In this document: positions 1-64,000 of the stretch, piece after piece
Numbering within the stretch: position 1 is the first letter of the stretch
Layout of the letters: the number at the start of each line of letters is the position of its first letter
DNA from: Trichosphaerium sp. ATCC 40318
Taxonomy: Eukaryota; Protista; Tubulinea
Direction of reading: 5' to 3'
DNA: 64,000 nucleotides
NCBI GenBank assembly: GCA_038496445.1
Contig: JALMLS010000179.1
Coordinates: forward strand, 1 to 64,000
Translations under genes and position numbers: made by a program
Notes under the pieces: generated by a model
Databases searched by the model: none
What the model was told of the DNA's origin: nothing
Seen by the model: the letters and a program-made list of their open reading frames with translations, nothing else

Positions 1-85
1 TACAACTCTGAGCGCTAGTTCTATTTTTATTCCATTGAAGAGGTATGGTACATAAAATCTCGGTCTGTGGAGGCTATTTTTTTTG

Positions 86-3000
86 TCACAGTTCGTTGTA
101 GAACACGTTCCACTTGAGCTGCAGCTGTTCATCCCACTCTTCAGGCAATAACCGTAAATATTTGGTAACAACAGGACTAAATCTATTGACAGTAGGTATA
201 TCGCCAAGTGATGTGCCATTGAACGTGCCAATATTTTTCCATTCTTTACCGCTCTCTGATACTTGTATAGAATACTTCGATACGCACCCTTTTTTAGTAC
301 CGAAAGTCATTACAGCATAAGGTAGAACTTCTGTTTTAAACTCTACTTGAATCCAAGGTTCTTGATCTTTTTCAGACAGACCATGCCATCCTTTCTCTGT
401 TGTGGACAGTGTAGAGTCTTTAATACGTTAGATGCACTTGCTTTAAAAGCATTAACAGCTACTTACCATGTACTCCTTTTCCTGAAGACGCAGAGAAAGA
501 TGATTTTGGTAAAGTAGACAAATCTCGTTCATCCGCTGCCTTTTCTTCCTGTATGTCGTCCCCTGTAGTCTAGAAGAAACCTGTTAATACAGTCACAACC
601 AATAATTTATACGTACTGCCTTTATAACTTGACGTTGAAGCTTTTTGTTTTCGATCTTCAGAGCATCAACCATTTTTTGTAGACGCCTAACTTCATGATG
701 CATTTCTAAAGATCTTTGACCAAGAACCTGAGTGAAGCCATAGTTTCGGACAGGAATTCTAGTAACATTCATAGGAGGAGGTAGGGGTGGTGCCAGAGGT
801 ATAGAAGATTCATGATGAAGCTCCTAAAAGACATAAACAACAAGAAACAAAAATACGAATATCCGAGTTAGGAGGTTCGGAGAAACAAAAGCTCGGACGG
901 AGTCTGAGCAAAAAGTCCGAGGAATGGTGAAATGTGTTCTTACCATTTGTGTTTCATGAGGAGTTTCGTAAAAACACCTTAAAATAAAGAGGATCAGTCA
1001 TTTTTTCGGACTATTTGCACGTGTACATTTTTGGGAAATGAACGCCCATCAAATGTATGCCGCTTTTTCCGTTCTTATTCATAGTTTCAAGTGATGCACC
1101 ACTACGAAGTAGTACCCTAACAATACCACTTCTTCTATGCCCAATAGCAACATGTAATGGTGTATCAATATTATTATTTTTTACTTCAATATCAGCACCT
1201 GTAAAAATGTTAACAAAAAAACCAGAAAAAAAAAGAATCCACCTCCGTACCTCTTGAAATAAGGTATTCTACGGCATGTAGATTACCAGCAATTATAGCA
1301 TAAAACAATGGTGTGTCTCCATAATTATTTACACATTCTACTTTGCCACCAGCGTCAATTAAAGCTTTTATAATCTCAATTTTTCCTCTAGACGCAGCAA
1401 CATGTAATACGCTTTCACCTTCTAAAATAAAATAGTTCATTTGTGATAAAACAAATCGCTCAACTTACCTTTGTTTGAGCACGTTTGTTCCACACCGGCC
1501 TTTAATAGAATCTTGATAGACTCAACGTGGTTTCCATACACTGCCCAATAAAGCGGGGATACGCCGCTTGCATCTAGCATGGTACTAAGTATCGCTGGGG
1601 TTTTATGATTTTAATACCTAGAGATTCTGGTTCATGACCGTTTGCCAATAGTATCTTCAATTGTTCTAGGTTGCCAAAAGCAGCATTATAATGCAAAGGC
1701 GTATGACCATCCCCATCTAAGGGTTCGTCGGAGAATACACCATTCAGAAAATCCTCCTATTAATTAAGTAAGTCTAATTTAAGATCAGAACAAAACGAAC
1801 CAAATCTGTAGGGCACTGTGCTTGAGAATAGTACTCATCCTCGACTTGAAGACCTTGCATGGCCTGTGTGCTCTCTTGATAGAATGTGAATTGCATTTTT
1901 TCCTTGCTAGTCATGCCAGAAGCTATACAACAGTTAAATAATAATCACTTATTGACCAATTACCTGATCGTACAATAACTGGTACAGCACCAGGTTCACA
2001 CTCGGGTGTATTGCACACCAAATAAGTATCCTAAGTGGTTTAGCTTATATCGTTGTAAACAAAGAAAATAATTAACGCACGTGTTGTGCTGAAGGTACTA
2101 CAGCGTACGAACCAAAGAATATAATTGTAGGTCCTGAAAACCCAACTCCAACAAGAATAACTAGTTGAGGTTATTAAGTGTTACTTGGACTACGAATATA
2201 TTACCTTTAGTTGCAGTATATGCTGGTCCTGTACATGGGGACATATCAACTATATTTACATTTGAAAGTCTTGCTGTGGACTTTCGTTCTTACAAAAAAA
2301 TGAAATAAGCCAACCGATGTTCACTAAATACAATAACATACTTATCTGTGATTGATGGGAGTATACATTGATAACGAACCCATGAGTCCAAATTGGCATA
2401 AGGAATACTTGGTTTTCATTTATCATAACCCAATGTTCTGTTTGAACATTAACTTTTTTGAACACCTAAACAAGAATGTAAAAAAAAAATTACCTGACAT
2501 AACATTAGTGTACCTGAAAATACAGCATTCTTGCTGAGAAATAACGGGAGCGCATCAACTTGTCTTGATCATTGACACGTTGGTACCCAGTTATACCTAT
2601 AACACAGTATCAGTAGCGTCATATAAGTCGTAAGCTTACCGAGTTGCAAATCAGAAAATTCCACGACACCATTGGTGTTAAATACTTTCCAAATGACGCC
2701 TTTCGCTTTTGGAGTGCGCAGGTAACGCTGTAACTCAGAAGAAGTGGATGTATTGCCGTTAAAAAGAGCACATGATATTAAATACTCCGTTGGTGCCGAT
2801 TGAACGTTTAACTTGCTTGGGTAAGATATTTTGACGATAGTTTAAACGGATTTATTTTGTAAACCGTTTCTACTCCTTGTAGGCAAGTACCTTGAATGCT
2901 GGCGCCGGAAACAAGAACTGGGGCTTTCCTTTAGTAACGTTTGGTTCATTTCCGTTGAAATGACGTAAAGTATTTGTAGGTGGCTCTCTAATAATACTGA

Positions 3001-3094
3001 CTGGCTCTAAAAGATGTTTTTAGCTGTTATTACATACAGACGGTCAATTACCTGTGATAGGGCTGTAATCTAATGGTTGAGTAGTTGATATCAT
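86..3094 (-). CDS. Multi-exon protein: IPT/TIG-like domain + ankyrin repeats + C-terminal F5/8 type C (discoidin) domain
   Basis: Exons give ankyrin motifs (GESVLHVAA, GDTPLFYA, GHTPLH), an IPT-like segment (YLVCNTPECEPGAVPVIVR) and a discoidin C-terminus (VSKYSIQVS..W..YLRLLPEEW). GT-AG introns link them. The start codon and the single-gene model are inferred. Confidence 0.6.
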
Positions 3095-3407
3095 GATACG
3101 GTGGGGTTTGACACAACATTATTGCTTTGGTTTAGTGTTTTGTATTCAAAACAGTTTCTATTGGAGAATTTCGATAAAATTTGCAATTGTTACCCCTAAG
3201 CACCTTTTCAATCCAAGAGGCTAAAAAACTCGTCATGTGTTATTCAAGTGTGGCTCATGCATAATGTAAACGCGTGAAATCCACAAATAAGATAGTTTTA
3301 TAGAAAATAATTACAAAACAGTATTTACTACAAAATGAAAAGCAGTGCCACGATGAACTACGGTAGTAGAGAAAACATAGCGCTGTCTTAGTGTTTAAGT
3401 GTTGATA

Positions 3408-4375
3408 CTAGTGCGCAACAATGTATGGAGCAGTCCTACCACGAGCAATCTTCGCTGCGAAGTCACCAATAATAGGAAGTTTGAATAATCTATCACGTGT
3501 CAGTTTTCGTTTTTGTTGAGATTCATGATTTTGTACTTTTGTGTTTCTGCATCCATCCAGGCCTTGACGCATAAACCAACAATAATAATAAGCCATACTA
3601 ATGTAACCGCTAACCAAGCATAGACATTCCAGCTAAAAACAACAGCAATCACAAAACAAGGGATGTTAACAAATAAGCCCTAAAAGCAAATGGGTTAATG
3701 TCGTTTTTTTAACCTAACCAAAATCCCAAATGACAAACCTGCCAACCATGAAATGCTGCAAATTCGTTTTTCTTCTCCACAACAGCGACAATGATAGAAC
3801 CAAGTAAAAACACATACGCAATTATTGCTGTGTACTATTAGCAAATTTTGAGGACGCGTGGACTAACCTTCTATGTTGTGTGGTACGCCTAACGTTGTTT
3901 TTGTTGTTTTTTGTTCTAAACGTTGAGAAATAAGCAAAACAATATTAAACAGTTAAATTTCGCTTGCGTGTCATTTGAGTTTGGGTGTAAGGTTGAGTTG
4001 ACAAGCGACTTGGTGGTTGATATCCGTTTGGCGCTATTTGGAAGTTATGCGCCACAAAATGATATGGTGAGGAACGCACGCATTGGTGGCTCGTATTGAG
4101 AAGGGTCAAAGCTGTGATGTTGTTCCATTGGCTGTGGTGTTACAAAACCTGGTGTTGCGGGCGTAGGTGGCGCTGGTCTGTACGCTGTAGGTGGTTGTGA
4201 AGTATAGTCTGCGTTTGGAGGCATTTCGCCGTAAGCTGGTGGATCTGAGCGCTCAGGAATGTACTCACTGCCTTCTTGGGTGTACTAATGGCCAATTTAA
4301 AAGAAACTTTCCGAAACAACGTACTGGGACGGAAGTGTCGTTGTCATCAACTTGTACTGGTTGGAATGCAGCCAT
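3408..4375 (-). CDS. DUF4870/Tic20-like small membrane protein with a P/Q-rich N-terminus (spliced)
   Basis: Hydrophobic exons, 'FAAFHGWQ' and C-terminal 'LFKLPIIGDFA' resemble this family. Confidence 0.5.
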
Positions 4376-4572
4376 GGCTATCTACTCTTCGCCAAATATG
4401 AGAATTACAGAATTATGTAAAATACCAACTTTTAGCACGTGAAAGTGCTCCTTACCTTGTTTTACTGCCAACGTTTATACACAAAGCAACTAAAGCGCTT
4501 ACTAAAAAGTTTGACTGTGCTTTCTGTTTGGTGGCTTTTCGTTTGTTTTATTATTCACAATCAAATACTGTG

Positions 4573-7328
4573 ATGAATCCAAACGCCAGTTCATTTGTAC
4601 CAGGCGTACGTACTTTTTGTCTTAATTGTATGTTTTTGAGTTATTATCGTTTAATTACGTTCTACAGAACTTCAGCGCGTTTGCCGCCCCTGCAGCTACC
4701 CCTGCTCAACCAAAGGCTGAAGAGCCTGTAAAAGAGTCTTGGGAGCAAGAAGACGTACCAGAGCAACCAAAACCCACGAAACAGGCCGAAAAGACTGAAG
4801 TTGAGAAATCACCAGTAGAAGAACCAAAGGCCAAACCAGAGCCTAAAAAGGAGCCTGAAAAGGAACCTAAACAACCACAAGCCAAGAAGGCTGTAGTCGT
4901 AGGCATGTTGCTGGAGTTGAGGTGTATTTAAACTAATTTGTACCAGAGGATGTTCCAGACGCTGTTGATGATGACAAACACCCTCTAAATATTGTTTTTA
5001 TCGGACATGTAGGCAAGTAATGTCTCAATTTATTGGCAAATACGCCTATTTACCAGTTGTATGGCTGTCAATCAAGCTTATACAAATTTGTAGATGCTGG
5101 AAAATCGACACTTAGTGGTCAAATCCTTCGTCTTACTGGTATGGTTGACAAGCGTACTATGCAAAAATACGAGCGCGAAGCAAAAGAAAAAGGCAGAGAA
5201 AGTTGGTTTTTGGCGTTTATCATGGACACGAACGAAGAAGAACGAGCAAAGGTAATCGCCTCATACACCTCAGGAGTACTGAAATTCTTACTCTTTGTTT
5301 ATAGGGTAAAACCGTAGAGGTTGGCAGAGCTCATTTTTATACTGGAAACAAACGTTGCACCATTCTAGACGCACCTGGTACAACAAACAAACAAAACAAC
5401 ATTTCAAATTAAACAAAAATTTCTCTTGGCGTGCTAACAGCTTTAAAAGGCCATAAAAATTACGTACCTAACATGATCACTGGTGTCGCTCAAGCTGATC
5501 TTGGTATCTTGGTATGTATCTCATTTCTACTTTGTGCCTTATGCTTAAAACCAGATTTTTTACTTTTTTATTCTTTGCTTTGTGAAATTCTTTGGTTTTT
5601 TTGTTACGTGCTAATGTATTTGCTTTAGGTTATTTCAGCACGTCGTGGTGAGTTCGAATCTGGATTTGAACGTCTTGGTCAGACACGTGAACATGCTATT
5701 CTCGCCCGTACTCTTGGCGTACGAGTTTACAATTTTTTTTTCATTTTATTTTGTTGTTTAACATTTCTCGTACCTAATTTACATCAAAGGTAAATAAATT
5801 GGTTGTATTGATCAACAAGATGGACGAAAAAACTGTAAAATGGTCAAAAGAGAGGTAGGAGAAATTTATACTTTTTTGAGTAAAGAAAAAACAAACACTG
5901 AACGAAAATAGATACGATAGCATATTGAAGAAGCTCCTTCCGTTCCTACAATCTATTGGTTACAAAAAATCAACAATCAAAGTCATGCCAGTATCAGGTA
6001 TGTCTGGTGCTGGTATCGTAGACCCTGTACCAGCTGCTGAGTGCCCATGGTATAAGTACGTCCAATCATGAAAAGACTCAGTTTTTTTACTTATTTCTAA
6101 TCGTTCAATAGAGGACCAACATTTATGGGACTGTTGAATAAAATGAAGCCAATCCCTCGTGATGTTGATGGACCACTTCGTATCCCTGTATTGGATGCTT
6201 TTAAAGAGGGTGGCCGCGTTTACGCTATGGGTAAGGTCGAAAGTGGTACCCTCGTGCGTTCAAACGTTGTTATTCATCCTGGAAATGTACGGTTTGGTTT
6301 TTTTTTGTTTTTCTTTTTCTAATTGGTAAGGAAACTAATACTGGTTTTGTAGATCAAAACTGAGATTTCCCATATTGAAAATGATATTGGTGTATTGACA
6401 AGAGCATACCCAGGAGAAAATGTCAAAATCGGACTTAAAGGAGGTAAACTTTGTTGTTGGTTGTAGAAAGCGTCATCACGGGTTTTCTTATCACAAGGTT
6501 TGTATTAACACTCTTTTTAGTTAATGAGGATCACATCACCGCTGGTTGTGTCATGTGTACTGAAGACGATCCAATTTTTTGTGTTGACGAAATTGTTGTT
6601 CAAATGAGTGCGTTCTTATCCAACCGAATCTAGTTGTTTGTATTAACGCTAAACGTTTTTAGTGGTTATGGATTTACTTCCTCATAAAGCTGTCTTAACA
6701 GCTGGTTATAGTGCTGTTCTTCACGTGCATACAGCAGTAGTAGAATTCACAATATTGGTAAGCAGTGGATGACTTTTTGAGGCTTTTTCTGTGATGATAT
6801 TCTTAAATCCTTCACGAAAATCTTATTTGGTGGACTTCCTAATTAACTTTTTAATTTAGCGTTTATTGGCTGAGCTTGATAGAAAAACAAGTGAAATAAA
6901 GAGAAAGAATCCTCCTTTCGCTAAATCTAAATCAGCTTGCATCATGCACATTCAATTAGCAAAAACAGTACCAGTATCTGCATTTTCTAAGATTCCACAG
7001 TTGGGTAGATTCACTATTAGAGATGAAGGTATGAAACTAAAGTCCTGGGAACTCCAGGAATTTGAAGTAAAGTCAAACTTTGATATTTTTTTCCTTTTTT
7101 TTTTGTTCATTTTTTTTGCGCCTACGTGATGAATTACACCCAGCTCATCTGAGTTTATATGACGCACAACTAGTGTTCTGAGTTAGTAGAGTTTTTTAAA
7201 AAGCTAAATTGTAAAGAAAAAACCAACAATTCCTTGGAAGTAGAAGTTAATTCTCTTTTTTAGGACAAACTATCGCTTTTGGTAAAATTCTATCTTTGGG
7301 ACCTCCAAGACGTATCAAAAAAAAATAA
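4573..7328 (+). CDS. SUP35: Eukaryotic release factor 3 (eRF3), multi-exon
   Basis: N-terminal PAM2-like [10 protein letters not shown]; GHVDAGKST; [26 protein letters not shown]; [13 protein letters not shown]; NKMD; [20 protein letters not shown]. Confidence 0.93.
7121..7188 (+). ncRNA. Intronic box C/D snoRNA (last eRF3 intron), LSU guide antisense to UGAGCUGGGU (U29/snR69/snR71 region)
   Basis: C box GTGATGA 7126-7132, guide ACCCAGCTCA 7138-7147, D' CTGA 7149, C' ATGACGC, D CTGA 7178-7181. Confidence 0.8.
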
Positions 7329-7649
7329 GCTGTTAAACGAAAACCAACAACAACCACTATACTATGTATCTCTTGATACTACCTAAGTTAAATAAACTTC
7401 GTTTATTGGTATACCTGTTTTTTTTATTGTCGACAATCAATCTTAAAAGATTCCGGAATAAAACTGGAAGGAATTGACTGCCGGTGAATAAATCGAAAAA
7501 AACCCCTACGCAATGTTGCTTATCAAGATGTACACCACACTTTTCGTGTACTTAAATGAAGTAGTAGCGTAACTAAAATGTCTGGATTGCACAGAACTAG
7601 GATTGAAATAATTTTGAACTTTTAATCCGCAAACTTTCTGATTTTTTGT

Positions 7650-8724
7650 TTATTGTTTGCAATGACATAATGGTAGTATATCAAACGAAAAATATTTAGA
7701 CGGGTACGGTTCATTTTCTAGAGTAAAATGCCACCACTCGTTAACATAGTTCACAAATCCTGCTTCTTTCATAATAGATACCAAATATTGTCTATTCTCT
7801 TTTTGTTCTTGTGTTATACTAGAGTTCTTTGTATGTGCTAACTCATCAAAGCAATCGAATCCTGTACCCATATCTATGAAGTATAAGTGGTGAGACTAAA
7901 TAAACAATCCACCAAATGTCAAGGGAGAAAAAAACGAACGACAGAATATTTTCTAGTAATAACTGTATCCCACCACTTTTGTTTATGAGGTCACTTACCA
8001 ATACTATTGTCTCTAAATCTTGAAGGACTTGTACATGGTGTTAATTCATCACCAGGTTTATACTCTTGTTGTGGTGGTGGCGGGTTAGGTACAATTGTAA
8101 GATCACAAGTCGAACCCTTTTAAAAGAAGATTAAAAAAAATAAAGAATAGCAAAAGAAAATCCTCAGGTTTTGTACCCTACTATGTCCTGATCGTTTAGC
8201 TATGTACCCAAGGGTAAATAAATTATCGTTGGCTTTGGAATTTGTTGGGTAAAATTCGGCTTTCATGCGTGTATCGCTGCTGTCATTTCCCCACATCATA
8301 AAGTAGTCCACAGCGCTTTGCGGACGATAACAATCGTACACTATTACCTGAAATGAGCTTCAAAAATAAATTTTTGTTGACACGATGGAAAGAAAAGTCT
8401 CTAACACGTACTTTTGAGTGATTTGGTGCCTTTTGATTGCTTTAAAAGTGCTTTTTGGGCAGCTGATAACGCATTCGCGGCCTCTATTGTTAAAATACAT
8501 TCTGCGGCCTTGTAACCAACAATGGGGTTACCGATGAAGTTATGGTAGCCTGCATAACGCATTTCTTGTATAATGGTTGGGTCTACATCAGAAAGGTATG
8601 TAAAGCCTTCAGGGATATTATTTGAACCCAGCACATCATCGCTATGCATAGCTGTCACAATTACGTTCGCGTAAGATATTACAACGCAAAATAATGTCAG
8701 AACCGCGTACCATCCCGCGTTCAT
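7650..8724 (-). CDS. Secreted D-Ala-D-Ala dipeptidase, peptidase M15 (VanX/DdpX family), spliced
   Basis: Signal peptide; YDCYRPQ; SGHSRGSTCDLT (SxHxxGxxxD); MGTGFDCFD; EWWHF. Confidence 0.9.
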
Positions 8725-9034
8725 TGTATCACTGAGCACTAAACGTTGTCAAAAAGTCAACGTACTTTTTTCACAGTTAAAAATCACATGTTTGTTGCAC
8801 ATCTCTATTCATTCCTGTGCTGTGACTTTTTGAGCGTTAGACAACGCTCCAACGCTGTACTGGTAAGATTATTCTACGTACTCATTCTTTTTAGTCGTTA
8901 AACAGTGGAAACCGTGGTAACTGCTGCAGTACTTTGCTAAAGCACTTGGCTAAAAGTGGAAGAAAGGCCGTAGTATTTATGAAGTTCACGTAATCTTTTA
9001 TTTACAAAAGCCAAAAGGATAAACCTTGGCTTAT

Positions 9035-11191
9035 CAAGACTCGTTTTCTATTTTCTTTTCTTCTGTTTTTTTGTTTTGGAAAGTAAAAAACAACCTAAAA
9101 AGAATTAGTGATTAGTGATGGTGTGACGTGTTTTCTTGTTTGTACCCTTCACCTTTCATCCTGTTAACGTATTTCATATATAGTCCTTTCTTCCCTTGTT
9201 GTTTTGCAGGAATTATTATTGATCCATATAAGAACTTATCCTCCTTAGAGCTAAACAAAAAGAATTAACAAATCAAAATTATCAATTTTATGCTTACGGC
9301 TTAGATCGCCTTTTAAGAGATTCATTAACTATTTTTTCTGCTTCATTCCACATACCTACAATAAGAATTAATATACTTTCAGCTGTATGAAGACTTGTGC
9401 TTTGTAAAACCCAAAAGAAGAGAACTCAAATTTTATTGCCACGTTGGAGTTGCTTTTACCTTTGTTCGCATAATATGTTGTGAGGGCATTCCTTATGTAA
9501 ACTGATTCTGTGTATTCATACCCTCTAAGTTCATCAAGGTATTTTAAACCTTGTTCAATATTTCCTTCCTTTAGACAAGCGAGTGTAACAGCAGATATTA
9601 TACTTATCGGTGGTATTTCATCAACAACAAGCACTTTAGTTTTGTAATAATTATACAACTCTATCGCTTGTTGACCATGCCCAGCCTTTGCACATAGTTT
9701 AAAGCATGTAAGATAGTCTAGATTAGATAGAGTAAAACCTAACCAAACAGGTTAAAGCAACAGACACACAAAGCAACTGAAAAGAAAAGGAATAATAGAT
9801 AGAAAAATATCAATATCTTTCTAACACGTGAATAGTTCTAAAAATACATGCTTTATCAATTAAGATTTTGATATTGACATACCTGCATTTCTCTTCTCTT
9901 TTAATATATCAAAACAAAGGCCATCATAATTTTTTACTTTAGTAAGGGCTGAAAGAACAATTGAGAATGTATTTGCATCCCATGGCATTTCTTTTTTCTT
10001 CATTTCTGCAAACAAATCCAACACCTGATCAAATTTTCTATGATGACCAGCTATCTTCATTTTTATGTTATAATATTCCGTTAATGATACATCCCTACTC
10101 AAAACGTCCTACGAGAAAATTAAGGAAAAAATTGAGAAAATAAAACCGAACTTGTCAATCTTCTTAATGAAAATAAAACAGCCACTTACGCGCATGAACT
10201 GGTGTGTGCGGTTATTTACAATATGTTCTTGAACAAGAGCGTTTGTTATTCGTCCATAAATTTCAATAACATGCCTAGGAGCTGTTTCTTCTTCATGCTG
10301 AAACCAAAAATCTAATTTCAGATTATGCTTCATCTTTGCCCATAGATAAAATCCAATATCAACAAGACCAAGACGGAATGCACCATTTATCCATTGCTTA
10401 TAAAATAATCTTGTGGCAGATACCAAACTAACTAGCTTTGTTTTTTTAACGTTGAAGCATTTGCTGTATAATTCCCTAAACTCTTTTTTAAGTTTCCTCT
10501 TTGCTAGAACCATTGCTGTAACACCATAATGATAAGCTGTAGGGCGATCACCTATTATTTTATTAAATTAACATCTAGTATTCATAAAGAAAGTGAACAT
10601 GACAAAAAAACTAGTGCACGTGGACGGATAAGCTTTTTTTTCAAAAATCAAAAATGCAGTGACAAGTCGTCCTAAACAGGACTGTACTATCGTACCGTTT
10701 TGTTCTATTAAATCCATCAAACGTAGCATTTGTCCATCCAATAGCTTATAAGAAGCAAATTTGAAGTATTTTTCAAGTCTTTGTGGATCTTTAACGACGT
10801 CTTTGTCTATCTTTTCTTATTTGTTAACGTTTGTACATACTAATATTTTTGTGACACGCATACCTCCAATGGCGGTATATACTCCATTGCTGCGGCGAGT
10901 TCTTGTACTTTGGCTTTATTTTCATTTTGGAGTTTTTGCCTTTCCAGAGCCTCTTCGACGATCGTTGAGCGTGGTGTATCCATTGTAATCTCTAATAGGA
11001 GGCTTAGTACAACACTAAGTTCATCTAACTAAGTTTTGACGTATACACGCACTAGGGGTAGATGTATGGTCATTTTTTATGACATACGCGCGTTTGTTAC
11101 AAATAACTGTACTACAACGCTGCTTTCGCGCCCGGCCATTATACCTGCTATGCTTGGCTACGGTACAAGCCCTGAAAGAGCCCAAAAGCAT
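9035..11191 (-). CDS. PPR-like helical repeat protein, probably mitochondrial (spliced; ends approximate)
   Basis: PPR-like segments (YYNIKMKIAG..VLDLFAEMKKKEMPWDANTFSIVLSAL; NALTTYYANKG) and an Arg-rich N-terminus from ATG 11191. Confidence 0.6.
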
Positions 11192-11359
11192 ATCTGTAAC
11201 GATATCGCAGTTTGGGCTAAACAACGCACTCAGTTATTCCCTGTACAAGATGCTATTGGAAAACGCGCATTTGACACTGACTGTCAGTCATACTTGTACC
11301 TTAAGTTATTTTCACGTACTTCAAGCCAAGATAGCGTCAACGGCAAGAAGCAGCACTCT

Positions 11360-12038
11360 ATGCGCACCTCTATAAAACTAGTTGCTTTAGGCTCTAATAG
11401 GGGAGTTGGCACCTCTTCGATAGTTGTCAAAGTACTATGTTACCCTTAGTATTTAACTAACATGCAGTTTGCTCAAGGTGTATACAGCCCGACAAAAGAA
11501 CGCATAGTTGATGATGACTGGAGGGTTAACAAGACGTACGATGATACCGAGCGAATATTAGGTACCGTACAGAATCATTTTGGCAAAATGTAACTTTTGT
11601 GTTTAGAAATTGCAGACTGCTCTGATAGGCCGCAAGCTATGCTTGATTTATACATTAAAAAGAGTGACGGGATTCTAGTTGTTTATGATCCTACACAAAG
11701 CAGTACACTGGAAGATGCACAACAAAAAATAGAGCATATTTTCAACATTAAAGAAGTATCTAACGGCGAGGTATGAACGTCACAATATATGTACTAAGTT
11801 CAATAAGTAACCATCTTGTCAGTTGGTTCCCATGGTACTTGTGGCGTCTAAATTAGATAAGAAAGGTGAAACAACACATGGCCAAGAATTAGCATCAAAG
11901 CTAAATATAGAGTTCATGGAAGTGTCAACTCAAGAAAATAAAAATGTTGAAGAACTGTTTGCTTTGATAGTAAAAAATGTTGACACACTTCTACCCCCAC
12001 CTCAAGGAGTAAGACAAAGAAGGTGTTGTACTATGTAA
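11360..12038 (+). CDS. Divergent Ras-family small GTPase-like protein with CaaX (CCTM)
   Basis: IKLVALGSNRGVGTSSIV, YIKKSDGILVVYD, VPMVLVASKLD, FMEVSTQENKNVEELF, RRCCTM; 3 introns. Confidence 0.8.
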
Positions 12039-12119
12039 ACAAGCTAAAAAGATGAGCATACACTCGAGCAAGAGTGCGACCACCAAGTGAAAGTAAACGG
12101 TTGTACCAATAAAAATACT

Positions 12120-13491
12120 TTAATTTTTCAATACCATTGTAGTTTTTCTTTTAAACCATCAAGCGTAGCATGTGTCCATGTTTTTGAATTACATCTTGTA
12201 GCAACGATAAAACAGTAATGTGTTTGTATTAGTATCCACTCTTCCACTTCATCTAAACGTTCTATAATTGCTACTCTACAAAATATTCAATAAGCTGAAA
12301 TATCACTCACGTTATTTATTACCGTTTTGTGTCTTCTTTTGGAATGTAGTTATTATAAATTTGAAGCATATCTTGTACTTCAACATGAGAAAATCCAGCG
12401 GCATTAAATCGAGAAACTTGTGACTCCATTGTGGGAAACTGAGGTACTGATTTCAAAGGGCATCCACGCATCTAAAAAAATGATGAGAAAACAAGTTACA
12501 AAAAGAAAGCATGATTACGTTGAGTGCCTTGATCATTTGCCTAAGTAGTTAACTTGTTAGTAAACGCAATACATATACTTATTATTACGCACTTCCCAAA
12601 TGGATCATTAGGTTTTATCATCTCGTATAATGCAAACTGAATTAAATTACATTTTGTACCAAACCATGAAATTATTCTATCACTCTCTTCCTTATCAAGA
12701 TATACAAGAACACATTCAGATATAACTAGCGTGGGAACACTTAAAGTCGCTTGTTAGTATCACTATGAGTATATCCAACTCACTCCACTTTGAAACCAAA
12801 GGATAACAACGAACTTGTAAATTTCTCCAAATTTCGAAGATCTGTAGGAAACAAAGAATAATTATCTGCTGTAAGAGTTCCTTTCTCTTCAAGGTGTCAG
12901 CATTGCACATATTACATCACAACGTACTGTCAACATTCACACCACTTAATAAACTATTTAGGGATACTTCTCGTTGTATCACGGTGCTTTTATGCAATGT
13001 TAATTCCATAAAGTCACACTCGAACCAATGTGCTGATTTTGCATTGGGTAAAGTCTAGGAGAGTTTTCAGTCAACACGTGCTGCAACGGTTTTCCCGTCG
13101 ACTCTTTACATAATTCATAATTCTGAAACTAGGCGTTGAGGTCCATTATACGTACATGAAGTGCAAAATACGATGTGTCAAAGCCAGCTCCTAATGTAAC
13201 GACTTGTTTGCCACCAGACTCTAGAAACGCTTTTGTAAACCCACGAACAGCACTAACACGCGCATAGGTGCCTAGAACGTTAGTTACTTTAACAATTTGT
13301 TTGTACAAATTACACTACCTCTATTTATCAATGGTTGACGCCGTTTATTGCTGTTTGCAAACAGCCGTAAGGCATCATCTTTAAAATAGCCTAATTTCGC
13401 ACAAGAACTACAATATTAGTCATTTCACGCGCATTCAAGCTTACTATTTCGTATTTGTTGCGTCATTATTGGTAGTGATCACTTGTGACAT
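12120..13491 (-). CDS. LCMT1: Leucine carboxyl methyltransferase 1 (PP2A methyltransferase), spliced
   Basis: VITTNNDA, SCAKLGYFKD, PLINRGTYAR, QVVTLGAGFDTSYF, LDEVEEW..HYC. Confidence 0.88.
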
Positions 13492-13793
13492 TTTGAGGCG
13501 TTATCCTTACCACAATAAAACGTACAACGCTGAGAACACCAACTGACGTTCACCAGCAACCTTTTTGTTTTTAACTGCTCTGACTGTTCGAGTCATTTCA
13601 AAGTCCCAACAGACAACAAAACCTCCCTGATAACGAGTATTGTCTCATCTCCCCCTGATTCAGAACCCTTGTGCAACATTGCCAATCGTTGAAAAATTAA
13701 CCTTTAAAATTATACGTCAGATGTCGTTTTACACGTACAAAACGGGCATTTCTTTACCAATAACACAAGAAGAACATCAATACCCAAGCTAAA

Positions 13794-16432
13794 ATGGCGG
13801 ATACAACACTATCAAGCGTTGAGTCCTCTAAACGGTACATCAGCGATCTAGTAACAAGCCTTAAACAGGATCCTGCCTGTATTGGAGAAGTAATAAAAGG
13901 TGTAACGAAACTTGCCAAAAAATCGGGTGAGTAACGTTACTTACATTACGCTCTAACTTTCCCCAGAAGCTAACAAGCTGGCATTGTGCAATGAACAATT
14001 ACTAAAAACACTATCCTCAGCGCTGTTCTTCAGTAGCCACCCAAGCATTGAAAAGAGACTGTCATCATTGCGAGTCGCTCTACTAAAATTCATCAATATC
14101 CTAATACGTCCGTCTTGCATCGTCTGTCACACTTGCTAACAAGCGCTAGAAGGTAATGAAGAGGCTTTTGAAATACTCAAAGGAGCAAATGTCATTTCCA
14201 ACATCATCAGCCAACTGCGATCCTTCAATGACGCCAATGACGACAAAAAAACGCGACGAAGCGATACACCAGATATTCAGACAACTACAGCCATGTGCAA
14301 AACGTTACTAGGTACAACAAAAACATAGTACCAACATATCAGTTGTACTAATTTTTTCGCTGTAGCACTTTGTGAGAGTAGTCTCAGCAAACATATAATA
14401 GATAACAGTGGTGTACGAGTCCTTTTGTTCGTAATTTTAGCTCAACCAGAGGAGCATGTGTTGGGCGTAGTAGCACTGAAAGGTGACACATTAAAGTGAT
14501 AATTATCTTTTCTTATTTTTTCTTTCAGCGATTAAATCTCTACTCTCTCAAGATGCGAGTTATGTGATTGAAAATAGACCCGTAACTTTCGTTGAGCTCC
14601 GAAGAGCGTTTTTGACTTCTTCATTCTCATTGAAGCAACTACAGAAAAAACTAGATTCAAAGAAGGATCAGCAGAAAATTATTCTTATCAACAAAAAGAT
14701 TTCACTCGTGAGCGATATTCTCGTTTATCTCAAACTTGATTGCTACTGTGGCGATGAAAAGGGTGCTATAACTCTATCTGATAATATCAACGCCATGAAT
14801 GATGCATTTTTGGTGCTTCTTAGCCACAGTGCCGGTTTAAAGAAATCTGCTTTGAAGTACATAAAGAAAAATTGGCAACCAGGCTATCTCAGTTTGTGTA
14901 TGGATGCTATACACGTGAGCGAGTACGTAGAACGTGCACACAAGTCCCCTTTACTCATTTTTTTTTAGGTGGTGCTCTTCATACGCTGCAGGACCTTTGT
15001 ATCCTATAATGTGGTCTAAAACGGCAAGTCAGAAACTATGCTGTTAAAATTGTTATCACGAGTATTAATTAATATTCTCTTTAGGGCAAGACGCTCAACA
15101 GTAACGAAGAGTGGTACCAGTACCTATGGTCAAAGAACTTGAAACCTCCTCAAGGATATGCAACGTTTAAAAAGAGACTATACTCGCTCCTTGATGTAAA
15201 CTTTACAAAGTACTTCTCAGAAGACAGAATGGCTACAGCCAAAATACGCTTGGATGAAATTGTATGGGGTGGTGTTAAGCAAGATGGTATACCTCCACTT
15301 CGAAATCCAAAAATGATATCTGTTGAAGAAACAACAAGCGAGGTACGAAAAAACTACAAAAAAAACCCAAACAGACAGCTTACTTCTTCTACAGGGCAAA
15401 ATGGGAAAAGACAACGTTTGCTTTGCGATTGAAATTAACGGTGATGTGAGATGTTATCCTAAAAGGATACTAGCTTGGCATGAGATGTTTGTTGACACAG
15501 TAAGTTCTAAAGAAACAAGACGTCAAAGTATTAACTCAATAATTAGGTTGGTGGAGTTCCAGTCTGTGGCGTTTATTGCACACTTTGTGGTACTGTCATT
15601 ATATACGAAACAACCGACCAAAACGGTATCAACCACGCAATGGGGACCTCTGGATTCCTTTATAGATCAAACAAACTGATGTATGACAAGGACACGCACT
15701 CAATGTGGAGTACACTTAAAGGAGAGCCTGTATTCGGACCTCTTGTTGGAAAAGTAGATCCAATGAAAAGACGTCCTGTAGTTACTACTACTTGGGGAGA
15801 ATGGATTGAAAGACACCCGGAATCTAAAGTGCTTTCCTTTAAAACTGGTCATTCTAGAGACTACAGAGAAGGCTCGGCGTACAAGATCTATTTTTCCTCG
15901 GATAAGTTGATGTTTACAGTAAAGGGTAAACGTGATGAGAGACTACTAAATAAGGACGAGGTACTCGTGCTTCTGTTTGATCACAATGCAAACTCATCGA
16001 TGGTACGAAAAAAATTTGGTTTTTATCAGTATCGCTTTGTTGATCTCTAATAATGTCTTGTAGGCTATAGCTAGCAAATTTCTTAGAAAGAACAAAGTAT
16101 ACTATAATTCAATACATGGACAAGACTTTGTTGTAGTGACGTATGTTTACTAGAAAAACGTGACTATATTTTAGTGATTGATTGTATTTAGAGATTCGTC
16201 TGGAGCTCACAGAGTGTTTAACGCTGGAGATGGTACTTTTGGAGGCACTACTAAGTTTATCAGCTATGATAGCGACTCTAAGCTAAAAGATCAGCACAAT
16301 AATATTTGGATTATGAACGAAGAAAATCTAGAATCTAAGATTGTTGGTAAAACACTAAAGAGACTACCATCACATAACGCATTTTGGTTCGGATGGCATG
16401 CCGCTAATGAAAATGTTGAGCTCATTGTGTAA
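13794..16432 (+). CDS. DUF3179-family domain fused to an N-terminal helical (ARM-like) region, spliced
   Basis: IVWGGVKQDGIPPL, YPKRILAWHEM, YCTLCGT, GTSGFLYRSNKLMYD, AFWFGW. Continuity with the N-terminal exons is inferred. Confidence 0.7.
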
Positions 16433-16911
16433 GATCCTATACTCTTGTATAAAGTGTAAATACTTGTGAATAAAGTACGGGAGAGATCCTTTCATTTTTA
16501 TCAAATAATTCGTGACTATTGGAAATACAACTTATTTTTGGAGTTCTTTTGCTATTGAATTATAATTCAAATTAGTTTGTTGTAACTTTTGCAACGATAA
16601 CCTTTAAAAAGGCGAAACAACTTTTACACTTTTTTTACATTTCACAGTTGTCGTTTTACATTTCTTAGGATGAAACCTCGCATTAACTGATTATTTCAAT
16701 ACCATTGTACTCGTAGCCACATCACTCACGTAATGTAAATTGGTGATAAACTTTTTGGAGGGAACAATGTCTGCACAAAAAAAAAATCTGACATTTTCTT
16801 TGGTTTGTCTAAAATTATTCAGTTTTCGTTCCGCCAGGCGTCAAACGCATCTACTCCTCTTCTCTAGGCTTAAGCGTGGTTTCGCGTAACATTTAACGCA
16901 ATATTGCCGCA

Positions 16912-19900
16912 ATGGCTAGTTTCGTGTTCAACTTGAGAAGCGCCATAGAAGAAATAGCTCTGGAGAAGCAGCAATGCCAAACTGGGCTCGAAACTCTACT
17001 AAAAACAAGAGTACGCATTTCTAGCATATTTCGCAAGCGATTTTAGGTGTATTTACAGTTTTACGGTTATATTTTGCAAATTGTATCGTTTTTCTCATCT
17101 TCCTAACAAAATCGCGTCTTTAAATGTCAAACCAAGTGTTATTTCACCACAGTGACCACACGTCCTCATTCTCTTCTCTATAGCAATGGGAACATCAACA
17201 CCGACAAGACGCGCTTTCTATAGCTTGCAAATGGTTGCTCTTTCCGAAGTTAACCATCTTCATTGCTATAAAACTACTACCACTACTGCCAGGTACGCTT
17301 ACGAACTTGTTTTTGTTTTTTGTTCTTCCTTATTTACTCGCTTTAGAACTCATAGCTCGTATCGCCAACGAGAATGGGCTACAAGGTGTGCCTGAGGATG
17401 CCAGCGTTAGACATGCGCTCATTTGTTGCGCTTTTTCAAAAGTCATTAGCCTAGCCCCTCATCTACGGCTCAGCATACTGAAGTTCTTTACGGATCGTCA
17501 ATCTATTTTAGATCCAATCGAAAGCCTCAAACGCAGAGGCGACAATGTACGCACCAGCTACCGCATTTCAGCTTTTAACCTTTGAAAAACTTTCTCATTC
17601 TTGTTTTCCTTCTCAACTTTTCAAAGAGTCTTTTTGCTCGTTATGTTTAGTGTCGATGTGCTTATTACTATTAGGCAATGGCATTAGAGCTAGTTAAAGC
17701 AGCCTACCGATTTTTAAAATTTTCAGTGGAAGACTTCAAACCTCTTTGGAACTGGAGTCCATTGTTCACTCTCCTCGGTGATGCCTCAGGCGATATTTCA
17801 CAAGAAATAAAGGCTTTCGTAGCACAGTGCTTGGTCATAATCTACGACGTGAAAGAATCGCGTATCGAAGAAAATGCAGAGTATAAGATGCACCTCAGAT
17901 CGGACGTTATTTTAAGGTACGTGGAGTTGTTCTACTCCTTTAGTTTTTTTTGAATTTGGCCGTTTTAATATGATGAGACAAAACTTGTTCTTGATACCCG
18001 TGAGAGATATTCATCTCATTCATCCATCTGAAGAAAAAAAACCAAACTAGACTTTTTCTCTTTTGCTTTTTTTCGAGCACGTCATTGATAGTTGTCCTTA
18101 GATTCGACGAGGCTCAAGCAGAAAGCCTTCGCCTATTTTACGCTGGCGTAGGCGGTGATCATTACACGACATATAACGAGAAGGGCGATCGCGGCCAATA
18201 TATCACAGCCGATGATTTGAGCCCTTCTCTTGTCGATGTATGTTCATTCTTACTGCCAAAGAAAAACTCAACCTATGTACCTCTACGTATGGTTGAGACG
18301 CCAACTTTCGAGAAAAACTTAAAAGGTACGTATTAAGCAACCTTCAAAACGAAAATCTCTGCCTTTTTTCTCAAAAGCTTTATTTTTTTTGTTCAAGAAC
18401 CTAAAACCCTTTCCTGTTCTAAACCCTTGTTAGGCCTTGCCCTCGCTATTTGCCGTGGCAACCCAATTTTGTTGCAAGGTGTCACTGGGTCTGGTAAAAC
18501 AGCCCTTATTGACCACGCTGCATCACTTACAGGGAACTACAAGGACCTTATTAAACTCCATCTCGGCGACCAAAGCGATCCAAAAGTACTTTTGGGTACT
18601 TATATTTGCACCGATATTCCGGGTGAATTTCGTTGGATCGCCGGCGCTCTTACACAAGCCGTTGCTGAAGGGCGGTGGATAGTAATAGAAGATATTGACT
18701 TGGCACCACCAGAGGTTTTGTCTGTCCTTATCCCTTTACTTGAGCGTCGTCAGCTCTTCATTCCTGGACGTGGCGATACTATTGCTGCAGCACCTGGCTT
18801 TCAGATATTTGCTACGCAAACACTAAGAAATGCTCAGGCAGGCACAGCACGCACTCAAAATGGTACGTACCTTTTTTTTTGTGAACTCTTTTTATTTGAA
18901 AAAGTGCCACGGATAAAATTCCTGTGGTGTCATGTAAAGGCATGGCAGGGCCGCAATCTGTGGAAAATCAAGTTTTTTCTCATGGGTGCCGTTAACGCGG
19001 TCGGGTGCTACACTCTTATTGTGGTTCTCAACACTCAAAAGACGAACATTTTAAATTTTTCTCACAAAACGAAACTGCCGTTTCCTTATCGTACGGGTCT
19101 TTTCTTACTCCTACCAGCTGAACTACTTGGCAACTACTGGACTAAAGTAGTCATTGATCCTTTAACAAGCGATGAACTCTCCCTCGTACTCCTTGAAAGG
19201 TTCCCAGACTTGAAGAAACTCATACCTACAATAATCGAAACTTTTGAACTTTTAAAGTCAGGTGAATCGTCAGAGACTGAGCACCTCCAAAACAGACTTG
19301 CTCGAATGGGTAGATACATATCCACTAGGTACGTATAACCAAACAAGTCTTTACCTCTCTACAAAATCTTGCAAATACACCACATGATTAAAAAACTTTA
19401 CTACTACTCCTGAGGACCGTGATTACTCATTTTATCACCAAGATCTCTGAGGTTATAACTCAACAAAAAATCTTTTTTTAACAGCGTCAGTGCTTCAGTA
19501 CACTCACACTTTTTGCTTCCGTAGGGATGTCACCAAATGGTGTAAGCGTATAAATACTTCAGTATCAGATGTATCGCTCACAAACCACATCAGCTCTCAT
19601 TTACGGGAACTCGCTTTTCGTGAAGCCCGTGATTGCTTTTGTTCTGCTGTGTCTGATATAGAAATACGCATAGAGATGGGCCACATGATTGGCCGTGCCT
19701 GGGGGATATCCAAGGACAGAGTCAACTATTACTGGCATCACCACTCACCTTCTAATATGACGACTACTACAGTCTTTCGTATTGGTCGTGTGTCGTTGCC
19801 TAGACATCATATTCGAGAGAGAATCGGCACTGAAGGCCAGACTTTTGTTTACGGTCGTTGGAGTGCTGAAATGATGGAACGTCTCGCACAATCTGTTGCA

Positions 19901-22900
19901 CATAACGAACCTGTATTACTCATTGGAGAGACAGGAACAGGAAAGACTAGAACGATACAGAATCTAGCAACATCCTGTAACTACAACCTACGCGTTATTG
20001 TACGTTTGAGAAAAAAATTAATCCCTTTCTTGCGTTTTTCTCACTTTTTCTCTTAGAATATGAATCAACAGAGCGATAGCGCTGATCTATTGGGTGGTTT
20101 TAAACCAGTACAGATTCGTCTAATCTGTGCTCCTTTATACCGCAAATTCGTCACTCTCTTTAATAAAACGTTTTCAAAGAGAGCCAATAAGTACGTTATT
20201 CTACTCTCAAATTGCGTTACAATATGCTTACGCATCCTGCAGAGATTTCTTGGACAAAGTCGCCGAGCATTTTGGAAACAAGAGCTGGCGTAAGCTAGTC
20301 TTGATCTTAAAGCACGCTATGACGATCGTTGATAAGAAAATCAATGATAGCAATAAACGTGAGGTCGGTTCTGGAAGCCCTAACAAAAAAAACAAGAGAG
20401 TTAGCCCAGAACTCATCCAGAAATGGGAGAACTTTCGTGCTCAACTTTCAAAGTTCGAGATGCAACACGACAAGATTAAAAACACATTTGCATTCGCCTT
20501 TGTTGAGGGTGCACTCGTGAAAGCCGTACAAAACGGCGAATGGGTACTACTCGATGAAATTAACTTGGCATCAGCAGAAACATTAGAGGTACGATATCTT
20601 GACTCTTTCTTAAATGTCAGTGTACTTACCATCTCCTTTAGAGCCTTAGTGGTTTGCTTGAAGGTAACTCCATAACCTTGACTGAGCGTGGTGATATCGT
20701 ACCCATCAAGAGACACGATAACTTCAGGTTATTCGCATGTATGAACCCAGCTAATGATATTGGCAAGAAAGAGCTTCCACCTGGCTTACGTAATCGTTTT
20801 ACTGAGTTCTATGTTGATGAACTGGAAGATAAGGATGATTTACGCGCTATCGCAAATTCTTTCCTTTCCACTATCAACGGTGTTCCTTCAAACGCCATCG
20901 ACGCTGTTGTCGACTTTTACTTGGCGTCCAGGAAGAAAGCACCAGAACTAACTGATGGTGCTAATCAAAGACCTCATTACAGTCTACGTACATTCGCACG
21001 TATGTTGGAGTACACAGTACTATCACAACAGAGTGTAGGATGGCTAAAGGCGCTTTATGAAGGTGAGTTTTTTCTTTGTGATTTTTTTTTGAAAACTCAG
21101 ACATATGATTACAAAAAACAAACCTTTAAGACGGGATGTCTGATTTTAAGTGATTGTACTTTTTTTATGAAGTCTCTACAAGAAACGAAAATTCTTGTTT
21201 TGTTGCTTTTTTTCAACTCTTCTCCCTTTCGTCGTTTCCACATTCTGAAGATTTTAAATAGGTGCTATGATGAGTTTCTTGACCATGCTTAACGCTGAGA
21301 GTTACTCAAAGATGAATAAGCTGATCGACAGTGTATTCGAACCTCTTTCTACCAATGAAGCGTCTCTTGACAGAAAACCGAAAAAACCAAAGGACGGAGA
21401 TTTTGTTCAAGTTGACCAGTTTTGGATCAAAAAGGGGAAATTTACACCTCATAAAGATCAGAACTATATCTTGACTCCCTCAATTTTACGTCATCTTAAT
21501 GAGCTCGCACGTGTTGTGTCTGTCAACAAGTACCCCGTATTACTTCAAGGACCAACATCGAGTGGTAAAACGTCCATGATTGAGTACCTTGCAAATTGCA
21601 CTGGTAATCGTATGGTTCGTATTAACAACCACGAACATACGGATATTCAAGAGTACCTTGGTACTTACCGTACAGCTCAAGATGGTAAACTCATATGGAA
21701 CAACGGTATCCTTGTGGAAGCTCTTAAGAACGGCTACTGGGTTGTTCTTGATGAACTTAATCTGGCGCCTTCTGAAGTTCTTGAAGCGCTTAATCGTTTG
21801 CTTGATGACAACCGAGAATTGTTCATTCCAGAGACACAAGAGACGATCAAACCTCATCCTGACTTTGCCTTGTTTGCAACTCAGAATCCTCCTGGTGTAT
21901 ACGGTGGACGTAAAGTTCTTTCAAGAGCCTTCAGGAATCGATTTTTGGAGCTTCACTTTGATGATATTCCTGACACAGATCTTCGAGAAATTTTAAGAAA
22001 GAGATGTGGTATCCCTAATACTCACGCAAAGAAACTTGTGGACGTCATGAAGGAGCTTCAGAGACAGCGTCAAAGTAGTAGATTGTTTGCTGGTAAGCAT
22101 GGGTTTATTACTTTGCGTGATTTGTTTCGTTGGGCTGAGCGCCACCCTCGGAATACACAGTACGTTTCGCTAAACATTTTTTGAAGATTTTTTTTTTCTG
22201 TTTTCGCAATGATGCCTGGCGTACCTTTGCGTATGCCGCCCCAGTCATAAGGTCTGTTGACGAGAACACTCCCACTCTTAGCATAAACCAAAAAAACAAA
22301 CTCTTTTCTTTTTTTGAGCTTGTTGAGACTCACGTTTTAATAAGGGAATTGGCTGAAGAAGGATATGTTCTATTAGCTGAGCGGTTACGAAAAGACGAAG
22401 AAAAAGTAATAGTTAAGGTACTTATTCGATAACCTCTGTTTACTCTTTCTTTTTTTGAACCTAAAACCATAAAATGATTAACGAGCTTTACGCTCGGCGA
22501 ACTGCTGAAATTCTGTGAGCACAAGAACTTGATCTGATTTATAAACATGTCAACCTATTTCCTTACCTTACCGCGAAAAGCATCAGTACCAATACTCATC
22601 GCTATTCTAGGGTTGTATCGAGAAAATCATGAAAGTCAAAATTGACACTGACAATCTCTACAATTGGGATGTTAACCCACGCTTAAAGCCACTCAAGGCA
22701 TTAGCGCTTACTGCAACAGAAGCCCTTGGCTTCAGGATCGTGTGGACTCACGCAATGAGGCGTTTGTTTACACTTGTAGGACGTTGTGTCCGCTTTAAGG
22801 TACCACAGTTTTCCTTCTTGATAAATTTACTTTTTCAACCCACGGGATATCCAGCTCCCCTACTTGACAGTATTTTGAGTCATGAGGGGCGTTAATATGC

Positions 22901-25900
22901 CCAAAATCTAAGAAAAAACAAATCTTGTTTTTTGCATTCTTGTCTTCATTGTTCTTAGTACTAAAGTACTTTGATAGGAACCAGTAATGCTTGTTGGCGA
23001 TACTGGTACTGGTAAAACAACTGTTGTACAGTTATGGAGCTATATCCTCGGTCAGCACTTGCACATGGTGAACTGTCACCAGCACACTGAAACAAGTGAC
23101 TTTTTGGGTGGTGTAAGACCAGTTCGTGGTAAAGAAGCCATCGCAGAAGAACTTGATGGCTTACTTCGCTCATTCTTCCAACACGCAACATTTTTCGACG
23201 GCGTAGAGAAAGTTCTCGCTGATTACGATAATGTTGTGATTAAGGATAAGATGATGGTCTGGGAAGCTTCTGAAAAAGAAATCATTACTGTTGTCAACAC
23301 AGGAAAGGCTCAAGAAGCCATAGATCCTTCACAGCTCCCTTTCCTGCTGGTACGCTAGATTTTACGATCTTTATGTTCGAAAGTATTGACTTTTATCGTA
23401 GAGCTTGTCCACCGAGATAAGGCGATTGTATCATCAGTACATATCTCTTTTCTTATGGTATGATGGTCCTCTTGTTACTGCAATGAAACGTGGTGACTTG
23501 TTCCTCATTGATGAGATTTCTCTCGCTGAGGACGCCGTTTTGGAACGTATTAACTCTGTTCTTGAACCAAGTCGTCTTTTGGTTCTTGCTGAGAAGAGTA
23601 CTGTTGAGATTGAAGAACTTGTAGCTCACTCTGACTTCCGTATCTTTGCTACTATGAATCCTGGTGGTGATTTCGGAAAGAAAGAGCTGTCTCCTGCTCT
23701 ATCTAACAGGTTCACTTCTATTTGGGTTCCTCAGATATCTTCAAAAGAAGATTTATCTCAAATCATCCAAGAACGCTTTGCAACAAAAGATCTTGCTGAA
23801 AACTGGACTTCTCCTGTTCTCGAGTTTGTTATGTGGTGGGCAGAAATGCAAAATATCTCCGCTATCAGTCTACGCGATGTACTCGCTTGGGTTGGCTTTA
23901 TGAACAAGAGTTCTTCCTGGCTTGGTAACGCTAAGGCATACGTCCATGGCGCGTGCTTAGTACTACTCGATGGCTTGGGTATTACTCACCCATTACGTGT
24001 TGATGAGTTGAAAGAAGGCGCATTGAAGTTCATGCTTGGTACGCGATTTTTTTCTGAAATTTGGCTTTTTTTTTCTTGCATTTTTTTTTCCTTCTTGATC
24101 CGGCAGACACTCCTTGGTCTTTGTTAAGTAGTTAACTACATCGTACTTCCGTCTTCCCGGAAATTAAATTTCAGCCTGAGAAAAAACACCTCACGACCTT
24201 ACACTAGATGGTCATGAGACACCTGTCCTTAAGGCAAATTTTCGAAAAACTAAAAAACAAGCAAAGAAGAAAAGAAATTTCTTTCCTAAGACTTCTCTTT
24301 TTATTGATTGTTTTTATAGACCGCATACCAAAGAACTTTAGAGATGAAGCTAGACAGCTTGTTCTACACTCTACCATCGAAGAAAGACCAAAGAACACCA
24401 AACAAAGGTTCTCTATCGGAGAGTTCTGGATTGGTAAAGGAAAAGGAAGCACTAAAGGCCAGAGTTACGCCTTGGATGCACCTACAACAGCAACGAATGT
24501 AATGAGACTCCTACGTGCCATGCAGCTTGATAAACCTGTTCTACTCGAAGGTAGCCCTGGTGTAGGTAAAACAAGTCTTGTTGCAGCTGTTGGCGCTGCT
24601 GCTAATATGATTGTTCGACGTATCAATTTATCTGATCAAACTGATATTATTGACTTGTTGGGACAAGATCTACCTTCTGAGGACCCTGAACAACCTGGTT
24701 TCTCATGGCGTGATGGTATTTTCCTTCAAGGTTTAAAAGCCGGTGATTGGATACTACTTGATGAAATGAACCTTGCTTCACAATCAGTTTTGGAAGGTCT
24801 TAACGCAGTGCTTGATCATCGTCAAGAAGTTTTCATTCCTGAACTTGGACGTACATTTAAATGTCCTTCTTCCTTCAAGATATTCGCTTGTCAGAATCCT
24901 ACTGGACAAGGAGGAGGTCGTAAAGGATTACCTAAATCGTTCCTAAACAGATTCACAAAGGTAAGCGCTTTGCGCTCAAAATCCAACTAAAACCACCTCT
25001 TCTAACTCTTTTTTACAGGTCTATGTCGATAAATTCACGTCTGAAGATCTTCTCTTCATTGCAAGTGCACTTCATCCTAATATCGATAGTGAAACGCTTA
25101 AATCCATGATAACTTTCAATGATGCTATGCATCACGAGTCAATGGTTCTTTGTAGTTTTGCTAGAAAAGGAAGTCCTTGGGAGTTTAATCTTCGTGATAT
25201 TCTACGTTGGTGTAAACTCATTGATGAAAGCCCTAATAAGTCACCTGGCTTGTGGGTTGACTTGATGTACCTTCAACGTCTTCGTGAACCTGAAGATAGA
25301 GTATTTGCATCAGAACTCTATGAGAAGACTTTTGGTGAACCTCCTCTTGTTTATAAGGCTCCTTACTATCACGTAACGCCTACAACACTTCAAGTTGGCC
25401 GTTCTACTATCGAGAGAAGTCCTGATGCATCATTTTTGCCTTCATACGACACTCTCTTACTCAAGGTAAAGTTTTTCTCAGGCTGTCTTTTAACTTACTT
25501 CTTTTTATAGAATCTATCGCCAGCACTTCAACACGTCATTAAATGCGTTGATATGAACTGGATGGTCATATTGAATGGACCTACAGCGTCTGGAAAGACT
25601 ATGCTCGTGAGAATGTTGAGTAAGCTCGCTGGCAAGAAACTTCATCACTTTGCTGTGAACAGAGCTGTAGATACAACAGATCTTCTTGGATCTTTCGAGC
25701 AAATCGACTTGATGCGCCATAAACAAATTGTTTTGGATCGTATTGAGAGTTTGATCACTCAAACAACTCAAGCGCTTCTATTCGCTTCAGATGACGCTGC
25801 TAGAGCTTTGGAAGCTGGCAGAGATATTCATTGTCGCTGGCATCTTATCTCCAAGTTCAGAAATGCTCAAGGAGACGACAGTACACTATCTGGAGCCTTC

Positions 25901-28900
25901 ACAGCTGAGCAATACCGTGTCGTTCTACAACTCTTGGCTTTTGTCACAAAAATAACTGCCGAGTTCAACCTACAGCTTGATGATCCTTCTCTTACTGCAG
26001 AGGCAATGGAAACTGCTTTGGATGAGTTGAAGCATCTAGAAAAACAATCTGTCACAGGATGTTTTGAATGGATTGATGGTTTATTGCTTAACGTACGATT
26101 TCTTCGAAGTTTGCTTTTTTGGTTTTTGACTTTTATCGTACTTACTTTCTTTTTCAGGCTCTTGAACGAGGTGAATGGGTTGTATTGGATAATGTCAACT
26201 TATGTCCAGCTTCTGTGCTTGACAGACTCAATCCTCTACTTGAACCAAACGGATCTTTGATTGTTAATGAAAGAGGATTGCTTGACGGAAATGTATACAC
26301 TGTCAGCCCTCATAAAGACTTCAGACTATTCTTGGTAATGGATCCTAAACATGGTGACATTTCAAGAGCCATGCGTAATCGTGGTATCGAAATTTCTTTG
26401 TTTGACTTGCCTGTTGGTTCATCTGACATGCTTGCCTTACTTGGACAACTCGGTATTCCTGACACTATCGGTAAAGCCATGGTGAAGTTCCACAAAGACT
26501 GTGGAGAAAAGCTTGGTATTCTAGAGTCAGCAATGTCCATAAGAGACCTCCTTCGATGGTACGATCTCTTCGCCCCTTTTTTTTTGTTATTTTTTCTGAT
26601 AGTCTTCTTCAGGGGCGACCTTGCTATTGAACAGTTGCGTCGTGGTATGGATTTTGAGCCTAGTTTTATCTTAGCTATGACTCAAGTCTACGGCCGACTT
26701 GTATCTTCTCAAGACCAACAAACTCTTCTACAACAAGTTTTCTTGGACGCTTGTGGTTCACTGGATGGCACTGACCTACAAAAAGGTGTCATTCAAGGAC
26801 TAGACAAGTGTACCATCGAAACAAGCAGTGTTCGCGCAACAGTTAAGCGACAATCCCAACTGTTCTCTTGGCTTCTCGAGAAATTGCCATCAATGGAAGA
26901 CGAATACAAAGAACTCACCAACAGCCTTGTCACATTCTCTGCAATGTACTACGCTATTAACAGTACACCTGAAGACATTGATTTACGTATGACTTGGCTC
27001 GAGATAATCGGTGATAAAGAAGATGTTTCAGAGGATATTATCGGTTTCCTACAGCGCATGTTGTCTTTCTTATTTGAACATCCTTTGATTCAAATGACTC
27101 AAGACCAACTCGCTACAATATCTCACCATGTCTCTATTGACTTGACATACCAGCCTATTGATCTCTCGAGGAATGAACCTCTCTTCGATAGATTGAATGA
27201 AGCTGTTGAAGCAAGTGATTCATCAGAGGATATCAAGGCATTGTGGAAGTGTTGTCGAACTGCTATGCGATGCGCTCATCTTTTGCCAATGATCTTCCTT
27301 CATAATGAGGTTGAGCAAGAAGCTTATAGCTCTAATACGATGGGATCTGCGAAGTCTAAATTGATTGAGCAAGCCTGGGCTTTTCATAAAAAGAAGCTTT
27401 CTAGAAGAGTATTGAAGCATCCTTGCATCGCCTTCTTGGTTCCTTACTTTACCTTGACAACAGAGTTCCTTCAAGAGATACTTCAAGACGAGAACGCAAC
27501 AATCACTGATGAAGTACTCCAAGTACTAGATATCCTATTACGTCTTCGCCACGAGTTCTGGCAGTCGTTTAATGTCATGACATTTGACTATAGTCGTACT
27601 TGTCTGTGGTGGCACTGGATAAAGAAGAATATGAACACTTTGCTTGAGAAAGCCAATATGATTGGTAGCTTGCCTACAGATTTGGTTACTATCATCGAAA
27701 AGGTCGAAGACGCTCTTGAGAGTGACGGAAAGGACTACAAATGGACGTTATGGAAACATTACGGACATCCTGTTATTCTACGACGTCCACGTCTCCGAGG
27801 AGTTCTTGACAAGTTGAAGTCTTTCGCCAACTCACTTTTGTTTGATACTTCAATACGTACGACATGTCATTACGGTATTCAAGTTCTAATCTCTTTTAGT
27901 GTTGAAAGACTCACGAGAGCACAGTATATTCTACATCACTGCTGACATCAAGAAAACTCTTGTTGAAGGTATATGTACTGTATTATGGCTTGATACGTTC
28001 GATCAACCTACAAGCGAGCATAAGGCTTTGATAGATAACCTTGAAAAGTTACCAAATGAACTTGAGGCTAAACTATTGAGTTTGAAGGATAAGAAACGTG
28101 AAGAGTGGGAGATTAGACTTTGGCCTATTTATGACCACACTTCTGTCTTGGCTGAGTTCCATGTTATCACTTCTTTGGTATCACTATCTCCTCTTGATCC
28201 TAGATACAACCCTGAGATAACACATGAACAACTTCGTACTATGTTAGGTAAGTACCACAACGTTTATTTTTTTCCTTTATTTTTTTTTCTTCAAAAACCA
28301 GTTTTTCGCAATGATGCCTGGCGTACCTTTGCGTATGCCGCCCCAGTCATAAGGTCTGTTGACGAGAACACTCCCACTCTTAGCACAAATCAAAAAACAA
28401 CAACATTCTTTTTGGAATTTGTTTGAGTAGCGATTCTGATTGCTTTACTAGGACCTATAAAGAAAATGGTTGATTATGCGATTGCCCACTCGTCAAGGTG
28501 TCCAACTGACTTCATCTTTTACCAATACCTTATATGGCATGTTGGTAAGGGTGTCGGTGAAGATACTGCGACTGTTGATAAAGCATTGCTTGTTAATATG
28601 TTGTCCGAACTCATCTTCTACTTCCAAACACGTTTATGGGATAATACGTTCAAAAGACCTGCTATATTTGCTCGTAAGATAGATGTACGTCTAAAACCGA
28701 TAATAATCGCTATACAACTTTATCAACCCACGGGATATCCAGCTCCCCTACTTGACAGTATTTTGAGTCATGAGGGGCGTTAATATGCCCAAAATCTAAG
28801 AAAAAAACCTCTAACTTTGGATTCTCTTTTTGACTTCAAAGAAACTGACGTGTTATTTTCAATAGGATTCAAAACGTCCTGAGGTGGTTCATAATACTAG

Positions 28901-31900
28901 TTTGTTCGTTGAAGGATCTCCACGTCTTCATATTGGCTTTCAATCAGCTGCTATTGCTGCACTTATGTGTACATGGCAAGATACTGTCATTAAAGAGCGA
29001 CCAGTTACTATGGATCAACTTAACAAGATATCTGACTTCCTTTCGAGTTCTGATCACCCAGACACTGATCATTCTGTAACTAAGAATGACTGGAAACTGC
29101 TCACATCACTTGTGTTCCAAGTACGTATTTTTTACCCCTTCAAGAGCGCCTACTCTCTCGAAACCCCTTTTTTTTAAATACGATGATGACATTATTACCT
29201 CTTTGCACCGAATTAGACTGTAGACAACTATTGCATCCTGAGGTTTAAAAAAAAAGACGAAAAAATGAAGTTTTTTTTATCATTGTCTCTTCAAGAGCTA
29301 ACATGTTCCTTTAAGACACTCCAATGTTTCGCCTCTTCATTTACACCTGAGGCTTGGCAACAGATCATGGGCTTTGGAGCTAAGTTTAGAGATGAACTAA
29401 TGAATAGTATCGAATCTGAGCCTGGCCAGAAACTTTCTGAGCTCGATTTCGTAAAGTTCAAAGAAATCTTCGCATCCTCAACTGATCTACGATTCAAAAA
29501 CCTCGCAACTGAGTACCTTGGACCTCTACTTGAGATTCTAAAGGGAAGGATTGACTTGAGCGAAGACAAATACGGTACGCTTGACGTCTCATGGTTTTAC
29601 TCTTTTTTTTTTTCCTTTTTGATAAAAAAATTTACGTGATGATACAACGACGGTCTTCGTAAGTTTATTGACGAGGAAACTCTAACCCATATTTCGCTGA
29701 TAAATATCTATTCTCACATCAATCTATTTCTTGAGAAATTACCTCTTTAGTAACACGTTTGTTGTTTAGGACTACGAGATGATATTATACGTGGTGAAGC
29801 ATGGGTACGTTACTACCATCTTCATTTTATGACATTTTGAGAAAAAAAGAGCTAAAATGCTCCAAACTACTCCTTTATATGATTAGACAAACCGATCTCG
29901 GTTTATAACTTCATTGCTGATGCTAGGTCAGACTGATTATAAATCTACAAAAACTTTTTGTTTTTTCCTTGCTTTTTACGAGCATTGTTTTTAACTGTTG
30001 TTTTATAGGCTTACTTTGGTCTATGGAGAATGTACCTGTTACTTCCATCGAGACCTGTTGATCCAACATCCAAATACGCCCTCAAACTTGCTCACTTGAC
30101 TAATATTGTCAAAAGCATGAGAGGCGAACTTGAAGTGGAACAAAAGTCTGAAACCCTTCATACCGGTGGTATAGAAAACATTCGTATTTCTGCGCTTCAG
30201 AGCAAGTGTGACACCATCGGTGCTGAACAATCAAAGCTTGAAGCAAAGATTACACCTCGTCCAGTACCACCACAGTTCATGGCGCTCTACCAAGAACTCA
30301 CTCAATTCTCTGATACTCTCGGAAGCAAATCCAAGATCTTGGGACTTCTAAGAGATATTGAGAGCGTTAAAGATCGTCAAGATATCAACCGTGTTCTTGC
30401 TCAAGAATCACTATGGCAAGACAGCACAGAGTCGTTTGCTAAACGTGTATTTGACAAGTACTGGTGGTACCGCGACATTACCCAAGGCATCTGTAGCAGT
30501 ATCTACTTTATCAAGCAAGGTCTGCGCACAGTAGCCAGAGGGCAAGTGCAAAACGTGTCTTTGACAAAACTGACGTCTAGCGTACCTGCTGGTAATCGTT
30601 TCGCCAAGGGCCCAATCAAAGCAGCAACTTCCATCACAAGCGTACGTTTTGGTTTTTTTTTTGCGTTCGTTTTTTTCTTCTTTCTTTTTCTTGAGCACAA
30701 GATAACTTGTACGTGGTTTTAAAGCACGTACGAGGCGATACGTGCACGATAGTAACTGAGTCGCAAGTTGGAGCCTCTTAGTATGATCACTAGTGGCTTG
30801 CAAAACTCGCGGTTCTACATTTAATGAAAAAGAAATTGTTTTTTTCAGTTTTCTTTTTGCATTCTGATTACTTATGTTCTTTCAAGTCTGCCATCTCAGA
30901 GCTTATGTCCCTACCTTCAAGTGGTACATCATTCGTATCTCGATCTATCATAGAAGCCATGGAAGCCGTAGCAACAGCTAGGAGCTTGCCTATTGATTCC
31001 TTGAAGAAACTTCGATCAAGATTGCTTGCAACTTCTTTATACAGAGCTTATGGCGCTGTTGTAAACCAGGCTTTCATTGATAAAGAAGCGTTATCTTCCT
31101 TGGATCATGTCTTTAGTATCATTGTTAGCAACTGGGACAGAGATAAGGAAGAGAGGCGTTTACGTAAAGAAGAGGAAGCCAAAGAGTTTAGACTCAGAGG
31201 TAAAACTCGTATTTTCGAAACAGAGCGTGAAGGAAAGGAACAAGAACGTATTTACAGAAAAATGTTCCCAGATTTCAGTAAAGTTTTTGCCGACTTTGAG
31301 AATATTGTTGAAGGACTTGAGTTCAGTGATGATGAAAGTATGGATGAAGACGAAGAAGAAAGTGTACGTGACAATCTTTTCCTTTCTCTAAAAAACCCAA
31401 AAAATCGCCATAAAATGATTAACGAGCTTTACGCTCGGCGAACTGCTGAAATTCTGTGAGCACAAGAACTTGATCTGATTTATGTTTACTACAACCCTTA
31501 AATATGATGTTTTCTATTCTACTGTTGTCTAATCTCTTTAAAAAGGAAGAGGAAGATGATGAAGAACTCGATGAAGATGCTGAGGAAGAAGAGTTTGTTA
31601 TGACTCTTGTACAACGCTATGAACTTCATACTGTGTTCCGTATTCACCAAGAAATCTTCACTTCTCTTGGTACTTCTATGGCTCCTTCAGGTGGTGATTG
31701 GTTATCCACTGGTGAGATCAGAGATACTTGCGAATACGCATATAACACAGGAGCACAGATGCTTAAACGTGCGTTCTTTTTGATAAAAAGTTGCTGTCGT
31801 TAACATTTACTGATTTCTCTTGTTAGTCATGGAATGGGAAGCACCTAGTGTTCTTGATAAGAATGCCCGCTTGGGTCATTTAGTTGCTATGCGTGGTCTA

Positions 31901-34900
31901 CGTAATCGTATAGATGTCAGGAAGCTTGAAGCGCCAGAAGACTCTATCTTTACAAAACCAAGAGCGAGCATCTTCAAGGTATGTTTCTTCAGCCCTTTAA
32001 AACGCAAATTTCATTTTCTCGTTTACCTCGCAATGATGCCTGGCGTACCTTTGCGTATGCCGCCCCAGTCATAAGGTCTGTTGACGAGAACACTCCCACT
32101 CTTAGCACAAATCAAAAAAAAAAACTCTTTTTTTTGTTTTCCGGATTATGTCTTAATCAAGAGTAGAGCGCCAATGTTAAAGAAGTATGTATTATCTTAG
32201 AACCCGTACAAGAACTTCGAGGCAAACTTGTACATCTTCAAGAGAACACGGATGAATTCAAAGACAGTACAACTATCAAAGTACTTGTTGAGCTTATTGA
32301 TAAGATACTTGTTTACCCTGTAAACGTACCTTTCATGCAAGTACTCACAGGTCTTGAGCTTCTTGCACGTCAATCGCAGAAGTTTAACATGATATTACCG
32401 AAGAAGTGGTCTATCACAGAGAACTTGCAAGTTATTTACACAATCATCAATAGATGGCGTCGTATTGAGCTTGACAGGTGGCCTGCTGTTTTATCACAAC
32501 AATCTCTTGATGTTAAGCTTAACGCTCTTCAATTCTGGTTCCATCTTTATCGTGTTACAATAATTGATGGAGAGTCTTATGATGTACCTCAATTCCTTGG
32601 TCTCATTAAAGAGTTTATGGAGCTTACAAAGTTTGGTGAGATGGAAACAAAGCTTAATATGATTAAAACACTCTACTGTCAAATGGTCAATGAGCTTAGA
32701 CTTGGTATTGATCGTAAATTTGTATCTGAGTACGTCCATCCAAACAAGAAACTTTTTTTTTCGATTTCCATTTTTTTGAAGAACGTAAAATTTTTCTGAT
32801 TGTTTTACCTCTAGGGCTTCACGTATTGCACATATTAACGTGTTGTATAACATCTACAATATCTACAAGTTATATCTACCTGAAATCAAATCTCAAGTTG
32901 ACCGTGATAAAGAACCTATCGAACAAGAACTCAAGAACTATATCAAACTTACAAAATGGAAACCAAAAATAGAAAATTACTACAGACTTAAAGATCAAAC
33001 AGAAAAGTCTCATAGACATTTAAGTAAATTCGCAAAGAAGTTTAGATCAGTTCTAAAGACACCTCTTGCAAAGTTCTTAATGGTACTCGGTGAAAGAGAG
33101 TCAACAATAGAAGGCACTCTAGAACACAGAGAATACGAACTACCTGAACCAGAGTATGAGTTTAAAGAAATAACAGTGATGGAGAAGGACGATGATGACG
33201 AGGACGACGAAGGTGAAGAAAAAGGAAAATCGAGTACGAAGAAAAGACGAAAGTCGAAGAAACCTACACCAAAGCTTGACGAAGATGGTGAAGAGGTTAA
33301 GACTATAATTAAAGTGGAAAAGAAAGACAGATACATCCCTAAACCGCTACCTATCTTCGACTTCACGCCTGATAGCACTTTGGTTAAACCTTTCCTTAAG
33401 AACCCTCAAGTACCTTCAAAGTTATCAAAGCTATTCAATCTAGACGATAGCACATTCAGACGTAATAAGATACCTCAGTTATTCGAGAAAATCGTTAACA
33501 TGACCAAGAATGATATCTTACCTGTATTGACTAACTATCAACGGGAAAATATCAAAGGTCTTGATGACCTCTCTACTACAGTTATAACAAGATCAAATCG
33601 ATTGAGGTACGTTCATTCTTAGTGTTAATTCATAATATGATACTTACGCCTTGTTTAGAAATAGCAAGAGTGCTACAACAGGTCAGAAAAAACTTGCCAT
33701 GAAGAACTTGTTAGATGGTCTTAAGTCTGAAGGAGTTTCTTGGCTTCGTAAAGGCCTTGATAAGGAACACCGTAAACCGGAGTTCCTATTCAAGGTTGAT
33801 GCTATTGATACGACACGATTCAAGCAAGCTACTAAAGATCCTGTTGAAATCAACACAATGATACTTTGGCAGCAAGCTGAGGAATACTACTTCAAAGTTG
33901 TTCTCAAGATACAAAACTTGCGTATCGCTGAGCAGACTCACCACGGTGATATATCACAGCGTGAAGCAACCATGATCGCTGGATACCTCGAACACTTGAC
34001 CGCTATAAACATCAAACAGCGATCAACGTTTGGAACAGTAATCGACGAGTTTGTCATGTTACGTCGTCTCATTGAGACTATACATCGTATTCCTACACCT
34101 GAAAAGAAAGCTGATTTGCCTGTGTTCCCACCACAGTCTCTTGTCAAAGAGTCACTGTTGACACAGAAGACGATCTTTGATAGTGTTGTCGCTGGTGTGT
34201 TGGAATGTAATGTACTCATGCATTCCCTCAAAGATGATCCTACAAATGAAGCAGTTGTTATCTTAGAGCGATCAATGCAGAAGCTCAAAAAGATCAAGGT
34301 AAGCTTTTGTTTTCTCTTTTCTTTTTTTTTGTTGCTTTACTTCATCCTTGGCGTGTTCTTACTTTGATATCTTAGCGTCGTATTGAGCAACACATTGCTC
34401 GGTTTACCCTTGTTAAAGTCCGGGAAGACAGAGCTGAGTTGTTAATGACCAGTGATGCTATTCATTTCATGAGAAATAACACTATCGAATATGAAACCAT
34501 CAAGACACGTGTGTTGAATCAAGTCCTATCAACCGTCCCAGAGCATCTGGCTGGACCTTTCAACGAACTTCTTGAAACCACTAGTAAAAAACTAGAAGAT
34601 ACCCTTTATGACCCAGACACAAAGCCAAAGGCTAAAACAGCTAAAGAGGTACGCTATTTTTTCTGATACAAAACAAAGTAAAATTTTCAATTTGTTTCGT
34701 TTTCGCAATGATGCCTGGCGTACCTTTGCGTATGCCGCCCCAGTCATAAGGTCTGTTGACGAGAACACTCCCACTCTTAGCATAAATCAAAAAGAAAAAA
34801 CCCAAAAATTTCGCAATTTTTTGTGACTTTTTGTACTCATTTCGTATTTCTAGCTCAAAGCTCAAAGCTCTTTTGTATCTGAGTTTTCAGAATCCTTCGA

Positions 34901-37900
34901 AAAGACAGTATCTTCAATACTTGTCGTTATGCAGAACCTTAATGCTTTGGCGGAGAACCCTACAAACCGTAAGCCAAAACCTGAGGATGAAGAAAACGAT
35001 GATATGGAAGAAGAAGCTGAAGAAACTGCTCACTTCCAAAGAAGTAATAAGCACTTTATTCGTGCATTCAAAAAGATCAACGTATCTAGAATAATCGCTC
35101 TTGTGACAGAGTTAAATAGTCAAGTGGTACGTAGTTTTACAAATCCTGTTCTTGCGCGACTTGATTGCTAACGTATCTTGTCTTCAGAGCGCATTTGCAA
35201 CAGATAGTTGGTCAGACTGTCTCATTCGTAAGAAAGTTCTTAATGTATGTGCTGGACAGATGAGAAGGCTATACCCTCTCTTAAGGCAGATACAACGGAT
35301 ACAACAAATGTTCTTGTATCATTTCTCAGCCTATCACCGAGCTGTACGTTTATCACTCTTGGTTTATTTTTCTTTCAACAAAAAAAAAGGAGCAATCGCT
35401 CGCCGACTACCTCCTCCCTCTTTGCAACTTGATGATTTATGTTTCAAGAAGTTCTTTGATTAATGCCACACGCCTAATAAACGTGATGGTTGCAATATAT
35501 AGGCCCACGCTGATGCAAAAAAAACACTTTTTTTTTTATTGTGTTTGAATGAAGGCATGTCTATTGACACTTCATTTCTAGAGCGCAAAGTTTACGTACA
35601 TCTTGTCACGTATTGTGTTGGTCATTTACAAGAATGGTTATTGCATACCTGTCGAGGAAGAACAAATGGAACCTAGTGACATGGTACGACATCTTTTTTT
35701 AAAGTGCAAACTCTTTTATAAAAATCACGCCACAGCTCATCGAAATTGCTTTGTTATTTCGATTGAATGTTGGTGTATAACTTAATGATGTCTAAACGTA
35801 TTAGTCGCATCAAATAACCCGTGTTGCACATTTTCCTTTCTGATTTCAAAAAAAAACTTCAATTCTCTTTACTTTTATGCTTGAGTTCGAAATATTGACT
35901 TTTTTAAAGCTTGGTGATGGTACCGGCCTTGGTGAAGGTGAAGGTATGGAAGACATCTCCGATAAACGCCAAGATCTTGAATTGGATGACTTCAATGATG
36001 AACAAGAAATGCAACCAGACAAAGCACCAGAACAAGTCGAAAATGGGCTTGAAATGGACGAAGATTTTGGCGGCACTGAACACGACTTCGAACCCGATGA
36101 TAACCCTGATGAAGAAGACGATGAGGAACAATCCATGTCTGAAGAGATGGGCGAACTCGATCCTGATAAGGAAGAGATTGTCGATGAGAAAATGTGGGAC
36201 AGTGACGATGAGGATGATGACGGTAAAGAAAATGAAGATGAGAAATACGAGAAAGATGCACCTGTTGATAACCAAGGCGAACAAGAGGATGAGATCCGCG
36301 CTAAAGAGGAAGACGAGAAAAACAACAACGATGGCGACACTGATAAAGAAAAGCCAATGGAAGGACAAGACGACGGCCTCGATGATATGGAGGGCGACGA
36401 TGATGATTTTCTTGCCTCTGATGACGACTCTGATTCAAGTGAAGCCGGTGAAGCACCTGAGTATGAAGATACCGTGGAAGATAACTTCCATGTTCCTCCA
36501 CGACCTGAAGAGGATGTCTTTGACCTCGACGATATGGAACTTGACGATGAAGATATGGAAGACGACGAGAATGAAGAAAATGCTCCACCTGATGAACTAC
36601 CCGATGATATGGTCGGAGAGTTCCCAGAAATCGATGAGGAAGAAGAAGAACAAGGCAAAGGCGACGATGAAGATGATCAAGAAGGTCAAGGCGGCGAAGA
36701 AGAAAAAGAAGCCGACGGAGCTGACGAAGATGATATGGAAATCGAAGACAAAGAAACTGAACAACGCGAGGGAGGTGAAGTCGAAGACGAAGCCGACAAT
36801 CAAGATCAAAGCGATGAAGATTCTGAAGAGGAAGAACCTCTAGCTGCTCCTCAACAGCACTTTGAAGAGGAGGAGAAAGAAGAGGAAGTCAAAACTCTCG
36901 GTGTTGAAGAGAACACTGGAAAAGAATCCGCCAATGTTGAGGTATGTATTTTTTTTCTCATTTTTTTCTTGTTTGTCAGCGCATTGTAGCGCTTCTTTTG
37001 TTGTTTATGATTACACAAAACAAACCTTTAAGACGGGATGTCTGATTTTAAGTGATTGTACTTTTATTATGAACTCAACAACGTAAAAAGAAACTCTTTG
37101 TATTCTTTTGAAGTTTGAAGAGTGTTTTATTGATGTTCTTCTTTCTTAGTTCCTTGGAGAGCAAGATGATGATAAACCAGATGAAGAAGATAAGCAACAG
37201 CTCGATCAGCAGGAGCGCAATGCACAGGAGCAAGACCGTCTTGATACAAAAGATGAGAATGCAACTGATGAAGGTCAAACTGAAAAAGAAGCCCAAGAGG
37301 AAGACACAGACCCAAACCCTATGCGGTGCGTTGTCTTGCTTGCTTGTAAAAAAAAATTCAAAAAAAAAACCAAAACCTTCAATCTACATGACGATTTTTA
37401 TTCAAGACGGGGATGATCTGCTGATTATAACTAGAATCCTGATAGATTTATTTTTTCTCAACTTTTTTTTTGAAAATAGTTTTTTGTTGTGCGTTAGTTC
37501 TAAGTATTTTAAAGGTCTCTTGGTGATGCTCTTAAGCACTGGAAGAATAAATTAAATGTTGAAGATCCAAAAGATAGTAATGAGAATGAAAAAGAAGAAA
37601 ATCAAGATGATGAGGCACCTGAAGAAGGTGAAGAACAAGAACCTGATCAAGATAAACTTTATGAGTTTATTCTTGATAATGAAAAGACCGTTGAAGATGC
37701 TCAAGTACTTAAAGAAGCATTGGAAGACCAAGCAAAGGAACAACAAGAAGACTTGGAAAAAATGGAAGAAGACTTCATGAATGATGACGAAGAAGAAGGT
37801 GATGATGGTGAAGAAAACGTCACTGATAAAAAAGAAGAAAAGAAACCAAATGACGAAAAAGAAGATGAAGAAAATGATAATCAAGCCAAAGGAAGCAAGA

Positions 37901-39603
37901 AAAAACATCCTACGTACGCAACGTTTTACCCGCGATTTTTTCGTCGTTACTCTTCTTTTTTTTGTTTTCGCAATGATGCCTGGCGTACCTTTGCGTATGC
38001 CGCCCCAGTCATAAGGTCTGTTGACGAGAACACTCCCACTCTTAGCACAAATCAAAAAAAAAGAAATTGAATTTTTAAAACACATTGCTGTTCAGCTTTG
38101 ACTAATTGTTTAATTCTCCAGTGGTTCATTATACGATGACGAAATGGATGTTGATAAAGACAAAGACCAAGACAAGAAAGCTGCAGGTGGTGACGAAGAA
38201 GATAAACTCGACGAAGATGATGACATTGAAATGCAAGACGCTGATGTTGATCAACATACATCAACAGGACTGGACATGCTTGATATAATGGAAGACCATG
38301 AACACATAGTGAGCAAGGAAGTTCTTACATACGAAGACTATGAACGTATTCGCTTCGATCTAGAGAAGCTACTTGGTGTTTGGCGTCGTGATGTCACTGC
38401 GTTCCGTAAAGGCCAAGTACTTTGGCGTAATTTGGTTCACACCACTGCTCCATTTGCTGCCAGCCTTTGTGAACAACTTCGATTAATTTTGGAGCCTACA
38501 CAACGATCTCGTCTAACTGGCGATTATCGTACTGGAAAACGCCTCAATATGAGAAAACTCATACCGTTTATTGCCAGTAACTTCCGTAAAGATAAGATTT
38601 GGTTGCGCCGAGATCGTCCAAAGCAACGATTCTATCAAGTACGCAAACAACACAAAAACTCCAAATTCTTCTTTTTTTTTTCCTTCAAAACCAGTTTTTC
38701 GCAATGATGCCTGGCGTACCTTTGCGTATGCCGCCCCAGTCATAAGGTCTGTTGACGAGAACACTCCCACTCTTAGCATAAATCAAAAAAACAAACTCAA
38801 AAATTTCGAGCTGTTTTTTTGGATCGTTTTACTTACGTTATACAACAGATTATGATTGGTGTTGATGACTCTAAGTCAATCAAAAATACTGGTGCAAGTG
38901 AGCTTCTGACTATGTCAGTCGCTTTAATCACTGGTGCAATGACACGACTTCAAGTCGGTCAGATTGGTCTTATGAAGTTTGGAGAGTTCCCACAGCTCCT
39001 ACATCCATTCAATGTGCCTTTCAGTGATGAAAGAGCATCTTTGATACTCTCTCGACTCACTTTTGAACAAACCCAAACCAATATGCACAACTTCCTTTCA
39101 AACGCAATTCAGACTCTTGAATTGTCTAGAGGTGAAGCTCATGCTATGGCTGCTGATACAAAACAGATCTTGTTTGTTGTTTCTGATGGTAAATTCGGAG
39201 ACGCTCGCGCTGATATTAAGAAATGGGTCAGAAGGTATGTTCTTGAATCTCATAGACTTTTTCCCGAGTTTTTTTTGGTAGAAAATCTTGTTTTCGCCCA
39301 AGTACTTTTGTTCAACTACGCAGTGTTGTTTTCGTTATTAATATCGTTGTTAGAGCGAGTGAAAGCAATATCTTTGTTGTATTCATCATCATTGATGTGC
39401 GTAGTGATCCTGCTGAGACGATTTTGAAATGGCAAGATGTTGTTATTGAGATTGATCCAGTAACTAAGATGCCTAACCCAGTCGTTTCAATGTATATGGA
39501 CAAGTTCCCGTTCCCATACTACGTGCTTGTTAGACAAGTCAAAAACTTGCCAGAAATCCTTGCTGACGCTATTCGCCAGTGGTTTGAACTCACTGTAAGG
39601 TGA
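16912..39603 (+). CDS. MDN1: Midasin (MDN1/Rea1) AAA-ATPase for pre-60S maturation, multi-exon
   Basis: Six Walker A motifs (GVTGSGKT, GETGTGKT, GPTSSGKT, GDTGTGKT, GSPGVGKT, GPTASGKT), long linker, D/E-rich region, and MIDAS/VWA tail (GDYRTGKRLNMRKLIPFIAS, VDDSKS, FPFPYY, LADAIRQWFE). Confidence 0.96.
17966..18035 (+). ncRNA. Intronic C/D snoRNA, U30-type LSU guide
   Basis: C ATGATGA 17970; D CTGA 18028; guide ATCTCATTCATCCAT is antisense to the conserved LSU AUGGAUGAA(C/U)GAGAU. Confidence 0.8.
18905..19051 (+). ncRNA. Intronic H/ACA snoRNA candidate
   Basis: Hairpin CCACGGA/TCTGTGG with inner TGTCATG/CATGGCA; H box AAATCA 18965; second hairpin; ACA 19046-19048 followed by TTT. Confidence 0.6.
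19380..19454 (+). ncRNA. SNORD24: Intronic C/D snoRNA U24 homologue
   Basis: C ATGATTA, D' CTGA, C' GTGATTA, D CTGA. The D guide CACCAAGATC is antisense to LSU GAUCUUGGUG in the U24 register; the D' guide is antisense to the adjacent GGUAGUAG. Confidence 0.85.
21099..21175 (+). ncRNA. Intronic C/D snoRNA family D, copy 1 (guide AAGACGGG to LSU CCCGUCUU)
   Basis: C ATGATTA 21105, D' CTGA 21140, C' GTGATTG, D-like ATGA 21167, terminal stem AGAC/GTCT; near-identical copy at 37001. Confidence 0.7.
22204..22287 (+). ncRNA. Intronic 84-nt RNA family A, copy 1/6 (P-loop antisense, atypical U31/snR67-like)
   Basis: Identical core TCGCAATGATGCC...TGCCGCCCCAGTCA...CTTAGCA(T/C)AAA in six midasin introns. 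Confidence 0.75.
22467..22542 (+). ncRNA. Intronic C/D snoRNA family C, copy 1/2 (target unassigned)
   Basis: C ATGATTA 22474, D' CTGA 22505, D CTGA 22534, terminal stem ATAAA/TTTAT; identical copy at 31408. Confidence 0.75.
22835..22918 (+). ncRNA. Intronic single-hairpin H/ACA-like RNA family B, copy 1/2
   Basis: Stems GGG/CCC, GCTCCCCT/AGGGGC and TGAC/GTCA with an internal pocket; identical copy at 28723. Confidence 0.65.
24099..24241 (+). ncRNA. Intronic H/ACA-like RNA with an antisense element to LSU GACCAAGGAGU
   Basis: Hairpin TCCGG/CCGGA, H box AAATTA 24161, second hairpin GCCT/AGGC followed by AAA; ACTCCTTGGTC lies in hairpin 1. Confidence 0.55.
28306..28389 (+). ncRNA. Family A copy 2/6
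   Basis: Identical core (ACA variant), intronic. Confidence 0.75.
28723..28806 (+). ncRNA. Family B copy 2/2
   Basis: Identical to 22835-22918, in a different intron. Confidence 0.65.
29178..29246 (+). ncRNA. Intronic C/D snoRNA candidate
   Basis: C ATGATGA 29183, D'-like CCGA 29208, D CTGA 29238; target uncertain. Confidence 0.65.
29630..29705 (+). ncRNA. Intronic C/D snoRNA, U35/snR73-type LSU guide
   Basis: C GTGATGA 29636; guide ACGACGGTCT antisense to LSU AGACCGUCGU; D'-like CGTA; C' TGACGA; D CTGA 29697; stem ATTTA/TAAAT. Confidence 0.8.
29874..29943 (+). ncRNA. Intronic C/D snoRNA candidate (guide TAGGTCAGA, possibly SSU UCUGACCUA)
   Basis: C ATGATTA 29879, C'-like CTGATGC, D CTGA 29933, stem TTTATA/TATAAA. 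Confidence 0.65.
30693..30822 (+). ncRNA. Intronic H/ACA snoRNA
   Basis: Hairpin GCAC/GTGC plus CTTGTACGTG/CACGTACGAG with a pocket 14 nt from H box ATAGTA (30749); second hairpin; ACA 30817-30819 followed by TTT. Confidence 0.75.
31408..31483 (+). ncRNA. Family C copy 2/2
   Basis: Identical to 22467-22542. Confidence 0.75.
32028..32111 (+). ncRNA. Family A copy 3/6
   Basis: Identical core (ACA variant), intronic. Confidence 0.75.
34703..34786 (+). ncRNA. Family A copy 4/6
   Basis: Identical core (ATA variant), intronic. Confidence 0.75.
35421..35519 (+). ncRNA. Intronic C/D snoRNA candidate
   Basis: Stem TTTGCA/TGCAAA, C TTGATGA 35429, C' GTGATGG, D CTGA 35510; TGTTTCAAGA (anti-LSU UCUUGAAACA) and ATAGGCCCAC (near anti-LSU GUGGCCUAU). 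Confidence 0.7.
35781..35847 (+). ncRNA. Intronic C/D snoRNA candidate, preceded by a hairpin at 35727-35780
   Basis: C ATGATGT 35785, D CTGA 35840; target unassigned. Confidence 0.5.
37001..37080 (+). ncRNA. Family D copy 2/2
   Basis: Core differs from 21105-21170 at 2 positions; different terminal stem. Confidence 0.7.
37381..37448 (+). ncRNA. Intronic C/D snoRNA with a U21-type LSU guide
   Basis: Stem AATCTA/TAGATT, C ATGACGA, guide TTCAAGACGGG (anti CCCGUCUUGAA), D' ATGA, C' CTGATTA, D CTGA 37439. Confidence 0.8.
37968..38051 (+). ncRNA. Family A copy 5/6
   Basis: Identical core (ACA variant), intronic. Confidence 0.75.
38699..38782 (+). ncRNA. Family A copy 6/6
   Basis: Identical core (ATA variant), intronic. 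Confidence 0.75.
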
Positions 39604-40746
39604 AGATAAAACTCTAAAACACAATTTTGTAGAGTAGCATAAAACAACGCAAAAAACATGCTAAACTGAAACCTTGTACTTTAAACCAAATAAAAAGGGT
39701 TTACTACCTAATTATGATATTTGAAAAACTTTTTTTTGCCAGAAAAGTTTGTCGATTGTTACTGTGAATACCTTACTATTGTGTTATGTATGAAATAGTC
39801 AAAGGGCTATGCAGGAGTGCAGTAGCGAGTTTTACGAACAAGTAGCCACTTGATGCAAAAGTAGAGTAGTGACACTACAAGTCTATGTTGTTTAAACTGC
39901 AGCAGTTCAACTGCCAGGTAAGGCAGTCCTTCCGAAAAGATTAATACGATTTTCGGAAAACCTTGTACCCCAAGACATCACTTTGTTGGTGCAGGAAAAC
40001 TAGTGCACAATATGAAGGGTGGTTACGAATTATGACGCACTATCTTCTAATTTCCGAAAGACTCAGCGTTCGCTTTTTGGAATATACGAAAACCAATAGA
40101 CCCCTTCTCAATAGGTTATAAAGACGCTTAGAGTATTACCGGATATTCTGTAAAACGACCTTCTAGATACTCAAATTTACTAAAATAGAAAGAGCGGAAA
40201 GAGTACACGTTGGTCAAAAGTCGCATAATATTTATAGTATCACAAAGGACAAAGCGTAAGTTCCAGCGGACGAAGACTGCTAGTACCCCCTCTACACATA
40301 CTTTACAAAGTAAAAGCTACACTATTCGATGTGGTTCATCTCTGTCTTCCTTATTGTTGCCCTACAAGCTCAATAATAGTGCTAGAGACACCTCTTATAC
40401 AAGGTGATTCAATAGCGCTAACCTCTTTTTGTTAACACGGTACGGAAGGGTGTTATTCCGTGTTTTTCTTTTTTTGCAATAATATGGTTCTAGAGTCACT
40501 GACAGTTTGTTTTGTTGTAGGAGTAATGTACCGTGTTGATTACAAGCTGATTTACGCTTTATGAGATGTTTCACAGTAGCTTTGACGGAAAATACCGTCT
40601 AAACGTATTTATTATGTCCAAAACAGTTTGAATAGTGCTTATCGAATAAAGTTGTATTGTTCTGGATCCAAAAAGCCTATTTTAGCCAAGAGTCGCTATT
40701 TTCATTTTTTCAAAAAACCGAAGCGACAAAGATTGTGCATTTTCTC

Positions 40747-41539
40747 TTACAATAAAACTTGTTCCCGCAAGCTATCAGTTGGATACCTATTCACTTCGCA
40801 ATAATACAACGTTGATGTGTAGGAAAATTGAAAACTGTTAGCTTCTTCGAGATACGCTTGTCGCTCTTGGTAACTATCACTCGTTGGTGCACTTAACTCA
40901 GGTTGGCAGGAGTTAGTGATGTAATAGTCGTGAACGGTATCATTGATGAAGAGCACAAGGGTGGAATACCAACTGTAATTTGCGTTGATTGCAAAAATGT
41001 CAATGGTGAATTTGAAGGTAAATACAAATTTTGGGATTACGGGAAGCAAGTTGTTCCTTTTATGTTGCTGGTAAAAGAAAGAGGTTTACAAGTAAAAGGT
41101 ATCATCTTACTTGCCAAGAAAAAAAGTTTACTAGCAACCCATCACCTCAATATGGTTCAATAAAATCGAAGAAGGAGTATCTACACTTTTATTTATTGTT
41201 GAAAGTACAAAACCGACAATGTGACTTGAGTCCTTCAATCCTATTCCTTGCTGTAATGTACTTGAGCAGGTTCATCTCCTGCTAGAATCACATACTCGTT
41301 TTAGTGAAAGTGAGAACACGAGAACGGATTTCCGTTGCTTGAGTTTCAATAGTAAATCCGTTGGAATGAAAGAACTTTATCGCAAATATATCATAGTATC
41401 TATGTATAGCTGCATGCTTTGGCTTGATACCAGAAATAACGTGTTTTCCATTCTTTGGGTCGTATGTAATTTTGAGTTTTTTAGTATCAATAAAAACTTC
41501 ATGTTGTGTTTTGTTAAAGAATTCTCGAAATTCAGCCAC
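40747..41539 (-). other. Possible hypothetical gene or degraded ORF fragments
   Basis: Two co-oriented ORFs (83 and 100 aa) with no recognisable motif. Confidence 0.25.
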
Positions 41540-42130
41540 AAATTGCTCAATATAAGACTTTGTGTCACCATAAAGAATTATAGTTTCTCCGAATCTATGT
41601 ATAAATGTTAGAGATACAAACCGTTAAAAAGCAGGGAAGTAGTAAGTGGTATTTTTGAGCGCAATCACAAACAAAAAAAAGCGATTGTTGTGCCAATGAG
41701 GGGATAGCACTACTTTTGGACAATTGAAGCCACAATAGACCAAGAAATGTGCTGTTGTATGTAAAATGCGTGTGCTTTACGGCAACAAATCACGTGATTT
41801 TCTTCCGCGACCCAGTTTTGCGAAAAGTAGTGCATACCCCTTGGTACTACTGCTGTAGACTAAAAAAATAATGTAATAATGTAAAAACGCTTCAAACGCA
41901 GTTTGAGGCTGGTTTGGCTTCTAGTAGAGTGTAATAATACATACGAACACATAATCACCTCTGGTGCTACCTCCATCGTTGTCAAGGCGAAAAGTGGGTG
42001 AAAGTCAAGTTGGTCTTGGGTTTTAAAAAGGGTTCAACGGGCTTTCACTGATTGTGTGCGGGTCTTAAACTTTGTGTGGAGATTGGGCTTGAAGCAAAAG
42101 CTTCCAGCTAGCATTCTCAAACAATGAGTA

Positions 42131-42600
42131 TTACCCCAATTTGAATACTACCAGAATTCGAATACAACATAAGAAAACTAGAACATAACATTGACTTTGA
42201 GGTATTCTGCCTAGGGTATATGAGCTATTAATGTAACTCGTTGAGTACATAGTGCACAACAAGCACACGAACATTGGTGCCTGTGTACTCAAAGTGGAGC
42301 GGCATTGAAAAAAGCATGATAAAGTGGCATTTTTTGAGTCAATCACATCGTCTACTTGAAAACGTATGCTGACTACCTTAAATAGAGTCATGTGCTACTA
42401 TTATATGACATGTGGTAACGTAAGTTCCATTTCACAGATAAACTGTTGTATTTCAGGTGGCTGTGACAAAGCAAGGAAGTGTCGTACAAGCTGATGTTGC
42501 TTCATCTACTTGCATACCGAAGGCTGAATTAAAGAGTGGGAACTCACTTTTAGCTGCAGCAGTAAGTGCAGTGTATCTCGATCTTTTTTGTTGTATGCAA
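42131..42600 (-). pseudogene. Degenerate paralogue fragment of the adjacent F-box-like gene
   Basis: 42424-42460 is nearly identical to 43778-43814 (PPEIQQFICEME vs PPEIQQCICEME). Confidence 0.45.
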
Positions 42601-42889
42601 AGCACGGGGCAACCCATTAGTTAACCTACCAGTGAAGTATTTATGGTGCAACGAAGGAACTCACAGCACAGTATCTGAAGGTACAAAACACAACAAAAAA
42701 AAGTAAGATATAACAAAAGAGAAAAGAGACTGTTTACAGAATAGTATAAAAGTATACTTCTATTTATTTCTGTTACCTCCCAGTGATATAAATGAAGTGT
42801 AGATATATTTTATCGATTTGATGAGTTTGTTATAGTTCTCCAAACTGTTCACGTGCATTGAGTAAATAGCTGTCAAAGAAACAAAAGCA

Positions 42890-44286
42890 CTAAACATAAG
42901 CTGACCACGAAAATGATTTATCACTATTGGCTGTGTGCGCCCAATAATATCCACTCAATTGGCCATTATCATCGTAATAACCTTTGTATAATAGGAGCCC
43001 CTGTGCGTTCCAAAACTCATCTGATTTTTCACCAGTAAGTTGTCTTGTAAAGTTGATTTGACCGTTTTCATACCACTTCTTTTGAAAGTCCTGAGTATAA
43101 TGCTTTGCGAGTTGCCCATTGGCATACCATTCTTTATGGCAATCGGCCTCATCGTGCTTTGATATTTGTCCATCTTCATACCACGCTTTATACAAGTGTG
43201 AACCTTTTTTGTAATCTTTTATTTGACCATGTTCATAATAATGCTGAATCTCAACATAGTTGCTACTGAGATTGAACACCTTTCTTGTCTTGATTTGTTC
43301 GCTCCCATCGTAACTAAATATCCATTCGCCTGACTTTTTGTCGTTTTGCATTGTACCTTCCACACTTACATAACCGCTCGCATACCACTCAGTGTGTGGA
43401 CCATCTTGGAGACCATCTTTGTAGAGTTGTCGAATCTTTACACTAGTGTCACACCCTCCGCTGCTTGCACGCTTCATTGTGAATTCTTTTATGCCATCAA
43501 GTATACCATGTTTGTATGTCACTAACCACCTACGTTTGTTCTTGTAGTGCTCTGTGTGTGCCCCATGAAGCTTTCCCTGGTTGTCAAATCTCATATTTTG
43601 GATATAGAACTCTGTAGGGTAGAAAGGATTTGGTTTCCATGCCTTCCAATGTCCATTTCGTATTAAATCAATTGAATAATGTGTCATAACTGCTGCCTTT
43701 TTTGAGAGAACATGCCTTCACGTGGATTAGAAACAGTACAAAAGCGAAAATCAAGTACCATTTGGAGAAGGTTGTACGTTCCATTTCGCAGATACACTGT
43801 TGTATTTCAGGTGGTAGTGATAACAGCAATGAACTGTCGTCATCTAGAATAGCTGTATATCTATCTCTTAAGTTGGCAGCAGCTGTTCGTCTTATATTTG
43901 CAAGGTACGCCACCCTAGTTTTCCCTTTTGCCTTTAAACTAGGCGAACGGGATACATCAACACTTTTCGTAGATGGTGCAGTTATTGCTGCATCAGGAGG
44001 TGTGACTTGAGGTACAAAAGTGAGTTCCTCCTCTTTAATCTGGTTTTTGGGCATGAAAGTAAATGAGGGTTCAACATCAGCTTGAGTGGTCGCAGTGGTC
44101 GCTTGTGGCTTGGCTGAAAATACAAAAAGCGGCGTTTGATCTGCTTCTGCTTTTGTATTTGCTTTTGACAATGCAGCACTTGGTTTGAAAACAAACGCAG
44201 CACCTAGAGCAGTATAAATACGAGGAGTAGAAATGTAAACGAATACCTTTAATAGTACTATCACTGGGGTTTGTAGGTGTTTGCAT
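42890..44286 (-). CDS. F-box-like motif + MORN-variant (YwqK-like) repeat protein, 2 introns
   Basis: LLLSLPPEIQQCIC; repeats GLQDGPHTEWYASG, WYEDGQI, WYANGQL, WYENGQI; ATG at 44286 with GT-AG introns. Confidence 0.7.
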
Positions 44287-44859
44287 ACAAGACACAGTGC
44301 GTCAGCGAGGAATTTTTGGTTTTTTGCTTAGAAGAATTGAGAAGACAAAGAAAGACTTTGGTACCAAAAATTCTGGCGGGTTCGAAGAAAGTTGTGTATT
44401 GTTGTTGATTTATGAACAGTTCTGAGCGCGCTTAACCTAAATTAGAGGCCTACTTTTGAGGCATTATTGTAACAGTAATTAGGCCTAATAGCCTTCACTG
44501 ATTAGGGTCTAAGGCCTGTTTTTGCGTTAAATTACTGTTATTGGCAGCGTACTTTTCACTCCCGTGTTTTACAAATATAGAAATGGTAATTACCATTCTG
44601 TTATTGATAATAACGCAATTTATTACTACATTTAGAATCATTGTTAAGGATAGCTAGTGCTATTTCTTTCCTAAATTGTCAATACTAGATCATTTCCTTT
44701 CCCTTATTGGTAAAGTCTTAGAGATATGAATTGCAGTCCTGCAAGTGTTTATTACAAACCACTACCAAAAGCGTATTGACCCTCGCTGTTGGAGTGAGGT
44801 GGAACTTTATACGACAGGTAACTCTAAGCTAGTTTTGTTTCTTTGCAATGGAATCTTGT

Positions 44860-45200
44860 CAGTTTGTATATAGAAATCTGAGTTTGTCCTGTAGGATGTA
44901 ATGTTCAAGATACAAAAAAAAGCAAGATGGAAAAAAACGAGAAAAAAGACAAGCTATTCGTATGAAAATGGCGGTATTATGTACATACATCAATGGTGAA
45001 CTAGATGGAGAGCACCATAAGTGGTATAGACACGATCTAATGAGCAATGGTATTATTCTAATGGTGCCAAAGAAGGAGAATACAAAGGTGCTTCAGTACT
45101 GGAATTATATGTTCATTGTATTTATGTTAATGGGAAGAGGGGAAAGAATATGCTAGCAGAGTACGGAATTCTGAAGGCTCAAGAAGTTCTAGAAGACACA
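44860..45200 (+). pseudogene. Frameshifted MORN-variant repeat relic
   Basis: YENGG and NGELDGEHHKWY fragments in different frames. Confidence 0.4.
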
Positions 45201-45562
45201 GCAACTTAAAACCGGCAGCTGCAGCCATATGCGCGTAAGTGCTACTATAAATAAACAAGATCAGGATCTTTTAAGATTAAACAATCAGCCAACCGTTAAA
45301 TTCAGTGCATCAAAACTGTTCCGCTAATACAATTAAACCGTCGTATACATTGACATTCACCCCTATCCGATAACGTCTCACAAACGTGTAGCTCGCATAA
45401 CAGCATTTCAGCAGTTCTTCTACGCTTTTGTAAATAATCATCAGAATAGGCGCTGGCGTCTGAAATACAAACTACACCTTTTAGTGGCGGGTTAGATTCA
45501 CATTTCGCTTAAAATAACTTAGTTTTCTTTTCAGTAGCAAGTTAAACAACACTTCATACAAC

Positions 45563-48051
45563 ATGCGTGAAATCATTCATATCCAAGTCGGTCAATGCGG
45601 TAACCAGATTGGAGCAAAGTTCTGGGAGAATTTGAACTCTGAACATGCTGTTGGCGGTGATGGACAGTTTACAGGCAAACCTATACAACAAGAGCGTATG
45701 AACGTGTATTACACTGAAGCTCAGGGCGGTAGATACGTTCCGAGAGCCGTTCTCGTAGATCTTGGTACGCGACCCTCAAAACTCAAACATAGAGCTCTTT
45801 TTAACGCTTATTTAGAACCTGGCACACTCAATGAAATAAAAGGAAGCAAGTTCGGAAAGACCTACAGACCAAATAACTTTGTACACGCACAAAACGGTGC
45901 TGGTGAGTAAGATAACTCTTAATTTTTCTTCTATTTTCAACACACGTGACGCGTCAAGTTTTTTTTTTTTGGGTTTTTTTTTATCGTCTCTTACGCTATC
46001 AATTGTTAATACTTTAATTTTTTAGGTAACGTATGGGCTAAAGGACACTACGTAAGGGTTTTTTAAGTATTTAATTTTTTGGAAAACAGGCGCAAGGAGA
46101 TTAAAACTTTTTATCTCGTTTGCCTTGTTCCTAGGTTTTTTTTTTGTATCTTTTTTGAGCTTTTTTCTGTTTTTCTTGGGTACTTATTTGTTTTTTAGAC
46201 TGAAGGCGCTGAACTTGTAGATCAAGTATTAGATGTCGTAAGACGTGAAGCAGAGGCCTGTGAGTGTATTCAAGGCTTTCAATTTTGTCACTCTATTGGA
46301 GGTGGAACTGGTTCAGGTTCGCGAAGTTTTGTTTCTTTTCTTACTTTGTGCGCTTTTGTTTTACCCATTCACTCCGCACCTCTAAAAATACATGTCGCTA
46401 CCATCAAAGATTAAATTACTGCCTCTATAGCTCAGCTATTTGATAGCGTTATCATTTTGTGTCTAAACAGTATTTTTGTTAGGTCTCGGTACACTTCTTA
46501 TCGCAAAGATTAGAGAAGAGTTTCCTGATCGTATGATGTTTTCATTCTCAGTTATGCCTTCCCCAAAGGTATCAGAAGTAGTAGTAGAACCATACAACGC
46601 GTACGTACCATTTTATTTTACCTTCTCGCCTTTTTTTGATATTTTTTTGAAAATTGAAAAGAAAAATCACGTGTGTAACTTCCTGCGCTTATTGTTTTAC
46701 CAAAAAATCTCATTGTATTTTTTAGAGTTCTTTCTATCCATCAGCTCATCGAGAACACTGATTTGGTAATGTGCATTGATAACGACGCACTTTACGATAT
46801 CTGCTTAAAAACACTTAAGCTCAAATCACCAAACTACAGCGACCTAAACCAGCTTGTATCGTCAGTAATGAGCGGGGTAACATGTAGTTTACGCTTCCCT
46901 GGTAAGTTTAAAACATAAAAATATAAATAAGTCGTCAATTAACGTAAATAATAGGTCAGTTAAACTCTGATTTGCGTAAAATGGCAGTAAACTTGACGCC
47001 TTTCCCACGTTTGCATTTTTTCCTTGTGGGCAATGCTCCACTTTCTTCACGTCAAGGATCAATCTATAACTCGGTATCAGTATCAGAGCTAACCAACCAA
47101 GTCTTCCAAGTACGTAGTTACGCAATAAACAAGTCAACATCTGACTCAACAATTAGTCTAAAAATATGATGGCTGCTTGCGATCCTAAGAAGGGAAAATA
47201 CTTGACTGCTAGTGCTATGTTCAGAGGGTAAGAATGAGTAATGAAATGTAACCCAAACTTAAACACTATCGTTAGAAAAATGAGCGCAAAGGAAGTTGAG
47301 GAACAGATGATGAACCTCCAGAATAAGAACTCTCCTTACTTCGTTGAATGGATTCCAAACAACATCAAATCATCCATGTGTAACGTTCCACCAACAGGTA
47401 CGCTACATACTAGCAAAACCTCTACCAATTTTTTTGAAATTTTATTGGACACGTGATTTACAGCTGTGATATTAATATTTTTTTCAAAGGCTTGGACATG
47501 AGCTGTACTTTCGTTGGTAACTCCACAGCAATCCAATCTGTGTTTAAACGTATCTCTCGATACTTTACTTCTATGTTTTCAAGAAAGGCTTTCTTGCATT
47601 GGTACACAGGTACGAACAAACACTATTGTTGTTTCTTTTTGAACAAAAAAATGTAAAAAAATAATTAATACCAAACAATTTGTACGCAATGCTGACGCTG
47701 TTGTAGATGAAGGAATGGAAGAGATGGAGTTCAGCGAAGCCGAGAGTAATATTAACGATCTAATTGTTGAGTACCAACAATACGAAGACGCTCAAGTCGA
47801 CGATGAGTTAGAAGACGAGTTGGCTGACGAAGACGAGTATGAGTACGAAGACGAGGGCGGAGAAGAAGAATATGACGAAGGTGGCGAAGGTGAAGAGTAC
47901 GAAGAGGAGTATGACGAGGAAGTTTACGAAGAAGGTACGATTTTAGTTACTTCGCGTAGATGATGGCGCTTTGCGTATTTTGAAGCGTTTCGATGACTTT
48001 AATAATAATGTTTACTTACATGAACTCTTAGAGGGTGAAGGCGATGAATAA
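45563..48051 (+). CDS. TUBB: Beta-tubulin with a very long acidic tail, multi-exon
   Basis: [59 protein letters not shown]. Confidence 0.95.
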
Positions 48052-49435
48052 GCGACCATTTGAACTGTGGAGAGCGCCAGCGTAACAGAAATACGATATT
48101 TGTGAGCTCAAAGAAAAATAAAACTATTTGTTGGAAAATCCCGCGCACTTTGCGTCAAATAAATTCTAGTAGCTTTATTTTTAGTTCACACCAACCGTAT
48201 CGCACCGCGGTAAACCTATGCGACGATGGTGCCTGTAATGATGTTAGTGTTCGCGCGGTTCTACCACGCTGAACTCAACTGATTTGCGGTTAACGTCGCG
48301 GTTAAAAACAGAATTCCAGAAGCTACTCTGAGCCACTAGAACCCATCTGTATGGTTTAACAAGCCAATATAGCTCAATCTGAATGTACGGAATTCACCCA
48401 CTACAAAACCGCTCATTTTTACCCTAGGTTGTACAAACATCGATGCGAACAGCATCCTCCAGGGTTCTAAAACCCAAAAAAGTTTTCGGTTTAACACTCC
48501 GACCACAAAACCATGGAATGTTTTGTGGGATGTGACGCTTTCGCTTTTGTCGATCGTGTTGGCGCTTTACACCTACAAAACACCAAAAAAAAAAAAAAGG
48601 AGGGATTCTGTTCATCGATGGTATTTATTGGGCACAACCTTGTATGCGCGAACGTCTACCAAAACACAGCTCTTGATATGCGGTGCGCTTTTCGGTTTTT
48701 TGTAGCACCTGTTCCTGCTGAGCGAATGATACGATTGATGATCCAATACTCTTTCTATCGGTTCTCAGTTGGATTTTGGGCGGTAGGACCATGCCTCTAC
48801 GACGCCTACGTGCGGTGCTTATAAAAAAACCTTTGCGCTCTATTTTTCACTGTGATGACCGTGCAGCGATGTGTCCGGTTGTACTCTACTTCGGATTGGC
48901 GTATCTATTCTTGTGGCGAAGGTACGTGTTAGTGGTCATCCTGTGAATGCATCCATAATCGCAGTGGTGACTACAGCACGTAACAAACCTCTGGTGACTA
49001 CAAGTAGCCAACGACATTTATCCACTTAGACATATCATGTTTTTCACGTGGCACTGCGTCTTTTCGCGCTACTAATCTCTTTGTACTTTGACGTATGTTT
49101 TAGCGTTGTAACTCGTACTCTTTGTTTTTTTTTTGCCAGTTACGGCTTTATTCGCTTTTTTTATGTTGGAATAGCGTATTAATAATTTTGGGTACTACGT
49201 AGTGCGGTTTTGGGAGCCATGGTTCTCGTTCAGGCTTTTTTTCTGTTGTTTCATGAGAGTTGTTGAAAAAAAAACCAAAGTACTTTGGTTCGCTTTTAGG
49301 CAAGGTAACACTTTGCAATGGTCAATTGCAGTGATTACAATGGCGTGTTTCTTTTTAACGGGTTTCATGACTTCGTTTAAATACAGGAAACAACATAACA
49401 AAATCGCCAATTTTCTGGCAACCTGAAAACAAATA

Positions 49436-50095
49436 ATGTCTGATCCAAAGAGAGTTAAAGCTGTTGCAACACTAAAAGAAAAGCTGCTCGGTACCAAATA
49501 CCAATGCGTTAATGTTGATGACAGAGACGGAGATGCAGTTTTTTGGATGGCACATCCTGATGGTAAATCATTCGTTCGTGTTGTGAAGTTTGGGAAGTAT
49601 ATGGGCTTTACGCATACGTTTGAGCAGTTTGACGATATTTTTTTGGGGAAGAATACTATTTACGATACAGATGAAATAGAGGATCCCTTCTACCGTATGC
49701 TAGACGGCTGGACTGATGATGATCTCATAGCAGTGTTTAAGAATGAAATCGGCGAAGGCGAAGCTCCAGAGCAAAAGAAAGCTCCCTCCATGAAGATGGC
49801 ACTCAGTAAAGTTATGATGGACGATTTCAGGACGAAGAAAGGCACGGTGTGGCTACAACCGCTATCTTTCCCCAATGACGACAAAAAGTTCAATTATTAC
49901 TTCAATCTACCGGACGGTAAGGTTGTACGCGTAGGCGAGAAAGAAGTTCAGACTTGCGAGTGGAATATGGATCTTATTAAAGAATTACTTGCTGAGAACA
50001 AAGAAGCTGCTATTTTCGTTAATAGTGATGTTGTAGAGATGGAAAAAATCCCTGAAGAGATCAAAGCGAAGTTTGAAGCACATACAAAGGCTTAG
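49436..50095 (+). CDS. Hypothetical intronless protein, 219 aa
   Basis: Uninterrupted ATG-to-stop ORF with AATAAA downstream; no family recognised. Confidence 0.65.
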   Translation: MSDPKRVKAVATLKEKLLGTKYQCVNVDDRDGDAVFWMAHPDGKSFVRVVKFGKYMGFTHTFEQFDDIFLGKNTIYDTDEIEDPFYRMLDGWTDDDLIAVFKNEIGEGEAPEQKKAPSMKMALSKVMMDDFRTKKGTVWLQPLSFPNDDKKFNYYFNLPDGKVVRVGEKEVQTCEWNMDLIKELLAENKEAAIFVNSDVVEMEKIPEEIKAKFEAHTKA

Positions 50096-50338
50096 AAGCC
50101 AGTAATTCTCAATTTCTGTAAAACAATAAAATAGGCAATTTGCTGCTTCTATTTTTGGGTTTTTAGTCTGAACGGCGTTGTAGGAAAACGTACCACTAAA
50201 GTTTATGTACATACTGGTGTTTTAAATAGCCGATTCCTTAACAATACAGTAATAAGAGCAGTAGCCAAAAAAAGGTCAACTTGACCTAAAGAAACACCTC
50301 TTGCAGCATTATTTTAATGTCAGCTGTTGCTTGAGTTG

Positions 50339-52091
50339 TTATGTACAAGATGGATTTCTTAGAGACACTCATCATTATTTATCAACTCCAGTACATTTGA
50401 TTCAGCTTCTGCCATTTCTATTTCTTCGAAAGCAGCTACTTGTTGCAGAATAATTTAGTCTTAAACATAAATAAGTAAACACCAAAATACGCACTATAAC
50501 CGACGTATCCATAAACATATGTCTTTCTCTTGTACAACTTTGAAAATTTGTTTGAACATTTGGTAAGCATTTTCTTTATATGTACACCACTTGAAACAAG
50601 GACACTACTTCTGGGGGACTCTATAAGTGTAAGAGCTTAGATATGGGATGGGTTTCTGGCAGTGGATATCAACATACCTGCTGAAGAGTTTTTGCAGAAT
50701 GAAGAACTTAGTTCTTTCTTAACTTTAAGAGATTTGCAAGTCTCTGTGAATATCTTGTTCAAGCTGTTACCATCTATGTTCCTATATTGTGTTACAGTCA
50801 GTTATATCACATTAATAAACGTTATATAATTATACCCTCGAAATACAGCGTGACCTTGCTGAATCTCGTCAATTAAGTTTTTTGTGTCTATGAATGAATT
50901 GTCACTATTAAACAAATCTCTTGACATTCTTTCAACGCCACAGGTCATTTTTTCTTTGTGAGGAGCATACGGCGTCATAGATACGCTCCAAAATTTATGA
51001 GTGGGATCCATGAGAGCCATCTTAGTATAGTTCAACCCAAGACCTGAGAATAGACTTTGTTAGTACGTTTTAAGTGCTTTTTTGTCTTTTTTTTTTGTTT
51101 GGTACCTCGTGCAAAACGCATATCACATGTTATCCCACTCATAGCTTGAGATAGTAGTTTATTGTGATCAGAATACGATATGTTCGAATTAGTTATTTTC
51201 TTGGACATAAGATTCACCTTGTCGTGTTCAAAACAAAATGCCACACTAGAGTACATGATTGCATAATGAAGAGCAAGCACTCTACCATCGCGTGTTAGAA
51301 AGATTTTCTTAAATTAAGAATTCCCACGTATTGTATGGTGCTACAGCAATGCCAGGGGTTTCATAAGATGGTAATATACTATACACAGCTACAGTCTCAA
51401 TACCCAAAACACTATTCAACTCTTCCAAAATTCTTGAACCAATACCTTAAAAAAGGTTAACCATCTTTTTGGTTTATTGCATTGTTCTTGTCTAAAACCT
51501 TTACCTGAACCAGTACCCCCACCCATAGAGTATACCATTTGAATTCCCTCACAACTATCACAACACTCTATTTCTTTACGCAGTGCATCTACAGTCTCCT
51601 CCTGTACCTCCAGGCTTTTATCCTGAAAAACAAATTAAACTTTGGTAAATGACAGTTTTATCATTACGTAGTAACCCTTTGGCCAACTGCCACCTAGTTT
51701 CTAGAATGTTAGATACATCTAATACATAAACCACATGTACATACCAGAGCCATACCCTTCTGCAGTTGTAATAAAATTGTCAGGATTGTAGAACCTCCCG
51801 AACTGTCCACTTTTTATATAATCAAAGATATTGTGTTCTATTATCACGTGTTTAAGTTGACCATACACGTGATGAAACTAGCATACCTGTACTAATCATT
51901 ATACACCGTGGTGTATAACGACCATTTTGTCTTTGCCTGTAATACCTGCAAGCACTTGAAGTTAAGTCATTGCCTTTAGATTTTAGGTCGCCTTGTGGAT
52001 TTATGCCGTGCTCTTTGTTAATTGTTTCCCAAAATGACCACCCAAGTTCATTACCACATTTGCCGACTTGTATTTGAATAATTTCGCCCAT
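50339..52091 (-). CDS. Highly divergent beta-like tubulin lacking an acidic tail, multi-exon
   Basis: MGEIIQIQVGKCGNELG, GRYTPR, PDNF, WPKGYY, MGGGTGSG, VAPYN, MSGITCDMRF, EMAEAESNVLELI. Confidence 0.85.
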
Positions 52092-52278
52092 TCCCCGCTT
52101 GTTTACTTATTTTTTACAACCACGCTATCAGAGTAAAGATTTAACACTATTAACTGTGTTTCTTATCATTGCGACAACGTGAACTTCGTTGGTACCAACA
52201 GAAAACTAGTAATATAAGCCGACTAATCACTTAAGTCACAAGATAACAATGACGTGCTAAACAAATAAATTTGAAGCA

Positions 52279-52391
52279 TAAACTTGACTTGTCTATTATT
52301 GCTTTTGGTAATACTAGTCCTTAGCTAAGTGCTAAACTTGACTTGTCTGTTATTGCTTTTGGTAATACTAGTCCTTAGCTAAGTGCTAAAC
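52279..52391. repeat. Tandem duplication, 2 x 54 bp
   Basis: TAAACTTGACTTGTCT(A/G)TTATTGC...GCTAAGTGC occurs twice with one mismatch. Confidence 0.9.
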
Positions 52392-52431
52392 CTGTGGCAC
52401 AGATGTTGTCAAAGACGACATGTGTGTTTAT

Positions 52432-54701
52432 TTATGGTATTGGAAAGACAATCGCCGCAACACCATGCAAAGGTACATCAACTTGAAATTGAATAGTATT
52501 GTCAACTGGACTCGATGATGTTATAACTTTTGGAGTGAACTCTGAGCTTGACATCATTTCTTGATTTTGTACTAACCACACAGTGAGAAAAAAAAAAAAA
52601 GGATAGTTTTGGGTGACGTACATGGTGTTGGGTATTCGGGTTTGCCCATACTTATCCACTTGTTGTAAGCGTTTGCGTTTTGCTCATCAATTCTCATGAG
52701 AGATGCTTGAACAGCAGTCTTTGCAATGTTCTCCATTGAGATGCAGATTGTCTAGGTTCGTGTCAGACAACTCTTTTTTTTTTAACTCTCTATAACATGC
52801 TCGCTTACCTTTGTATTCATTGGTGCAGTTGGTATGTCGTGATTGTATAGGAGTGTTATGACATGCGTGGCATTTGTTGTAACAAGTACACCAGCTGTAT
52901 CATCACTATACACTTGTTATTAATGAAAAGCAACTGCTTTTTGTTTTCTAGCTTTATGTACCTTCCAGATACGTCAACACGTTTATCTCCAGTCATATGT
53001 AAGAGTTGAAATGCTCTGTATGCTGGTTTTGGAATGCTGTAGATGTTTTGAAGACCAAATCCTGAAAACATAAAGTAAGATCTTTCCTTTTTGGTAGAAA
53101 CTCATGTACAGTTTGCTTACCTTGATGGAATGGTACAGATATCATACCTCCTTCTTCACTAAGCTCAGTTAATAATGTAATTACTTAATTTCAACAAGGC
53201 GCTATACGTACAATACATCGGTGAATGTCCACCACGATAGAATATCAACAATGCCATAAATGTCTAACAACAAATGATTACAACAATGAAAACAATAAAT
53301 AATAAATGTGATAAAAGGTACCTATCATGTTAAATACAGCAAAAGAACTCGCATAAGTTGTGTCATGGCGATGAAACAACCCGTCATTTGTTTCAGTGTA
53401 ATAAAGGGGCATATCACCAACAGTTTTACGAACAGAAGTCATTACCTTGGTACAATGTTAGCGTGCGACTATTTAACAACTTTTGAATCATACCTGTTTG
53501 AGAATGCCTCGTTTCAAAGGAGAAATGTCGGTTGGATACTCATGTGTTGATATGAAATCCAAAGAAACATTGTTCTTCTTTGCATAAGCAAGTGTTTCGT
53601 TTATCCATCCACTTTGACATGTCGCTGGACCTCCCACTAGCATGTACATTACTCCAAAACCCATTAAGATTATAACGTGCCTTTAAGTCGTGTGTCAACG
53701 CCTTTGATTGCTGCTGATGTTGTTTTTAGAAGCTCAAAGTATGTTTCTTGAGAGCCAGTCTAGAAGCTGTTAGCTTGGGTACTTCTCTTACAAGTTTATA
53801 CTCACAAAGAAATTACAATTAGGTTCGTTCCATGTCTCGAAATGCCATGTACTAACTTCATCGATACCGTACCTGTAAAATACAAAATACAATAAGTTTT
53901 GGTAGAAACAATAAATTATGTGACAAGTAGTGGAAGAAAATGACACGTGCCTTTCTACTAAATGCTTAGCAAAATTTGATATCAAATCACCCCACATTAC
54001 CATCGTCTTTGGCGGAGTTGTATTTCCTTTATAGTGCATAATGGTAGTTGTGCCGCTTGCAATGTGCTCTGGCATAAAGCTTAATAGATTTAAGTCATTA
54101 CAACCACATAAACAATTTTGGTAGTGCTGCTAACCTGAGTTCAACCAGAGGTTTCATTCCAATGCTCAACAAGAAGTCAAATAAGGAGTCAACGTTGAAC
54201 CAGCTATATGTCGAACCAAGCATAACACTCACTAAGTATTACGAGGTAAGAAACGCGGATCCATAAAGGATGAAACCAAAAAAGCTCAGTGGACAAGAAA
54301 TGTCGTACTATCATCGTCGAAAAGTCCATGAAATCTTACTGATTGGAACCTGTATCATCATATGTTAATCACGTGTTTAGAACCGCTTTTTTTTTATTGG
54401 TAAGTTCTCTCGTACCCAAGTTCATCGTGAGCTTTTCTTAGATGGCTTCTCCAGTCTTCCCTCAATCCAAGAACTGCGTGACCGCTTCCAACACATCTAT
54501 TTACCACCATTAGTCAAGTTATTTGTTTAAACTATCGCTACCTTTCCCAGTAGTGATCCCAATCAGTTTTTGGCTTTATCCGTTAATAACCAACAAGGTA
54601 AATGTTAAACAGTGTACCTTTTCAAAGTTTGCTGTAAAGCTTACGCATGAAGCTGTAACGTAGACTACGAAAACAGCAAGTAAAATAAACCTGTTCATCA
54701 T
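52432..54701 (-). CDS. Secreted glycoside hydrolase family 39 (beta-xylosidase/iduronidase-like), multi-exon
   Basis: Signal peptide; CVGSGHA; VRFHGLFDDD; FETWNEPN; GGPAT; FISTHEYPTD; LYYTE; FGL..IPKPAYRAF. Confidence 0.88.
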
Positions 54702-55146
54702 GACTAGAGCTTGTGTTTCTGAGTTAGAAAAGAAAGGAGCTGACCAAACCATCGATGGTTTTAATATGAATACACAACGTCAGAGGAACGTTTATCACTG
54801 TAAATCGTACGAGCAGTTTAAACTGGTGATGTCTCATGTCAGAATTCCAAACTGTATTGAACGCTACGTCTTCATGACATTGCAAGCGCTTAGTCGATCA
54901 CACGAAGAATGTAGTGCACACCCAAAAAAGCCTTCAAAAAACTGCAAAAAATTGTGGCTGTTTTTACACGCCATGTTGAGTTCTAGTTTATGGTTAAGAC
55001 TTACAAACCAAGTGTAAAAAGTTGAAGAAGTTGTCAGCTGCAAAAATACTGCCATGCGATGAAACATAGGTTGAAATTTGCAACAGAGTACACGTGACTA
55101 CTGTTGAAGCACAATTATGATTGAATTATTACATTTACATTATTAT

Positions 55147-57235
55147 TTACAGTGTAAAGTCCCTTTCGCCATGTCGTCTCAGTAACTGTATAAGCACAGA
55201 CTTAGGTCCAAATGGTAGTTCATTTTCTTTGAACAAACTATCTGGGTTCTGAGCCATTGCATTAAAGGATAGACCATCAACACTTGCTTTTTTAAGCCAT
55301 GGAAAAAGTGCATTGTCTTCCTTCATGTCAGGTGCAACACGTCTTATAAACTGTATCAGATCTCCTGTTGTCATATCGTTGTTCACTTCTTCTCTTCTTA
55401 GATACGAACTACCATTTTCTGGTGTATCTAGTAGAGGTATAAAAGGCATGCTACTGATTGCATTTGAATCATTTAGTGACATCAACTTTTGCCGTTTAGG
55501 AGAAGGACTGTAGTTCTAGAATAGATCATAAGATACAGTATTAAATGTCCATTGCGTACTAAACGATTCCTCCGCTTTCTATCCGATACATCTTCAGTAA
55601 GTGAACAGTTTTCATCGCTCCCAATAGGAATACTATCCTAAAAAGACATAGTTACTAATTGTTGTACACATGGCTAGCAACGTTGGGTTTATGTTTAGTT
55701 TGCGTACATCATGTCTATACTCAAAAAAGTAGTTTGGATCACTCAACCCAGGCTTGGCAGTGCGGAGGTATACGCCAGCAAACTAGGCTTGTCAACGAAG
55801 ACGCAGTAATGTGGGCTTGGTTCACTTTTTGTTAGCGTGCCTGAGTACCCAGCCAACCACATCCTGTTTCAGTTTTGAAGTCTGGGACCACTTCAGTACA
55901 TGAAGGATCAGTATATTCGTCGCATGATTTTGCCATTAACTGTAATTTGGTTAAACTAGAAAGAAGTTATTCTCATACTTTGCTGATTCTGTACCTTGGA
56001 TGCTTCATGCCTACATACACATCTTTAACGCTTGTCCCAAATGTAAAATTTCTATCCTTCGGTTCTTTTTTAAACTTCTCCAGAGCTGTCATGATTTGAC
56101 TGCGTTGGAGCAATGCTGCAACCAGAAAATTGTAAGAATTTGTTTACAGCAAGATTCTCTACTGCACGCATAAAGCACGTTACCCTTACCTTTAGTGTTT
56201 GTATCTATTAGTAACCGCTTAATTCTTTCCAAATTTTTATGAGCACGTGGTGTTTTACTTTTCTTTATTATTGGTCTTGAAACTACTTTTGATTTTCTAC
56301 CATTTCTAGCTATAGCTTTTGTTGTTGGCTTCACTTCAGACTCAGGTAAGGCCTTTGGTTTAGGTGAACGGTTAGAACGTCTTGGTGATAAGCCTTCATG
56401 CCGTTCAGGCATAATTTCCTCCTTAGGAGACTGCAAAATAGGTTGTGGCGGCGTGAGAACTAAAGCTCAGTAAACAGTTTATTCCAAAGTAAGACGTACC
56501 AAGCGGCGGCGGTGGCACTTTTTTTGCAACGCCTTCAACGATTTTGTACTGTAGGTGTATTCTCTGGCTTGTGTTTGGAATCTCTGCCATGCTTTTAGAT
56601 AGTCTAGCAACGTGTTTATCATACTCAGGTAACTTTCTAAATATACAAACAGTTAGCCAAGCCTAATCATTTTTATTTTAGTTTATTCCGCCGTTACTCC
56701 GGCGAAAGGCCGCTTACGCCTATAAACCGCTCCCTGCGCATGCGGCACGTGGGTGCATAAAATGCGAGAGGCTCGTTACTATCGCCACGCCGGGCAACAA
56801 ACACGCGCCTAGAGCCAATACATGGCCATTATTTATAGGCACTATGCTTGCTGAACGACAGGCAGCAATAAAAGAATTAAAAAAAGCCTTGTCGCCGTAG
56901 CGACGTTCCTACAGCGTAGGGCGTGCTATCGCGATACTTTATAGGCAAGAGGTGCTACCAGGCGTACCGATTCCATGTACGTCCTTTATGCTGCTCGTCT
57001 ACACACCATATATGAGATAGCACGTGATTCGTTCGGCGGTGACAGAAGCGCCAGGATCCTTTCCAAAATACCGATCGTCGTTTAGCTTTACAAGACTCTG
57101 ACATACATACAAACAACTTGTCACATTTAAAGGAGGCCGTGGCACTGTTCCACGCCTAGATAGTGAGGTTGTGAGGTTTCAGTTTATACTCTACTGTACA
57201 AAATAGGGGCGTACTCCTTCTGGTATTTCTTCCAT
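55147..57235 (-). CDS. Hypothetical protein with a basic low-complexity region and a C-terminal SAM-like domain (model uncertain)
   Basis: Co-oriented exons; the C-terminus 'LKKASVDGLSF...ENELPFGPKSVLIQLL' resembles a SAM domain. The 5' exons are tentative. Confidence 0.4.
56686..57096 (-). ncRNA. Unassigned GC-rich structured RNA candidate(s)
   Basis: GC-rich island with no listed ORF and multiple stems; the minus-strand terminal stem GTCTTGT/ACAAGGC is followed by a T run. Confidence 0.4.
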
Positions 57236-57709
57236 TGTACACTTGGTATGGATATGTTTTATTTATTGCAGAAGTTTTTGGTTAGTTCAAGTTCAGTAAA
57301 AACAGATAATCAGCCATTAAGCTTTGTTATCACGCTGACTTATCACTTTGTTACAAAAAGTGTGATTTCCTAAAACATGGTGCGGATGGATGTAAGCTCT
57401 AGGACCAACCTCACACAATAAACAGTGCAGCTGACAAACAAAAACGTTGGAGCATACAAGATCAGCATTCGATTTTGCAAGTGAGTTACAAACTATGTGA
57501 CAACGATTGCACAAAATAACGATGGGGAAACAACCTACTACTATTGTAGATACGTATAATAACCATACCCTATTGGTTGTCAGCCAATTGAATGTTTGTG
57601 TGAAGCAAAGAACCTATGACGTTTGTAATATACTATTTTAATCAGTTATCAATCTTAGTTTTGTACACAGTATTTAATTTACAATTTTCTTTGTTATGAG
57701 TGAATAGAG

Positions 57710-58214
57710 CTAAACAATATAGCCAGCATATCGCGTACTTTCTCTGCGTACACGTTTTTCAGCTTGTGGTAATGTAGTTCCTCTTGTGGATGGAAAAGCA
57801 AAAACTCTCGGAGACAGTACTTTTGGCTCTTGTGGTACTTGTAGTTGTGGCTGAGGTTCAAATGCTCGTGGGTGCGGATCAATCTGCAACAGCGTTATTA
57901 ATTTGCATTGTACCAAATGAGCGATGATTACGTGCCCTGCGCCTTGGTTTAGCTACAGTGAGGTGTCCACCAAAAGGTTTGTATTGAATTTCCTCAGGAA
58001 TGAACGACACGTGATTGGGCCACATAGCTTCTTGTAGTTCTGGATCATAATAATCATGAGGGTACAAAGGCTCCTGAATTAACGTAAATCGGAATTCTGT
58101 AGAGCGAGTAATTTATCAAAACAAAAAGAGTAATACCTCAGGTTTATCCGATAAGAAGTTCATCTCGTTCCATGGGTATTTCAGAGCTGGGTCGTTACCG
58201 TTGCAAATGTTCAT
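57710..58214 (-). CDS. Small hypothetical Pro-rich protein, 2 introns
   Basis: ATG 58214; GT-AG introns join ORF fragments 57879-58067 and 57710-57916. Confidence 0.45.
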
Positions 58215-58802
58215 TTTATTTTTATTGAGGGAAGTGTGTTTGTTTCGTGTATGGCGAATCAAAAGTGACGATTGAACTCAATCAAGCTATCTTTTTCAAT
58301 CTTTGTTATTCACAGAATCTAAAAAGGTCTTGCGGATTCGATTGTAGGCTTATACGCGTTTGAATGCTTGTAATTATCGACTCAGATACTAGTTGACCTT
58401 GTGGGAACTGTTGATGGCGTTTTACGGATGTTTGATCTTATTTTATGAAGTTGCGAAGTCAGTCGGAGTAAACACCTTAAGAACGTTTAAAGGAACCGGT
58501 AAATTGCGTAAACACATGGTCTATGATGGAAACTTCAAAGACACAAGAATTTAAAGCTATCCGGAAAAATAAAAACAGCCACAGGCGTCATGAGGTTAAT
58601 AAAGTATCATGCCGCTATGAAATTGTACTGAAATGATTTATTGTACGCGTTATAACCGTATTAGGTGTCTCACGAACGTACACGCCTTCAAACAACTGCT
58701 GCAGAACAGTACGTAGCATGAGAGTAATAATTCATAGTATTAACGCAGAAAAGGGCGAGGTGGAAGCGTTTAACATGGAAATCAAGACAAAAAACACTCA
58801 AT

Positions 58803-60905
58803 ATGGCTGAATTACTATCGGAAGCAGAGGAAAAAGCAATTTTAACAGCGAGAGTGTGTGTACAATGCGAGTAAGTTATTTTCCGAAAACGCAACGTTTA
58901 AAGGCGTTACGACGCTTCGAACATAAGTTTCCACATTTATTTTAATGCCTATGAGTCCTCTCGCTACTTTTTACAACTCACAATTCATCTTCTCCTAGAA
59001 AAGGATTTGGTAACTTACTCGGTGTAAGAAAGGACGCGTGCTTACTATGCAGGTACTAACCAACAAGCTTACCCTTCATTTTTCGTTGACACGTGACAAG
59101 GCGACCTGTGTGTACAACATGTTTGCGCTTTCCATTGGACTACACGCCACCATCTAAAGGTACGCAAAGGCAAACTCAACAGTAAAGATTAGTTGTCGTG
59201 TTTTAAAATGATACTGTTTGTTTATTTGAAAACAATTCCCGTTTTTTTGCGAACAAAAACTCCGTGATTTTGCGCTTAGCGCTCACTACATACTCGTATT
59301 ATGTTATTATTATTGAGGGTTTGAAATGTACTTGATTGTTATTTATTCGGTTTGTTTTAGAGCAACTACAAGTGTGCAGGCGATGTTTTATTATCATGAG
59401 ACGAATTTTTTATCGACAAGAGTTCATGAAGCGTCTAAAGGAATTTAATGATACTGAGTTTAGTATATGGTATGGAACTATCATATCACTACGTACAGGG
59501 ATAATAAGAACAATGCCTCTGTTCAGGTAAGTCGAATAATGATTAATGTTATTATTTTAAAGTGTCAAAATTTTGACATGGAGCTTTAGAGGTCTCGTGT
59601 ACTCCCTCACTGGTATGGGAGGTAGCGTTGATTTTTTTGTTCTTCCGGAGGAAGTTGACGTTGGTGCTCTTTTGGATATGAAGAAGGAGGCAATATCTTC
59701 TCAAGGATCTCTTGGAAGACAGTTTAAAAACTTAGAAAAAAGAGTAAAACTTATTACAAAGGTTGAAGTACGTTAACAAAAAACTTATTGTTTCACATTG
59801 CTGGGATCTTTGTTCATTTAATTATATAGGTTAAACGCCATTGTGATGAATTACTAAAGAGGCATATTGGTATAGCATTAGCTCAGTTCTTGCAAGTACG
59901 AAGAGAAAGAAATTGAAGATTCATCAAATATTACAATGAAAAAAAGTTGTTTATGATTTTGTAGGTTAATCTTCCAGAGTATAGGTTTTTATCCAAAGTA
60001 AGTATTTATTCACAACGCTCTGTTTTTGTTCTAGACACTAATACTACTAAAAGACACTTGGTGATTGGATAAATAAACCAGCAGTTATAAACGTATTTGA
60101 GAAACATCTGAAGAGGTTAAAGCAAAGAAAGATAGATGAAGAAAATGGTAAGCGTCAACGTGATGAGATTGATGCAGTGCGTAAATCGAATAATGATCGC
60201 CAAGTAGCAGCTGATAAGGTAGCATCTCCACCAAAGAGAGTTCCTAAAGGTACAATTACAATAAAATTTGAGACTGTAACTTTTTTTTGGAAAGATTTGA
60301 ATTTTTGACTTTGTTTTACCTTTTGTTCTGTTGAAACTTATTTTACTGTTTAGCTAAAAGTCCGAATATGTCACAATCAAATTCTCCTGAAGGTGGAACA
60401 GATATCTTCCGTGCATTATCTTCAGTAGGATCTATGTTCAGACCTAACTCACCACAAGCTTCAACACCTAAAACTCACGTTGATATTATACAATGCAATC
60501 CTGCGGTATTACATATATCTGGAGGAGAGATAAAACTACGTTGTAGAGGTGTTGGAAAGTACGTAAAGCTACAAACAATCATAGCAAAAAACTCAAAATC
60601 TTTTTTTAAGCACCGTAAAGATTTTTGTACCAAAGCACAATAACGCAATAAAACCATCCTTTATTGAACAAGACGGTGATGAAACAACTATAAAGGTACA
60701 ATAATACAATAAAACGTTGTTCTCGGATGCTGATTTCCATAAGGTTCGGTTGCCAGCAAGGGATAAACAAGGACCTTCTGCAATACGTGTTCTTAATGCT
60801 CAAGGTAGCGCTGCAGAGTTTCCTATTCACTATATTGATGATCCAGCAATATTACAATCAAGCAATGCTAAAAGGAGCGGTGAGCAGCCGCGACATGGTC
60901 ACTAA
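58803..60905 (+). CDS. FYVE-like zinc finger + C-terminal IPT/TIG-like domain protein, multi-exon
   Basis: Spliced CVQC..CLLC..CTTC..CRRC; C-terminal 'IIQCNPAVLHISGGEIKLR..VRLPA..IRVLN'. Confidence 0.55.
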
Positions 60906-61194
60906 ATCCATAATATCAGACCAAAAAACACGTGTATTTTTATTCCAAAACCATAAAAAAAACCCAAGAAAAGTTGTACATAATAAAGACAAACAGTAAT
61001 AGACTTTTTCGCGTTACCCTTTGTGAACCATAGTATGCAAACAAGTTATGAAAACAAATCACATGTTCAAAGTGAGACATGTGAGATTACATGCTTGGCA
61101 TCATTGTGATTCTTGAAGAACAATAGTATTCTAACAAAGAACATGGCTTGTGGAACTCGTTTATGTTAAAGTTGACTACAACAATTTCATGACA

Positions 61195-61872
61195 TTAGGA
61201 TTTCGTTTTTTCTAACAAGTACAATTGGTACAACCAACATTTCGTTAAGGGATGATTCATAAGCCAACCGTTACCAAGATCTCTACCAAAAGTATTCTCA
61301 TGTTCTTTGGCACGTGATATTTCTTCCTCAAAGTCACTCTCAATGGTTATTTTTCCTCCAATTGGCTTCCAAACAACGTCATCAGGCCAATGGTGATAAG
61401 ATACACCCTCTCCGGAAGCCATTTTTTTGATTTGTCTCATAACTGACCTGTGGTTTTGTTTTGACACTGTTGGCGCTAGCCAAGAGTCCAAACCATCTAT
61501 CCAGCTTGGTGTGGACGCTAACGACTCTCTTTGGGCTTTTGTTAGCGCTTGGATTGGTAATTTCTTCTTTCTTTTTTGTCTACGCCTTTTTAAGAGTGTT
61601 TTCTTTGGTTTTGAGACAGTTATAGCCTCTGCACCAAAGGTGTCAATTTTTTCACCCGAATACTTTGGTGTTTCGCCTTGAATACGTGGACTACGCCGAA
61701 CCTTGCGCGTCCCAGGTGATCTAGCGTACTTTCTTCTTGGTTTAGTAGTTTTCTTCGCGTTTGCTGCTGCTAGTGCTGCTTTCGCTTTATTTAAACCTAA
61801 CTTTTCTAAAGACTGCCTGTTTCGCTCAATATTTTTCAATCGTTGTTGTTCATATGTGGTTAGGTTTGACAT
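61195..61872 (-). CDS. Hypothetical basic (nuclear-like) intronless protein, 225 aa
   Basis: YEQQRLKNIERNRQSLEKLGL helix, seen in several chromatin proteins, and an RRSPR motif. Confidence 0.7.
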   Translation of the reverse strand: MSNLTTYEQQRLKNIERNRQSLEKLGLNKAKAALAAANAKKTTKPRRKYARSPGTRKVRRSPRIQGETPKYSGEKIDTFGAEAITVSKPKKTLLKRRRQKRKKKLPIQALTKAQRESLASTPSWIDGLDSWLAPTVSKQNHRSVMRQIKKMASGEGVSYHHWPDDVVWKPIGGKITIESDFEEEISRAKEHENTFGRDLGNGWLMNHPLTKCWLYQLYLLEKTKS

Positions 61873-62228
61873 GTTTCATATCGGCTCTACACACAAGCTT
61901 TTATACTTTATATCGGTTACCGTTTTGGCGGCTGAAAAGTTTTGAACTTTTTTTAGATCTGAGTAAGAGAAGCTGGCAGCTGTGATAGTGAAACACTACG
62001 CAGTGACAATACCTCAGAGTGATTTCGAACAATGGTTATAGCATACAAGTGATGGTTGTGTAGACATCTGTCATCGCAAATTCTGACACCTTACCGAGAA
62101 CTACCATCGGAAGGAGTGCTATTTAACGTACTACAGAGCAAGCCTACCTGAACAGGAATTGAAGAGAAGTTGATCAAATTTCGGAAAATAACAGACTTTA
62201 ATTCAACCCTTTAAAGTACTCTCACAAC

Positions 62229-64000
62229 ATGGCAGAAAGCTCAGGGAGTGAAACGCATACCGCCGGTAACAGTAGTAAAGCCTTTAAACCCAAAAAACAC
62301 GTATTGGATGAAAACGTCCTAAAAGCGTTCGTTGAGCAAGAGAAAGTGCGTTTGTAGGAGTGAATTAGTTGACTTACACAAAAACAAGCCTATTCTTGAA
62401 CAAGACGCTATAGCTCTCGCTAGGAAGTACGTCAAAAGGATTGAAACCAATAATAAAGGTAAAAAGATCGCAAACAATCTTTAAACTTACGTCGTTAACG
62501 GTAGAGTTTGAATCTCCGAACATACTTATCATTGGTAAACGCAATCTAGGCAAAAGAAGTATGTAATTCCGTTACTCTTAAAACCGCTCTACAGAAAATA
62601 ACGTCCTTCTTTAGCGTTAATGAATACTCTATTCCACTCCAATATATGCAAAACATTAAAAGGAAGCCAACAATTCACGTATGTGGTATTTCTAACACTT
62701 AAAATAACGAATTACTGTAAATTACTTATAAGATGGTTTATAACGTTATTCTTGCATTGTTGACGCCATAAACGTTATTTTAGGCTACTTAAAGCACTAT
62801 TTTTAATTTCTTTCATTAGACGTTACGATTTGGCCACATCTAATGTCCAGGTGTATGAATTCGACCTTGTGGGAGAACCTCAGTATCTTTATGATCTATT
62901 GAGTGACTTTTTGGAGCAACACTCAAGCGTACAATCACCGGTTAGATAGATTAGATTTTTTTTGAAAAAGCTTCTATTTGTTGACCTAAGAAAAAAGTAA
63001 CACTTGCGCTAGGGCGCCCAATCTAAGGCTATACATGTTGTCTGGTTTGTTGTTGATGCAAAGCAAGGTAAACTAGATGCAACAGAGAAGATAGTAATGG
63101 AGGTACAAGAGATGAAAAAAAAATAAGAAAAATGCGTTTTTTATTTTTAAATCCGTGTGTGTTTGTTTATTTTTTGTTTAGTCAGTACTGGATGATTTAC
63201 CAATGCTTGTACTATTTAACAAGAGTGATACTACAACGCAGAAACAACGGTAAGCAGTTTTCTACGAGTGTCAAATATTTTCTTTTCCAGTTTTTTTTTT
63301 TCGTCTTCACGTTGTCGTTTATCTGTTAGGTTATACTGATAGTCTCTATAGGGATCATCTTAAAAAAGTAGTAGATGATATGAACTTACATAACTTGGTT
63401 GGAACGTACAATACAGTATCTAAGAGGACGCATGGAAAACAGTTTTTCCATGATTTGCATAAAGTCGTTGATGATACTCTTGAACTTCTTCCTCATGTAG
63501 CTAAAGAGGCATTCATCGCAAGTCAGAGTATATCATTACACAGAAAAGAGTGTCTAGCAAAACAAGCTTTGATAACGAGTTACAAAGAATACAAGCATGC
63601 TAAAACAACATCGAAAATGACCGATCTTCTAAAAGCAATGATGGCCAGATTATCTCTTATTTGGGGGTTTCCACTCCAAGCTACATCATGGGAAAGTTTT
63701 TGTACGTATACTTTAATGTTATTAAGAGGTATTCAAACTAATACTTGTATCTTTAGCTAAGGTTGTAACGCACTGTATATCTATTAAAGAAAAAATTAAA
63801 TGGCTGATTAAAACATCTGAACGCGAGCCTGAACGTGTTCATCATCAAAAGATATTCTGTATAGCTTCAGGTGTACTTTGGAATAGGCTACTCCGTAGTT
63901 TATCTATGGAGATCCTTTATGACCTTATACATGATGGTATGAATGAGAAACATATCAAGGAAGAATTTGAGAAGGACTTTAAAACACTTGAAAATGAAAT
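62229..64000 (+). CDS. P-loop GTPase-like protein (partial; runs off the window)
   Basis: NILIIGKRNLGK, IHVVWFVVDA, LVLFNKSD. Confidence 0.5.

What the first reader, a model, noticed from the sequence alone, without database searches (positions are those of the whole stretch)
16912..39603. Midasin gene as a mega-host for about 23 intronic snoRNA-like RNAs
Seen: most long midasin introns carry one ~70-150 nt higher-complexity island between T-rich and A-rich flanks, with C/D or H/ACA boxes. There are about 23 loci and 15 distinct RNAs; short introns carry none. Known: ribosome-biogenesis genes host intronic snoRNAs, but protein-coding hosts usually carry only a few. Nearly all assignable guides target the large subunit (U24-, U30-, U35-, U21- and U31-type), the same particle midasin remodels. 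Inference: one Pol II transcript co-delivers the pre-60S ATPase and a 60S modification kit, like a eukaryotic operon.
Basis: partly seen in the sequence, partly recalled or inferred. Interest (0 to 1): 0.85.

Follow-up and report, generated by a model that had tools for sequence, protein, structure and literature searches.

The report
Midasin gene hosts 23 intronic snoRNAs
An amoeba-like eukaryote's giant midasin gene carries a small guide RNA for ribosomal RNA modification in 23 of its 42 introns, which is a familiar arrangement (intron-encoded snoRNAs) pushed to an unusually high number in one protein-coding gene.

Summary
I built a frame-consistent midasin model: 43 exons, 42 introns, 5,547 aa, 16912-39603, plus strand. 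RNA contigs confirm nine junctions. The introns fall into two classes. Twenty-three are 178-281 nt and each holds one RNA-sized island. Nineteen are 43-173 nt and hold none. The last box of the C/D loci lies 70.4 +/- 9.2 nt from the 3' splice site, the spacing known for splicing-coupled snoRNP assembly. Eight kinds have geometry-consistent targets; five fall on mapped yeast sites. These are LSU Cm1437 (SNORD24, Rfam), Gm2619 in the P-loop (six identical copies), Cm2959, Psi2944, Psi2975 and G639/C636, and SSU Psi1181. Seven kinds stay orphan because native rRNA was not available. Stable small RNAs were not shown. The 'operon-like 60S kit' reading is not supported: 7 of 8 assigned kinds targeting LSU is what site numbers alone predict (P about 0.2). 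Other unchecked scan notes on this genome report snoRNAs in unrelated genes. Verdict: a real, record-size protein-coding snoRNA host and a new member of a known kind.

The parts
16912..39603 (+). Midasin (MDN1/Rea1) gene, 43 exons, 42 introns, 5,547 codons
   Evidence: Matches PDB midasin at E 3e-70 and full-length homologues. Frame-consistent curated model. Nine junctions seen in spliced RNA contigs.
17964..18036 (+). Box C/D candidate in intron 17917-18101 (C AUGAUGA 17970, D CUGA 18028)
   Evidence: D box lies 70 nt from the 3'ss. Targets are uncertain: LSU 15 bp with 1 mismatch in 4 of 8 rRNAs, and SSU AUCAAGAACGA 11 bp.
18904..19051 (+). H/ACA-like RNA in intron 18863-19117; the 5' hairpin has a pocket and an AAAUCA hinge
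   Evidence: Fold. The pocket fits SSU ugcggc-UU-aauuu in 8 of 8 rRNAs with exact geometry, the yeast Psi1181 equivalent. The 3' hairpin is atypical.
19378..19454 (+). SNORD24 (U24) in intron 19329-19524
   Evidence: Rfam RF00069, 42 bits against a gathering score of 41. The D guide pairs 15-17 bp onto the LSU Cm1437 equivalent.
21100..21176 (+). C/D family 'D6', copy 1, in intron 21063-21261 (C AUGAUUA, D' CUGA, C' GUGAUUG, D AUGA)
   Evidence: The D' guide pairs 14-15 bp with LSU CCCGUCUUGAA in some taxa, at the C636 equivalent. The two copies have different but each self-complementary flanks (read from the sequences).
22204..22283 (+). C/D family 'D2' (P-loop Gm guide), copy 1, in intron 22160-22344
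22467..22542 (+). C/D family 'D5', copy 1, in intron 22418-22610 (stem AUAAA/UUUAU, C AUGAUUA, D' CUGA, C' UGUGAGC, D CUGA)
   Evidence: The target is not settled; a 5.8S match of 12 bp was seen in one foreign rRNA.
22829..22918 (+). Single-hairpin H/ACA-like family 'D4', copy 1, in intron 22800-22977
   Evidence: Fold. The pocket fits LSU aacg-UG-agcugggu in 8 of 8 rRNAs with exact geometry, the yeast Psi2944 equivalent.
24100..24241 (+). Two-hairpin H/ACA-like RNA in intron 24039-24319 (hinge AAAUUA, 3' box AAA)
   Evidence: Folds. The 3' hairpin pocket fits LSU gacaggu-UA-guuuu in 8 of 8 rRNAs, the yeast Psi2975 equivalent.
28306..28385 (+). D2, copy 2, in intron 28248-28451
28717..28806 (+). 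D4, copy 2, in intron 28685-28865
   Evidence: The intron junction is confirmed by RNA contigs.
29177..29249 (+). Box C/D candidate in intron 29121-29315 (AUGAUGA ... CUGA, 9-bp terminal stem)
   Evidence: Junction confirmed. No target found.
29631..29705 (+). Box C/D candidate in intron 29575-29769 (GUGAUGA, D' CGUA, C' UUGACGA, D CUGA)
   Evidence: Ten perfect base pairs to LSU AGACCGUCGU in 8 of 8 rRNAs. The fifth-nucleotide rule gives the yeast Cm2959 equivalent. Junction confirmed.
29874..29941 (+). Box C/D candidate in intron 29805-30008 (AUGAUUA, D' CUGA, D CUGA, 5-bp stem)
   Evidence: No target found.
30706..30822 (+). H/ACA-like RNA in intron 30642-30886 (hinge AUAGUA, ACA at 30817 followed by 3 nt)
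   Evidence: Folds. Junction confirmed. Only a weak 3+6 bp target.
31408..31483 (+). D5, copy 2, in intron 31364-31545
   Evidence: Junction confirmed.
32028..32107 (+). D2, copy 3, in intron 31979-32166
   Evidence: Junction confirmed.
34703..34782 (+). D2, copy 4, in intron 34649-34853
35421..35519 (+). Box C/D candidate in intron 35344-35581 (UUGAUGA, C' GUGAUGG, D CUGA, stem UUUGCA/UGCAAA)
   Evidence: No geometry-consistent target.
35780..35846 (+). Weakest C/D candidate, in intron 35684-35885 (AUGAUGU ... CUGA, no terminal stem, 42 nt from the 3'ss)
37002..37078 (+). D6, copy 2, in intron 36942-37149
37382..37448 (+). Box C/D candidate in intron 37326-37514 (AUGACGA, D' AUGA, D CUGA, 6-bp stem)
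   Evidence: Twelve perfect base pairs to LSU CCCCGUCUUGAA, anchored on the AUGA box, at the yeast G639 equivalent.
37968..38047 (+). D2, copy 5, in intron 37914-38121
38699..38778 (+). D2, copy 6, in intron 38639-38848

Best explanation
Most or all of the 23 islands are genuine intron-encoded snoRNAs. Each enlarged midasin intron carries one box C/D or H/ACA guide RNA. The guide is transcribed as part of the Pol II midasin pre-mRNA, bound by snoRNP proteins around the time of splicing, and released from the excised, debranched intron by exonucleolytic trimming. The fixed position of the C/D RNAs, about 70 nt from the 3' splice site and so about 50 nt from the branch site, points to splicing-coupled assembly as described in mammals. 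The mature RNAs then guide 2'-O-methylation and pseudouridylation of rRNA, mostly LSU and at least one SSU site. The high count most likely arose by repeated intron-to-intron copying inside one long, intron-rich, steadily expressed gene. Four kinds are present in 2-6 copies. Copies are kept alike by selection, gene conversion or both. Hosting by midasin is probably opportunistic rather than a dedicated 60S programme. Shown: gene structure, splicing of nine introns, the two intron size classes, boxes and stems, copy identity, target geometry against foreign rRNAs. Inferred: stable small-RNA products, snoRNP binding, actual modification, mode of copying.
For: The gene model is frame-consistent and nine junctions appear in RNA contigs. 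Host introns are 178-281 nt; the others are 43-173 nt. Intron size follows RNA size: about 60-85-nt C/D RNAs sit in introns of 182-238 nt, about 115-140-nt H/ACA RNAs in introns of 245-281 nt, and the 70-nt hairpin in introns of 178-181 nt. The D-box end lies 70.4 +/- 9.2 nt from the 3'ss (n=18). YTNAY branch-like motifs sit 12-22 nt from the 3'ss. Human C/D snoRNAs sit about 50 nt upstream of the branch point (PMC5519232). SNORD24 passes the Rfam gathering score. The six-copy RNA aligns weakly (about 10 bits) with two protist C/D snoRNAs that carry the same P-loop guide. Target positions fall on nucleotides that match the yeast modification map at many flanking offsets in eight independent rRNAs (with the table of PMC5699541). 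These are Cm1437, Gm2619, Cm2959, Psi2944, Psi2975 and SSU Psi1181. Shuffled pocket strands give a geometry-consistent conserved hit only 0.17-0.37 times per hairpin. All copies lie in sense orientation and only in midasin introns within the window.
Against: No read-level evidence for stable 60-140-nt RNAs: only contigs were available, and they cannot show ends or abundance. Rfam recognises only one of the 15 kinds above threshold. Seven kinds have no convincing target in foreign rRNAs, and generic short complementarity is at noise level. Several boxes are non-canonical: D = CUUA or AUGA, D' = CAUA or CGUA, 3' box AAA instead of ACA. One candidate (35780-35846) lacks a stem and sits off-position.
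Confidence: 0.85

Rival explanations
1. Dedicated functional coupling. Midasin was selected as host so that one transcript delivers the pre-60S remodelling ATPase and a set of LSU modification guides in fixed proportion, like an operon.
For: The host is a 60S biogenesis factor. Seven of 8 assigned kinds, covering 15 of 23 loci, target LSU sites. These include peptidyl-transferase-centre positions: the P-loop Gm and the Psi2944, Cm2959 and Psi2975 equivalents.
Against: One assigned guide targets SSU (the Psi1181 equivalent). An LSU share of 7 in 8 is expected from site numbers alone (P about 0.2; site list in PMC5699541). Seven kinds are unassigned. snoRNAs act early and co-transcriptionally on pre-rRNA, whereas midasin acts late on pre-60S particles, so no stoichiometric link is obvious (established knowledge). 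Other notes of this scan report snoRNA-hosting introns in unrelated genes of the same genome (not checked by me). Midasin loci of two distant taxa gave no C/D-scanner hit.
Confidence: 0.15
2. Part of the set consists of inert copies: snoRNA-derived repeats or retro-copies spread through introns, of which only one or a few per family yield functional RNA.
For: Only RNA-sized blocks are shared between copies and the flanks are unalignable. The 3' flanks are A-rich. An RNA contig shows a D5-like paralogue elsewhere with a different 3' guide (loose end at 31471).
Against: The six D2 cores are 100% identical, with no decay. All copies are in sense orientation, one per intron, at the functional distance from the 3'ss. 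There are none outside midasin in the window. A-rich 3' and U-rich 5' flanks also occur around single-copy candidates and can form external stems.
Confidence: 0.1
3. The islands are intronic splicing or regulatory elements, or chance box-like motifs, and not stable RNAs.
For: No direct expression data for small RNAs. C/D candidates show no fold-energy signal (z about 0). C/D-like motifs occur by chance in the acidic exons.
Against: The Rfam SNORD24 hit. Guides fall on known modification sites with correct geometry. Terminal stems of 5-9 bp. About 40-fold enrichment in introns. Lack of fold energy is normal for C/D RNAs.
Confidence: 0.04

Closest known systems
Intron-encoded snoRNAs of protein-coding host genes (for example vertebrate ribosomal-protein, NOP56, NCL and TAF1D genes; yeast ASC1 hosting snR24)
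   Same: One snoRNA per intron, in sense orientation. C/D RNAs lie about 70 nt before the 3' splice site (about 50 nt before the branch point; PMC5519232). Both C/D and H/ACA classes occur, and the host is involved in ribosome production.
   Different: To my knowledge, 23 loci of 15 kinds in one intact 5,547-codon gene far exceeds the handful (up to about 8) known for protein-coding hosts. The host is midasin, and no paper in the searched library links midasin to snoRNA hosting. Four kinds are amplified within the gene.
Multi-snoRNA non-coding host genes and repeated arrays (GAS5, SNHG1, Drosophila UHG genes; SNORD116/115 and SNORD113/114 arrays)
   Same: Many consecutive introns each carry one snoRNA. 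The arrays contain near-identical repeated copies.
   Different: Those hosts are non-coding or poorly conserved transcripts. Here the exons encode a conserved essential AAA ATPase, and the copies are scattered among unique snoRNAs rather than arranged in tandem units.
SNORD24/U24 (Rfam RF00069)
   Same: Full-length match above the gathering score. The D guide pairs onto the LSU Cm1437 equivalent.
   Different: The score is only 1 bit above threshold. The D' guide pairs with one mismatch and points 3 nt away from yeast Am1449. The host differs (RPL7A in human and ASC1 in yeast, by my own knowledge).
P-loop Gm guides: yeast snR67, human SNORD31, T. brucei snoTBR7, Tetrahymena TtnuCD11
   Same: The same antisense element, GCCGCCCCAGU, in the same register. 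The second G of GGGG is selected, the yeast Gm2619 equivalent. As in TtnuCD11, the guide sits before a degenerate D' box.
   Different: The Rfam scores are only about 10 bits, so this is the same function but not demonstrable common descent. The D' is CAUA and the terminal box is CUUA. There are six identical gene copies.
Single-hairpin H/ACA-like RNAs (trypanosomatids, Euglena, Archaea)
   Same: Family D4 is one hairpin with a bipartite pocket abutting the upper stem and a short 3' tail.
   Different: The box after the hairpin reads AAA, not AGA or ACA, and the lineage is different. The RNA ends are not mapped.

Membership tests
Box C/D snoRNA | C box (RUGAUGA) near the 5' end and D box (CUGA) near the 3' end, brought together by a terminal stem | tested here: met
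   Canonical or one-mismatch C box plus CUGA plus a 4-9-bp stem in 9 intronic loci. U24 is confirmed by Rfam. Partial exceptions: D2 (D = CUUA), D6 (D = AUGA) and 35780-35846 (no stem).
Box C/D snoRNA | Antisense element of 10 or more bp ending next to D or D', with the target nucleotide opposite the fifth position | tested here: inconclusive
   Met for U24, D2, I23a, I35 and D6 against foreign rRNAs. Not met or not decidable for I4, D5, I22, I23b, I32b and I33. Native rRNA was not available, and generic matches are at noise level.
Box C/D snoRNA | Stable 60-100-nt RNA bound by fibrillarin, Nop56, Nop58 and Snu13 | not testable with these tools
   Only assembled contigs of public runs could be laid on the sequence. 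No small-RNA libraries or immunoprecipitation data were available.
Box H/ACA snoRNA | Hairpin-hinge(ANANNA)-hairpin-tail with ACA 3 nt from the 3' end | tested here: inconclusive
   I24 has hinge AUAGUA and ACA followed by 3 nt. I15 has hinge AAAUUA but AAA in place of ACA. I6 has a good 5' hairpin and hinge but an atypical 3' hairpin. D4 is a single hairpin followed by AAA.
Box H/ACA snoRNA | Bipartite pocket pairing on both sides of a target U, about 14-16 nt from the H or ACA box | tested here: met
   I6 hairpin 1 (6+5 bp), D4 (4+8 bp) and I15 hairpin 2 (7+5 bp, with 2 unpaired nt on each side) hit sites conserved in 8 of 8 rRNAs. Shuffled strands give 0.17-0.3 such hits per hairpin. The sites equal the yeast Psi1181, Psi2944 and Psi2975 equivalents. 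Pocket-to-box distance is 13-15 nt (my count on the sequences). I24 is weak (3+6 bp).
SNORD24 (RF00069) | Score at or above the curated gathering threshold over the full model | tested here: met
   42 bits against 41, model positions 1-76 of 76, E 8e-5 in a 6.4-kb search.
Splicing-dependent intron-encoded snoRNA arrangement | One snoRNA per intron, sense strand, C/D RNA about 65-85 nt upstream of the 3' splice site | tested here: met
   23 of 23 loci lie singly in introns on the sense strand. The D-box end lies 70.4 +/- 9.2 nt from the 3'ss. Host introns are spliced in RNA contigs.
Operon-like functional unit (host protein and guides acting on the same particle) | Guide targets restricted to the host's substrate beyond chance, and a host-guide link conserved in relatives | tested here: not met
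   There is one SSU target. The LSU share of 7 in 8 is not above expectation. Midasin loci of two distant taxa show no C/D-scanner hit. Close relatives were not available.

The most novel reading that the evidence does not exclude
Midasin in this lineage has become a dedicated snoRNA super-host. Its transcription sets the supply of a block of peptidyl-transferase-centre guides (six gene copies of the P-loop Gm guide, and the Psi2944, Cm2959 and Psi2975 equivalents) in step with the late pre-60S remodelling ATPase. The identical copies are kept uniform by intragenic gene conversion. That would be a eukaryotic analogue of an operon for large-subunit maturation.
Probability: 0.12. Interest if true: 0.75.

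Novelty: new member of a known kind. Interest (0 to 1): 0.5.

Why it matters
If small-RNA data confirm it, this would be the most heavily loaded protein-coding snoRNA host gene that I know of. It holds 15 kinds of guide RNA in 23 introns. It shows that the 'about 70 nt before the 3' splice site' rule, worked out in mammals, also holds in an amoeba-like lineage, which suggests that splicing-coupled C/D snoRNP assembly is ancient. The gene is a compact natural case for two questions: how snoRNA genes multiply from intron to intron, and how copies stay identical. The locus also gives a ready list of predicted rRNA modification sites and unusual box variants (CNUA-type D', AAA in place of ACA, a single-hairpin pseudouridine guide). 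These can be tested in a little-studied lineage.

Tried and rejected
- Rfam at relaxed thresholds, on the whole gene and on four sub-ranges, named only SNORD24 and gave two weak protist matches for D2. The other kinds gave nothing useful.
- Unanchored antisense searches against eight complete foreign rDNA units do not separate candidates from shuffles (4 of 15 against a mean of 1.35 and a maximum of 4; 21 against 23-28). I therefore dropped target calls that rest on such matches. This covers the apparent U18-like match of 35440-35449, the SSU GGUUUGUCUGG matches that overlap C boxes, and the antisense match to LSU GACCAAGGAGU in the 5' hairpin of the H/ACA-like RNA in intron 24039-24319, which has no U in the right place.
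- The SSU Am974 assignment for the D' side of the 17964-18036 RNA depends on a numbering I could not fix, so I left it open.
- Two greedy or dynamic-programming gene models were wrong in places: one over-split and one under-split. I replaced them with a curated model.
- Midasin loci of two distant taxa (L118, L119) gave no hit with my C/D scanner, which is only a weak control. The closest homologue, P0041, is too long for the contig look-up.
- The D2 core is absent from the viral contig collection and from the scan's sequence index (a blank there means nothing).
- Native rRNA could not be obtained.
- The joined spliced protein was never sent to a search tool. Only single exons were searched, by reference.
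Full report
**What is there.**
- The stretch 16912-39603 on the plus strand is a midasin (MDN1/Rea1) gene. Its largest exon matches solved yeast and S. pombe midasin structures at E 3e-70. It also matches full-length midasins of 5,300-6,200 residues from Dictyostelium, Mastigamoeba, fungi and others, at only 31-42% identity. The lineage therefore has no close relative in the libraries.
- Other notes of this scan call the organism a marine amoeba. I did not verify this.
- After two automatic models that erred in places, I curated 42 GT..AG introns. Together they give one open frame of 5,547 codons, from the ATG at 16912 to the stop at 39601-39603.
- Contigs of public runs laid on 28200-34199 skip nine of these introns exactly. 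So the runs hold spliced RNA and the model is right there.
- The joined protein was used only inside scripts to check the frame.

- Introns fall into two classes. Twenty-three are 178-281 nt and 19 are 43-173 nt, with a median of 57.
- Every one of the 23 long introns holds one higher-complexity island between a U-rich 5' flank and an A-rich 3' flank. None of the short introns does. Only introns 17011-17183 and 17547-17674 are longish and empty.
- Intron length follows the size of the RNA inside. C/D RNAs of about 60-85 nt sit in introns of 182-238 nt. Two-hairpin RNAs of about 115-140 nt sit in the three longest introns (245, 255 and 281 nt). The 70-nt single hairpin sits in introns of 178 and 181 nt.
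- A plain C/D scan finds 9 intronic hits in midasin and 3 weak hits in the rest of the 64-kb window on both strands. Five more hits lie in the acidic GAUGA-rich coding region and are false.

**Evidence that these are snoRNAs.**
1. SNORD24 at 19378-19454 passes Rfam's gathering score.
2. The C/D candidates have C boxes with at most one change, CUGA D boxes and terminal stems of 4-9 bp. In family D6 the two copies have different flanks that are each self-complementary (read from the sequences).
3. The end of the last box lies 70.4 +/- 9.2 nt from the 3' splice site in 18 C/D loci. Branch-like YTNAY motifs lie 12-22 nt from the 3' splice site. The RNAs therefore sit about 50 nt before the branch site, the position reported for human C/D snoRNAs and tied to splicing-coupled assembly through IBP160/Aquarius (PMC5519232).
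4. Four kinds are repeated as RNA-sized blocks with unalignable flanks. D2 has six copies with an 80-nt core that is 100% identical. D5 has two copies, 100% over 76 nt. D4 has two copies, 99% over 90 nt. D6 has two copies, 96% over 71 nt.

**Targets.** The organism's own rRNA was not available. I fetched eukaryotic rDNA from metagenomes with a conserved LSU pattern and delimited eight complete units with Rfam.
- Generic short complementarity is worthless here. Matches of 12 nt with one mismatch, conserved in six or more units, are as frequent in shuffled candidates (21 against 23-28). I kept only long or geometry-anchored matches.
- U24's D guide pairs 15-17 bp next to its CUGA.
- D2 carries UGCCGCCCCAGUCA, 14 bp against the LSU P-loop in all eight units. 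A small-range Rfam search aligned it weakly (about 10 bits) to T. brucei snoTBR7 and Tetrahymena TtnuCD11. Both hold the same guide in the same register, followed by CUGA and AAUA respectively where D2 has CAUA.
- The RNA at 29631-29705 pairs 10 bp perfectly with AGACCGUCGU in all eight units. The RNA at 37382-37448 pairs 12 bp perfectly with CCCCGUCUUGAA next to an AUGA box. D6 pairs 14-15 bp with the same helix in some taxa next to a CUGA.
- For the hairpin RNAs, I required both pocket strands to abut the upper stem. This gave conserved bipartite hits for the 5' hairpin of 18904-19051 (SSU), for D4 (LSU) and for the 3' hairpin of 24100-24241 (LSU). Shuffled strands gave such a hit only 0.17-0.3 times per hairpin.

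**Mapping to known sites.** I took the yeast modification table from PMC5699541 and checked nucleotide identities at the published offsets in all eight rRNAs.
- Around the D4 target U, the residues at -74, -64, -23, -22, -21, +2, +4, +15 and +31 are C, U, U, G, U, A, C, C, U. This matches m5C2870, Psi2880, Um2921, Gm2922, Psi2923, Am2946, Cm2948, Cm2959 and Psi2975. So the D4 target is the Psi2944 equivalent.
- The 24100-24241 target is the Psi2975 equivalent, and the 29631-29705 target is the Cm2959 equivalent.
- The D2 target is the second G of GGGG. A U at +15, an A at +21 and U at +105 and +110 fit m3U2634, Am2640, Um2724 and Um2729, so it is the Gm2619 equivalent.
- The U24 target has A at +12 and G at +13 (Am1449, Gm1450), so it is the Cm1437 equivalent.
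- The SSU target has U at +6, +10, +88 and +109 and G at +90, so it is the Psi1181 equivalent.
- The G639 and C636 equivalents are not modified in yeast. From memory, G639 corresponds to human 28S Gm1303.
- Five guides falling on known sites with correct geometry would be very unlikely by chance.

**What remains open.**
- Seven kinds have no convincing target: 17964-18036, D5, 29177-29249, 29874-29941, 30706-30822, 35421-35519 and 35780-35846.
- Several boxes depart from consensus. D2 ends in CUUA and D6 in AUGA. D2 and 29631-29705 share a D'-loop-C' module of the form CNUAAG..UUGACGAG. D4 and 24100-24241 have AAA where ACA is expected. D4 is a single hairpin. The candidate at 35780-35846 is weak.
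- Contigs cannot show RNA ends or abundance, so stable small RNAs are inferred, not shown.
- One RNA contig departs from the window inside D5 at 31471 and carries another guide followed by CUGAUUUAU. A D5-like paralogue therefore exists elsewhere and is present in RNA-derived contigs.

**The interpretation.** 'Mega-host' is a fair description.
- The operon-like reading is not supported by what can be tested. Seven of eight assigned kinds act on LSU, and one acts on SSU. About two thirds of all guided sites lie in LSU, so this share has P of about 0.2.
- Other notes of this scan, unchecked by me, describe snoRNAs in enlarged introns of a Roco kinase, a phosphatase regulator, a prolyl-tRNA synthetase and non-coding hosts of the same genome.
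- The simpler reading is that a very long, intron-rich, steadily expressed gene collected guides and amplified some of them from intron to intron.
- How the six D2 copies stay identical while their flanks differ is unexplained. Gene conversion and copying of RNA-sized units are the candidates.

**Novelty.** Intron-encoded snoRNAs, multi-snoRNA hosts and repeated snoRNA arrays are all known. No paper in the searched library links midasin with snoRNA hosting. To my knowledge, 23 loci in one intact protein-coding gene exceeds known cases. I rate it a new member of a known kind, of moderate interest.

Noticed in passing
window 16912-39603, all 42 introns: The 5' splice sites of this gene follow an unusual consensus, GTACGT/GTACGC (26 of 92 GTRNG sites; most real donors). 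Branch-like YTNAY motifs lie 12-22 nt from the 3' splice site.
   Followed up: partly
window 29770-29804: A 35-nt mini-exon lies between two snoRNA-hosting introns (29575-29769 and 29805-30008). Its junctions are supported by RNA contig joints and loose ends.
   Followed up: partly
window 31408-31483 (contig loose end at 31471): An RNA-derived contig matches the 5' two thirds of the D5 snoRNA and then continues with a different guide followed by CUGAUUUAU. A D5-like paralogue with another D guide therefore exists elsewhere in the genome.
   Followed up: no
window 28200-34199: The public RNA contigs differ from the window at 1-5% of exon positions, mostly transitions, so they come from another strain or a close relative. 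Intronic stretches 29575-30008 are also covered at low depth, which suggests unspliced precursor or DNA carry-over.
   Followed up: no
window 35727-35776: A stable hairpin (z about -2.3) lies upstream of the weak C/D candidate in intron 35684-35885. This intron may hold something other than, or in addition to, a C/D RNA.
   Followed up: partly
window 35886-38640 (acidic exons): The Asp/Glu-rich linker of midasin is encoded by GAUGA-rich repeats. These mimic C boxes and draw weak Rfam hits to archaeal sRNAs (sR52, sR5 and others), a trap for snoRNA scans.
   Followed up: yes
window 28348-28366 and 29658-29675: The six-copy P-loop guide and the Cm2959-type guide share an internal module, C-N-U-A-A-G-N-U-N-U-N-UUGACGAG. 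This hints at common descent with guide replacement, or at a lineage-specific D'/C' motif.
   Followed up: partly
window 1-16900 and 39700-64000: Outside midasin the window has few long open frames and no convincing C/D candidates. The flanking genes were not annotated.
   Followed up: no

Follow-up and report, generated by a model that had tools for sequence, protein, structure and literature searches.

Why should the introns of a single protein-coding gene carry the same 80-nt sequence six times, letter for letter, and what RNA would that sequence encode? We addressed this question in a 64-kb window (the whole stretch of DNA analysed here), in which the host gene is midasin, itself a 60S assembly factor; AAA_5, midasin AAA lid and VWA domains were found. 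The preliminary description had called the repeat an atypical P-loop-antisense RNA. The antisense itself is a perfect complement of the LSU rRNA P-loop, but "atypical" overstates the matter, because P-loop Gm is one of a mere handful of rRNA modifications retained all the way from bacteria to humans, and every eukaryote is expected to have a guide for it. Judging from the sequence, the six-copy RNA most likely directs this conserved sugar methylation; each copy probably encodes an intronic snoRNA of the box C/D type that guides the P-loop Gm, and the locus probably supplies the P-loop guide in a little-studied amoeba. The unusual features of the element are its D box (CUUA), its spacer hairpin and its six-fold dosage, and the general picture of snoRNA biology is unchanged by the locus.

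Six copies in separate midasin introns

An exact search located the 80-nt core six times in the window, always on the + strand and identical from TCGCAATGATGC to CTCTTAGCA. Likewise, TGCCGCCCCAGTCA gave exactly 6 matches in the window, all on the + strand, where shuffles expect 0. These results agree with the six near-identical sense copies reported previously; within the 64 kb, no partial, diverged or antisense copy was found elsewhere at up to 3 mismatches per 25-mer. The sole variable base among the copies' 84 nt is the first base 3' of the core (T in copies 1, 4 and 6; C in copies 2, 3 and 5), which corresponds to the ACA/ATA alternation, three copies each, noted before. Copy 1 reads AAACC where the other copies read AAATC.

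22204..22287, + strand: copy 1 of the snoRNA-like element (core 22204-22283); variable base T at 22284
28306..28389, + strand: copy 2 (core 28306-28385); variable base C; about 35 nt of 5' flank in common with copy 6
32028..32111, + strand: copy 3 (core 32028-32107); variable base C; no GUUUU run immediately 5' of it; about 31 nt of 3' flank in common with copy 1
34703..34786, + strand: copy 4 (core 34703-34782); variable base T; about 40 nt of 3' flank in common with copy 6
37968..38051, + strand: copy 5 (core 37968-38047); variable base C
38699..38782, + strand: copy 6 (core 38699-38778); variable base T; mosaic flanks, 5' as copy 2 and 3' as copies 4 and 1

The copies occupy six separate midasin introns of 185-210 nt, one per intron as originally claimed; three introns were delimited by spliced RNA contigs and three by open-frame GT..AG solutions, those in the 5' half of the gene being placed by local reading-frame checks.

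22160-22344, + strand: host intron of copy 1, 185 nt, GTACGT..AAG; the sole GT..AG solution leaving the midasin AAA-lid frame open
28248-28451, + strand: predicted host intron of copy 2, 204 nt, GTAAGT..TAG; open frame and best splice consensus
31979-32166, + strand: predicted host intron of copy 3, 188 nt, GTATGT..TAG; open-frame GT..AG solution
34649-34853, + strand: host intron of copy 4, 205 nt; spliced out in RNA contigs, joint in runs X1 and X4, GT..AG checked
37914-38121, + strand: host intron of copy 5, 208 nt; spliced out in RNA contigs, joint in run X2, boundaries checked; a 3-nt variant joint in runs X1 and X4
38639-38848, + strand: host intron of copy 6, 210 nt; spliced out in RNA contigs, joint in 4/4 runs, boundaries checked

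In a relative, the gene is continuous across the site of the copy 1 host intron. The RNA contigs (four spliced runs) had zero depth over the element, probably through repeat masking, 90 letters having been skipped as repeats; runs X1 and X4 represent a strain diverged by roughly 2%.

We then compared the position of the copies with that of other snoRNAs in the gene. The distance from the end of CUUAGCA to the 3' splice site is 59-74 nt in 6/6 host introns, and for four canonical C/D snoRNAs in neighbouring introns the corresponding distance is 62-73 nt. A fixed spacing to the branch point or 3' splice site is a known rule for splicing-coupled snoRNA assembly (PMC10234308). The same midasin gene hosts many other C/D snoRNAs, and three other intronic families in it show the same pattern as the six-copy family.

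P-loop complementarity and box layout

Boxes were assigned by inspection and from cmscan alignments; the positions below are those of copy 1.

22209-22215, + strand: C box AUGAUGC
22218-22237, + strand: spacer hairpin GGCGUAC/GUAUGCC
22234-22247, + strand: P-loop antisense, 14 nt
22246-22249, + strand: D' CAUA; the base opposite the predicted methylated G is 22241
22258-22263, + strand: C' UGACGA
22264-22276, + strand: D-side guide
22277-22280, + strand: D box CUUA, with GCA at 22281-22283

The order is therefore C box, a 30-nt spacer with the hairpin, D', 8 nt, C', a 13-nt guide, CUUA and GCA. Each of the six copies carries a perfect 14-nt complement to the LSU P-loop, against 0 expected (P-loop context GGGAGTTTGRCTGGGGCGG(CA), from PMC4517788 and PMC5327576). 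With CAUA read as D', the fifth base upstream of it pairs with the second G of GGGG in the P-loop; the antisense thus covers at least 10 nt of rRNA, ends at a D' box and has a known methylated nucleotide at +5. This placement on the universal Gm had been proposed in the preliminary description, and the registers of CD13, TtnuCD11 and snoTBR7, which are the same, support it.

The boxes are non-canonical, as first described. The C box differs from RUGAUGA at the last position only and begins 5 nt into the invariant block, D' CAUA has two mismatches, and C' UGACGA has one, with its GA retained. In the cmscan alignments UGACGA fits better than UGUUGA, the C' originally chosen. Weak conservation of D' boxes is described for amoebae (PMC8817022). 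CTGA is absent from the element; because the D position holds CUUA, which keeps the first G.A pair and makes the second A.U, we file the element as a variant C/D snoRNA, not a canonical one. The D-box G of the second sheared pair is present in every other snoRNA candidate seen in the midasin gene, and in 47/47 Dictyostelium C/D RNAs (PMC8817022). The D box accordingly departs from the rule of both G.A pairs, and offers a natural test of the D-box degeneracy that the snoRNP tolerates.

The invariant block runs from 5 nt 5' of the C box to 3 nt 3' of CUUA, the extent usual for a C/D snoRNA in its mature form. Since these limits coincide with a distance to the 3' splice site like that of the canonical neighbours, we placed the 3' end at CUUAGCA. 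The putative terminal stem comprises only 2 bp (GC/GC) with an interrupted U-run/A-run extension; around half of Dictyostelium C/D RNAs are without a terminal stem (PMC8817022). An external terminal stem formed by the T-run/A-run flanks was rejected, its duplex energies being no more favourable than those of cross-pairings or shuffles. In the predicted fold the guide portion UGCC is tied up in the spacer hairpin, in agreement with the partial burial of the guide noted earlier. For the 13-nt D-side guide (complement AGUGGGAGUGUUC), a target was not identified.

These features suggest the following mechanism. A snoRNA of ~80-90 nt would emerge by exonucleolytic trimming once the midasin intron has been spliced out and would accumulate as a discrete RNA bound by the core snoRNP proteins. 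Its 5' guide GCCGCCCCAGU, up to 14 nt and directly 5' of the degenerate D' CAUA, would pair with the LSU rRNA P-loop and put fibrillarin on the second G of GGGG, the predicted equivalent of E. coli G2251, yeast Gm2619, human Gm4166 and Dictyostelium Gm2952; given this target, the RNA would correspond in function to snR67, U31, AtsnoR35 and CD13. The terminal motif (C AUGAUGC with D CUUA) would form a kink-turn in which the bulge-adjacent G.A is kept and the second A.G is replaced by A.U, and six copies per pre-mRNA may offset the weak D box or a modestly transcribed host. That a functional snoRNP forms on a kink-turn without the second G.A, with poor assembly offset by six conversion-homogenised copies per transcript, is an explanation we advance only tentatively; if true, it would represent within-gene dosage amplification as an evolutionary fix. 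Should the RNA accumulate and the P-loop G be methylated, the locus would be a natural example of a D-box G dispensable for Snu13/Nop58 assembly in vivo.

Searches for relatives of the element covered Rfam, metagenome contigs and the midasin gene of a relative. Rfam returned nothing for the element over 30 kb, at the gathering threshold or at E≤10, and cmscan of 121 nt only gave weak alignments to TtnuCD11 and snoTBR7 (~10 bits), no family reaching threshold. The comparison with SNORD31 and snR67 that had been recommended likewise gave no match at E≤10 for clan CL00053 (U31/snR67/snoR35; RF00089, RF01177 and RF01281), even when searching 121 nt. In metagenome contigs the two-block pattern had 18 matches, all by chance in bacterial coding sequence. 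The nearest genomic relatives from protein look-ups share only ~49% identity in the flanking exon; the relative's whole midasin gene (L025), which is almost without snoRNA-like introns, contained no P-loop antisense at up to 1-2 mismatches. An orthologue was thus not found in the metagenome contigs or in that gene.

Origin of the copies and competing readings

Homologous flanks of 20-40 nt have diverged by ~13-17% (about 14%), with indels, whereas the 80-nt core shows 0 differences over 15 copy pairs, with a neutral probability of ~6e-6 per pair. This contrast indicates that, once the element had been duplicated inside the gene, selection and/or gene conversion held the copies identical; the duplication would have proceeded at the DNA level from intron to intron, and the selection would be purifying. 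The mosaic flanks point to conversion or recombination. The earlier notion of an element that spreads between introns therefore holds as history, given the within-gene duplication and mosaic flanks, but not as a decaying selfish repeat, which is disfavoured because the core has not changed at all against ~14% in homologous flanks.

Two mobile origins were considered and rejected. For a snoRNA retroposon, homology reaches 20-40 nt past the RNA, the A-rich tail AYAAAYCAAAAA is common to the copies, and a single gene holds them all in sense orientation; visual inspection revealed no target-site duplication. For an introner-like element, the intron ends are unrelated beyond splice consensus. The relative is without all six host introns; because it is also without the short snoRNA-free introns of the region (a 1553-codon exon there), introns made by the element receive no specific support.

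A snoRNA-derived repeat of no present function, in which a P-loop guide with a disabled D box was recently copied among midasin introns (through duplication, conversion or retroposition) and yields no stable RNA, would fit the D box being broken by usual criteria, the lack of an Rfam match, the zero depth in the probably masked RNA contigs and the A-rich tract after each copy; snoRNA mobility is also well documented (PMC3511168). We nevertheless consider this unlikely: besides the absence of substitutions in the core, decayed, truncated and antisense copies are absent from the 64 kb, the spacing to the 3' splice site is constant and like that of functional neighbours, and flank homology past the RNA together with the shared AAAYC tail disfavours independent retroposition of a mature RNA.

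Quite unlikely, too, is that the RNA pairs with the P-loop without guiding methylation, whether it assists folding as a chaperone, serves as a placeholder or is a shorter RNA built on another terminal motif. In the shorter form, the leader GUUUUCG would pair with CGAGAAC right after UUGA, giving both G.A pairs and an end ~16 nt earlier. The minimum-free-energy fold contains exactly that 12-bp helix, also in copies 4 and 5; UUGA followed by a 7-bp stem supplies the GA missing from CUUA, and copy 3, with a different leader, has UUCUCGU complementary to ACGAGAA. However, the bulge would have 4 nt instead of 3, the C' box and second guide would not fit, and 75-90 nt would separate the RNA's 3' end from the 3' splice site, beyond the 62-73 nt of canonical neighbours. 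Furthermore, the 16 nt after GAGAAC would fall outside the RNA, yet they are invariant in 6/6 copies while the true flanks diverge. Chaperone-type C/D snoRNAs are known, for example snR190 (PMC11879421), but the second complementarity (ACUCCCAC), to GUGGGGAGU, which had prompted the clamp or chaperone idea, stands at chance level: for the ACTCCCAC near-complement of the stretch lying 5' of the P-loop the duplex energy is −12.1 kcal/mol, a value equalled by 30-38% of shuffled or random sequences. An alternative target, AGUGGGAG, which going by the yeast sequence would lie in L1-stalk helix H76, was set aside, as it would place the methyl group on a G that is not known to be modified. Against a non-guide reading, the guide register matches methylation of a conserved site exactly. 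Thus, among the readings originally offered, the dosage-amplified non-canonical C/D P-loop guide gained support, and the chaperone and the C/D-H/ACA hybrid did not.

The hybrid, which would bind Cbf5/Nhp2 through a 3' hairpin followed by A(C/U)A 3 nt from the end, is very improbable. ACA or AUA does come after the core, and AUA is a tolerated variant of the ACA box, but no hairpin adjoins it: the predicted fold has ~25 single-stranded nt ahead of A(C/U)A, contrary to the 3' end first envisaged. A continuous antisense leaves no pseudouridylation pocket; the base that varies is the first one beyond the invariant block, and a two-hairpin H/ACA RNA would be twice as long. Equally hard to credit is an assembly or polishing artefact. 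Consensus polishing can make dispersed repeats exactly identical, but ordinary reads are longer than this unit, each of its six contexts is unique, the 3/3 T/C difference and the flank differences are preserved, and the three other intronic families behave alike. Exact-ORF look-ups for independent contigs spanning copies 5 and 6 returned no record.

Comparison with known systems

The closest parallel to the proposed C/D guide is CD13 of Dictyostelium discoideum, an amoebozoan snoRNA that targets this P-loop G as well (26S Gm2952; PMC8817022). Its antisense CCGCCCCAGU lies directly 5' of a degenerate D', in the register of the element; the D' guide reads ACCGCCCCAGU followed by CUGC, and its target is that of snR67, U31 and AtsnoR35. 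Unlike the element, CD13 combines canonical boxes (C, AUGAUGA; D, CUGA) with a D guide that targets 26S A1370 and lacks a spacer hairpin, and nothing in the available supplement text of PMC8817022 presents it as an intronic family of six copies.

The best Rfam alignments were to Tetrahymena TtnuCD11 (RF02288) and Trypanosoma snoTBR7 (RF00295), scoring ~10 bits where the gathering thresholds are 70 and 45; like CD13, both RNAs are equivalent in function to yeast snR67 and human U31. TtnuCD11 aligns weakly with the element and has a C box, a short spacer and GCCGCCCCAGU followed by AAUA; snoTBR7 has GCCCCAGU followed by CUGA in the same register. Relative to both, the element has an extra 13-nt insertion forming the spacer hairpin. 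Yeast snR67, human SNORD31 (U31) and Arabidopsis snoR35 (CL00053) share the target (Gm2619, Gm4166 and Gm2610, respectively, corresponding to E. coli Gm2251), and their clan dates to the last eukaryotic common ancestor (PMC3511168). The element differs in having no covariance-model similarity to them at E≤10 and CUUA as its D box, and the second guide of snR67, which also guides Um2724, is different.

For the terminal motif, Kt-23 of Thermus thermophilus 16S rRNA has A.U for A.G at the second, bulge-distal pair and folds as a normal kink-turn (PMC2790904), as proposed for the element; Kt-23 is a ribosomal kink-turn and not a snoRNA C/D motif. L7Ae is reported to bind a kink-turn carrying a non-standard base at the second-pair position (PMC3985660).

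Finally, multi-copy intronic snoRNA paralogues (PMC3511168) are also sense, in separate introns and in one ribosome-biogenesis host. The present family differs from these in its six exactly identical copies, its protein-coding host and its mosaic flanks, which make it a clean small-scale case of concerted evolution of intronic snoRNA paralogues.

Copies of the element and their host introns

The 14-mer TGCCGCCCCAGTCA, antisense to the conserved P-loop of LSU rRNA, has six occurrences in the window, all of them on the + strand (0 expected by chance), consistent with the six sense copies of the preliminary description (copies 1–6; cores starting at 22204, 28306, 32028, 34703, 37968 and 38699). 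Alignment with flanks revealed an invariant block of 80 nt, from TCGCAATGATGC to CTCTTAGCA; the reported near-identity with an even ACA/ATA split was thus reproduced, the first base 3′ of the block being T in three copies (1, 4 and 6) and C in the other three (2, 3 and 5). Beyond this variable base lies an A-rich tract, conserved in part (AAAYCAAAAA...), and GTTTT immediately precedes the block in 5/6 copies. Searching both element halves with up to 3 mismatches revealed no decayed, truncated or antisense copies in the 64 kb, the element occupying only six places.

The ORFs around the element encode AAA_5, midasin AAA-lid and VWA domains, and each copy lies, as had been proposed, in its own midasin intron.

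Introns carrying the element
22160-22344, + strand: intron with copy 1, frame-preserving GT..AG solution
28248-28451, + strand: intron with copy 2, frame-preserving GT..AG solution
31979-32166, + strand: intron with copy 3, frame-preserving GT..AG solution
34649-34853, + strand: intron with copy 4, removed in RNA contigs
37914-38121, + strand: intron with copy 5, removed in RNA contigs
38639-38848, + strand: intron with copy 6, removed in RNA contigs

The splicing evidence comes from spliced contigs of four public runs placed on window positions 34000-39600, in which six more introns are also spliced out; all contig-supported boundaries are GT..AG, with donor GTAYGY. Element-bearing introns measure 185–210 nt (n = 6), and midasin introns without a noted snoRNA-like insert are shorter (61, 78 and 119 nt). 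Contig depth over the element was none, but ~90 letters at repeats are skipped in placement, so this value has no bearing on expression. Over 34000-39600, contigs of runs X1 and X4 are ~1–2% off the window (mainly exonic C/T changes, plus a 3-nt deletion at 37789), whereas those of X2 are identical to it; two or more strains (or closely related species) are therefore represented in the public RNA data.

Neighboring intronic RNAs and copy history

Further snoRNA-like and other features of midasin introns
19378-19454, + strand: SNORD24-like box C/D snoRNA in another intron; C box AUGAUUA, D box CUGA
21104-21174 and 37006-37076, + strand: two-copy C/D family, 96% identical; C box AUGAUUA, D box AUGA
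22467-22542 and 31408-31483, + strand: two-copy family, 76 nt, 100% identical, canonical C/D snoRNA
22829-22918 and 28717-28806, + strand: two-copy family, 90 nt, 99% identical; two short hairpins, no clear boxes
35344-35581, + strand: intron with canonical C/D candidate UGAUGA...CUGA-UGCA, then an A-run of 8-9 nt
35684-35909, + strand: intron with canonical C/D candidate AUGAUGU...CUGA, then an A-run of 8-9 nt
37326-37514, + strand: intron with canonical C/D candidate (RNA ~37388-37445), AUGACGA ... CUGC / UGAUUA ... CUGA
16912-39603, + strand, several introns: A-rich tract 3-15 nt 3′ of the D box, recurring in unrelated snoRNAs

At 42 bits, the SNORD24-like snoRNA is just over its gathering score (41). 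X1 and X4 contig depth over intron 37326-37514 exceeds that of the mRNA several-fold, suggesting that a stable intronic RNA is abundant here. In the AUGA D box of the 21104/37006 family U-A replaces the usual G-C closing pair, and the flanks are complementary within each copy (AGAC/GUCU versus GUUGUU/AACAAC), a terminal-stem covariation between paralogues. The 22467/31408 and 22829/28717 families have sharp boundaries and unrelated flanks. The recurrent A-rich tract could be a processing signal, an external-stem half or a relic of copying.

By local alignment, the flanks of the element are homologous past the core, for 20–40 nt 3′ of it in numerous pairs (e.g., copies 1/3, 4/6 and 2/3) and for 35 nt 5′ of it in the pair of copies 2 and 6, at ~13–17% divergence, indels included. 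They are also mosaic: the 5′ flank of copy 6 resembles that of copy 2 and its 3′ flank those of copies 4 and 1, while the T/C site tracks neither grouping. These patterns indicate that the unit was copied as DNA with some flank, and that recombination or conversion has occurred since. At 14% divergence, neutral identity over 80 nt has P ~6e-6 per pair, yet 15/15 pairs are identical, which implies purifying selection, core-limited gene conversion, or both. Three other intronic RNA families of the gene share this sharp-edged identity, so the process is general in midasin.

No orthologue of the element was found in a metagenome scan, which returned chance matches only, or in the closest retrievable genomic relatives (~49% identity in the flanking exon). 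The complete midasin gene of one relative (L025) lacks a P-loop antisense; its introns are short and at most one is snoRNA-like (L025:5065-5292, AAUGAUGU ... CCUGA). It carries none of the six element-bearing introns (0/6), but the window's introns without snoRNAs are missing from it as well, so this absence does not demonstrate that the element created its introns. L025:5293-9954 is one 1553-codon exon, versus ~six introns in the window at ~21405-26865, and splice signals are GTAAGT and CTAAC versus GTAYGY in the window. On this comparison, the heavy snoRNA load of midasin is specific to the window's lineage.

Box layout and 3′ end

The element begins with UCGCA and a C box AUGAUGC (one mismatch), followed by a 30-nt spacer holding a 7–8 bp hairpin (GGCGUAC/GUAUGCC). 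The P-loop antisense ends in ...GCCGCCCCAGU, directly followed by CAUA; 8 nt further lies UGACGA, a C′ box with GA retained, and then a 13-nt second guide region (GAACACUCCCACU), CUUA and GCA. The sense strand is more stable than shuffles (z = −2.1); the antisense strand is not.

Mature C/D snoRNAs usually extend from 5 nt before the C box to just past the D box. The invariant block has this same 5-nt lead ahead of its C box and stops at CUUAGCA, and this end lies 59–74 nt from the 3′ splice site in 6/6 introns. Canonical C/D snoRNAs of four neighboring introns (35344, 35684, 36942 and 37326; C boxes UGAUGA, AUGAUGU, AUGAUUA and AUGACGA; D boxes CUGA or AUGA) lie 62–73 nt from theirs. The 5′ splice-site distances are variable (120 to 174 nt). 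Such spacing agrees with the positional constraint known for intronic C/D snoRNPs whose assembly is coupled to splicing (see PMC10234308 for a summary). Block limits and splice-site distance, two independent observations, thus place the probable 3′ end at CUUAGCA. Alternatively, the 5′ leader GUUUUCG could pair with CGAGAAC directly after UUGA, restoring a kink-turn with both G.A pairs; we rate this terminal motif lower because it requires a 4-nt bulge, leaves the last 16 invariant nt outside the RNA and sets the 3′ end 75–90 nt from the splice site.

With the end at CUUAGCA, the CUUA D box is the real oddity. The C/D kink-turn retains the bulge-adjacent G.A, the U.U and the G-C pairs, and the second A.G becomes A.U; both GA dinucleotides are retained in all Dictyostelium C/D RNAs (PMC8817022) and in the other snoRNA candidates of the midasin gene. 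Kt-23 of Thermus forms a normal kink-turn with exactly this A.U substitution (PMC2790904), and a solved L7Ae complex is reported for a kink-turn non-standard at the same position (PMC3985660). Structural precedent thus exists; acceptance by Snu13/Nop58 in a snoRNA is putative.

Guide register and known counterparts

Yeast P-loop Gm2619 (E. coli Gm2251) is methylated under snR67 (PMC11121408); the same site is human Gm4166 (U31), Arabidopsis Gm2610 (snoR35) and Dictyostelium Gm2952 (CD13) (PMC8817022; PMC3511168). The printed CD13 duplex reads 5′-ACCGCCCCAGU, then D′ box CUGC (PMC8817022). Among Rfam models searched with 121 nt around copy 6 (E<=10), none recognises the element; the best alignments, weak at ~10 bits, were Tetrahymena TtnuCD11 (C box, spacer and GCCGCCCCAGU, with AAUA in place of CAUA) and Trypanosoma TBR7 (GCCCCAGU, then CUGA), and an archaeal sRNA model aligned GUUGACGAG as a C-type box. 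In CD13, TtnuCD11 and TBR7 the box starts directly after ...CCCAGU, exactly as CAUA does, so the fifth upstream base lies opposite the second G of GGGG and pairs with it. Both a universal 28S primer and a 28S fragment in print attest the LSU context GGGAGTTTGRCTGGGGCGG(CA). The proposed reading of CAUA as D′, in register with the universal Gm, is therefore supported, main guide and register being as expected for a eukaryotic P-loop guide. Placement on the D′ side is the amoebozoan and ciliate arrangement.

Other parts of the preliminary description fared less well. The 'second arm' ACUCCCAC, a supposed near-complement of GUGGGGAGU, pairs no better than shuffled or random sequence of like composition (p ~0.3–0.4), and the predicted fold has neither hairpin nor pocket for an H/ACA-like 3′ end. 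The D-side guide is an orphan, and external stems from the T-run/A-run flanks had unremarkable energies.

The element is probably this organism's P-loop Gm guide snoRNA, duplicated to six copies within one gene, evolving in concert and carrying a non-consensus D box. It is a variant rather than a canonical C/D member, because it lacks the defining CUGA and matches no covariance model. The D-box departure, six-fold identity and mosaic flanks merit experiment; target and mechanism are textbook, the putative guide acting like snR67, U31 and CD13.
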